The notes under the pieces are model-generated. The model did not search any database. It had not been told where the DNA came from and saw nothing but the letters and a program-made list of their open reading frames with translations. From a virus (Duplodnaviria > Caudoviricetes), in IMG/VR virus record IMGVR_UViG_3300032302_000165, positions 1-42,148 of that record: a stretch of DNA of 42,148 nt, one strand, 5' to 3'. The position numbers and the translations under genes are program-made. Shown here piece by piece: positions 1 to 42,148 of this stretch. Numbering within the stretch: the stretch's first letter is position 1; every line of letters begins with the position of its first letter.

Positions 1-123
1 ACAAGATCAGCGAATTGCTTAAACTGCCAGAGCTTCAGATCGATCTGATCGGTTTGTGGGTCTGGGTTCGTGGCAACACAAAACCACAGAAGGAGGCCCT
101 TAGGGAACAAGGCTGCCGCTGGC
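1..123. repeat. 123-bp exact end overlap, copy 1 (circular assembly signature)
   Basis: Bases 1-123 are identical to 42026-42148, and the junction falls inside a continuous ORF. Confidence 0.95.
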
Positions 124-272
124 ACGCTGGCCGGCAGTGTTGGTACTGGAAGCCAACCGGCCTTGGCCATTCTCGATCTAATCCGGGCAGCCTTGAAGAG
201 CTGGCGCTCAAATACGGCGTGCAGGGCTTCAAGAGCAAGGCCCAGCGGAATCAAAACCTAGCGCCTGCTTGA
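1..272 (+). CDS. 3' part of J-domain protein (gene starts at 41815 and crosses the circular junction; about 160 aa)
   Basis: ORF 15..272 is in frame with GTG 41815 via the end overlap. C-terminal WVWVRGNTKPQKEALREQGCRW..WYWKP segment. Confidence 0.8.
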   Translation, partial: KISELLKLPELQIDLIGLWVWVRGNTKPQKEALREQGCRWHAGRQCWYWKPTGLGHSRSNPGSLEELALKYGVQGFKSKAQRNQNLAPA

Positions 273-336
273 CGCCTGACGACAGCACGGAGGCCCCTCG
301 GGGCTTCCCTGCTGCCCTCTGGCAGCCACCTACCCA
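273..336 (+). repeat. 64-bp structured intergenic direct repeat, copy B (partner 41735-41798)
   Basis: cgcctga-n3-cagcacggaggcccc(t/g)cggggcttccctgctgccctc(t)ggcagc(a)cacctaccca; hairpin followed by CACCTACC. Confidence 0.9.
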
Positions 337-353
337 CCAACCACTTAATCGTA

Positions 354-806
354 ATGGGCATCACCGACACCACCCCGACAATTTTTGACCCTGCCACCGG
401 GAGAATTTATTCATTCCTCAACGAGGAAAACCTTTGCTTTTTTGACAAAGTAACGTTCGACGTGCTCCAGAAATATGGTCGAATCAGCGCCGACGCAGTT
501 GTGTTGCCATTCATTGAAGCCAGGGCCAGGGCTTCCCAGGCCGACCGGGCCAAATACTGCACTGGGGCCCGCAGGGTGACAGCAGAACGAGCAGATGAGG
601 CGTTGAACTGCCTGCCTCCGTTCCGCTGGAGAGCAACCCAAGGCATGGAGGCCTTCGCAATTAGTGAGCCGGTAACTGACCGCATCTTGACGTGGTTTGT
701 CCGGCTTGGTTCTCAGTGGTTCGAGCTCCACGAAGACCGCGCCATCAGCTACGACGACCTGGTGGGCGTGGTGAAGGACAGCATGGGGATGCAGGGCCAT
801 GACTAG
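354..806 (+). CDS. Early hypothetical protein (DUF1419-like C-terminus)
   Basis: 150-aa ORF; VTAERADEALNCLPPFRW..FAISEP..WFVRLG..WF pattern recalls DUF1419-like mobile-element proteins. Confidence 0.6.
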   Translation: MGITDTTPTIFDPATGRIYSFLNEENLCFFDKVTFDVLQKYGRISADAVVLPFIEARARASQADRAKYCTGARRVTAERADEALNCLPPFRWRATQGMEAFAISEPVTDRILTWFVRLGSQWFELHEDRAISYDDLVGVVKDSMGMQGHD

Positions 807-918
807 CGCTCGCCTCGTGGTGGCCGTGGTGGCCCTGCTGGTTGGCCTCTGGGGGCCCCAGCAGCCGCCAAGGTCAGCCATCCCACGCCAGGCCCCCAAC
901 GAGTGGCCTGGCCCCTGA
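799..918 (+). CDS. Small membrane peptide (MTSARLVVAVVALLVGLWGPQ...)
   Basis: 39-aa ORF overlapping the upstream stop; hydrophobic N-terminus. Confidence 0.4.
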   Translation: MTSARLVVAVVALLVGLWGPQQPPRSAIPRQAPNEWPGP

Positions 919-994
919 CCACTGCCCGGGGCCCTGGGCGACTTGGGCCCCCTGCAGTGCTCAGCACTGCCCACCCCATCGCATAAATCAAGCT

Positions 995-1345
995 ATGCAA
1001 TCGCCTTCTTATTCTTACAGCCAAATTGCCGAGAGCTTTGAGCTGTGGCAGGAATATGTAGATCCCCAGGCGACAACAACCAGAGAAGAGTTCGAGGCCA
1101 TGAATCACGCTGACCGCGTTGCTCTGCAGGTTGAGACGTTTGGGCCTGAAGTAATCCCTCCCACCGTTGATACGGTGTTAGCCAGCTGCCAACGGGGCCA
1201 CATCGTTGACGGTAAACAAACCCTTGGCTGGAAGGTTGAAGGCGGCCAGGCCTTCATTCCTGCCAGTGAGCTTCGGCTGGCCCTGGAGGAGGCCTACGAC
1301 CCTTGCATGGCCGACTGGCCGGCTTTGGTGATGATTGATGCCTGA
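995..1345 (+). CDS. Early hypothetical protein
   Basis: Probable start at ATG 995 after a hairpin and C/A-rich leader; globular-looking sequence (SFELWQEYVDP). Confidence 0.65.
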   Translation: MQSPSYSYSQIAESFELWQEYVDPQATTTREEFEAMNHADRVALQVETFGPEVIPPTVDTVLASCQRGHIVDGKQTLGWKVEGGQAFIPASELRLALEEAYDPCMADWPALVMIDA

Positions 1346-1529
1346 CTCCACCGCTCCGAATCAGCCGATGCACCGTTACAGACAGGAGCCGCTGCCAATC
1401 AACGGCGCCGATCCCCGCGAATGGTCCCCAACTGTGCAGCGCACCGACAAGCCAGTCCAGGGTTGGCTGCCGTTCAGCGATGGCAGCCACCTTGGCCCCC
1501 TGTTCAACCTCACTCCAGAAACAAAATGA
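1338..1529 (+). CDS. Small hypothetical protein
   Basis: Overlaps both neighbours, with ATGA coupling at 1526-1529. Confidence 0.45.
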   Translation: MPDSTAPNQPMHRYRQEPLPINGADPREWSPTVQRTDKPVQGWLPFSDGSHLGPLFNLTPETK

Positions 1530-1720
1530 GCCTCAATCGAACACAAGCGCGACTAGCGGCCGCGGCACTTGCGCCACAAGTCCAGGCCTTAGAGGAGCTG
1601 CTGGCCCAACAAGTCCAGTTTTTGCCCCCAGGAAATGGCGATTGGGCCATTACACAGGAACGGCTGGAGCTGGCACAGGGGGCCCTCGTCGCCCTCTACA
1701 GCATCGAGGCCGCCCGATGA
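1526..1720 (+). CDS. Small helical hypothetical protein
   Basis: MSLNRTQARLAAAAL...; ATGA overlaps at both ends. Confidence 0.6.
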   Translation: MSLNRTQARLAAAALAPQVQALEELLAQQVQFLPPGNGDWAITQERLELAQGALVALYSIEAAR

Positions 1721-1908
1721 GCTCCACCACTGCAGCCGTGGCGATCGCCGCGGCCTTGACCCTGGGCCCGGTGCTGCTGCTGGTCTTCCAGCAACACCAG
1801 AAGCGGGAGCGCCGCCGCAAGGTTCGAGGCCAGATGCAGCCGAGGCGTCGGCCATCGGTCCGCTACCACGTCGTGGTTTTCACCAACGAAAGGAGCCGGA
1901 GGGCATGA
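1717..1908 (+). CDS. Small single-pass membrane protein with basic tail
   Basis: MSSTTAAVAIAAALTLGPVLLLVFQQHQKRERRRK; ATGA overlaps at both ends. Confidence 0.6.
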   Translation: MSSTTAAVAIAAALTLGPVLLLVFQQHQKRERRRKVRGQMQPRRRPSVRYHVVVFTNERSRRA

Positions 1909-2291
1909 ACCACCACCAGCACCAGGCCGAAATCCTGCACCGGTTGCGAATGTCGGCGATCGAGACGGCCGGCTGTGGTCGGGTGACGATCGCCACCGTG
2001 GAGGCCCTGCTATGGGTCGCCGCGGGGGTGGACAACACCAGGGACCTTGGCGTGGCCATGGGGCAGCCGGGGCGCCCTCAGGCCGTGGCCAGCACCAACC
2101 GGATCCTCTCGGCGCTCCGTGGCCGGGACCGGATGGCGGCAGGGAGATGGGTGCCGGCCCCCTTCCAGTTGGTCAAAACCCGGCGGCACCCGCACCGCCG
2201 CGGCTACCTCCTCACTCTGACCTCGGAAGCCGAAGAGCTGTTGGGGGGCGGGGGGGGGGAGAACAAATACACCCCTGCAGCTGAGTATTAA
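1905..2291 (+). CDS. Winged-HTH (MarR-like) DNA-binding protein
   Basis: ATG 1905 with GGAGG upstream; EALLWVA..TRDLGVAMG..ASTNRILSAL..LVKTRRHPHRRGYLLTLTSEAEELL fits a wHTH with wing. Confidence 0.6.
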   Translation: MNHHQHQAEILHRLRMSAIETAGCGRVTIATVEALLWVAAGVDNTRDLGVAMGQPGRPQAVASTNRILSALRGRDRMAAGRWVPAPFQLVKTRRHPHRRGYLLTLTSEAEELLGGGGGENKYTPAAEY

Positions 2292-2412
2292 AATTGGAAA
2301 CGAGGACTCTAATCCTTTCGATCGAAGTTCCAACCCGTAAGGGTCCATTCCACTTTGCTGCATGGTTGCAGCAGTCCCGTAGCGGTTGCAGGATCAGTCT
2401 ACAGAGGTGTAC
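2267..2412. promoter_or_regulatory. Cluster of three CTRCA-N4-TGYAG-type palindromes upstream of the MarR-int operon
   Basis: ATACA-CCCC-TGCAG 2267-2280; CTGCA-TGGT-TGCAG 2358-2371; CTACA-GAGG-TGTAC 2399-2412; TAAAAT -10-like box at 2289. Confidence 0.6.
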
Positions 2413-2442
2413 TAGTGTCTACTCTAGTGTCCCCACTAGGCC

Positions 2443-2760
2443 ATGGATTTGGTACGACTTGAGGCCGCTCTGGCCGCTTTCTCAGTTCTGGAGCCGACCG
2501 CGCTCCCGCTCCACCACATCCAAGTCTATTTAATGGTCGCAAGGGCTGAGCCGTGCCTTTACGAACAAATCGAGCAGGAACTGGGGCTATCAAATGCCTC
2601 TGTAAGTCGGACGGTAAATGCGCTGTCCGATACCCACCGAACTGGACGCGAAGGCCTCCGCCTGCTTGCAGTCACCAAAGACCCCGAGGAGAGGCGCCGC
2701 TACCTGGTCTCCCTTTCGAGCCGGGGGCGGGCCCTGCTCCGCCAGATCAAAAGCCTCTGA
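2443..2760 (+). CDS. MarR-family transcriptional regulator (repressor or recombination directionality factor candidate)
   Basis: HHIQVYLMVA..EQIEQELGLSNASVSRTVNAL..DPEERRRYLVSLSSRGRALL is a typical MarR wHTH. Lies directly upstream of int, as in T7-like cyanophages. Confidence 0.85.
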   Translation: MDLVRLEAALAAFSVLEPTALPLHHIQVYLMVARAEPCLYEQIEQELGLSNASVSRTVNALSDTHRTGREGLRLLAVTKDPEERRRYLVSLSSRGRALLRQIKSL

Positions 2761-2781
2761 ACCACCTACCAACACCACCCC

Positions 2782-3789
2782 ATGACCGGAGCAGTACGAA
2801 AACGCATGGATGCCAGCGGCCAGATCCGCTGGATTGCTGACGTCACGATCGACGGCAAGCGCCGGCAAGCCAGCGGCCGCACCAAGGCCGAGGCCGAGAA
2901 GAAGCGCCGCGAGTTGAGGGATCGCCTCATGGCCGAGCCCGTGGTGAGCTCCCAGGGGTTCACCCTGGCCCAGGCCCGGCAGCTATCGCTGAAGGTGCGA
3001 TGGGCTGGGCTGCCCTATGAACGAACGGCCGCGATCTACAGCGGCGCAGCGGTGGAGTTCTTCGGACCCTCCACACCGCTCGAATCGATCAACGCCCCAG
3101 CGGTGGAGCAGTGGCGGGCCTCGCTGCGGGGCCAGGGCAACCGGCCGGCCACCATCAACCGGAAGCTCTCCGCCCTCAAGGCGATGTTCAGCGATGCCCA
3201 GCTCCACGGGCGCATCACCACCCGGCCGGCGATGCCCAAGCAGCTGAAGCCCGGCGGCGAGAAGGACCGCGTGATGAGCGACCGCGAGCGGGACCAGCTG
3301 TGCGAATACTTCCAAGCGATCGAGGAGCCCGCCGCCGCCCTGGTGCTGGTGTTCCTCCTCGAAACCGCGGCCCGCTGGGGGGAAGCGGAGCGGCTGCGCT
3401 GGGGCGATGTCGATCTGGAGCGGGGCCGGGTGACGTTCTGGAAGACCAAGAACGGCCAGCCCCGCACCGTGCCCCTAACCGCCCGGGCCCTCGATGCGGT
3501 GAAGGCCTGCGGCGTGCCGGTGCCCAACGCCCGGGTGTTCCCCTACAGCTACGACCGCTATCGCCGGCTGTTCGATCGGGCCAAGGAGCACCTAGGCCTG
3601 GCCCACGATCAGACCCTCACGATCCACACCACCCGCCACACGTGTGCCTCGAAGCTGGCCACCAGGGGGATCAGCCTGGTGCAGCTGATGACCTTCGGGG
3701 GCTGGAGCTCCCTGGCTGCCGTGAAGCGATACCTCCACCTCTCCACCGATGCCCTCTCGGCATGCGTGGAAGCGCTGGAAGCGGGCTGA
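2782..3789 (+). CDS. int: Tyrosine recombinase (phage integrase)
   Basis: Catalytic motifs ETAARWGE (R), KTKNG (K), HTTRH (HxxR), GW and KRYLH (Y); N-terminal arm-binding-like domain. Confidence 0.95.
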   Translation: MTGAVRKRMDASGQIRWIADVTIDGKRRQASGRTKAEAEKKRRELRDRLMAEPVVSSQGFTLAQARQLSLKVRWAGLPYERTAAIYSGAAVEFFGPSTPLESINAPAVEQWRASLRGQGNRPATINRKLSALKAMFSDAQLHGRITTRPAMPKQLKPGGEKDRVMSDRERDQLCEYFQAIEEPAAALVLVFLLETAARWGEAERLRWGDVDLERGRVTFWKTKNGQPRTVPLTARALDAVKACGVPVPNARVFPYSYDRYRRLFDRAKEHLGLAHDQTLTIHTTRHTCASKLATRGISLVQLMTFGGWSSLAAVKRYLHLSTDALSACVEALEAG

Positions 3790-3803
3790 TGGGATCCCGT
3801 ACT

Positions 3804-4113
3804 GTGGATGCGTCCACCCGTTCTCTGGTTGCCGTTTTTTGCTGCCGAATTGCTGCTTTTCCAAGCAGCAGAAGCAGCAATCAAAAACCCGAGAACCCAG
3901 GCCAGGACTGACCGGGGGCATGGCGAAATGGTATACGCAGCGGACTTAAAAACCGCTGCCTACCTTTACGACCCTGCAGAACAGTTCCCCCGACAGGGGT
4001 GAGGATAAGGGGACCCACCTCTACAGGGTCCCGGTGGATTTTCTGCCGTTCGGCCCTGTTGCCGCAGCAAAAAACGGCATGAATTCGGCAAGCAGCAAAT
4101 CCACCACGGTGGA
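3804..4113. mobile_element. attP region: tRNA-derived core flanked by inverted arm-type repeats
   Basis: Core IR GCAGCGG-acttaaaaa-CCGCTGC (3937-3959). Exact 16-bp inverted repeat TGCCGTTTTTTGCTGC 3830-3845 / GCAGCAAAAAACGGCA 4064-4079, plus shorter TGCCGAATT and TTGCTGCTT inverted pairs. Confidence 0.8.
3914..3951 (+). pseudogene. 5' fragment of tRNA-Leu(TAA) (attP core, not a functional tRNA)
   Basis: GGGGGCA-TG-GCGAAATGGTATACGC-A-GCGGA-CTTAAAA gives the acceptor 5' strand, D-arm, anticodon 5' stem and TAA loop. No T-arm follows. Confidence 0.85.
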
Positions 4114-6487
4114 TAGGGACCTTCAGCAGCGGCTGGAATGGCAGGAAGCCACCAACGCGCAGCAGCGGGCCCAGGTGATGCGGCAGGTGCTCCGCCGGTA
4201 TCGCCGGGAGAGCTGCACCGAATACGGGACCGCGTTATTTCAGCTGTTTGCCGATCCCATGGCCCGTGAAGTCGAGGCCATTCTTTATCGCTGGGGCACC
4301 AACCCTCAGCTGGGCGGCCCTGGTTATGCGGCCCTGCCCCTGGTGGCGGCCCTCGGCAGCCCCCAGCGCATCGCGGCGGTGGCCCTAGTCACGATCCTTG
4401 ATCGGCTGAGCCACGCCACCAGCTTCCAAGGGTTGGCGCTGGCCATCGGCCTGGCCGTGGAAGCCGAGGTGAAAGCGGGCGAGATCGAGAAGCGAGCACC
4501 CGCCAGCCTTGAGCGACTGCTTCAGGGCACCACGGCGGAGAAGCGCAAGGCGGTGATGGCGATGGCCGCCCGGCCCATCGAGGGGGGCGGCGCCATCTGG
4601 ACCCGCATGGAGCGGGCGACCGTGGGACTGCTGCTGCTGGAGGTCATCCGGGGCGAAACCGGCCTGGTGCTGATCGACAAGAGCGGCCAGCCCAGCCGGC
4701 GGATGCAGTGGCGGGTGCTGCCATCGCCCCGGGCTCTGGATTTCATCCGGCGCTACCCGCCCCGCAGTCTCCGGCCCAACCGGGGGCCGATGGTGATCGA
4801 GCCAATGCCATGGGAGGGGTTGATGGGAGGGGGGCATCTGGCCAACACCTCCCCGGTGGTGCAGATCCGGGGCAGCCGGAACCACGCCGGCATCAGCTAT
4901 CTGGCGGGTCGGATTGGCCCCCAGCTGGCGGCCGTCAACATCCTGCAGCGGCAGCAGCTGGAGGTGGACCCGTGGATGCTGCAAGTGCAGCGGGAGGCCT
5001 GGGATCGGGGCATCCCCGGCCTGTTCCCGGTTGATCGCGACCCGGTTCCAGATGCGGGGCCGTTCCCCACCAGCGAGCCGCCGGATGTGCAGGATGCCTG
5101 GCGGCGCAACCAAGCCCGGCACCACCAGGACCTGCGAGAAAACAGCTGCCGGCGGCTGGCGATCGAGCGGGCACTGCAAACAGCGGAGGCGCTGGTGGGC
5201 CGGCCGATCTGGCAAGCCCATTTCTTGGATTTCCGGGGCAGGGCCTTCACCTCCAACCGGGCCCTCACCCACCAGGGCCCCGACCACCAGAAGGCGCTGC
5301 TGCGGTTTGGCGCTGGGAAATGTGGCTTGCGCGAAGAGCGCTGGATCTTGACGGCAGCGGCGGGGCACTGGGGCCTGACGCGCAGCAGCTGGAAAGCTCG
5401 ATGGAGCTGGGGCATGCAAGAGGCGTGGCGACTGGAGGCAATCGCGGCCGATCCAATCGGCAAGGCCGACCTATGGCGGAGGGCCCGGCAGCCCTGGCAG
5501 TTCCTGCAGATGGCGCGGGCGTGGTCTGACCCGGGGGAGGCTTGCCGGGTGCCCATCCGGCTGGATCAAACCTGTTCCGGGGCCGGGATCATCGCCACTC
5601 TGCTGAGGGATCGAGCGATGGCCGAGCTGTGCAACGTCTGCGGCACGGGCCCGAACGATCTCTATTCCGCCGTGGTGGAACGCTTGCGCCACCAGCTGGA
5701 GATCGACCTGCACACCGGGGACGCCGATACGCATCAGCTCGCCGCAGGCTGGCTGGAGCTCGGCATCGATCGCAGCTGGGTGAAATCGGCGGTGATGTTC
5801 ACCCCCTACGGCGGCACACCGAGGTCGGTTGCCGACGGGATTCGGAATCAGCTTCAGCAGCGGCTGGGCCCTGTTGATGACTGGGTGGGCCGAATCCACC
5901 GGCCAAGCGACTACCTCGAATCCAGGCTGCGGAGGGTGGTCGCCACCGAAACCGCTTGCCTGATGCAGCTGCGCCGCTGGCTCTGCGACGTGGGCCGGCT
6001 GGTGGTGGGCGGGCACCAGCAGCAGATCAGATGGACCACGCCGATGGGCTGGCCCATGCAGGTGGGGAAGCCCACGCCCTCGAAAAGCGTCGTCCGCACT
6101 CACTTGCTGGGCAAGTTGGCCAGCGTCAGCTTCGACGAGGACCCGCCGGACGGAGAGCTCAGCGCCCGGAAAACCAACGCCAGCATCACCGCAAACCTGA
6201 TCCACAGCTTCGATGCCGCCCTGGTGCATGCCGTGGCATCCAGGGCTGGAGAGCAGGGAGCCCCACTGCTGACCAACCACGACTGTTTTGTCACTGATCC
6301 AGCCAACGCCAGCTGGCTGCAGAAAACGCTGCTCGATGAGTTCCGGGCCCTCTATGCCACCGACTGGCTGGGGGAGATTGCCGAGGAAATCCGCTCCAAT
6401 GCAGGAGTTCAGGCAGTCCCGCCGCCCCCGGCGCGGGGAGGGCTGCAGGTCGGGGAGATCGGCGAAAACCTGTACCTGTTCAGCTAG
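4034..6487 (+). CDS. T7-like single-subunit DNA-directed RNA polymerase (true start may be ATG 4079 or GTG 4109)
   Basis: DFRGR, motif A LDQTCSG, motif B KSAVMFTPYG, NLIHSFDA, motif C NHDCF, C-terminal YLFS. Confidence 0.95.
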   Translation: MDFLPFGPVAAAKNGMNSASSKSTTVDRDLQQRLEWQEATNAQQRAQVMRQVLRRYRRESCTEYGTALFQLFADPMAREVEAILYRWGTNPQLGGPGYAALPLVAALGSPQRIAAVALVTILDRLSHATSFQGLALAIGLAVEAEVKAGEIEKRAPASLERLLQGTTAEKRKAVMAMAARPIEGGGAIWTRMERATVGLLLLEVIRGETGLVLIDKSGQPSRRMQWRVLPSPRALDFIRRYPPRSLRPNRGPMVIEPMPWEGLMGGGHLANTSPVVQIRGSRNHAGISYLAGRIGPQLAAVNILQRQQLEVDPWMLQVQREAWDRGIPGLFPVDRDPVPDAGPFPTSEPPDVQDAWRRNQARHHQDLRENSCRRLAIERALQTAEALVGRPIWQAHFLDFRGRAFTSNRALTHQGPDHQKALLRFGAGKCGLREERWILTAAAGHWGLTRSSWKARWSWGMQEAWRLEAIAADPIGKADLWRRARQPWQFLQMARAWSDPGEACRVPIRLDQTCSGAGIIATLLRDRAMAELCNVCGTGPNDLYSAVVERLRHQLEIDLHTGDADTHQLAAGWLELGIDRSWVKSAVMFTPYGGTPRSVADGIRNQLQQRLGPVDDWVGRIHRPSDYLESRLRRVVATETACLMQLRRWLCDVGRLVVGGHQQQIRWTTPMGWPMQVGKPTPSKSVVRTHLLGKLASVSFDEDPPDGELSARKTNASITANLIHSFDAALVHAVASRAGEQGAPLLTNHDCFVTDPANASWLQKTLLDEFRALYATDWLGEIAEEIRSNAGVQAVPPPPARGGLQVGEIGENLYLFS

Positions 6488-6530
6488 GCCCTAGCGCTGG
6501 CGCTAGTAGGTGCGCTAGTGTCTGGGAGCC

Positions 6531-6544
6531 CTACACCCCTGCAG
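6531..6544. promoter_or_regulatory. Palindromic site upstream of ssb
   Basis: CTACA-CCCC-TGCAG, 3 nt before ATG 6548; TAGTGT -10-like box at 6516. Confidence 0.6.
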
Positions 6545-6547
6545 AGC

Positions 6548-7204
6548 ATGGCATCCGAAACGCTGGTCACCCCGGCCGGCGAGGTCCTGTTTGCAAACGT
6601 CCTCAAGCCCAAGCTGATCAAGAACGATTCGGGCGAAAAAATGCAGTACGGAATCGTGCTGCTGCAAGCAGATCCCGAGCAAGACTCTGGCGCCAAGTTA
6701 TTTATTGGCTCCCTGCACAAAGCGTTCATGGACCACTTCGGCGGCAACGCCAAGTACGGCCCAAACGGAAAGCCGTGGAAGCGCGAAACAACCGTCAACA
6801 GTGAAGGCATTGAAATCCCTACCGGCCTGGTCCGGATCACGTTTAGCCGTGATGTGATGACGGCGCGTGGCACCGAGCTGCCACAGCCCATGGTGCAAGA
6901 CGCCAAGGGGAATCCCTGGCCGGTCGATGTAGCAATCGGCAACGGTTCAGTCTGCAAAATCGCCTATTCCTATTACCTGTGGGACAACCCCAAGGGAGGA
7001 AAGGGGCTGAGCCTGCAGCTGCTGGGTGTTCGTATTCTCCAGCACGTTCCCTACGCCATGCAAGCCGTCGATCCCGGCGTCTTTGGTGCGCCCGAGGAGG
7101 GCACGGACGCCACCACCCTGGGCCCTGCTGCAGCGGATCCGTTTGGGACTTTTATCCCTTCCGATGAGGCCGGTCCCGTCAGCACTGAAGAGGTGCCCTG
7201 GTGA
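6548..7204 (+). CDS. ssb: T7 gp2.5-like single-stranded DNA-binding protein
   Basis: LVTPAGEVLFANVLKP..IGNGSVCKIA..GLSLQLLGVRIL; acidic tail ending in Trp; position after RNAP. Confidence 0.85.
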   Translation: MASETLVTPAGEVLFANVLKPKLIKNDSGEKMQYGIVLLQADPEQDSGAKLFIGSLHKAFMDHFGGNAKYGPNGKPWKRETTVNSEGIEIPTGLVRITFSRDVMTARGTELPQPMVQDAKGNPWPVDVAIGNGSVCKIAYSYYLWDNPKGGKGLSLQLLGVRILQHVPYAMQAVDPGVFGAPEEGTDATTLGPAAADPFGTFIPSDEAGPVSTEEVPW

Positions 7205-7284
7205 GCCAAGAAATCAAAATCACGCGGTCATTTTCCGCACACGGCCAGGGCGAGCTGTTCGACGACCTGGGAGAGGATGAATGA
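7201..7284 (+). CDS. 27-aa micropeptide with QGELF motif
   Basis: MSQEIKITRSFSAHGQGELFDDLGEDE; GTGA and ATGA overlaps with both neighbours; GAGGTG SD upstream. Confidence 0.55.
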   Translation: MSQEIKITRSFSAHGQGELFDDLGEDE

Positions 7285-7760
7285 ACATCCTGGCGATTGA
7301 TCCAGGCCCGGTGCAATCGGCCCTTGTGTTGCTTGGCCCTGATCGAAAGATCCTTGAGGCCAGCATCGAGGGCAACGAAGGGGTCGCCAGTCTCCTCAAA
7401 AATGGCGGCTTTTGTAATCGCCTCGGCTACGTCTGGCCCCACTTGGCAATCGAAATGATTGCCTCCTACGGGATGCCCGTGGGGGCGGAGGTCTTCGAGA
7501 CCTGCACTTGGATCGGTCGCTTCGAGGAGGCCTTTGCCCACAAGGCCCAGATGGCTCGCTACTTCCGTAAGGACATCAAGCTGCATCTATGTGGTGTCAC
7601 CAGGGCCAAAGATTCCAATGTTCGGCAGGCATTGACTGATCTGCTGGGCCCCGCCGGTGTCAAGAAGGAGCCCGGCCCTACTTACGGGATCAAAAAAGAT
7701 ATGTGGGCAGCGCTTGCTGTTGCCGTCTACGCCCATCACGTTCTCAGCCAACCGAAATGA
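7281..7760 (+). CDS. RuvC-like (RNase H fold) Holliday junction resolvase
   Basis: ILAIDPG, LAIEM and C-terminal DMWAALAVA acidic motifs. Confidence 0.75.
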   Translation: MNILAIDPGPVQSALVLLGPDRKILEASIEGNEGVASLLKNGGFCNRLGYVWPHLAIEMIASYGMPVGAEVFETCTWIGRFEEAFAHKAQMARYFRKDIKLHLCGVTRAKDSNVRQALTDLLGPAGVKKEPGPTYGIKKDMWAALAVAVYAHHVLSQPK

Positions 7761-8782
7761 CCACTACCGCACCACCCCCTGAAGCCGAGGCCTTGGCCAC
7801 GGCGCCCAAGGCCATCGTCATCAGCCAGTTTGATGTGCTGCTGGGCGACATCAAGGAGGCCACTGCGGCAGCCGTTGATGTCACGTTCGACTACAACACC
7901 AAGGAGGGCAACAAGGCCGCCCGCAGTTACATCTTTGCGATCCGCAAGCTGAAGGCCCGGATCGAATCAGCACGCACCGACGCCAAGGCCTATGCCCTGG
8001 CCTATGGCCGCAAGGTCGATAGCCAGGCCGCAGAGCTCAAGGATCAGGTGGATGCGCTGATCAAGCCGCACCAGGATGCGATCGATGCCATCACCAAGGC
8101 CGAGGCCGATCGGGTGGCCAGGCACCGCGAGGTGATTGGCGTTATCCAGAACGCTGCCCGGATCCCGTTTGGGGCTGGCTCTGAGGCGATTGCCACCACC
8201 TTGAGGGACGCCAAGGCCGCCGACATCGACGGGCTGGAAGAGTTCAAGGAGGAGGCTGCCGCCGCCCTGCTGGAAACGATCCGCACCCTTGAAGCCGCGC
8301 ACACCAAAGCCCTGGCCGACGAGGCCGCCGCTGCCGAGCTGGCCCAGCTGCGCGAGCAGCAGCGGATCCAGCAGGAGAAGGACGCCGAGGACGCACGTAT
8401 CAAGGCACAGCAGGAAGCCATCGCCGAAGCGGCTCGCAAGGCGCAGGAGGAGGCCAATGCTGCCGCGCTGCTGGCGATCCAGGAGGCCGAGCAGAAAGCG
8501 GCTGAAGCCGAGGCCAGGGCCGAGGCAGCCGAGGCCGATGCTGCGGCCCAGCTGGCGGCTGCAAAGTTGGCTCAACAGGCTGCAGCGGCGGCTGAAAAGG
8601 CGGCTCAACCAGCTTTTGTGCCGGGTCGCCTTGAACATCTTCCCATCGTGAGCAATCTCAGGGCTCGTTTGTTGTCGAATCTGCTAGTTGCAATGGAAGA
8701 GAAGAGCCGATTCCAGGTCGCTGAAGGCCTGGTGGACGGCACCCTGCACCCGGCCATCACGATCGACTGGAGCAAGGTCTGA
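7757..8782 (+). CDS. Ala/Glu-rich coiled-coil protein (DUF1351-like)
   Basis: FDYNTKEGNKAARS..RKLKARIESARTDAK..GRKVDSQA..LIKPHQ pattern typical of temperate-phage recombination-region proteins. Confidence 0.6.
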   Translation: MTTTAPPPEAEALATAPKAIVISQFDVLLGDIKEATAAAVDVTFDYNTKEGNKAARSYIFAIRKLKARIESARTDAKAYALAYGRKVDSQAAELKDQVDALIKPHQDAIDAITKAEADRVARHREVIGVIQNAARIPFGAGSEAIATTLRDAKAADIDGLEEFKEEAAAALLETIRTLEAAHTKALADEAAAAELAQLREQQRIQQEKDAEDARIKAQQEAIAEAARKAQEEANAAALLAIQEAEQKAAEAEARAEAAEADAAAQLAAAKLAQQAAAAAEKAAQPAFVPGRLEHLPIVSNLRARLLSNLLVAMEEKSRFQVAEGLVDGTLHPAITIDWSKV

Positions 8783-9390
8783 TGAACTGCCCCTACTGCG
8801 GCAACCCTCGCAATCGGGTGCTCGAAACCCGCAATTTCCAGGGGGAGAACGCCATCCGCCGCCGCCATGCCTGCCGGGGGTGCGGCGAACCGTTCACCAC
8901 CATCCAGCGGATCGAGGCTTATCACTCTGGCGGCTGGCAGCCGGTGCCCTTGGCCGCCGTGCCCAATCCGAAGCCGGCCCTGCCAGCACCGGCCGCACCC
9001 CGAAGGCGGGCTGCCAGCCCCGCCCCGGATCGGTTGCATCCGATCGCTGGTGACGAGCCCTGGCTGGAGAGGTTGAACCTGCCTCCAGAGCTGATGACTG
9101 ACCTGCTCAAGTGGTGGAATGAAAGCCGCTGGGGCAAGCACCGCCTCGCGGCCACTTGGACTCAGGCTGCCTTCACCCTGTCCGCCAATCGGGTTGGCAT
9201 CCTGTGCCAACAGGGCATGCACTGGAACGCCCGCGCCCTGGTGGATGCCGGGATCGAGCACGGGTGGCAGGCCCTGAAGCCTGAATACCTGCGCGGCACC
9301 GTCACAGCAAGCCCGCCGGCCGCCGCCCCCGCGGGCGATCCAGCCGCCGCGGCAATCCGGCACATGCTGGAGAGGACTGATGCTGCTTGA
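8782..9390 (+). CDS. NrdR-like zinc ribbon fused to a putative replication-initiator C-terminal domain
   Basis: MNCPYCG..RVLETR..AIRRRHACRGCGEPFTTIQRIE matches the NrdR N-terminus; no ATP-cone. C-terminal ALVDAGIEHGWQAL resembles phage replisome-organizer tails. Confidence 0.6.
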   Translation: MNCPYCGNPRNRVLETRNFQGENAIRRRHACRGCGEPFTTIQRIEAYHSGGWQPVPLAAVPNPKPALPAPAAPRRRAASPAPDRLHPIAGDEPWLERLNLPPELMTDLLKWWNESRWGKHRLAATWTQAAFTLSANRVGILCQQGMHWNARALVDAGIEHGWQALKPEYLRGTVTASPPAAAPAGDPAAAAIRHMLERTDAA

Positions 9391-9919
9391 CCCGGAAGCC
9401 TTTACCCGTGGCTGCCGCATGATCGAGCGGCACATCAGGACCAGGGCAGATGCAGCTTGGAGCACCGAGGATTTCAAACTGAAGTTTGTGTCATTCAGCT
9501 CCGACTTCCCGGAGGTCAGCACACCCCAGTTTCTCTGGGCCTGCGAGCGCTGGATCCAGGGGGCCACCGGTGAGTTCCTTCGCTTCCCGACGTGGCGACA
9601 GCTGATGGTCCCGCTCTATCGGTGCCAATCGGGGGCGCCGAATCGAGCATGGGGATTCAAGGAGGACCTGCCTCGATCGCTCCAGCCAACGCGCCAGCAG
9701 CTGGCCATGCTGCCGTCGGGCTTGGCCTCGGCTCCGCCGGATGGTGCCGAGAACCCGGCCGCCTACCGCTTGGTGTCAGCCGGCGGTGATGGACAGCGCT
9801 TGCTGCCGGCGGTCGCCTCGGATTCCCCGGGCCTCACACGTGAGGAGTGGGCCGAGTACCTGCGGGAGCGAGATCGACTGAAAGAACAGCAGCGGCAGGA
9901 CCATGCCTCTGCTGTCTAA
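9380..9919 (+). CDS. Putative helicase loader/inhibitor (SPP1 G39P or lambda P analogue)
   Basis: FLWACERWIQ..FLRFPTWRQL resembles the G39P-like F.PT..l motif; directly follows the initiator candidate. Confidence 0.45.
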   Translation: MLLDPEAFTRGCRMIERHIRTRADAAWSTEDFKLKFVSFSSDFPEVSTPQFLWACERWIQGATGEFLRFPTWRQLMVPLYRCQSGAPNRAWGFKEDLPRSLQPTRQQLAMLPSGLASAPPDGAENPAAYRLVSAGGDGQRLLPAVASDSPGLTREEWAEYLRERDRLKEQQRQDHASAV

Positions 9920-10124
9920 GGACAGGATTCAGAAAATCCTGCACCGTGGCCTGATGGCGGGCCTCTGGTCGGTCGAACAGTTCAACCACGACCTACCGGC
10001 GCACGCCGAGTTCACGCTGCCCACCTGGGATTTTCTGGACGCCCATCCACGCTTCGCCGATATGTTCTTTCGCGACCTGGAGGCATACCGGAACCGCCAC
10101 AACAACGACACCCCCATCTTCTGA
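9903..10124 (+). CDS. Hypothetical protein
   Basis: 73-aa ORF coupled to neighbours. Confidence 0.6.
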   Translation: MPLLSKDRIQKILHRGLMAGLWSVEQFNHDLPAHAEFTLPTWDFLDAHPRFADMFFRDLEAYRNRHNNDTPIF

Positions 10125-10408
10125 TGCCTGATACCTACACAATCCTGGATGAAAAGATCGGCACGGGCCGCATCCTCGTGACTGCCCGCCCTGGGCTTGG
10201 TCCCTGCAGGGGGCAGTGGCTTGTGACGTTTGAGCGTCACAACAGCAAGCGGAAGTTTCTGGACCAGTGCGCCGCCTGGCTTCCGTGTGGCGAATGGGAT
10301 GGATCGCGCTGGCTGCCGTTCCGCTCCCAATTCGTCCCGCCCGACGCGCTGCAGCGGGTTCAGGACTGGCTGCGGGTTCGCCCGGTGCCGGCGGAGGTGG
10401 TGTCGTGA
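10124..10408 (+). CDS. Hypothetical protein
   Basis: 94-aa ORF with TGATG and GTGA overlaps. Confidence 0.6.
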   Translation: MPDTYTILDEKIGTGRILVTARPGLGPCRGQWLVTFERHNSKRKFLDQCAAWLPCGEWDGSRWLPFRSQFVPPDALQRVQDWLRVRPVPAEVVS

Positions 10409-11163
10409 CCGATCAACCCAGGGCCCTGGTGGATGCGGAGCTCTACCTTCGCCGCTGCACCGCCGCAGCTGAATACGAGATCGAGTGGGCGCCAGATGAC
10501 TGGACCTACGTGTGCCGCCACGGCCAGGCCAAGGCCAGTTTCCAGGACTTCCTTGCGTCCATCCGCGACGCGCTGCCCGACCACCAGCTGCACCTATGCC
10601 TCGGCACTGCCGCCAGCTTCCGCTACTCCGTGTTCTCCCCCTACAAGGCGAACCGAAAGGCCAGCCGCAAACCGGCCGGCTACAACCAGCTGATCCAATG
10701 GGTGGTCGCAGCCGGGGAGGTGCGGGGCTGGAACATCGCCATGCTGGCCGAGGTCGAGGCCGACGACGTGATGGGGATCCTTTGCCGCCCTGGTGATGTG
10801 ATCGTCTCAGAGGACAAGGACATGCTGGGGATCCCTGGCCTGCACCTTCGAGGCACGGAATTCGTGGAGGTTTCTCAGCGCGAGGCTGACATCAATGTGT
10901 TCTCGCAGGCGCTGATCGGCGACACCACGGACAACTACCCCGGCTGCCCTGGCATCGGCAAGGTGAAAGCCGAGGGCATCCTGGCCGGACAGCCCGATGC
11001 TGCAGCGATGTGGGCGGCCGTGTTGAAGGCCTTCGAGAAGGCCGGCCTCACCCGCCGGGACGCCATCACCCAGGTGCGGCTGGCCCGCATTTTGCGTGCT
11101 GGCGAATATGACGTGGATCGAGAACTGCCGATCCTGTGGAACCCACCTGACGACACGCCGTAG
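10405..11163 (+). CDS. T7 gp6-like 5'-3' exonuclease
   Basis: ALVDAE, FR..YKANRK, EADDVMGI, SEDKDM, GDTTDNYPGCPGIG, QVRLARILR; GTG start with GGAGG SD. Confidence 0.93.
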   Translation: MTDQPRALVDAELYLRRCTAAAEYEIEWAPDDWTYVCRHGQAKASFQDFLASIRDALPDHQLHLCLGTAASFRYSVFSPYKANRKASRKPAGYNQLIQWVVAAGEVRGWNIAMLAEVEADDVMGILCRPGDVIVSEDKDMLGIPGLHLRGTEFVEVSQREADINVFSQALIGDTTDNYPGCPGIGKVKAEGILAGQPDAAAMWAAVLKAFEKAGLTRRDAITQVRLARILRAGEYDVDRELPILWNPPDDTP

Positions 11164-11176
11164 CATGGGCCAAACT

Positions 11177-11190
11177 CTGCAGCCCTGTAA
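11177..11190. promoter_or_regulatory. Palindromic site at the start of the structural operon
   Basis: CTGCA-GCCC-TGTAA overlapping ATG 11190; TAGCAT at 11161. Confidence 0.6.
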
Positions 11191-11399
11191 TGCCGAAGCC
11201 CGTCAACGCGGAGGAGCTGGTCGAAAAGCTCGAATCACTTTGGCCTGACATTGCCCCGCATCCCCAAGCCACAGATAGGGAAATCCAGCAGCAGATCGGC
11301 TCCGTTCAGGTGGTTCGCTATCTGCGGACCGAGCTGCTGACCAATGATGCAGAGGACCCCACGGTCTACCCGCCCTCGTTTGATACCGGGAGGGGCTGA
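11190..11399 (+). CDS. Small conserved-type podovirus protein (gp6.5 position)
   Basis: LVEKLESLWPD..IQQQIGSVQVVRYLR pattern; synteny. Confidence 0.65.
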   Translation: MPKPVNAEELVEKLESLWPDIAPHPQATDREIQQQIGSVQVVRYLRTELLTNDAEDPTVYPPSFDTGRG

Positions 11400-11402
11400 T
11401 CA

Positions 11403-11810
11403 ATGTGCGCGGGCGGAGGGGGTGCGGCGACTATCTACAAACCCGACACAACGGCCTATGACGCAATGGCCAATCAACAGCTGGCCTTGATGCAGCAGGT
11501 GCAGAACACTGACGTGCTGACCAAGCAAAGCCAGCTGGATGCGTTGTTACGCGACAAAACCGGGCTGCAAGCCCAGGAGCAGGCAATCGCCACGGCCCGC
11601 GCCAACAACACCACGGCCCAGGCGGTCCGGCTGGCTGCATTGATTGGCCCGCCGCCTCCTGAAAAGTCCGCGTCGGCCCCGGTGATTGGCTCCGACCGCG
11701 CCGGCGAAAAGCGGCCAACTGGTAAGCAGGACTTACGAATTGATCGGGCAGCCGCGACGACTGCCGCCGGCCCTGGCGCCGGACTCAACATCATCACGGG
11801 GAGCTATTGA
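11403..11810 (+). CDS. Small virion/tail assembly protein (gp6.7/gp7.3-like), paralog 1
   Basis: MC-Gly start, GKQDLRI, GAGLNI near the C-terminus; upstream of portal. Confidence 0.65.
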   Translation: MCAGGGGAATIYKPDTTAYDAMANQQLALMQQVQNTDVLTKQSQLDALLRDKTGLQAQEQAIATARANNTTAQAVRLAALIGPPPPEKSASAPVIGSDRAGEKRPTGKQDLRIDRAAATTAAGPGAGLNIITGSY

Positions 11811-11812
11811 CC

Positions 11813-12211
11813 ATGTGTTCAGGAGGACCGCGAGCGCCAAAGCAGGTCAAGAGCGGACCCAGCCAGGCGCAGATCGACGCGCAAAACCAGCAGTTGGAGC
11901 TGGCGCGACAGCAGATCCTGGACGCCAGCCAGCGGATGCAGAGCCAGTTGGACCAGCAGATTGCGGCTGCCAATGCCGAGAGAGAGACCGCTAACGCATC
12001 ACTGGCAGCACAAGCAGCCGCCATGGCCGCCGAGGCCGCATCGGCGCAGTCCGGGCCATATGCCACCGCCACCACCCAGGCGGACCCGGCCGCTGGCATG
12101 GCCCTGGTCACCGAGCCGATCAAGCCGAAGGTGAAAAAGCCGGCTGGCCTGACGATCGCGCCAGGAGGCACTGCAGCGGCAGCCGGCGCTGGACTCAACA
12201 TCGGAACCTGA
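11813..12211 (+). CDS. Small virion/tail assembly protein (gp6.7/gp7.3-like), paralog 2
   Basis: MCSGGP start, GAGLNI near the C-terminus. Confidence 0.65.
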   Translation: MCSGGPRAPKQVKSGPSQAQIDAQNQQLELARQQILDASQRMQSQLDQQIAAANAERETANASLAAQAAAMAAEAASAQSGPYATATTQADPAAGMALVTEPIKPKVKKPAGLTIAPGGTAAAAGAGLNIGT

Positions 12212-12212
12212 A

Positions 12213-13907
12213 ATGGACAGCACGCAAGGGCCCGCCGAACAGCGCTACGAGAAGCTGCGATCTGATCGTGACCGCTGGCTGGCCCGCGCCCGGCGGTCGT
12301 GCAGGCTGACGCTGCCCTGGCTGGTGCCGGCCGCCAACGACCCCGACCAGGGGCAGCCGGAGACGTATCCCCTCCCGTGGAATGACATCGGCGCCGAGGG
12401 CCATCAGCACCTGGCCAGCCGCTGGCTACTGGCGGTCATGCCGGCGTCCGAGAGCTTCTTCAAGTACACGATCGACGAGAAGCAGCGGGCCACCCTGATC
12501 TCCGATGCCCGCCAAGCCGGGACGGCAGAGGATGACATCGCCAAATCTCTGGTGGAGTTCGACCGCAGCCTGCTGGCGCTGGAACAATCGGTGCTGCGCG
12601 AGATCAACTCCACCCACGATCGTGCGGTGGTGCTGGAGGCGATGGTCCACCTGGTGGGTCCCGGCAACATCTTGCTTCACGACGATGAGGAAGACGGGCT
12701 CAGTTGTTTCCACCTGAACCGCTACGTGTTGAAGCGGGACCCAATGGGTCGGCCGCTGGAGGCGGTGATCTGCGAAAGCTTCGCTGAAGACAGCCTGCCA
12801 AAAGTTGTGGCCGAGCACCTGGGCTTGCTCGATGACGAGGAGGAAGAGGACAACAGCCCCGACCCGGTGGCCACCGCCAAAATAATGAACGAGGAGGAAG
12901 TGATTAAGGTCTATACCCATGTGGAGTGGGACTACAGCAAAGGCAAGGTCCACTGGTGCCAGGAATGCAAGGGGGAAGAAATCGACGGGCAGGAGAAGGA
13001 AGTCGATATTGAAATCTCGCCATGGATGCCACTACGGGCAACCCGTGTAGACAGCTGTGATTACGGGCCTGGCTACATCGAGTCTCGCTGTTTGGCGGCA
13101 CTTCAAACTGCGGAATCCCTCAGCCAGGCCGTGACCGAAGGGGCAATGATTGCCGCCGAAAGCAAGAACCTTGTCCGGCCCGGCGGCAGCACTTCGATCA
13201 AGGACCTGGTGGCATGCCGCAACGGCGGCTATGTGATCGGTCACCCAGACGACGTGAAAGAGCTGGGCTCCGATGGCCGCAAGGGGCAGGGTCTTGTGGT
13301 GGCAGAAGCCCGCCTGGCCCGGGTGGAGGCATCGCTGAAGCGTGCCTTCATGATGAGCAATGTCCGCGATTCAGAGCGGACCACCGCTGAGGAGATTCGG
13401 ATGGTGGCGTTGCAAATGGATGAGGGGCAGGTCGGCATCTACAGCATCCTCACGACCGAATTCCAGAATCCGTACATCAGCCGCAAGCTTCACGTCCTGA
13501 CCCGCCAGGGAAAGATCCAGCTGCCCAAGGATCTGGTCAAGCCGGTGGTGAGTGTTGGCCTGGCAGCCGTTGGCCGGGGCAACGATCTGGAGAAGATGCT
13601 GCGGTTCCTCCAAGGCCTTGATGCGCTGGCCAAGATCGTTGGCCCCCAGGAGATCGCGGCTCGTGTCGATGTGAGCGATGCCATCACCAGGCTTAGCAAC
13701 GGGCTGGGCCTGGAATCGATCGACCTCGTGCTGTCAGAGCAAAAGGTCAATGAGATCAAGGCCCAGCAACAGCAGGCAGCGCAGCAGCAGCAGCTGATGC
13801 AAAGCCCCATGGCGGACCCAGCGAAGTTGGCGACCGCTGCGGCCACGGCCCAGCAGATGCAACAAGACCCGATGCAGGGCGAATCCCCGCCCCCCAATAA
13901 CTACTGA
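12213..13907 (+). CDS. Head-to-tail connector (portal, T7 gp8-like)
   Basis: RYEKLRSDR..LTLP, YVLKRDPMGR, YGPGY, RDSERTTAEEIR, VGLAAVGRGNDL; Gln-rich tail. Confidence 0.95.
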   Translation: MDSTQGPAEQRYEKLRSDRDRWLARARRSCRLTLPWLVPAANDPDQGQPETYPLPWNDIGAEGHQHLASRWLLAVMPASESFFKYTIDEKQRATLISDARQAGTAEDDIAKSLVEFDRSLLALEQSVLREINSTHDRAVVLEAMVHLVGPGNILLHDDEEDGLSCFHLNRYVLKRDPMGRPLEAVICESFAEDSLPKVVAEHLGLLDDEEEEDNSPDPVATAKIMNEEEVIKVYTHVEWDYSKGKVHWCQECKGEEIDGQEKEVDIEISPWMPLRATRVDSCDYGPGYIESRCLAALQTAESLSQAVTEGAMIAAESKNLVRPGGSTSIKDLVACRNGGYVIGHPDDVKELGSDGRKGQGLVVAEARLARVEASLKRAFMMSNVRDSERTTAEEIRMVALQMDEGQVGIYSILTTEFQNPYISRKLHVLTRQGKIQLPKDLVKPVVSVGLAAVGRGNDLEKMLRFLQGLDALAKIVGPQEIAARVDVSDAITRLSNGLGLESIDLVLSEQKVNEIKAQQQQAAQQQQLMQSPMADPAKLATAAATAQQMQQDPMQGESPPPNNY

Positions 13908-13911
13908 ACCC

Positions 13912-14127
13912 ATGAGGTTATTCATTGAGATCAACGACAGGCACGCCAGGATCAGCTGCAGATGGGGCCACTTGTTCTCCATTAACAGTTCTCCTAGCCC
14001 CAGTTTCCATGTCCTATATGGCACGGTGATTCGCTGGTGGGGTGGGTGGGGATTTATGCCCTTCTCCCCTGAGCCTGGCATCGACTACTCCATTGTCCGC
14101 CCTGAAGTTATTACTGAACCGCAATGA
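13912..14127 (+). CDS. Small lower-GC inserted ORF
   Basis: Fills the gap between portal and scaffold; ATGA overlap with scaffold. Confidence 0.45.
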   Translation: MRLFIEINDRHARISCRWGHLFSINSSPSPSFHVLYGTVIRWWGGWGFMPFSPEPGIDYSIVRPEVITEPQ

Positions 14128-15149
14128 GCACCACCCCAGAACAGCTCCTCAACCTGGTGCGCCCGGGCGAGGAGGACCGCCTAACAGCCGTGTTGGATGA
14201 GATCGAGGCGGAGGGCAGCCAGCCGACCAGCGAGGCATGGGATATGTCTCACCCCCTCGATCGGATGCTGGCGGCCGAGGAGCGGGCCGAGCAGAAGCAG
14301 GCCACCCCTCCCCGGCGGCCGGGCACCCCCGCGCCGGCCGAGGGCGAGGACGCCGACGACCCGCTGGCCGATCTGCTCAGCCCGGCCGAGGACAACACCA
14401 CCACCACCGATGGCGACCAGGCCGCCGATGACGAGATCCCGGCCGAGTACCGGGGCAAGTCGCTGAAGGAGGTGATCGCCCTGGCGGAGGCCAAGGCCAA
14501 GACACCGATCACCGGCAACGCCATCCCCCCGGAGTCCTACACCCCCGAGCTGGGCAAGGCCCTCTATGGCGATGCGTTGACCGGCCTGTTCACTGCTGCG
14601 GAGGTGAACCCCCTGCAGCTCGATGCAACCCTGCGGGCGGGGGGCGACGTGAGCGAGGCGGTGGAGGCACTGGCTACCAAAGCAGGCCTGCCCAAGGCCG
14701 TGGTGCAGACCTACCTCGATGGGGTCAAGGCCGCCACGCCAGCCGCTGCACCGCAACTGAGCGCAGAGGACGGTGCGGCGATTCGGCAATCGGTCGGCGG
14801 CGACGAGAAGTTTCGAGCGCTGAGCGGGTGGGCCATTGCCAACCTGAGCGAGGGGGAGCTTGCCGGATACAACGCGGCGATCGACTCCGGCAACAAAGAG
14901 CTGGCCGCTTTTGCGGTGAAGGCCATCCAGGCGCGGGCCGCCGCCGCTGGCGGGAACCCACGGCAGCGCAGCGAGCCGCAACTGGCCAGGGGCGGACGAG
15001 GCCAAGCCCCGATGCGCTTTGCTTCGCTGGAGCAGCAGAACGCGGCCGTCGATCGGCGCAACGCCGCCGGGGAGCGGCTGATGCACGTCGATCCCGTCTA
15101 CGCCAAGCGGGTAAAGGCAGCGATTGCCAACTCGCCAAATTGGGCCTGA
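14124..15149 (+). CDS. Capsid scaffolding protein (T7 gp9-like)
   Basis: Acidic; VGGDEKFRALSGWAIANLS..YNAAIDSG and DPVYAKRV motifs; synteny. Confidence 0.9.
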   Translation: MSTTPEQLLNLVRPGEEDRLTAVLDEIEAEGSQPTSEAWDMSHPLDRMLAAEERAEQKQATPPRRPGTPAPAEGEDADDPLADLLSPAEDNTTTTDGDQAADDEIPAEYRGKSLKEVIALAEAKAKTPITGNAIPPESYTPELGKALYGDALTGLFTAAEVNPLQLDATLRAGGDVSEAVEALATKAGLPKAVVQTYLDGVKAATPAAAPQLSAEDGAAIRQSVGGDEKFRALSGWAIANLSEGELAGYNAAIDSGNKELAAFAVKAIQARAAAAGGNPRQRSEPQLARGGRGQAPMRFASLEQQNAAVDRRNAAGERLMHVDPVYAKRVKAAIANSPNWA

Positions 15150-15174
15150 AGTTGTAACATCGGCGCGACGACTG

Positions 15175-15188
15175 CTGCACCTGTGTAG
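15175..15188. promoter_or_regulatory. Palindromic site upstream of major capsid gene
   Basis: CTGCA-CCTG-TGTAG; TAACAT at 15155. Confidence 0.6.
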
Positions 15189-15345
15189 TGCTGGCCTTCC
15201 TGCGGGAGAGGTCCGCACACCATTCACCGGTCAAGTCAGCCGTTACAGCTACAGCGTCTCTGCATCGTTTGGCCCTCCAAGGGGGAACCGCTGAACACAG
15301 GTTGCAAGAAGCCACGGGCAAACAACCCAACAGCTTTTTGCAACC

Positions 15346-16371
15346 ATGGCGGTTAATGATGCCTTGCTGGCCAGGCTTGGCCAGATCCAGGGGACGGGCG
15401 CGGTCGATACCGTGTTCCAGAAGCTGGGGCAATCCGAGATCCTGAATGCGCTGAAGCGCAACACGGTTTTCAAGAACCTGGTGAAGACCAGGAACATCAA
15501 GGGCGGGAAGAGCTTTGACTTCCAGGTGACCGGCCGCGCTGCCGCGTCCTACGTGACTCCCGGCGTGCCGTTGCTGGGGGGCCTGGCCAGCAACTCCCCC
15601 AGTGACATCAACGTCAAGAACATTGCCGTCGATGGCCTCATGGCCGCCGATCAGGCAATCTTTGACCTTGACCAACTGATGAATTATGCGGATGTTGCAT
15701 CCGAGTTCTTCGAGCAGCTGGGCATTGCCCTGGCCTGGGAGACCGACAAACGCATCGCCCGCATCATCTACGCCGGTGCCAGCAACAGCACTGAACCCCT
15801 CACCCGCTCGATCAACACTGGCCGAATCGGTTACAAAAAGACGCTCACGGCTGGCTATGCAGCTGCCTCGAAGACCAGCAAGGGGGACGAATTGGTGAGC
15901 GCACTGGGTGACATCGTGACCCAGTTCAGGAAGAAGGACGTGGATCCCTCCACCCTGGTTTGCGTCCTTCCGCCGGAGGAGTACGACTATCTGACGGAAG
16001 GTACTCGTGTAATCAACCAGGACTACAACAACGGATCAAGCGGCCCGAGCAACGGCACTGTTGCCAACGGCGCGGTCAACCGGGTCAAGGGGGTGCCCAT
16101 CATGTGGTCCAACCACTTGGTGCAGCCCGCCTATACGCTCAACACCTACGACAAGAACAGCGACTACGCCCAGGACTTGTCGAAGTGCAAGGGCCTTGTT
16201 TTCAGCAAGGAAGCCGTGGGCATGCTCACCCTGCGGGCCCCCAAACTCCAGATGACCAACCCCGACGGCGACTTCAACATCCAGTACCAAGCCACCCTGG
16301 CTGTGGCCACGCAGTCGATTGGCATCGGCCGGCTGCGGGATGAATGCGCTGCTGCGATAGTGATCCCCTAA
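15346..16371 (+). CDS. Major capsid protein (T7 gp10-like)
   Basis: RNIKGGKSFDFQVTGR, IAVDGL..IFDLD, GIALAWETDK, GIGRLRDECA. Confidence 0.95.
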   Translation: MAVNDALLARLGQIQGTGAVDTVFQKLGQSEILNALKRNTVFKNLVKTRNIKGGKSFDFQVTGRAAASYVTPGVPLLGGLASNSPSDINVKNIAVDGLMAADQAIFDLDQLMNYADVASEFFEQLGIALAWETDKRIARIIYAGASNSTEPLTRSINTGRIGYKKTLTAGYAAASKTSKGDELVSALGDIVTQFRKKDVDPSTLVCVLPPEEYDYLTEGTRVINQDYNNGSSGPSNGTVANGAVNRVKGVPIMWSNHLVQPAYTLNTYDKNSDYAQDLSKCKGLVFSKEAVGMLTLRAPKLQMTNPDGDFNIQYQATLAVATQSIGIGRLRDECAAAIVIP

Positions 16372-16395
16372 GTTCTGATCGGTAGGAGCACCAAG

Positions 16396-16421
16396 GCCCT
16401 CGGCTCGCCGGGGGCTTTTTT
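16396..16421 (+). terminator. Rho-independent terminator after capsid gene (T-phi position)
   Basis: GCCCTCGG-ctcg-CCGGGGGC followed by T6. Confidence 0.85.
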
Positions 16422-16462
16422 GCGGCAACCGATAGCATGTGCTCTGCACTGCTGGATCGCTC

Positions 16463-17122
16463 ATGGGCCTGGCCAACCAGTCGGCAACGCCAGGCCGCAC
16501 CACGCTGCTCGATGCGGTGAACATCCTGCTGGGCGTGATTGGCGAGGCCCCGGTCAACAGCCTCGACGACCCGGTGATGACCGAATCGAGCATCGCCGAG
16601 CGGACCCTGCTGGAGTTCCATAAGGCCGAGCAGACCAAGGGCTGGAGCTGGAATTCGGAGCAGGACTACCCCTTTGCCGTGGCCACGGACGGCACCATCA
16701 CCGTGCCATCAAACCTCACCCGCTTTGCCCCCGATCCGTTCCAGTGGGACGGGCGCTTCATTCTCCGCGGGCAGCGGGTCTACGACCGGGTGAACCGCAC
16801 CTACGTTCTGACGGGTGCCGCCGTCACACAACTCACGGCCGACGTGGTGTGGATGCTGCCCTGGGATGACTGCCCGGAGACCTACAACCGCTACGTCGTC
16901 ATCCTGGGCGCCAGGGCCTTTGCTAACCGGTTCCTGGGGAGCGATTCGATCGAGCGCTACACCCAGCAAGATCTGCTGATGGCCCGGACTGAGCTGGACC
17001 GCAACGAGCTGCAGCAGCTGCAGCCCAACGCCCTGAGTGGCCAGCGTGGAGTGATGCCGTTTGGCACCTTCAACCCTGCCGCCGGACTGGCTGGTCGCAG
17101 CAGCTCGAATTGGTTCGACTGA
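16463..17122 (+). CDS. Tail tubular protein A (gp11-like)
   Basis: TLLDAVNILLGVIGEAPVNSL, QTKGWSWNSE, RGQRVYDR. Confidence 0.93.
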   Translation: MGLANQSATPGRTTLLDAVNILLGVIGEAPVNSLDDPVMTESSIAERTLLEFHKAEQTKGWSWNSEQDYPFAVATDGTITVPSNLTRFAPDPFQWDGRFILRGQRVYDRVNRTYVLTGAAVTQLTADVVWMLPWDDCPETYNRYVVILGARAFANRFLGSDSIERYTQQDLLMARTELDRNELQQLQPNALSGQRGVMPFGTFNPAAGLAGRSSSNWFD

Positions 17123-19563
17123 TGGCTGAGCTTTTTACCTCCACGATTCCGAACCTGATCCAGGGGATCAGCCAGCAACCGGACGCCCAGCGGGACCCGA
17201 CCCAGGCGGAGCTGCAGATCAATGGAGTCAGCAGCAGCGCGGAGGGCCTGCGCAAACGGGATCCAACGCAGACGCTGGCCCGGGTAAGCGCCACCAGCCT
17301 GGGGGACGTGTTCGTCCATGCGATCCTCCGCGACCGCACCGAGCGGTATCTGGCGGTGATCAGCAACAGCACCGTGAAGGTGTTTGACCTCGATGGCGTG
17401 GCGCAGACCGTCAACGCCCCCAGCGGCTACGGCTACTTGACCGGCGTGACAGATGCAAAGCGGCAGATCCGGTGCGGCACCGTGGCGGATTACACCTTCG
17501 TGGCCAGCTCGCTCAAGGTGGTGGCAATGGACTCGGCCCTGGCCCCCGCCGTGGCCAGGCCAGCAACCAACGAGGCACTGGTGTGGGTCAAGGCCGCCAA
17601 CTACGGCCAGTCCTACAAGGTGAACGTGAACGGCACCCTGGCCACGGTGACGACCACAACCACGGTCAGCACAGCGATCAGCACGGCAGACATCGCCACC
17701 CAGATCAAGACGGCCTTGGCCGGAGTGGCTGGCGTCTCGATCGCCCAGGCCGGCTCAGTGCTGCATTTCACCAGCGCAAGCACCATCACGATCAGCGCCA
17801 CCGATGCCAGGGCCAACACGGACATCACCGCGATCACCAATTCGGTGCAGAGCTTCACAAGCCTGCCGACAATCGCGCCGGTCGGCTACCAGGTGGAGGT
17901 GACGGGCGACCCGTCGAGCAACTTCGATGGCTACTACGTGAAGTTCGTGCCACGCACCGGCGCCGGCACTTTCGGCGAGGGCGCATGGGAAGAGTGCGTA
18001 GCGCCGGGGGCGCAGTACAAACTCAATCCCACCACCATGCCGCAGGTGCTGGTGCGGCTGCCAGCGGGCACTTGGTATTTCGGGCCCCTCAACGGTGCTG
18101 CGCTGACGGGCCTGACCCTGCCGACCTGGGGCCAGCGGGTGGCGGGCGACGGCGAATCAGCGCCGGACCCGAGCTTCGTGGGGCAAAGCGTGAACGACAT
18201 CTTCATCCACCGCGGGCGGCTTGGGATCCTGGCTGATGAGAAGCGGATCTTTAGCCGGGCAAAGGATTTTTTCGCCTTCTTCCCGGAAACCGTGACAACG
18301 GTTTTGGACAGCGATCCGATCGACAAGACCGCCAGCAGTTCCAGGGTGAGTGTGCTGCGATATGCGGTGCCATTCCAGGGCGAAATGCTGCTGTTCAGTG
18401 ATGATTATCAGTTCAGGTCATACGCGACTGATGCTTCGCTAACGCCGACAACAGATGCGATAACGATCTTGACAGGATATGAAATTGATACGGGAGTGCG
18501 GCCAATCCAGATGGGCGGCTCTGTTGTGTTCTGCCAGTCCAATGGGGACTGGAGCCAGCTTCGGCAGTTCTCAGTACGCGGCGCTGGCACTGCGCTGGTT
18601 GGCGAGGCGGAATCCATTACCGATCACGTCAGCAGCTATATCCCAGCCGGGATTTTTCAGCTTGCGGCCAATGACACGGGCAATTCCCTGTACTGCATCA
18701 GCAGCAAGACCGGCTATACCAACAGGATCTACACGTACAAATACTTCTATCGGAACAGTGGCAGCGGGATCGAGCGGGCCCAGTCCAGTTGGAGCTACTG
18801 GGATCTCCCTGGGGCAGAGCAGATCCTTTCGATTGTGGCGATTCAAGAAACGCTCTACCTCCTGGTTCAGCGTGGCGGCGAGGTGTTTCTGGAGAAAATG
18901 CCGGTGCTGGATCGGCAGTCGGCCGCCGCGGCACCGTATCCGCTGCTTCTTGATCGCTGGGTAAGCACCACCACCGCCAGCCCGGCCGCCATGCGGGTGC
19001 CGGCCGGCGCTTACAACCCCGTCACCAAGGTGACGACCTGGACGCTGCCATTCACGATCAGGGCCACAACGCAAGCGTGGTCCGCCTACCAAACGGGCTA
19101 TCAGGGCGGGGTGTTGCTGGGATCCGCCAGCAGTGGCAACACGATCTCGACCCGTGGTGACTGGTCTACGGCGCAGGTCTACTTCGGAGAGGCCTACACC
19201 TTCCGGTATCGCCCGTCGCGGTTTAAGCCGATGCGGACCCAGGGCGGAGGGCAGGTGGCCAGCAACGTGTTGCGGGCACAGATCCGCAATGCGCGACTGC
19301 GCTACCACGAAACCGGCTGGTTTCAGGTCCGGGTCACCCCCAGCGGCGGCCGCGATGAAGCTGTCTACGATTTCCCTGGCAGCACGATTGGCCTGCTGCA
19401 GGGTGCGGACCAGGGGCAGGCAGGGGTGTTCAGCATCCCGATTTTTGGGCGGGGGGAAAACAACACGGTCACGATCGAGAACAACACGGCCCACCCGTGC
19501 AAGTTTGCCTCCCTGGAGTGGACCGGGCTGATCACCGGCAAGGGGCGGGCGGTGCAGCAATGA
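17122..19563 (+). CDS. Tail tubular protein B / nozzle (gp12-like)
   Basis: IPNLIQGISQQPD, GLRKR, PSFVG..GRLG, DSDPID, ITDHVSSYIP, QSSWSYW. Confidence 0.93.
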   Translation: MAELFTSTIPNLIQGISQQPDAQRDPTQAELQINGVSSSAEGLRKRDPTQTLARVSATSLGDVFVHAILRDRTERYLAVISNSTVKVFDLDGVAQTVNAPSGYGYLTGVTDAKRQIRCGTVADYTFVASSLKVVAMDSALAPAVARPATNEALVWVKAANYGQSYKVNVNGTLATVTTTTTVSTAISTADIATQIKTALAGVAGVSIAQAGSVLHFTSASTITISATDARANTDITAITNSVQSFTSLPTIAPVGYQVEVTGDPSSNFDGYYVKFVPRTGAGTFGEGAWEECVAPGAQYKLNPTTMPQVLVRLPAGTWYFGPLNGAALTGLTLPTWGQRVAGDGESAPDPSFVGQSVNDIFIHRGRLGILADEKRIFSRAKDFFAFFPETVTTVLDSDPIDKTASSSRVSVLRYAVPFQGEMLLFSDDYQFRSYATDASLTPTTDAITILTGYEIDTGVRPIQMGGSVVFCQSNGDWSQLRQFSVRGAGTALVGEAESITDHVSSYIPAGIFQLAANDTGNSLYCISSKTGYTNRIYTYKYFYRNSGSGIERAQSSWSYWDLPGAEQILSIVAIQETLYLLVQRGGEVFLEKMPVLDRQSAAAAPYPLLLDRWVSTTTASPAAMRVPAGAYNPVTKVTTWTLPFTIRATTQAWSAYQTGYQGGVLLGSASSGNTISTRGDWSTAQVYFGEAYTFRYRPSRFKPMRTQGGGQVASNVLRAQIRNARLRYHETGWFQVRVTPSGGRDEAVYDFPGSTIGLLQGADQGQAGVFSIPIFGRGENNTVTIENNTAHPCKFASLEWTGLITGKGRAVQQ

Positions 19564-20006
19564 GATGGGCCCATGCCACCGGCGACGTGGTGGAGTTCAT
19601 TGGCCACAACCTGCGGGAGGCAGATCGCGTTGAGGTGTGGCTGAGCGACCGCCTGAGCCCCTGCGACGCCGTGCGGCAGAGCTGGCTGGCCAGCCTCGAA
19701 TGCCATGCCGTGGTGAATGACGACGGTGTGCCAGTGGCGTTGTGCGGTGTCTCCGGTGGTGGCGTGATCTGGTTGCTCTGCACTGATGGATTGCTGGCCA
19801 CGGCTGCCAATCGGCGGCAGTTCATCCGGGAGGGGAAATGCTGGGTGAACCGGTGCTTCCAGCGCTATGGTCCATTGAGCAACTGGGTTTACGCCAAAAA
19901 CATGGGCTCGATTCGGTGGCTGAAGTCGCTGGGGTTCACGGTTCACCCGCCGTCCCCGATCGGCCCCAGCTGCGCATTGTTCTGCATGTTTGAAAGGGTG
20001 CCCTAA
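19560..20006 (+). CDS. gp13-like internal virion protein A (GNAT-like fold)
   Basis: NLREADRVEV, IWLLCT, LSNWVYAKN..IRWLKSLGF; synteny. Confidence 0.8.
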   Translation: MRWAHATGDVVEFIGHNLREADRVEVWLSDRLSPCDAVRQSWLASLECHAVVNDDGVPVALCGVSGGGVIWLLCTDGLLATAANRRQFIREGKCWVNRCFQRYGPLSNWVYAKNMGSIRWLKSLGFTVHPPSPIGPSCALFCMFERVP

Positions 20007-20848
20007 TGCTGCTCGATCCGATCAGCCTTGGAATTACGGGTGTAAGCACCGGGCTGAACCTGCTTGGGGCCTCGCAGCAAAGTGCAGCTGCAAAGCAGGA
20101 CTACCTGAACCAGAGCACCTTTCAAAAGGCGACCAATAAGTTCGCCCGTTGGCAGGCCGATCAGAACCAGCGCTTCAGTGATGCAAATGCTCGGTATCAG
20201 TTCTGGGGTCAGCAGGTGCAGTACCAGCAGCAGCTGGGTTATGTCCACCAGCTGCAGAGTTTTGAGCTGGCGAAGCAGATCAACCAGGCCAACGTGGTGC
20301 GCGACAGCCGGGCCGCCGCTGGGGCGGAGTTCATCAACAACTCGCAAGCCGCCTCGAACCGCCTGCAAGAAGTGGCCATGCAGGCCGCAGTTGCTCAGCA
20401 GCAGTACGGCTGGCGGACGCTGCAGGCCAGGGCCTCGGTGCAGGCCATGGATGCCGAAGGCAACTCCATCGATCGGCTGATCAACAACTACGCCAAGCAG
20501 GCCGGCGACTACAACACGATTGCGCAGATCAACGACCAGCTGCAGCGCAACCAGTTCAGCCGGGAGCAAACCGCGATGGTGGGTCGCTACCTGAGCGAGT
20601 GGAACAGCCAGCAGTTCTACATCCCAACCACCTACATCGAGCCGATCGAGCCGTTTGCGCCAATGCCTGCGCTGATGCAGCCGGCAGCCCCCTCCATGAC
20701 CGGCACCGGCCCCAGCGGTGGCGCTGCGGCGCTGCGGATCGGGACGGCACTGCTGGATGGAGCAAACACCTACATGAGCAGCGCGGCCGGGATGAAGAAG
20801 GCCGCTGAACCCAAGACCGGCACCATCCCGACCACTGGGATTGCCTGA
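20006..20848 (+). CDS. gp14-like internal virion (ejection) protein
   Basis: MLLDPISLGI hydrophobic start, Gln/Ala-rich helices, GNSIDRL; synteny. Confidence 0.75.
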   Translation: MLLDPISLGITGVSTGLNLLGASQQSAAAKQDYLNQSTFQKATNKFARWQADQNQRFSDANARYQFWGQQVQYQQQLGYVHQLQSFELAKQINQANVVRDSRAAAGAEFINNSQAASNRLQEVAMQAAVAQQQYGWRTLQARASVQAMDAEGNSIDRLINNYAKQAGDYNTIAQINDQLQRNQFSREQTAMVGRYLSEWNSQQFYIPTTYIEPIEPFAPMPALMQPAAPSMTGTGPSGGAAALRIGTALLDGANTYMSSAAGMKKAAEPKTGTIPTTGIA

Positions 20849-23800
20849 TGGAAACAAATCTCCCCCTCGGCCAGGTCAACCCGGAAGCCAAGCCGGTAGC
20901 GGCCTTCATTCAGCCGGCGCAGAACCAGCCGGGCGCCATTGCGGGCCCGGCAGCCATGCCCCAGCTGCAGGGGATCACAACCCTTCGGGGTTCAGAGCAG
21001 GCCAGCTATGGCGGCGTGAACCGCTTCCAGGAGCTGGCGCAAGCGCTGGCGCCATTCAACGCCAACCTGACCAACGCGCTCCAAAGCGCGGGAGAGCGTG
21101 GTGCCGGCTGGGCATCGCGGCAAGGGGAGGCACAGGTCTTTGCCAAGAACATGGCATTGAAGGCCCTCAGCCAGGCCGACGCGACCAACGAGGCCGGCGC
21201 CTTTGACTATGCCAAGGTCAACCGCGAGCTGGGCAAGCGCGATCCGGGGGCGGGGGCCCTGATGAACCTGCTGAATCCCTATCGAGAGATGGGGGTGCAG
21301 CGGGGCCTGGCGAAGCTGGCCGGTGCCGAGGCCGAGGCCGGGATGCTGGGCGCCTATGAGGAGATGGGGCCGATCATGTTCCTCTCGCCCGACAAGGGAC
21401 AGGGGGCCCTGGCGCAGATGAAGGCGGGCTACATCAAGCAGCTGACCGAGAAGTACGGACTCGATACCGCATCGCCGGGGTTCCTGAATTACGCCCTGCC
21501 GAAGATCACCGCCGCCGAGGAGAAGATCGGCAACAGGGCCCGTGAGGACCGGGTGAAGTACCTCGACAGCACCCTGCCGGGCGTGGCTGCGGGGCAGATC
21601 CGCAGCCTCGTCATGGATGTGCAGCGGCAGGCGCTCGGCGGGGCGCCCCAGATCACGATCGGCAGCTCTGGGGTGATGCTCGATCGGAAGAGCCCCACCT
21701 TCAACGAGGACGCCCAGGCCGAGGTGATGACCCAGGCCGGCAAGATCCTGGCTTACCACTCCGGGCTGATGGGGAACGGCGGGCAGCCGCTGAAGCTGGC
21801 GGAAACGGTCTACAAGGCGCTGCGCACCGAGGCGGCCTATGGGCAGGATCCGGTGTTTAAGAACATTGTGGATCGCATCAAGGCGGGGCCCACGTATTGG
21901 GACCCGGTGGCCAAGCGACCGGTGCAGCAAACGCTGGCGCAGATGTTCCCGGAGACAGCCGCCGACACGGAAATGAAATACGGCTGGGCGGTGCGGAAGC
22001 GCGAAGAGGAGCAGGGTGTTCAAGATTTCTCGGACATGCTGATCAACGGCGCCCCGGCTGCCGGGAAGCTGCCGGCGGTGGGGGGCGTCTACCAGCCGGG
22101 CGACAAGGGCCCCCTCGATCAGGCCGCGATGGTGGAGCGCAGCAACCAGCTTCTGGCGCGGTTCCGGCAGGAGAACCCAAACGCTCCCGTGGCGCCGCTG
22201 CTCAAGGCGATCAACGACCAGCTGGGCCTCCAGATCGACATCAAGGGGAAGAGCTATGCCCCGGACGCTGGCGAGGAGGTGCTGTCCCGGGCCCGCGATG
22301 CCTGGGGCAGTGATTTCGACCCGGCAGCGCTGAGGCGGGACCTGGCGGCAATGCGCGGGCAGATCAACCCGGCGAAGTTTGGGGAGGTGGCGTCAAAGCT
22401 CGAATCGATCATCCGCAGCAAGGACGCCAAGGCCAGCACCCTGGCCCCGTCCGAGGTGAACCGGGCGGTGGAAGCCGCCAAGGCTGCAGCGCTCTCGGCC
22501 AACTACGGCGCCGACTACAAGGAGCTCCAGCGGGCCGGCAGCATGAATGCCAAGACCGAGCGGGCCGCCAACCTGGCCGAGTCGGTGCGGCGGTACAACG
22601 CTGCCCTCTACCCGGCCGTGAACAGCGCCGTCGCTGCAGCTGCCGCAAAGAAGGGCGGGCCGCTGGACCCTGGGGAGACCTACGAGGTCGCCAGCCAAGC
22701 CGCCGCAGACTTCGCCACCAGGAACCAGGCGGCCTTCAATCTGCTGTTCCCCGGCGGGCGCGTCTCCGGTGCCCCCTCGCTGCCGGGGCTCAATGCCATG
22801 GCGCCGGATCCCAACGCACCCAAGCCCAGCGGCAAGCCGGCCGGCCCCCCTGCCCCACCGACATGGGACACCAGACAGCTCGATTCGATGCCCAACCGGC
22901 AGCAGCGGCTCCGCAACTACCGGAACGAGTCGATCCTGAGCAAGGAGGCGATTGGGAAGGAGCTCGTCAACGCTGCAAATGGCGGCAGCTTCTCCCCCCA
23001 GCTGAGGCGTGCCGCCATGGATGCGCTGGCCCCATCGCCGGCCGAGTTCCTGCGGGACCAGGGGGCCAGATACGGAATCACCGTGCCACCGGAAGCAATG
23101 AAGCACCTGAACGATCAGAGCAGCGCCATCACAACACCGCAGCGGCACCTGGTGGCGATGGCAGCGCAGGGGCAGTCAGCGCTGAGTGGCTTCGCCGGCT
23201 GGGCCCTCAATGCCGCCACGGGGGCGCAGCCGGCTTCCGCTGCCGAGTGGCCACGGTTCGGCGCTCGAAGCGCAGCGCCTGGCCAGTTCACGATCTCGAT
23301 GCGTGCCCGTGGTGGCGGAGGCGGCTGGGATGGCGGAGGCCCTTTTATGGGTAGCGGTGGCATCGGCGGGGGACAGTCCGGCGACCACGGAGGTCTGGCT
23401 GCCCTGGTTAGCAGCGGCGAGGGCGGCTTCAATTCGGTCAACTACGGAACCACCGGGTCCGGCAGGCAAATCAACCTCACTTCAATGTCGATTGGGCAGG
23501 TTGAGCGGATGCAGGCCGCCGGGCAGGTTTTTGCCGTTGGGTTTGCCCAGTGGATACCAGGGAATCTCACAAAGGCGCGGCTGGCGGCCGAACTACCCCC
23601 TGATGCTCCGATGAGCCCCGGCAATCAACAAAAGATGTTCTGGGCCTATGTGCTCAACAGCGATAAGCAGCCAGCGCTTCGTGACTACCTGACAGGGCGC
23701 AGCAACGATCTTGGCGCCGCTCACCGGGCGTTGGCGGCGGAATGGGCGGCAGTCAAAGGGCCCAATGGCAGAGGCAACTACGACAACGACAGCGCTGGGA

Positions 23801-23877
23801 ACATGGGGACTATTGACTCCGCCAAGGTGCGGAAGGCGCTGATCAGTGCCCGCCAATCCATCACGAGGAGACCCTGA
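20848..23877 (+). CDS. gp15-like internal virion protein with C-terminal lysozyme-fold muramidase
   Basis: ELAQALAPFN N-terminal motif; C-terminal SSGEGGFNSVNYG..AVGFAQW..NQQKMF..LAAEWAAV resembles lambda-lysozyme-like domains. Confidence 0.75.
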   Translation: METNLPLGQVNPEAKPVAAFIQPAQNQPGAIAGPAAMPQLQGITTLRGSEQASYGGVNRFQELAQALAPFNANLTNALQSAGERGAGWASRQGEAQVFAKNMALKALSQADATNEAGAFDYAKVNRELGKRDPGAGALMNLLNPYREMGVQRGLAKLAGAEAEAGMLGAYEEMGPIMFLSPDKGQGALAQMKAGYIKQLTEKYGLDTASPGFLNYALPKITAAEEKIGNRAREDRVKYLDSTLPGVAAGQIRSLVMDVQRQALGGAPQITIGSSGVMLDRKSPTFNEDAQAEVMTQAGKILAYHSGLMGNGGQPLKLAETVYKALRTEAAYGQDPVFKNIVDRIKAGPTYWDPVAKRPVQQTLAQMFPETAADTEMKYGWAVRKREEEQGVQDFSDMLINGAPAAGKLPAVGGVYQPGDKGPLDQAAMVERSNQLLARFRQENPNAPVAPLLKAINDQLGLQIDIKGKSYAPDAGEEVLSRARDAWGSDFDPAALRRDLAAMRGQINPAKFGEVASKLESIIRSKDAKASTLAPSEVNRAVEAAKAAALSANYGADYKELQRAGSMNAKTERAANLAESVRRYNAALYPAVNSAVAAAAAKKGGPLDPGETYEVASQAAADFATRNQAAFNLLFPGGRVSGAPSLPGLNAMAPDPNAPKPSGKPAGPPAPPTWDTRQLDSMPNRQQRLRNYRNESILSKEAIGKELVNAANGGSFSPQLRRAAMDALAPSPAEFLRDQGARYGITVPPEAMKHLNDQSSAITTPQRHLVAMAAQGQSALSGFAGWALNAATGAQPASAAEWPRFGARSAAPGQFTISMRARGGGGGWDGGGPFMGSGGIGGGQSGDHGGLAALVSSGEGGFNSVNYGTTGSGRQINLTSMSIGQVERMQAAGQVFAVGFAQWIPGNLTKARLAAELPPDAPMSPGNQQKMFWAYVLNSDKQPALRDYLTGRSNDLGAAHRALAAEWAAVKGPNGRGNYDNDSAGNMGTIDSAKVRKALISARQSITRRP

Positions 23878-26800
23878 TGCCACAAACACTCGTCCAGAAG
23901 AATGGCCGCTGGCAACTGGTCGGCGACGACCACTCGCACGATCACGCCCCACCCCCTCCGACCACTGGCCCCAAGCCCAAGACCCCGGCCAAGAAAGCCC
24001 CGAAACCGTGGTGGAACGACCCTTTGCATGCGGTGACCAACGAACTGCGGTGGGCCGCCAAGCAGATCGGGGGCTTCAACGCGGGCACAAAGCTGATCAG
24101 CGGCAGCTACAGCAACCCGCTGATGGGAGGAGATCCGGTTTATTACGACACCAGGATGTCCCCCAGAAACCCCAAGGCCTATTCGGGGTCGGCGCCGACG
24201 ACGCGGCAGTATGCGGCAGCTGTTGTACCTGGCGCAGTTCAGACGGCCGGGGAGGGCGTGATCGCGCTTGGCCAGAAGGTGCTGGCGCCTGGCAAGTACG
24301 CCGATCCCCGCCGCTCCCCCCCCGGCAAGGTGCTGAATGCCATCACCCGAACCGCCTACTCGGTGCTGGGGGCCAAGCAGCCGGAAGACCTGACCGAGGG
24401 GCAGCGCGGCGTGATCGACAACCTTGGTCGTCAAGCGGGCGTGGAGATCGGAACCCTTCCCATCGGCGGCGCACTGACCAAGGGAGTCCGGGGTGCAATC
24501 AAGGGAACGACATGGGCCAGCAGAGGGCTGAGGTGGGGCACCACGCTGGGCGTGACGCATGGCATGGGTGCCCTGCTGCAGGACTCGACCCAGGGCAGCA
24601 TCGTCAACGCGACGGAAGCCCTCACCGGCATTCACGGCTTACCGCTGGCGGTGGACCCAGCAAAAGACGATCGGGTGACGTCGGCCATAAAAGCGTTTTT
24701 CCCTAACCTCGTCGGCGGCGAGCTGACGGGCCTGGCCGGATCGGCTGGCGCCCGAGCTGTGGGGGTGGGCGCCAAAGCTGCAGGAAAGTCGCTCCGTGCG
24801 GCAGACAGCTTGATCCAGAAGGGCGCGGAGTGGGAAGCCAATAGAGCGTTTAAGAAGTGGGCTGCGGGCGGATATGACCCGAGGCAGGCCGAAAAAATCG
24901 CCAGGCAGTTCGAGAACATCAGTCGATACCGGCGTGCGGCCGGCGCCAACACCACCCATGTAACTGCCGGGGAGAAGCTGAAGGCCAGGGGCCTGGTGGA
25001 GGACATCGAGGGGCAGCAGCGCTTCACCGAGCAGGCGCTGGAGAAGCCTGCCCCGGTCCCTATCCCACAGACCCCCGACGAAGCCCGCGACGCGGTGCTG
25101 GCCCGCTGGGGTCGTGGTGCGCAGCAGCCGGCCGACCAAGTTCGTGGCGCCACGGAAATGGTCACCGCCCCCGTGGAGGCCCCGGTTCCCGCGGCAGCCC
25201 CGGCAGCTGCCGAGCAATCCTCGGCAACTCCTGCAGCAACGGCCGAGACAGCTCCCCTGCCTGATCCGTGGTTCTACGACCCGGCGCTGCCAGAGGTCGC
25301 CGATGCACAGAAGCTGGTAAGCCAGCTGGACCCGGCCGAGCTCCAGGCGGTGGCTGCCGTCGGCGCCGATGGTGGCCCGGTGCTCCAGCACATCGAGGAG
25401 GTCATCGCCTCCCGGCCGGCGCCGCAACCACGGCCAGAGATCAGCGAGGGCTGGGCCGGCATCCCCACCAACCGGCTCAGCGAGATCTACCTGAATGGCG
25501 CTGGTGACCTTCAGCCATGGTCGGCGCAGCTCGACAGGCTCCCCGCCACCACCCTGGAGGAGCTGTCACACCCAGAGGCCAGCCCCAACCTGGCGCAACG
25601 GATTGCCAATGACACCGGCAAGACGTGGCCCTTCTCCCGCGAGGAGGTGATCAACGGGATGCAGGCCCTGTCTGCTGATGGCACCACGATCGTGCCAAAC
25701 CGGCTGCGCGGCGACATCCGCACCATGCGGACCGAGGACATCTACGCAGCGCCCCAGGAGTTTCAATACAAGGAGGGCATCAACGCGCAGGGCGAGCAGC
25801 TGGGGCAGTCGCTGGGCGGCGTTGAGCGGTGGGACCCCAACGCCGAGGGGGTCCTGCAGGTGTTCACGGATCCCCGCGACGGCAAGACCAAGGTGGTCAA
25901 CGGCCACAACCGCCGGGCCCTGGCCGACCGCCTTGGCGTCCCGACGCTGCGGGTGGAGGAGGTGAACGCCACCACCCCCGCGGCAGCCCGGGCGGCCGGA
26001 GCGATCAGCAACATCAGCGCAGGCAACGGCACACCGTTCGATGCGGCGAAGTTCATCAAGTCCACTGGACTGACCGATCAGGCGCAGCTGCAGGCCGCCG
26101 GCATCCCCCTCGACAAAGGCTGGGGGCGGCAGGGCCTGGCCCTGAGCCGGCTGCCGGATGACATCTTCCAGCAGGCGGTCAATGGCGAGCACCGGCTGGG
26201 ACGCTACGTGGCCCTGGGGGAATCGGGCTTGGACGAACCGGGGATGCGCGGGGCCTACCAGGTGCTGAAGCAGCGTCCAAAGATGACCGAGGACACGTTC
26301 CGCGAGGTGCTGGACCAGGCCAAACAGCAGGGCAACGTTGTGGCCCCATCGGCGCAGGGTGGCCTGTTCGGCGATGAGGTGCTGAACCCAATGCTGCAGC
26401 GGGCCGAGCTGGTCGCTGATGTCCGATCGGGCCTGGCCAAAGACCGCCGCCTGTTCGGGTTTGCCACCCGGAACGCCGATGCCCTGAGCGAGGCCGGGGC
26501 AACCACGATCGACACGGCCGCCGCCGGCCAGCGGGTGGCCGATGCGCAGCAGGCCCTGGGCCTGTTCGACACCCTCAAGAACCAGGCCGGCCCGGTGGGG
26601 GAGCTGCTGAGCAAGGGGGCCGAGCGGATCGCGCAGGGCGAGAACGCTTCGATCGTGGCCAAGCAGATCCAGCGGGAGATCGGCGACAGCATCGAGCGGG
26701 AGCTGGCCAGCAGCGGCATGAAGGCCACCCCGCAGGACATGGCGGCACCCGCCCCACAGCCGGCGCCAATCCCCGAACCCGATCGGGCAACGCTGGAGGC

Positions 26801-28412
26801 CCACGCCATCCAACGGGCGATCGCCAACGGCGAGGTGCGGCCCACCGAAATGAAGCCGCTGGAGCTCCCCCCGGCCCCCTCGGCAGACCTCGAAGCGGTG
26901 CAGCGGGAGCTGGCCGCCATGGACCCGACGCTGCCGCTGGAGGAGCAGCTGCCGAACATGCCCGCCACCCGGCAGGCAGCGGCTGATGAGCTGCGGCTGG
27001 CAGCGGAGCACGCCCGGCAGGATGCCGAGATCGCCTGGGCAGCGGAGAAGGCGGCGCGGGAGGCCGAGGGCTACGACCTCCTTTCGCTGCAGGAGAAGAA
27101 GGCGCAGGGCCTGGGGGCGGAGTGGGTGGATCCCGTCGCCCCCGAAATCGTTCCGGGGCCTCGCGCTCAGCCGAAGACAGCGGCCGCAGCTCTTGCCGAG
27201 AGTTTAGGTGGCGATGAGTTGACTTATCTAATCGACGTACTGAGTCGCGCAAAGCTAGATGGCTACGACCTTGTGCATGCAACTGTCGCAGAAAGCGTCT
27301 CTTCTATAAAGCAAGATGGCTTTATATCCTCAGCCGTTGAGAGCGAAGGCACTGTTTTTGCTCCGTCGCATACAGGAGAGCATCGGCTAGGGACTGGCGT
27401 GTATTTTGGGCACGTCAATGACGTTAATCAAGCAGATTTTTATTGGGGCGGGAAGAAAGATGGAGGGCTTGTGTTTGTAGACTCGTCAAAACTGCGGATT
27501 AAAGAGTTTCAATCCGAAACAGCCTATCGCAGATGGCTTAAATCTAAAGACTTAAGTTTCCCGTTGGGCATTAATACCAACCTTGAAAAATACCTGCCAG
27601 ATTACGATGCGATTAGGGTCAAGTTTCCCGACTCGTCCAATGGGCCTTCAGGCTTCGAGGTGAATGTATTTGATAACAAAAAAGCAACTGGGCTGGCTGT
27701 TTACGAAGACAACATCCCTCAGTACCACCCGCAACTGGATGCCGAAAAAGAACGGCTGGCAGCCGAGTACCTGAAGCTCAACAGCAAGATCGACAGCGTG
27801 AACTTGCGCCAGGGCCTTGGCGCCCTTGACCCCGAGGCGCTGCCCCCTGAGCCGACGGGTTCCATCGCCGACCTCTTCGAGCAGCAGATGCGCAAGATGG
27901 CCGAGTCCGGCACTCGCCTCTACCGTCGCGCTGGCGAAGCCTTCGGCAACTTGCGACAGGGCCTTGATGCCCTTGATGCCGGCCAGGCCGGGCGAATCGC
28001 GTCCGAAGTATCCGGCGCTCCAGAGTTCACCCTGCCCCCAGAGCTGGCCAAGTCCTCCCCCCGATACGGACGCAAGACCCTGCAGTTCGAGTCCGATCTG
28101 GATCGCGCCGCCTATGTGCTGGCAAACGACAACGCTAAAGGAGGGTCCAAATCGGCCAACAAGTTCCGGGATGAACTGATCGCCGCTGGGCTTGATCCCG
28201 ACCAGGTGGCCGCCCACGGCAAGACCGTGAAGGAGGCGATCAAAGCTGCTGCGCGGGATACTTCGGGTGAAACCGTGGTGGTGCCGGTGCAGGACTTCGC
28301 CGCAGGGAGCCCCCGGCTGCCGCTGCCCGAACAGCAGCGCCAGATCGACGGCACCAAGACCCAGATTGATGACCTGCAACAGAAACTCAACGAAGGAGGC
28401 TGCGGCACATGA
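23877..28412 (+). CDS. Large multidomain internal virion protein with ParB-like and ADP-ribosyltransferase-like domains
   Basis: 1511 aa in the gp16 position. VVNGHNRR ParB/Srx-like motif (about 25850-25940); HAT..GF..GTGVYF..YDAI..EVNVF ART-like motif (27270-27675). Confidence 0.7.
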   Translation: MPQTLVQKNGRWQLVGDDHSHDHAPPPPTTGPKPKTPAKKAPKPWWNDPLHAVTNELRWAAKQIGGFNAGTKLISGSYSNPLMGGDPVYYDTRMSPRNPKAYSGSAPTTRQYAAAVVPGAVQTAGEGVIALGQKVLAPGKYADPRRSPPGKVLNAITRTAYSVLGAKQPEDLTEGQRGVIDNLGRQAGVEIGTLPIGGALTKGVRGAIKGTTWASRGLRWGTTLGVTHGMGALLQDSTQGSIVNATEALTGIHGLPLAVDPAKDDRVTSAIKAFFPNLVGGELTGLAGSAGARAVGVGAKAAGKSLRAADSLIQKGAEWEANRAFKKWAAGGYDPRQAEKIARQFENISRYRRAAGANTTHVTAGEKLKARGLVEDIEGQQRFTEQALEKPAPVPIPQTPDEARDAVLARWGRGAQQPADQVRGATEMVTAPVEAPVPAAAPAAAEQSSATPAATAETAPLPDPWFYDPALPEVADAQKLVSQLDPAELQAVAAVGADGGPVLQHIEEVIASRPAPQPRPEISEGWAGIPTNRLSEIYLNGAGDLQPWSAQLDRLPATTLEELSHPEASPNLAQRIANDTGKTWPFSREEVINGMQALSADGTTIVPNRLRGDIRTMRTEDIYAAPQEFQYKEGINAQGEQLGQSLGGVERWDPNAEGVLQVFTDPRDGKTKVVNGHNRRALADRLGVPTLRVEEVNATTPAAARAAGAISNISAGNGTPFDAAKFIKSTGLTDQAQLQAAGIPLDKGWGRQGLALSRLPDDIFQQAVNGEHRLGRYVALGESGLDEPGMRGAYQVLKQRPKMTEDTFREVLDQAKQQGNVVAPSAQGGLFGDEVLNPMLQRAELVADVRSGLAKDRRLFGFATRNADALSEAGATTIDTAAAGQRVADAQQALGLFDTLKNQAGPVGELLSKGAERIAQGENASIVAKQIQREIGDSIERELASSGMKATPQDMAAPAPQPAPIPEPDRATLEAHAIQRAIANGEVRPTEMKPLELPPAPSADLEAVQRELAAMDPTLPLEEQLPNMPATRQAAADELRLAAEHARQDAEIAWAAEKAAREAEGYDLLSLQEKKAQGLGAEWVDPVAPEIVPGPRAQPKTAAAALAESLGGDELTYLIDVLSRAKLDGYDLVHATVAESVSSIKQDGFISSAVESEGTVFAPSHTGEHRLGTGVYFGHVNDVNQADFYWGGKKDGGLVFVDSSKLRIKEFQSETAYRRWLKSKDLSFPLGINTNLEKYLPDYDAIRVKFPDSSNGPSGFEVNVFDNKKATGLAVYEDNIPQYHPQLDAEKERLAAEYLKLNSKIDSVNLRQGLGALDPEALPPEPTGSIADLFEQQMRKMAESGTRLYRRAGEAFGNLRQGLDALDAGQAGRIASEVSGAPEFTLPPELAKSSPRYGRKTLQFESDLDRAAYVLANDNAKGGSKSANKFRDELIAAGLDPDQVAAHGKTVKEAIKAAARDTSGETVVVPVQDFAAGSPRLPLPEQQRQIDGTKTQIDDLQQKLNEGGCGT

Positions 28413-31400
28413 GCAACTGCGACGACCTGCTCCGGCAGATTGCCGAGCTGAAGCAACGGCTGGCCAAGCAACGGGCCGATCTGGACCACACCGAACGGGT
28501 CTCGCGGCTCCTGTCGAACGATCAAACCGGCGACCCGGCCACGCAGATGCTGCGGCGCTTCCTGGGGGCGATGGATTCCGACTCGATTCGGCGGCTGGTG
28601 CGCCGATCACTGGGGGAGAGGGAGACCCCAATGGGCGCCGATGGCCGCTTCCAGAACTTCGCGCAGCTGGCGGATTGGTTCGATGAGCTGCCGGCCGAGG
28701 ACATGGGCGCCGCGGCTGAGGTGCTGCTGGGCGACTGGGCCAGCAAAGCCCCAGGCGACCATGCGTTCGTCACCTCGCCGGTAAGCCCCGAGCAGTTTGC
28801 GGACATGGCATCAGCGGCTTTCCCCGCCGCCGGCCTCGATTACGACGCTCTGGCGCAGTTTGCTGCCCAGAACATGGTGCCGGTGCAGAACATCTTGGAG
28901 GCCACCACCCGTAACCGGGTGATTGCGGACCTCACCATGCAGAACATGCTGGCGGACATCCGCTCGATCCGGGCCTTCATGGAGGAGGCCGGGGTGCCGG
29001 CACCGGTGGAGCTGGGCCGCAAGTTTGCCACCAGCTACGAGAAGGCATTGCTGGGCCAGCGCAACTGGGCACTGAACCGCCGCAAGCTGGGCCAGTCGCT
29101 GCAAAGCCTCAAGAAGGCCCCGGGTGACTTTGCCGATCAGCTGCGGATCCCCGAGCAGGACCTGATCGTCCGCCCTGGCACCGAGGAGAACCCGATCCCC
29201 ACCAAAAAGGAAATCGCTGACTACAGCGACGATTCGATCTTCGGGAAGGTGGTCAGCCTGGTGGACCAGGGCCCCGATGGCGTGGCGGGGCTGAAGCAGC
29301 TGGAGCTCGACATCCAGATCGCCGGGATGGACCCCCTCGGCTTGCTGGACGAGAAGTGGACATCACCCGCCGCCCGCCGCGACCTGGGCTACGTGAAGGA
29401 CAGCTGGTTGTTCAATGGCTTCACACCGATCTTCAGCAGCGCCATCCCCAACAGGGTGATGGAGATCCACGGCCTGGCGAAGGTGGCAGCGGAGAACGGG
29501 CCGCTGATGGCCCCGTTCGGCACCAAGGTGTTTCGCACCGCCTGGCGCGATCGGCTGGAGGGTTACCAGACCGCATGGGAGGCCTTCAGCACCAGCCAGC
29601 GGGCCATGCGGCTGGGCTTTCGAGAGCTCTACTGGGAGCGGTTCTTGGATGGGAGCACGCCGTTCGCCAACGACGTGGACATGCACGGGCGGGCGCTATT
29701 GCCGGAGCAGGAGCTGCAGCAGGCACGGGAAGTGCTGCAGAAGCCGATCAACTGGGACCCCCGGCTGTGGGCCAGCGCAGACAAGAACCCGTTCGGGGAT
29801 GAAGGGCTGATCCGCGACATCCGCGACAAGCTGCATGTGGCCTGGAAACTGACCCAGAAATCCCTGGCCGAGAAGATCCCCGGCGTCACCAACTTCCCGG
29901 TGACGCCGGGCTTCAGGATGCTGTCGGTGGACGACAACGTGGTGGGGGCCCGGATGTACCGGTTCAAGCTCCACAACGATCTGCTGATGGATGCCAAGCG
30001 CAACGGCATCCAGCTGGGCTTGGTGGATGCGCAAACTGGCGTGACCGATCAGGCCAGGCTGAAGGCCTACGTGGACAAGCAGCTCGAAGACGCGATCTAT
30101 CAGCAGATCCCGAGCGAGCAGAACCTGATCGACTTCCGCCGCAAGAACGGCATCACCAAGGATCTGGCCAGCGATGAGGACTTGCGGGCCTACATGGCGC
30201 AGAAGGGGATCCCCGGCACCCCCGTGCTTGCCAACGACATGCAGAAGGGGGCCTGGGAGTATGCCCAGGCAATGCGGATGCAGAACGACCCGGAGGGCGT
30301 GGCCGGCGCTGTCTACGACATCCAGAAGCGAGCACAGAAGGCCAGCTGGATCCTGGACTCCACCGCCTTCCCGTTCCCCAGGGTCCCAACCAACTCCATC
30401 GCGTTCCTGCTCGATGTGGCCACCGGCCCACTGGGGGCTGGATTCAAGACGGCGAAGCTGCTGACCCAACACCTCCACGGCGCCAGCCCCACGGCGGCGC
30501 AGATCGCCCAGGTGGAGAGCGCGTGGGTGCTGCAGGCCTTCCTGGGCGCCAGCTTCCTGGCGCTTGACAACCCGTGGGGAAAACTCACCGGCAACGGCCC
30601 GCAGGACCCCAAGCAGCGGCGGGAGTGGCTGGCTCAAGGGAACGTCCCCAACACGGTATTTGGGATTCCAATCCCGCTGGGCCAAGTGCCGCTGTTGAAC
30701 ACGCTGATGCTGTGGAAGGACCTGCACGATGCGGCGGACGCGGCCGGCGCCAGCCATTACGACAAGGCGACGATCGCCGCCGGCATCGGGCAGGTGATGA
30801 CGGGCGTGATCGTTCGCGCTACCCCCCTGCAGTTCCTGCAGCAGTTCCTGCAGGTTGTGCAGTCCGGCGACGAGACGCAGTGGAAGCGGTTCCTGGGCTG
30901 GATGGCATCAAGCCAGGGGAACCCCGTCAGCGGCCTGGTCCGCACTGCGGAGCGGCTTGGCGAAAGCGGCAGCAAGGACTTCTACCGCTACCCCGAGATC
31001 ACCCCCGGCGACCGCGATCTGATGCGCAACCTGCCCGAAGAGATCAGGTTCACCGAGGACGGCCTGCGCAACCTGCTGGTCACCCTGCAGCCGGCCCTAG
31101 GCCGCGTTGCTGGCGTGGCCTATCGGGAGCAGGACCACCTGGGCCGCGACATCCACCTTTCCGATGGGATGCGGCAGGAGGACCACCCAGTCGGGATGCC
31201 GGGCTTCTTCACCAGCCCGGTGCATCAGGAGCTGGCAAAGCAAGACCTGCTTGATCCTCCCCAGCCGCTGCTGACAGGTCGCCTCAACGGCGTGCCCCTG
31301 GCCCCTGAGGCGCAGAAGGAATGGAACCGCTACCGCTTCAGCACCAAGGGCGGCAGTGACTACGACCTGCTTAACGACCTCCACGGCCGATCGGGGGAGT

Positions 31401-31843
31401 TCAGCATCAAGGCGGTCCGCGCCCAGGTGCAGAAAATGAACAACGGGGAGAAAGTCACGGTGAGGGACACGGACCAACTCGAAACCCCGCTGCGCAACCT
31501 GGTGGCCCAGGCCATCAAGGGCCGCACCATCTACGAGGCCTACAACTGGCTGTTCCGTTCGCCCGAGTACCGGGCCCTGCAGGCCGATCCGGCCACCTCC
31601 TCCAACCCGGAGGTGAAGGACCGACCGCCGGCCAAGCGGCAGCAGATGCCGGGGCCATGGGTGATCCGAGAGATCGGCACCTACTACGACCTACGCGCCA
31701 CCGGGCAGCTGCAAGCCAGCGACACCCCATGGGCAAAGGAGTGGCAGGGCATGGCCGCCCAGGCGTACACCAACAGCATCCCAGAGGCCAACAACGAGTT
31801 CCGCTCGGTCATCAAGGCGCTGGTGCCGGGAAACTCTCAATGA
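28409..31843 (+). CDS. Large internal virion protein (gp16 C-terminal-like)
   Basis: 1144 aa; FPRVPTN and LTGNGPQDPKQRREWLAQG motifs as seen in cyanopodovirus gp16-like proteins. Confidence 0.75.
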   Translation: MSNCDDLLRQIAELKQRLAKQRADLDHTERVSRLLSNDQTGDPATQMLRRFLGAMDSDSIRRLVRRSLGERETPMGADGRFQNFAQLADWFDELPAEDMGAAAEVLLGDWASKAPGDHAFVTSPVSPEQFADMASAAFPAAGLDYDALAQFAAQNMVPVQNILEATTRNRVIADLTMQNMLADIRSIRAFMEEAGVPAPVELGRKFATSYEKALLGQRNWALNRRKLGQSLQSLKKAPGDFADQLRIPEQDLIVRPGTEENPIPTKKEIADYSDDSIFGKVVSLVDQGPDGVAGLKQLELDIQIAGMDPLGLLDEKWTSPAARRDLGYVKDSWLFNGFTPIFSSAIPNRVMEIHGLAKVAAENGPLMAPFGTKVFRTAWRDRLEGYQTAWEAFSTSQRAMRLGFRELYWERFLDGSTPFANDVDMHGRALLPEQELQQAREVLQKPINWDPRLWASADKNPFGDEGLIRDIRDKLHVAWKLTQKSLAEKIPGVTNFPVTPGFRMLSVDDNVVGARMYRFKLHNDLLMDAKRNGIQLGLVDAQTGVTDQARLKAYVDKQLEDAIYQQIPSEQNLIDFRRKNGITKDLASDEDLRAYMAQKGIPGTPVLANDMQKGAWEYAQAMRMQNDPEGVAGAVYDIQKRAQKASWILDSTAFPFPRVPTNSIAFLLDVATGPLGAGFKTAKLLTQHLHGASPTAAQIAQVESAWVLQAFLGASFLALDNPWGKLTGNGPQDPKQRREWLAQGNVPNTVFGIPIPLGQVPLLNTLMLWKDLHDAADAAGASHYDKATIAAGIGQVMTGVIVRATPLQFLQQFLQVVQSGDETQWKRFLGWMASSQGNPVSGLVRTAERLGESGSKDFYRYPEITPGDRDLMRNLPEEIRFTEDGLRNLLVTLQPALGRVAGVAYREQDHLGRDIHLSDGMRQEDHPVGMPGFFTSPVHQELAKQDLLDPPQPLLTGRLNGVPLAPEAQKEWNRYRFSTKGGSDYDLLNDLHGRSGEFSIKAVRAQVQKMNNGEKVTVRDTDQLETPLRNLVAQAIKGRTIYEAYNWLFRSPEYRALQADPATSSNPEVKDRPPAKRQQMPGPWVIREIGTYYDLRATGQLQASDTPWAKEWQGMAAQAYTNSIPEANNEFRSVIKALVPGNSQ

Positions 31844-31879
31844 GCTTGTAGTCGGCGCCAGGGAGGCCAGAATGCAGCA

Positions 31880-31893
31880 ATACACAGCTGCAG
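31880..31893. promoter_or_regulatory. Palindromic site upstream of tail fibre gene
   Basis: ATACA-CAGC-TGCAG(AGTAT), 9 nt before TTG 31903. Confidence 0.6.
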
Positions 31894-31902
31894 AGTATCG
31901 CC

Positions 31903-33981
31903 TTGGCCCTTGCCTCCACCACGACTTCCGGTAATGGCACGAACCGCCTATTTTCGGTTTCGTTCCCCTACCTCCTACAAGCCCACGTCAAGGTTTTTCT
32001 TAACTACGACGTCATCACAGGGAGCGGCACACAGCTGGTGGATGGGGTTGGCTTTACCTGGCTTTCCGACACCCAGATTCAGACCACTGTTGCTCCTGCT
32101 GTGGGCACGACGATCACCGTCATCCGCAACACACCATCAGGCACGCAGCTGGTGGTCTGGGCCTCCGCCTCGCCTCCCACGCAAACCAACCTCAACACGG
32201 CCGATCTGCAATCGCTGTACGCAATCCAAGAGCAGGCCGATTTTGCGGCCGCTGCGGCTTCCTTGGCTACGAGCACTGCTGCGGCCGTGACAGCGGCACT
32301 GCCGTATCAGCCCATTGCAGCAGTAGCAAACATTCCTGCTTCCCCGACAACCGGCCAGCGGATTGAAATTAGCAACACCACTGGACTGAGCTCGTTTGCT
32401 CCGCTGACCGGAAAGCCGACCGGATTTATTGGCGGCACAGATATAAAAGCTCGATTGATTTATGGCAGCCCCATTGCTTCTTCCTGGAACTGGGTCGACT
32501 ATTTCCCAGTGGATCCCGATGGCCGTTATACGCCTCTGTCGGTCAGCCAGTTGGGCACGGGCGCCCTTTCCAGGACTGTGCAATCAAAGCTGACTGACTA
32601 TCCGTCTATTCTTGATTACAACACCCTTGCTCAGGCGTTGACGGCTAACAATTCGGTCGAGTTGCCCCCAGGCGTATTCTTGTTAACTTCTGAGCTAGCC
32701 ATCCCTAGGGACGCTCTAAGAATCCGTGGGGCTGGGGCTGGAAGAACCATTATCCGCTGCGCTTCAAGCATGGCAACCGGTCATGCGTTTGTCCTAGCCG
32801 GACGTAATAATTGCATGTTTCAAGATTTTAGCCTTGACTGCAACGCTACTGCTCGTAGCTTGGCCGCTGGATCTGGCTACAACGGATTTAACGTGCAGGG
32901 AAACGGCAATTCCTGGTCAGGGGTAGAAGTCTACGGGGCGCCGCTGTACGGCATCTTGATAGATGGAAATACCATCACGTCAACTGAGAATTTAATTGAG
33001 CGCTGCTACATCAAGTTAAACGGGGGCACCGGAGTCGCTCTTAACAAAGCAAACCAAACAAAAATCGCCAATAACAGGTTTAACGATAACGGTTATGAAA
33101 ACCTCACCGTGGACGTTAGCTCCACTGGCAACATGGTGACTGGGAACCATTTTCTAAAACATCGAGGGGGGTGCGGCAATGTTGGATGGGATGATTCCGA
33201 CGCTTCAATTTTTGCCAACAATTACATAAACAGCGAGAACACCACCGTCCCTGTCCTTGGCGCCCGCCATGGTCTTGTAATTAACAGCGAATCCGGGGTT
33301 ACGACTGGGGCTATAATTGAGGGGAATATCATTATTAACTGCAATCAGTATGGTCTTATCCTTAGGAACCGGCTAGGGGAGTCCAACCCTTCGCCGCCGC
33401 CAAACTGGAACCCTTCAAAGCCTGGGGATGCGATGATCTCAGGCAATTATCTTCGGAACAATCTCACGGCAGATATAAGAATTGAAGATACAAACGAGCT
33501 TATAGCACTGGGCTATAACAACTACCAGACCATACAGATCGCTGACCCCGACGCGGCTAACATCAGGCTTCCCGCCGGGGACGCAAGCGCAGAGTTATAT
33601 CTTAATGCCACCCAGTCCATCACTGGCAACACATTTACTACGGTTGCATTTGATACGGTTGTTGCCTTAAGGGCTATCACAGCGTCTAGCGGTGTGCTTA
33701 CCCTCCCCTGCGGAGGATTTTACAATATCAATGCCAAAGTTAGGGTCAATTTCCTGGCCACTGGCATCACCAGCGTTCAGCTACGCGTTGTTACTCCAAG
33801 TGGAAACAGGATAGTAAACGCTGTTGCCCAGGCCGGCCAAACTGTCGTAGAGCTAGGTTGTAGCATTTCCAAATATATGTTACAAGGCACTGTAAGGGTT
33901 GAGGTCTATCCATTTGGGACCGGCACCGTTCAGCTCACAAGCGGCTCAGAGAATTGGCTTACCGTTGTCAATGCTGGCTAA
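31903..33981 (+). CDS. Tail fibre/tailspike: T7 gp17 N-terminal anchor plus right-handed beta-helix (pectate-lyase-like) domain
   Basis: GNGTNRLFSVSFPYL..VKV..LNTADLQSLYAIQE anchor; RTVQSKL, LPPGVFLL, IRGAGAGRTII and Asn-ladder repeats. Confidence 0.88.
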   Translation: MALASTTTSGNGTNRLFSVSFPYLLQAHVKVFLNYDVITGSGTQLVDGVGFTWLSDTQIQTTVAPAVGTTITVIRNTPSGTQLVVWASASPPTQTNLNTADLQSLYAIQEQADFAAAAASLATSTAAAVTAALPYQPIAAVANIPASPTTGQRIEISNTTGLSSFAPLTGKPTGFIGGTDIKARLIYGSPIASSWNWVDYFPVDPDGRYTPLSVSQLGTGALSRTVQSKLTDYPSILDYNTLAQALTANNSVELPPGVFLLTSELAIPRDALRIRGAGAGRTIIRCASSMATGHAFVLAGRNNCMFQDFSLDCNATARSLAAGSGYNGFNVQGNGNSWSGVEVYGAPLYGILIDGNTITSTENLIERCYIKLNGGTGVALNKANQTKIANNRFNDNGYENLTVDVSSTGNMVTGNHFLKHRGGCGNVGWDDSDASIFANNYINSENTTVPVLGARHGLVINSESGVTTGAIIEGNIIINCNQYGLILRNRLGESNPSPPPNWNPSKPGDAMISGNYLRNNLTADIRIEDTNELIALGYNNYQTIQIADPDAANIRLPAGDASAELYLNATQSITGNTFTTVAFDTVVALRAITASSGVLTLPCGGFYNINAKVRVNFLATGITSVQLRVVTPSGNRIVNAVAQAGQTVVELGCSISKYMLQGTVRVEVYPFGTGTVQLTSGSENWLTVVNAG

Positions 33982-33999
33982 AAGTGCGGGCGAAACACT

Positions 34000-34013
34000 C
34001 TGCATCCCTGTAG
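34000..34013. promoter_or_regulatory. Palindromic site overlapping TAGCAT -10-like box
   Basis: ACTCTGCA-TCCC-TGTAGCATGA; nearly identical to the site at 34499. Confidence 0.65.
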
Positions 34014-34036
34014 CATGAAACGATTGGTTGAGGCCC

Positions 34037-34291
34037 ATGCCACTTCCTGAGCCCATTTCTGGCATGGCGGTCTTGGGGGCCGGCTGGCTCCTCGGCAAGC
34101 TCGACCGATGGGCGCATGCTCGCTTCAGCACCGACACGCAGCAGGCCACGGCGCTGGCCCTGCTGACACAGAGCATCAACCACCTGGACAAGACCATGGG
34201 CCGACTCGATGCGTCGATCGATCGCCTGTGGGATCGGTGCAACAACCACGAGACCCGCATCTCAGCATTGGAAGGCAGGAATGATTCATGA
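34037..34291 (+). CDS. Small membrane-anchored coiled-coil protein (possible lysis accessory)
   Basis: Hydrophobic N-terminus, heptad coil, HETRISALEG end. Confidence 0.6.
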   Translation: MPLPEPISGMAVLGAGWLLGKLDRWAHARFSTDTQQATALALLTQSINHLDKTMGRLDASIDRLWDRCNNHETRISALEGRNDS

Positions 34292-34482
34292 TTCTTAACC
34301 ACAATTTTCAGGACTGGATGATGGCCGCCGCCGTGGCGCATGCCATTGCCGTGGTGATCGTGAACCTGACCCCGACCCCCCGCGATGACGATGCCCTGAG
34401 CACCTTCGATCGAGCCTTGGTGAAGGGTTACCGGGCGCTGGAGCTGTTGGCTGGCATCGTCACCAAGCTGGCCAAAAGCTAG
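34288..34482 (+). CDS. Small holin-like membrane protein
   Basis: AVAHAIAVVIVNLTPTPRDD..YRALELLAG. Confidence 0.55.
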   Translation: MILNHNFQDWMMAAAVAHAIAVVIVNLTPTPRDDDALSTFDRALVKGYRALELLAGIVTKLAKS

Positions 34483-34498
34483 GCATCGGCCAAATGCT

Positions 34499-34512
34499 CT
34501 ACATCCCCGTAG
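34499..34512. promoter_or_regulatory. Palindromic site overlapping TAGCAT -10-like box
   Basis: GCTCTACA-TCCC-CGTAGCATGA. Confidence 0.65.
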
Positions 34513-34538
34513 CATGAGGGGAGCCCCGCCCATCCCCA

Positions 34539-35618
34539 GTGCCCATCTACCCCGAACCCAAGCCGGCAACAACGAACGGAACGCCATTCCGCGACTCGTT
34601 TGCTGATGGCATTGTCAACGCCTCACTGTGGGCCGCCACTGTGGGGTTTGGCACGATCTCGGAATCAGCCGGAACGCTGACCATGGGCAGTGGCACCACG
34701 GCAAATAACGTCACCAGCTTGCTTTCCACACAGGTATTCCATCTGCCCGCAAAGGTGGCGGTCGGCTTGTCGCTAAGTCAGCGAATTGCCAACCAAACAT
34801 TTTTTATCGAGTTGGTATCTATTAACGATTCGGGAGTGCCTGATGGCTTGGAATTAGCTGGCCTGGTATTTGACGGAACTACCGTCACTCAGGCCAAGCA
34901 TCAAGTGCGATCGGGAGGCCTGACCGCAAACCAATCGGCCGCATCGACCTATCCGAGCACGGGGACCCCGGCCAAATTATTTGAAATTGAAGCCTCATAT
35001 GATGAGGTTTGGTTTCACGGTTCGGCAGCTCTTGATAGCGCCGTTGGCCGCGTCAATAGCTATCGGCTTCAACTCAAAGCACCCAGCCCAAACACCAACT
35101 ATAAATTACAGCTACGGTGGCTAAATGGTGCCACTGCACCGGCCAGTAATACCAATGCGCTGGTGACATTCCTGTCGGTCATTGAGTACGAGGAGCTAAC
35201 CACTGAGGTGCTTGGCGGTCGGGGAACAAACGCCGCTGGGGCGGCCCCATCGGTGCTGGTCGCTGGCGGCAGCGCTGAAAATCCATTGCCGGTGGTGGTG
35301 CTCGATGGCAGCGGCACCGGCACAGCGCTGGGCTTGCCAACGGCTGACGCTCAGACCTCAGTGGCAACCTCGACCACGACGGTGCAGCTGCTGGCCGCCA
35401 GGACGACCAGGAAGCGATTGCTGATTTTCAACCCATCAGGAGGTGCAGCGCTCAGTATCGGAAGCGCCACACCGGTGACGACCGCAAACACGTTTGTGAC
35501 AATCCCCGCCGGGAATGGAGTGTTTATGGATCAAGCAGATTTCACGGGCGTAGCTGGAGCCTGGTACGGCCTGCTGGCATCAGGCACCAGCACCGCCCAG
35601 GTGCGGGAGTCATATTGA
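34539..35618 (+). CDS. Beta-rich putative virion/fibre accessory protein
   Basis: 359 aa, Thr/Ser/Gly-rich; C-terminal QLLAARTTRKRLLIFNP domain. Confidence 0.6.
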   Translation: MPIYPEPKPATTNGTPFRDSFADGIVNASLWAATVGFGTISESAGTLTMGSGTTANNVTSLLSTQVFHLPAKVAVGLSLSQRIANQTFFIELVSINDSGVPDGLELAGLVFDGTTVTQAKHQVRSGGLTANQSAASTYPSTGTPAKLFEIEASYDEVWFHGSAALDSAVGRVNSYRLQLKAPSPNTNYKLQLRWLNGATAPASNTNALVTFLSVIEYEELTTEVLGGRGTNAAGAAPSVLVAGGSAENPLPVVVLDGSGTGTALGLPTADAQTSVATSTTTVQLLAARTTRKRLLIFNPSGGAALSIGSATPVTTANTFVTIPAGNGVFMDQADFTGVAGAWYGLLASGTSTAQVRESY

Positions 35619-36595
35619 TGAAAAGCGCTTTTCTGTTTGATGGGACGGCTGATCTGCTGAATTTTGTTCAGCCATCTGCACTAGTTGATTATCAGTTCCG
35701 CCTGCAAGGAACGCTGACAAATTACGGCAGTGTTGGCGGGTCGCTAACACTGACTCGCTCCGGCAACGGTACGTTTATTGGCAGCAACGGCCTATTGCAA
35801 ACAGCCAGCACAAACGTTGCGAGGTTTGATTTTGATCCCGTGTCACTGACGCGGCGAGGATTGTTGTTTGAGGGGCAGGCTACAAATCTTGTCCGCGATA
35901 GTGAAGACTTTGCCGGACTTGGCTGGGTTCTTGCCCAATCTATTATGTTTGGCACAACAAGAACTACTTACACAGGACTGTTGCCAAATGGAAATACTGG
36001 CACTATTTATAGATTTGTATTTAGTGGAGGCACGGCTGGCTACTCTATTGCTTGGAATGGTTCAAATACTCCGCAAGCAAACGTTGCAGTCCCGGCCGCA
36101 TCTGTTTGGATTAAAAGAGTATCGGGGGCGGCTAGTATAAATTTATACATTCAATCAACTACTACTGGACCGCCCTCAGCTGCATGGGCATCTGAAGAAT
36201 TTACACTTACCAGCGAATGGCGGAGATATGGTTTTGCCAAGGCTTTGACTGGAACCAAGGCCGGAAATTTGGGCATTTTTATCGGTAATGATAGTCGGCC
36301 AACTGGCGGCACATTTTCTGCTGTTACTGTTGACGTGTATGGCGCCCAACTGCAGACAGATCGGGTTGACTCGTATATCCCAACCGCCGGTGCAACCGCA
36401 ACCCGCTTCGCTGATGCCGCCAGCCTGACCGGCCTCCCAACGACAAACGTCACGCTGGTCGAGAAGCCAGCCGGTTGTGCAACCCTGTCAGCCGGCACCT
36501 TGACCCTAAACACGGGCTACACAATCGACCGAATCATGGTGCTACCTGGCACTTATTCAGCCGATCAGGTTGCAACCATCCGGGGGCTGATGTGA
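35618..36595 (+). CDS. Head-spike/fibre-like protein with carbohydrate-binding-like module
   Basis: TRSGNGTFIGSNGLLQTA..RFDFDP..GLLFEGQATNL and YGAQLQ..SYIPT..ATRFAD motifs. Confidence 0.7.
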   Translation: MKSAFLFDGTADLLNFVQPSALVDYQFRLQGTLTNYGSVGGSLTLTRSGNGTFIGSNGLLQTASTNVARFDFDPVSLTRRGLLFEGQATNLVRDSEDFAGLGWVLAQSIMFGTTRTTYTGLLPNGNTGTIYRFVFSGGTAGYSIAWNGSNTPQANVAVPAASVWIKRVSGAASINLYIQSTTTGPPSAAWASEEFTLTSEWRRYGFAKALTGTKAGNLGIFIGNDSRPTGGTFSAVTVDVYGAQLQTDRVDSYIPTAGATATRFADAASLTGLPTTNVTLVEKPAGCATLSAGTLTLNTGYTIDRIMVLPGTYSADQVATIRGLM

Positions 36596-36711
36596 TGCCG
36601 TTCAGTGTCATCGAGGTGCTCTGTTGGTGCCCAGGCCATTACGACCGATGCTGCCCAGCTCGGCAGCACGGTTGCAAACGCTAGCGATGTGCAGCTGGCA
36701 ATTTCTTACGT

Positions 36712-36831
36712 CTAACCCTCCTGAGAGACCGACACGAACACCGTGCCCTTGGCCAACAGGGGCACGATCTTGTCGCGCAGCCTGAAGCCGAACTGGTGAG
36801 GCGTTTTGGTTGGGCCGACGAGCTGAGCCAT
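36712..36831 (-). pseudogene. 39-aa ORF resembling an internally deleted L,D-transpeptidase-like gene
   Basis: MAQLVGPTKTPHQFGFR|LRDKIVPLLAKGTVFVSVSQEG; both halves recall the termini of cyanophage YkuD-like proteins (from memory). Confidence 0.4.
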
Positions 36832-36844
36832 GATGGGTTGAGAG

Positions 36845-36858
36845 CTACACCCATGTAA
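36845..36858. promoter_or_regulatory. Palindromic site between divergent starts (36831 minus, 36861 plus)
   Basis: CTACA-CCCA-TGTAA. Confidence 0.6.
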
Positions 36859-36860
36859 CC

Positions 36861-37151
36861 GTGGCCGATCACCAAGAACAACTGGAGTCGATCCAGGCCA
36901 AGCTGCTGAAAGAGATCGACGAGGCCCTTGATGTCCGTGTTCTTGAAGACGGCAGTGTGAGAGTGCCGACCGACGAGGACAAGCGCCTGGCCCTGGCGGT
37001 GCTCAAGCACAACGGAATCACCTCCTCAATTGGTGATTCGCAGAGGGAAAAGCTCAAGGCAAAGATCAGCAGCAACATCGACAGCAGCCGCATCAGGGAA
37101 AAGCGCCGCCTGGTGGCGCTGCCCACCCCTCCGGTGGAGGGGGCGGCGTGA
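36861..37151 (+). CDS. terS: Terminase small subunit (T7 gp18-like)
   Basis: EDKRLALAVLKHNGIT resembles the gp18 LKDNGI motif; size and adjacency to TerL. Confidence 0.7.
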   Translation: MADHQEQLESIQAKLLKEIDEALDVRVLEDGSVRVPTDEDKRLALAVLKHNGITSSIGDSQREKLKAKISSNIDSSRIREKRRLVALPTPPVEGAA

Positions 37152-37159
37152 TTACCCAT

Positions 37160-39067
37160 CTATCCGGATTTTCCGGATGGTTGGGCCAAGGGCCGCGGCT
37201 CCCGGCTGACGCCTCCCTGGGGCCCCCGTTGCGCCGGCCGCCGACCGCCCAGCACCAGGGTGTCGATCGCGCTCGCGTCATCGCTCAGAAACAGCTCCAG
37301 CAGGGCATCCTCCTCTTCATCCACCCGCCGCTGCTGCTCCTTCTCCTGGTCCTTTGCCAGCAAATCCAGGAAATGCTTCACGCCAAACGAGAGCACGTCC
37401 GCCCGGTCGTCCCATTCCAGGCTGCCCTTCTCAATCGTGATGCGTGAGAGCTGATACGGCAGGGAGCGGAGGTGGCCATGCTCCGGGTCCTGCTCGGCCT
37501 CGGCATAGCTGCGCTGCAGCACCTGCTTGGCCACAATCAGTCGGTGCTGCTGGATCAACGGCGCCAGAAGGTCCACAATCCGCCGCTCCTTCTGCTGGCT
37601 AACTCGCTCCTCCTCGACCATGACCCGGTAGATCCGGGTCATTACCGGTTGCAGCAGGGCCGCAAACATGCCATCGCCGAAGTTGGACTCGGCCTTCACC
37701 GTGACGACCCTCCAGTGCTTGGCACGCTGGGCCAGCATCGTCAGCACCTCCTCCCCGTAGCCGGCGCTGGTGCCGCCCTCTTCAAGCAGGAAGATGTTGC
37801 CGTTGAGCTCCGCCATCACGCACCAGGCCAGCTCGTCCTTGCCGCGGCCGGAAGGATCGATGAACAGGCCGGCGTTCCACTTCTCCTCCCGTGGCAGCCA
37901 GCTACCGAGGACCTTCGGCTTGTGGTAGTGCCGATCGGCGCCCATCCCCACGCACACCAGATCGGTGTGGCGCAGCTCGGCATCGTCAAACCAGACCACC
38001 AGCTCCGGCAGGGCCTTCCCATCCAGCGACAGCACCACCAGGTCGCCAAGGCGGATCGGATAGCGATCGGCTGTGCTGATCCTGGTGTTCAGCATCCACT
38101 GCAGCTGCCAGTTCTGGCGGCTCAGCCGGCTCTGGCGGCCCAGCAGTTCTTCGTGATCGAAGCGCTCCGGATCGGTGGGCATCCCCACCAGCTCCGGATG
38201 CGCCTGCACCTCCGCAGCAATCAACGGATCAAGGTGCCCCTCGTAGGCCCCCCACTCGTCCGGCTTGCTGGGATCCGGATACCGGCAGGGCCAGAAGCGG
38301 ATGGCATAGCCCCGCTCGCGCACCAGCCGCCAATAGAGGCTTGTTTCAAGGTGAGGGGTGCCCTTGTAGCAGATCTTCCGCGGGAACACCTGCCGCACCT
38401 GGTCGGCCATGTCGTAGCTGGGAGGATTCGCTGCGTCCCAGTCACGATCGGCCGGCTTGATGATCGATTCGAGCTCGCTGATTGCGTGAAACAACCGCTC
38501 GACCTTGAGCGGTGTGATCGAGTTGTTCAGGGTCTCGATGTCATCGGGCACGATGAAGGTGGCCCGCTTCCCGGTCAGCGCTGACGCCAGAATCCCCGAG
38601 GCCCGCACAGAAGGCGCCTGCTCCGCCCCGATCCGGGCCGGCGCCACATTGAACGCACCGGCAGCCTTGAGACCATCAGGCCGCGGCTGCAGGCACCGCA
38701 AGATGTCGATGCTCTGGGTCCAGGCCAGCATCTGCCCGGTGATCTCTGCCGCCTTCTCGTCCGTGTTCGAGGCGATCAGCACCCGCTCATTAAAGGGATC
38801 GATCCGCAGCCGCCGCATCGCATCGATGGCGGCCAGCGTGGACTTGGCCACCCCCCGGAAACCGACGGTGATCTGGAACTGGGGGCCTGAATCGCCCCAC
38901 TCGATGATGCCCAGCTGCTGCTTGGTTGGCTCATCGGCCAGGCCCAGCTCCTGCAGGATGTAGGCCGCAAACGCATCGGCCGGCCACAGCTCCTCTGGCA
39001 GCGGCTCCCAATCAGGGATCAACGGGAAACCCCCGCCAAGGCAAGCCCGGACGGGGATCTCCTGCAC
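37160..39067 (-). CDS. terL: Terminase large subunit (T7 gp19-like DNA maturase B)
   Basis: GFRGVAKS Walker A, LTGKRA, DDIE Walker B, DPSGRGKDE, ESNFGDGMF, QKERRI, DDRADVL. Confidence 0.95.
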   Translation of the reverse strand: MQEIPVRACLGGGFPLIPDWEPLPEELWPADAFAAYILQELGLADEPTKQQLGIIEWGDSGPQFQITVGFRGVAKSTLAAIDAMRRLRIDPFNERVLIASNTDEKAAEITGQMLAWTQSIDILRCLQPRPDGLKAAGAFNVAPARIGAEQAPSVRASGILASALTGKRATFIVPDDIETLNNSITPLKVERLFHAISELESIIKPADRDWDAANPPSYDMADQVRQVFPRKICYKGTPHLETSLYWRLVRERGYAIRFWPCRYPDPSKPDEWGAYEGHLDPLIAAEVQAHPELVGMPTDPERFDHEELLGRQSRLSRQNWQLQWMLNTRISTADRYPIRLGDLVVLSLDGKALPELVVWFDDAELRHTDLVCVGMGADRHYHKPKVLGSWLPREEKWNAGLFIDPSGRGKDELAWCVMAELNGNIFLLEEGGTSAGYGEEVLTMLAQRAKHWRVVTVKAESNFGDGMFAALLQPVMTRIYRVMVEEERVSQQKERRIVDLLAPLIQQHRLIVAKQVLQRSYAEAEQDPEHGHLRSLPYQLSRITIEKGSLEWDDRADVLSFGVKHFLDLLAKDQEKEQQRRVDEEEDALLELFLSDDASAIDTLVLGGRRPAQRGPQGGVSREPRPLAQPSGKSG

Positions 39068-39113
39068 CTACCGGACGGGCTACCACACCCAACCGACGAA
39101 GCCAGCATACCGC

Positions 39114-39638
39114 TCACTCCGGAACGTCCCCGTTGCCCTCGTCCACCAGGTTTTGCACCTGGGCAATCAGCTCATCCCTGGAGACCCATCGATTGAGCTT
39201 CACCCCGAACTGATCCGCGGCAAAGGTGACCAGCTGTGTCTTGGAGAAACTGGAGAAATCGCGGTCCTCGATCTGCTGATCCACAGCGGCCGGCATTGCT
39301 TCCTCTTCGCCAGTGGCCTCCTGCTCCGCCTCCTCGGCCCCTTCCTGCACGATCTCCAGCGGAGACCGCCACTGGCCGGCTGGGGCCTCTTCGGCGGCAT
39401 CCTGGCCCGCTGTGGCGGGCTCGTCCTCGGCCCCCTGCGCCTTTTCGGCCCGCTGCGTTGCCAGCCGCTCCTCCAGCTCCAGCGCATCCGCCAGCCTCAA
39501 CCGCAGCGACTCCTCCCCGGGCACGTAGCTCCCACGCGCCAGCTGTTGCTCAAGTCCCTGCTGCACAGCCCAAGGCGGAACATCCGAGCCAAAACCGGTC
39601 AGCCACAGAGCCTCCTTCTCGCTGTTGCTCAGGTACAT
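39114..39638 (-). CDS. Acidic protein with C-terminal HeH/Rho-N-like motif
   Basis: FSSFSKTQLVTFAADQFGVKLNRWVSRDELIAQV; palindrome ATCCA-CCCA-TGTAC overlaps its ATG. Confidence 0.65.
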   Translation of the reverse strand: MYLSNSEKEALWLTGFGSDVPPWAVQQGLEQQLARGSYVPGEESLRLRLADALELEERLATQRAEKAQGAEDEPATAGQDAAEEAPAGQWRSPLEIVQEGAEEAEQEATGEEEAMPAAVDQQIEDRDFSSFSKTQLVTFAADQFGVKLNRWVSRDELIAQVQNLVDEGNGDVPE

Positions 39639-39679
39639 GGGTGGATCGCAGCGTCAGGCGAAATCTAACGCCGGATCCC

Positions 39680-40129
39680 TCAGTCCTCCATGTCACCGCC
39701 ACAGTCGAAAGCCTCCTTGAACTGAGACCACAGGTGCCCCTCCTTCTGTGCCCTCCCGATCGAAAACAGGTTTGGGTCCAGCAGGTAGTACAGCTCCCCA
39801 GTCCGGCGGTTTCGGCAGCGCACCACCAGGTACTCCTTCCGCAGCCGAGTAATCGTCGTGTGGACGTTCGGCTCCTTGGTTCCCGATAGCTCCGCCAGGT
39901 ACGCCACGCTCGCCTTGATCCGCCCCTGGTCCCTCCCGGCGGCCTTGCACATGCACATCTGCAGAGCTCGCACAACCACCAGGTCACGCGGTTGCAATCG
40001 CTTCTGCCGCAGCAGCAGCAGCAGCCTGTCTTCCGTGGCGCTGGTGTCCGGCATGTAGGTCTTGATGAAATGCCTAGAGTCCATTCGTTGATCGCGTTTG
40101 GGGCGGTCAGACAGCCCGTTTGCATCCAC
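39680..40129 (-). CDS. Winged-HTH protein, RepL-like (start may be ATG 40084)
   Basis: SVAYLAELSGTKEPNVHTTITRLRK HTH followed by YYLLDPNLFSIG, similar to the RepL-family Y.lNP...G motif. Confidence 0.6.
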   Translation of the reverse strand: MDANGLSDRPKRDQRMDSRHFIKTYMPDTSATEDRLLLLLRQKRLQPRDLVVVRALQMCMCKAAGRDQGRIKASVAYLAELSGTKEPNVHTTITRLRKEYLVVRCRNRRTGELYYLLDPNLFSIGRAQKEGHLWSQFKEAFDCGGDMED

Positions 40130-40854
40130 TTCTGGTTTCGCAGCCCAGTCGTGGAGAGGGTTGTCGTTTTGGTCCTATATCGGACCGGATAAAGCTACCC
40201 CCTGAAACCCCCTCCACAACAGGCCGGCTTGGTATTCGCTCTAATGATCTCTCTAGTGATCCCATAGCAGCCGTCGATCCAAGGCCTCCGGTTGCCCGGC
40301 CTCATCGGTTCCCCCCCACCCCCCACACACACATCCCCTCTTCCACCGTGTGAATCCCGACGGAGCGAAGCGCAGACGGGATGCCCCGCCGGCGAGGCGG
40401 GCTGTTTACGGGCGATGGGGGGGCGAAGCCGTACGAGACACCATCCTCCCAATCACGGGATCCACTGCAGCCCTGGTGTCCACTGCTCCCCCAGCGCCCC
40501 GGAAAATGTGGCGCATTTGGTCGGGGGGTCCCCCAAGCGCTTGGCAAGCCAATCCCCCCCGGTGGGGTGGCCTATCTGCCCTGGCTGGGAGCCGTTGGCC
40601 ATGGATCCGGCAGCAGTAGAGACAGAACAGGGGCAGGGCAGGGGGTGTCGGTGGATTGAACATCCGCTGCAGGGTCAGACTGCCGTGGTGGCCAGGGGCA
40701 GGGGCCATCCGTCAACCCCCCTTTTGTAACGATTTACAACAACAGAGCAAAAGGCCCTTCCCCCAACCATTCCATCTGTGTAGTCTATGGAGGCCAGGGG
40801 AACCGCTGAGAACCGCGGAGCCTGGCACCACCTACCAACCAACCGAAGGAATCA
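40130..40854. promoter_or_regulatory. Large divergent non-coding control region (candidate early promoter, origin or genome termini)
   Basis: No convincing ORF; several hairpins; perfect IR TTGTAA-cgat-TTACAA 40724-40739; TAGTCT -10-like box at 40781. Confidence 0.55.
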
Positions 40855-41163
40855 ATGACGACGACCCGGGGCCTTAGTGCCCATCCGATTGAGATTGCTG
40901 CAGCTGGGGGTTTGGCCCTGCTGCCGTTGGCCGTTGCTGCAGTGGCAGCGGTGGCGGCGCTGGTGCTGACCGTTGCGGGCTGGAAGCCTGCGGCAGCGGT
41001 GGCCGTGGCACCTGCAGCGGTGGCCGTGGTGGCCGTGGCACCTGCAGCAGCGGCAGCGCTGCCAGTCCGTGAACTCCGCCAGCTGGCCCGTGCTGCAGGT
41101 CACCGGGCCCTGGCCCGCAACGGCCGCCGCGCCGATCTGCTGGCCGCCCTGGCCCTGGCCTGA
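40855..41163 (+). CDS. Membrane-anchored early protein with C-terminal Rho-N/HeH-like motif
   Basis: Hydrophobic helix, AVAVAP repeats, LPVRELRQLARAAG..GRRADLLAAL. Confidence 0.65.
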   Translation: MTTTRGLSAHPIEIAAAGGLALLPLAVAAVAAVAALVLTVAGWKPAAAVAVAPAAVAVVAVAPAAAAALPVRELRQLARAAGHRALARNGRRADLLAALALA

Positions 41164-41200
41164 GGCCTGCCCACCACCTACCCCACCACCACCTAACGCC

Positions 41201-41377
41201 ATGTTTGAGACCTTTTGCACCATCACCGACGACCAGGGCAGCCGCGTGGTGCCCACGGGCCACGCCTTCCACACGGCCGAGGCGGCCGATGCCCAGGTGG
41301 AAGCGCTGGAACGCTCCTACCCGGGTGAGCGGTTCTGGATTGGCTACCGCGAACCGGACAACGGCATCGGGTACTGA
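41201..41377 (+). CDS. Small early hypothetical protein
   Basis: ATG 26 nt after CACCTACC; 58 aa. Confidence 0.65.
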   Translation: MFETFCTITDDQGSRVVPTGHAFHTAEAADAQVEALERSYPGERFWIGYREPDNGIGY

Positions 41378-41444
41378 TCGCCGCGGCCCGCCGGGAGCCG
41401 TCACCAATCCCGGCAGCACCTACCCACCAACCACTCAAAGACCG

Positions 41445-41741
41445 ATGACGACAACCGCACCGGCCGCCGCCGATCCGATCTGGCGCCTTTACTCCGAAAA
41501 CCGGCCGGCATGGTGGCGACCGCTCGCCTCGAACCCGTGGCCCGGCAGCCGCCGCGCCTATCCCTGCTTGTTCGGCTGCAACGGCACCGGCCATCTTCCG
41601 CACTTCCAGCACATTGCAAATGGAGTGTGCTTCGGCTGCAAGGGTCGCGGCTGGCTGTATGGCCGCAACGAGATCAGCAAGCAGGCACCACAGCCGCCGC
41701 GGCGCTGGCGACTTGAAGGCCGCCGCATCATCCCCGCCTGA
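41445..41741 (+). CDS. Zinc-finger protein with two CxxCxGxG-type motifs
   Basis: CLFGCNGTG..HFQHIANGVCFGCKGRG. Confidence 0.7.
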   Translation: MTTTAPAAADPIWRLYSENRPAWWRPLASNPWPGSRRAYPCLFGCNGTGHLPHFQHIANGVCFGCKGRGWLYGRNEISKQAPQPPRRWRLEGRRIIPA

Positions 41742-41798
41742 AGCCAGCACGGAGGCCCCGCGGGGCTTCCCTGCTGCCCTCGGCAGCACACCTACCCA
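41735..41798 (+). repeat. 64-bp structured intergenic direct repeat, copy A
   Basis: Near-identical to 273-336. Confidence 0.9.
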
Positions 41799-41814
41799 TT
41801 AACCACCTACCACC

Positions 41815-42148
41815 GTGAACTACTTCCAAGGACTAAAAAGCGTTGCGGAGATCAAGTCCCACTATCGGGAACTAGCCCGCCAGTATCACCCGGACCTAGG
41901 CGGATGCTTGGAAACGATGAAGGCAATAAATGCGCAGTATCATCAATGCCTGAAGGCTGGTCATGGACAAGAGCAGGACGGCAGGAAGTACACCTACCAA
42001 TCAGAGCGAGAGCAGGAAATCATGAACAAGATCAGCGAATTGCTTAAACTGCCAGAGCTTCAGATCGATCTGATCGGTTTGTGGGTCTGGGTTCGTGGCA
42101 ACACAAAACCACAGAAGGAGGCCCTTAGGGAACAAGGCTGCCGCTGGC
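41815..42148 (+). CDS. J-domain (DnaJ-like) protein, 5' part; continues at window start to 272
   Basis: MNYFQGLKSVAEIKSHYRELARQYHPDLGGCLETMKAINAQY contains the HPD motif. Missed by the ORF track because it runs off the window. Confidence 0.88.
   Translation, partial: MNYFQGLKSVAEIKSHYRELARQYHPDLGGCLETMKAINAQYHQCLKAGHGQEQDGRKYTYQSEREQEIMNKISELLKLPELQIDLIGLWVWVRGNTKPQKEALREQGCRW
42026..42148. repeat. 123-bp exact end overlap, copy 2
   Basis: Identical to 1-123. Confidence 0.95.

Follow-up and report, generated by a model that had tools for sequence, protein, structure and literature searches.

The window analysed here (42,148 nt) is a complete circular genome whose ends overlap by 123 bp. The phage is a freshwater T7-like virus of cyanobacteria (cyanophage). 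Its genes include a MarR-type regulator, a tyrosine integrase and a T7-like RNA polymerase (RNAP) that appears intact; neither a DNA polymerase nor a primase-helicase was found in the genome. A preliminary description listed 14 copies of a degenerate palindrome, CTRCA-N4-TGYAG, and the letters are as described at 14/14 sites. The sites and their neighbouring features are given below, with a strand where one applies.

2267..2280: dyad site in the 3' end of ORF 1905-2291, ahead of the MarR leader; kept in 10/10 aligned rows
2358..2371: dyad site in the MarR leader; kept in 4/5 close relatives, lost in G004
2399..2412: dyad site abutting a -10-like box (2413-2418), 24 nt before the MarR start
2443..2760, plus strand: MarR-type winged-helix regulator, 105 aa, proposed binder (PHROG 9665, fold)
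2782..3789, plus strand: tyrosine integrase (PHROG 1, E 1e-51)
3913..3956, plus strand: attP core, the 5' half of a tRNA-Leu (contig matches; conserved in relatives)
3966..3979: dyad site 14 bp past the anticodon-loop end of attP, before the RNAP gene
4034..6487, plus strand: T7-like RNA polymerase, catalytic motifs present
6238..6251: possible extra site in the RNAP gene (10-16 bits in 5/5 relatives)
6516..6521, plus strand: -10-like box of the ssb/middle operon; TANNNT conserved in 4/4 relatives
6531..6544: dyad site before ssb, predicted +4..+17
11161..11166, plus strand: -10-like box of the head operon, conserved
11177..11190: dyad site ending on the A of the start codon ATG (11190)
15155..15160, plus strand: -10-like box before the capsid leader, conserved
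15175..15188: dyad site opening the capsid leader (170 nt)
16433..16438, plus strand: -10-like box downstream of the capsid terminator (16402-16416), at an offset shared with S-SRP02 and S37-C6
16444..16457: dyad site before tail tube A, with orthologous conservation
31868..31873, plus strand: -10-like box (CAGAAT) before the tail fibre gene, conserved
31880..31893: dyad site before the tail fibre gene, with orthologous conservation
34000..34013: dyad site overlapping a -10-like box (34011-34016); the surrounding sequence has diverged too far to be tested by alignment
34499..34512: dyad site overlapping a -10-like box (34510-34515)
36829..36834, plus strand: -10-like box (CATGAT) before terS; same offset in S-SRP02
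36845..36858: dyad site before terS, with orthologous conservation
39633..39646: dyad site containing the start codon of the minus-strand gene 39638-39114
39662..39667, minus strand: -10-like box for gene 39638, conserved
39951..39964: possible extra site in the wHTH gene 40129-39680; equal score in 5/5 relatives
40770..40783: dyad site sharing bases with the early operon's -10-like box (40781-40786); TANNNT in register in 8/8 rows

For the genes that follow sites 34000 and 34499, the probable starts are 34037 and 34539, and both extra sites (6238 and 39951) may reflect protein constraint. Two sites differ from their first description: 2267, taken as intergenic, actually lies within the last codons of ORF 1905-2291, with no fully conserved YANNNT adjoining it, and 40770, called weak, ranks 9 of 42,012 windows and is kept in 5/5 relatives.

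Exact matches to CTRCA-N4-TGYAG are all intergenic (4/4), while only 7.4% of positions are intergenic; with up to one mismatch, 9 of 19 matches are intergenic and 10 are coding. Against 300 dinucleotide shuffles of the intergenic DNA, the observed counts are 4 versus 0.03 (no mismatches), 9 versus 0.46 (one) and 21 versus 5.1 (two), and no shuffle (0/300) attains the observed count. When spacers of 0-10 are compared, exact intergenic matches occur with spacer 4 only, and by enrichment the pattern comes top among 84,480 intergenic dyads (Poisson p 6e-9, or ∼5e-4 corrected). The same motif is recovered by a single-strand search (EM) in which symmetry is not imposed. The network might be read as arising by chance or from the composition of GC-rich leaders, given that CTGCAG-type words are common in these genomes and that 10/19 one-mismatch matches are coding. 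This reading is refuted by the shuffle, spacer-length and look-elsewhere tests and by the orthologous conservation, and keeps a negligible probability; most of the coding one-mismatch matches are not conserved in relatives. The motif clears both the shuffled and the coding background, and its orthologous sites are kept in relatives, two of the points that the preliminary description had put up for checking. A conserved dyad in multiple copies, enriched outside genes, is what an operator network would present.

The conserved core, N-T-V-C-A-N4-T-G-B-A-N, is found in relatives down to 35% RNAP identity. Across orthologous sites, core positions 2, 4, 5, 10, 11 and 13 are conserved at 0.99-1.0, with core mismatches of 1/42 in each half. 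The RCT/AGY flank, at first taken as part of the site, is not supported as such, its columns being conserved at the background level (0.79-0.95). Asymmetry is confined to the spacer, which is C-rich on the sense strand as previously described (C/(C+G) 0.77 versus 0.58 in other leaders, p 0.008), and the core is symmetric. Several other identities were rejected. The arms are not kept complementary as in an N4-type hairpin promoter; since positions 3 and 12 pair in only 15/68 distinct site variants, the dyad is not a hairpin. Cyanobacterial LexA and NtcA boxes have spacers of 2 and 8, incompatible with a spacer of 4, and CTAG repeats score poorly as additional operators. An Rfam search of the window gave 0 matches.

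A sigma70-type -10 box overlaps, adjoins or precedes the dyad at eleven sites, and the six TANNNT hexamers reported earlier (11161, 15155, 16433, 34011, 34510, 6516) are confirmed in position. A fully conserved sense-strand TANNNT occurs within -22..+15 at 8/14 sites (2.8% of control windows), and a fully conserved antisense TANNNT in that interval at 0/14; a fully conserved YANNNT occurs at 12/14 (15% of control windows). In two of the eight TANNNT sites the TA belongs to the dyad itself. The TAG of the 11161 box doubles as the exonuclease stop, and the box persists in relatives in which no stop codon falls there. At 9 of the 11 predicted promoters the -10 box is 20-29 nt from the start codon, with like offsets in S-SRP02, and the predicted position of the site relative to the transcription start varies from -26 to +23. 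These predicted promoters have no -35 boxes and could therefore need an activator; a sigma70 scan requiring both hexamers gave 0 and 4 matches, none at any dyad site. One metatranscriptome contig aligns from 11186, near the predicted start, and another crosses the ssb promoter; such contigs cannot show start sites and were left out of the evidence.

The T7 promoter layout matches the placement of the dyads, and the preliminary description had offered the phage's own RNAP as an alternative user of them, citing the C-rich spacer. The 3' end of the dyad also resembles the last bases of the Syn5 promoter (PMC3950665), and searches of the window for a separate promoter of that enzyme, by EM on upstream regions, as conserved repeated 17-mers and as Syn5-promoter look-alikes, came up empty; a Syn5-like stretch near 2333 is a GNRA hairpin whose loop is changed in G001. 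We nevertheless consider it very unlikely that the dyads are phage promoters. The motif is common to RNAPs that are only 23-41% identical and have unlike specificity loops, and is missing with closer RNAPs whose genomes have no MarR. S-CBP2 has a MarR and the window's motif, and its RNAP is 50-51% identical to those of Syn5 and P60, which have neither, but 23% to that of the window. The dyad is not an asymmetric sequence with a fixed purine start, the base that follows it not being a conserved purine, and its sequence does not track the specificity loop. The -10 boxes lie at variable distances, and start codons fall within or on sites 39633 and 11177, overlaps already recorded in the first description. 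In LUZ100 the mapped phage promoter is a separate asymmetric motif, and RHEph01 likewise has both motifs. The sister dyad of LUZ100 instead occupies the space between -35 and -10 in two mapped host promoters, P1 and P2, both near-consensus. Like the directional spacer, the single orientation of the LUZ100 sites (12/12) counts against the operator reading. Overlap of operator and promoter is represented in the window by conserved -10-like boxes and only in LUZ100 by mapped promoters. The "others" sheet of PhageProm lists S-SRP02 and three uvMED phages, and the dyad is not among the S-SRP02 repeat groups considered from that source (PMC11880802).

The protein of 2443-2760 has a MarR fold by its structure model (pLDDT 85; top Foldseek matches to MarR proteins, E 1.5e-5, TM 0.6-0.7), and its Pfam MarR_2 match falls under the cut-off (19 of 27 bits). 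It is predicted to form a homodimer (ipSAE 0.61 versus 0.00 for the best control, contacts agreeing at 97%, pLDDT at least 83), a mark attained by 20/30 solved homodimers and 1/23 single chains, although this result may stem from likeness to solved MarRs. Its recognition helix is SNASVSR, with S55-R56 invariant; the helix is constant, whereas the RNAP specificity loop differs in every sub-lineage. Arg 56 aligns with R67 of the P-SSP7 protein pMarR, which is required for DNA binding (PMC9692554).

The co-occurrence count, which took in 27 of 31 genomes, finds the family dyad in 11/22 MarR-positive and 0/5 MarR-negative genomes, and a variant dyad of 5-4-5 shape in two further MarR-positive genomes. 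As 8 of the 11 positives form one clade, the count represents only 3-4 independent lineages. A matrix of the 14 window sites gives z of 5.0-9.7 in 10/21 other genomes, all MarR-positive, and -0.8 to 0 in MarR-negative Syn5, P60 and P-SCSP1b. Dyads found de novo in MarR-negative Syn5, P60 and BOESR1 (z 2.7-4.2, 12 shuffles each) are unrelated words. A clear network was not found in 9/22 MarR-positive phages (S-CBP3, S-SRP01, SS120-1, P-SSP7, P-SSP2, CRP-114, HTVC019P, HTVC200P and Lo5R7ANS). P-SSP7 has mainly a repeated left half-site, and such words also precede genes in MarR-negative P60 and P-SCSP1b. The LUZ100/RHEph01 matrix does not detect the window sites (z 1.3), nor does the reverse comparison (z 0.2, 1.7), so the family link with these two rests on shape and core. 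That one regulator, the MarR at 2443, would serve the dyad at every module, as first proposed, is well supported by these comparisons.

Another binder is most improbable, whether a MarR paralogue at 1905, the wHTH protein of 40129-39680, the NrdR-like zinc-ribbon protein at 8782 or a host regulator. All three phage proteins are present in the window, and a host factor would account for a motif that is constant from one RNAP lineage to another. However, the recognition helices of the candidates vary within the clade while the motif is constant, and profiles of both other wHTH proteins match nothing in S-CBP2, LUZ100 or RHEph01. As for a host regulator, Syn5 and P60 infect Synechococcus yet are without the motif, and five cyanobacterial assemblies have 10-19 exact matches per 2.3-3.5 Mb, versus 4 in the 42 kb of the phage. 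Two of the ten exact matches of G005 lie on its phage contig.

Dispersed operators of a single repressor are found in phage P1 (C1). Cluster A mycobacteriophages (L5, TipsytheTRex) likewise have one repressor and many genome-wide sites, which lie at promoters and in short gaps and are biased in orientation (PMC9283540). Their stoperators are 13-bp, asymmetric and monomer-bound, unlike the 14-bp dyad and predicted MarR dimer of the window; the dyad site and an unrelated protein rule out that class, with its two-domain monomer (PMC9283540). P2 Cox and 186 Apl are small regulators that bind promoters and an att site, and the window similarly has an attP-adjacent site, at a fixed 14-bp phase to the core; Cox and Apl, however, act in favour of lysis and through sites in tandem arrays (PMC5882170), unlike the single attP site here. 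pMarR (gp0.7, PSSP7_011) is 37% identical to the window MarR and dimeric, and its S66, R67, D91, P92 and G106 align with S55, R56, D80, P81 and G95. It was studied as a host-gene activator, and passages of that report give no consensus site (PMC9692554); P-SSP7 itself differs from the window in its left half-site repeats and missing clear dyad. The closest named genomes are S-SRP02 and the uvMED Nohivirus, Oinezvirus and Stopalavirus (RNAP 35-40%, MarR 45-55% identical), which have a like gene set and orthologous dyad sites; in the text of PMC8790148, which describes them, promoter, operator and palindrome have 0 occurrences.

MarR-based lysogeny control with sites near the RNAP promoter has already been hypothesised for temperate T7-like phages (PMC10134795, citing Boeckman 2022), with MarR as the proposed repressor. 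The order MarR-integrase-att-RNAP of that proposed switch (Pasto, Boeckman et al. 2022; LUZ100, PMC10134795) is shared with the window. LUZ100 and RHEph01 carry a sister dyad. The cited sites flank the promoter before the RNAP gene, whereas those of the window precede every block and lie beside host-type -10 boxes, with no multi-copy phage promoter evident. The finding builds on a hypothesis already in print, and the system is not new in kind; what is new is the cyanophage case, the predicted host promoters ahead of late genes and the phasing with attP, and no published site map is known for these viruses.

Contigs match 3913-3956 and then continue into the 3' half of the tRNA; ARAGORN finds no whole tRNA in the window. 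The spacing from dyad to attP core is 14 bp in 70/72 public loci (38/40 distinct), and the genome has both the integrase and the attP of a classical lysogeny system. No integrated copy was seen in 401 host-family genomes or among 71 phage att loci, and incomplete genomes and collapsed assemblies can hide one. An RNAP match is present in 24 of the 401, and the seven examined and cut out comprise three phage-sized contigs, one decayed remnant and three RNAPs that are alone within the stretch fetched. T7-like cyanophages integrate, and in them no repressor has been identified and no stable lysogen obtained (PMC8776855).

Taken from sequence comparison, the dyad is probably the operator of the phage MarR (2443-2760), a predicted dimer that would repress predicted host sigma70-type promoters ahead of the blocks for early functions, MarR-integrase, middle functions, head, tail, lysis and packaging. 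Each subunit would read N-T-V-C-A through the invariant S55-R56 helix. At sites 2399, 34000, 34499 and 40770 the dimer would cover approximately -26 to -10 and block sigma; at 6531, 11177, 15175, 16444, 31880, 36845 and 39633 it would cover either the start site or part of the opening 23 bases of the transcript. After integration at tRNA-Leu the RNAP gene would lie behind the host tRNA promoter, with site 3966 as a roadblock, and the three sites ahead of MarR would provide autoregulation. Loss of binding would release all blocks together, and the outcome could be stable lysogeny or just a short hold or timer. If so, capsid, tail and packaging genes of a T7-like phage would be transcribed from host-RNAP promoters, which is unusual. 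A 14-bp site for a conserved phage MarR, mapped by promoter, makes the cyanophage repressor question directly testable, with S-SRP02 and Synechococcus SR-C1 as a cultured pair, and would give the pMarR work its missing consensus. A broader reading is tentative and rather doubtful: the S-SRP02-like clade ceded middle and late transcription to host sigma70 promoters gated by a MarR dimer in attP phase, a Cox-like master switch. MarR would then tie silencing to the direction in which integration runs, the phage RNAP would be left with 1-2 promoters at most or would serve DNA entry or priming, lineage-specific variants of the operator family would form the immunity code of temperate Autographiviridae, and operator decay would explain integration without lysogeny in P-SSP7-like phages.

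It is unlikely that MarR binds the dyad yet activates or times lytic transcription, recruiting host RNAP to weak -10-only promoters as pMarR does at the host rne promoter. The missing -35 boxes and the seven sites at or downstream of the predicted start would fit this, and pMarR, bound downstream of a start site, acts as an activator that touches RNAP alpha (PMC9692554); lysogens were not found in the genomes searched, and none is stable in relatives (PMC8776855). On the other hand, four sites cover or abut the -10 box, positions from -26 to +23 are unlike a single activator geometry, and the sites at LUZ100 P1 and P2 lie in the spacers of near-consensus promoters. In the relative G003 (one assembly) an in-frame loss has removed the MarR DNA-binding domain, and the reading frames of 25 other anchor genes remain open, a hint that MarR is dispensable for lytic growth. 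P0029 carries a frameshifted MarR, which may be a sequencing error.

The dyad CTRCA-N4-TGYAG forms a real and conserved network in this phage that is likely to be functional. All 14 sites listed in the preliminary description read as written there. Counts at 0, 1 and 2 mismatches exceed those of every one of 300 shuffles; exact matches are all intergenic (4/4) and occur there with a spacer of 4 only. The pattern ranks first among 84,480 dyads, and is also recovered by a single-strand motif search in which no symmetry was imposed. The core N-T-V-C-A-N4-T-G-B-A-N hardly varies when the orthologous sites of 12 close relatives are compared, whose differences lie in the spacer and flanks; each orthologue was taken as the top-scoring matrix match around the aligned position, a choice biased towards conservation, and plain alignment agrees (11 of the 14 sites in all relatives aligned). 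A hairpin reading was ruled out, since positions 3 and 12 are complementary in 15 of 68 variants, pointing to a double-stranded dyad.

The phage genome is complete and circular (42,025 bp, with a 123-bp overlap at the ends; 63% GC), and its gene order is T7-like: MarR-like regulator, integrase, RNA polymerase (RNAP, apparently intact), ssb, resolvase, exonuclease, portal, scaffold, capsid, tail tubes, fibre and terminases. A scan of 46 ORFs turned up neither a DNA polymerase nor a primase-helicase; an uncharacterised 341-aa protein (7757-8782; PHROG 1376) occupies the replication block. The nearest named genomes, at 35-40% RNAP identity, belong to Synechococcus phage S-SRP02 and three uvMED phages. 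The features that concern us here are as follows.

2443-2760, plus strand: MarR-like regulator
3913-3956, between integrase and RNAP: attP core, the 5' half of tRNA-Leu
G003:C1:4918-5059, minus strand: MarR gene of the relative G003 (a single assembly), which has apparently lost its DNA-binding domain through an in-frame deletion between short repeats

The regulator has a MarR fold. Its predicted homodimer scores 0.61, versus 0.00 for the best of three controls, and the models have 97% contact agreement and pLDDT of at least 83; the homodimer mark is reached by 20 of 30 homodimers of solved structure and by 1 of 23 single chains, and the pass may derive from likeness to solved MarR proteins. 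Residues S55 and R56 are invariant and align with S66 and R67 of pMarR, of which R67 is described as required for DNA binding (PMC9692554). In G003 the protein is reduced to 47 aa and lacks the DNA-binding domain, the operators are retained, and 25 other anchor genes are open (30 queried); this relative is possibly a natural clear-plaque variant.

The preliminary description had offered, as an alternative to operators, that the dyads are phage RNAP promoters, citing a C-rich spacer on the sense strand. The C-richness was borne out, but the promoter reading is very improbable, because the dyad lies at orthologous places in S-SRP02, S37-C6, S31-C1 and S38-C3, whose RNAP specificity loops all differ but whose MarR recognition helix does not change. 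S-CBP2 has both MarR and the dyad, and Syn5 and P60 have neither, though their RNAPs are 50% identical to that of S-CBP2. For LUZ100, whose transcription starts have been mapped experimentally (PMC10134795), host promoters P1 and P2 each have their spacer filled by a sister dyad, which is present in about a dozen copies and is not the phage promoter. Both motifs occur in RHEph01 as well.

Trained on the window only, a matrix picks up sites at z of at least 5 in 10 of 21 other genomes, and no MarR-negative genome is among them. Across 27 genomes, surveyed with a pooled matrix trained on the window, LUZ100 and RHEph01 and mostly with gene calls from a simple purpose-made caller, the family dyad occurs in 11 of 22 MarR-positive versus 0 of 5 MarR-negative genomes, the dyad-positive ones representing only 3-4 independent lineages. 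The matrix from the window does not pick up the sites of LUZ100 and RHEph01, nor does theirs pick up those of the window. Among the other MarR-positive genomes, nine have no clear network, and two have variant dyads of the same shape, YIMV22061 (TCTCG-N4-CGAGA) and S-TIP37 (GTGCC-N4-GGCAC), accompanied by changed MarR helices; such pairs may represent an immunity code. That a protein other than MarR binds the dyads would be surprising: the two other winged-helix proteins (1905-2291, a MarR paralogue, and 40129-39680, minus strand) were not found in S-CBP2, LUZ100 or RHEph01.

The sites are placed close to promoter-like boxes. On the sense strand, TANNNT is fully conserved within -22 to +15 at 8 of the 14 sites, versus 2.8% and 0.13% in controls, and YANNNT at 12 of 14, versus 15% in controls; no -35 boxes were found at the predicted promoters. 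With the start set 7 nt after the -10-like box, four sites span about -26 to -10 and seven span the predicted start or early transcribed bases. The box is 20-29 nt from the start codon in 9 of 11 cases, and offsets are alike in S-SRP02. No TANNNT box accompanies site 3966, which lies exactly 14 bp beyond the attP core in 70 of 72 public loci, and the sequence of this 14-bp spacer varies between loci. In two relatives (L033 and L034, near 9808-9861) the attP carries a different tRNA half and the downstream site is unchanged, which could reflect a switched integration target.

The control of every module by one regulator, as first proposed, is retained in the form of MarR as operator-binding repressor, which on these sequence comparisons is probably correct. 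MarR dimers at the dyads would repress host-RNAP promoters upstream of each gene block and, after integration, would prevent transcription started at the host tRNA promoter from entering the RNAP gene. The main rival, in which the same protein activates transcription or serves as a timer, is unlikely. That MarR governs lysogeny in T7-like phages by way of sites on either side of the RNAP promoter has been hypothesised (PMC10134795, citing Boeckman 2022), and the network extends this already proposed system; no dyad consensus or genome-wide site map was found in the literature covered, which does not extend to Boeckman 2022 and its supplements.

The lysogeny step itself is weakened by three observations. 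No integrated copy was found in genomes of the host family (401 screened, with 7 of the 24 RNAP matches examined) or among 71 phage att loci; S-TIP37 is reported to integrate but to form no stable lysogens (PMC8776855); and LUZ100, which carries a strong network, yielded no lysogen (PMC10134795). Lone T7-like RNAP genes occur in cyanobacterial chromosomes (G100:C1:1109169, G277:C1:748695 and G343:C1:673670), with other anchor genes absent from the 60 kb covered at each.

The start codon is often at dyad positions 9-11 (window 39633; LUZ100 35002 and 14661; S-CBP2 4087, 6214 and 13972), and other sites lie directly after a stop codon or within DNA polymerase and RNAP genes, a roadblock-like placement. 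Three CTAG words with a 12-bp period precede MarR (2412-2439) and again ssb (6491-6518). This pattern is the second-ranked intergenic dyad, S-SRP02 and uvMED phages have CTAG-centred palindromes likewise upstream of MarR and ssb, and the words are possibly sites of a second regulator.

The longest perfectly conserved non-coding runs (40124-40165 and 40378-40406) adjoin the winged-helix gene 40129-39680, and are candidates for an origin, a genome end or a single phage RNAP promoter. The 170-nt capsid leader (15175-15345) contains hairpins and is strongly conserved, with no match in Rfam. An AC-rich leader repeat (CACCTAC...) occurs upstream of early genes and integrase, at 327, 2763, 40829, 41175, 41417 and 41789, and relatives carry clade-specific versions; twin hairpins lie at 283 and 41745. 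Finally, 11454-11486 is flanked by two CRISPR-like repeats on a contig from run X1, which points to a spacer against this phage.
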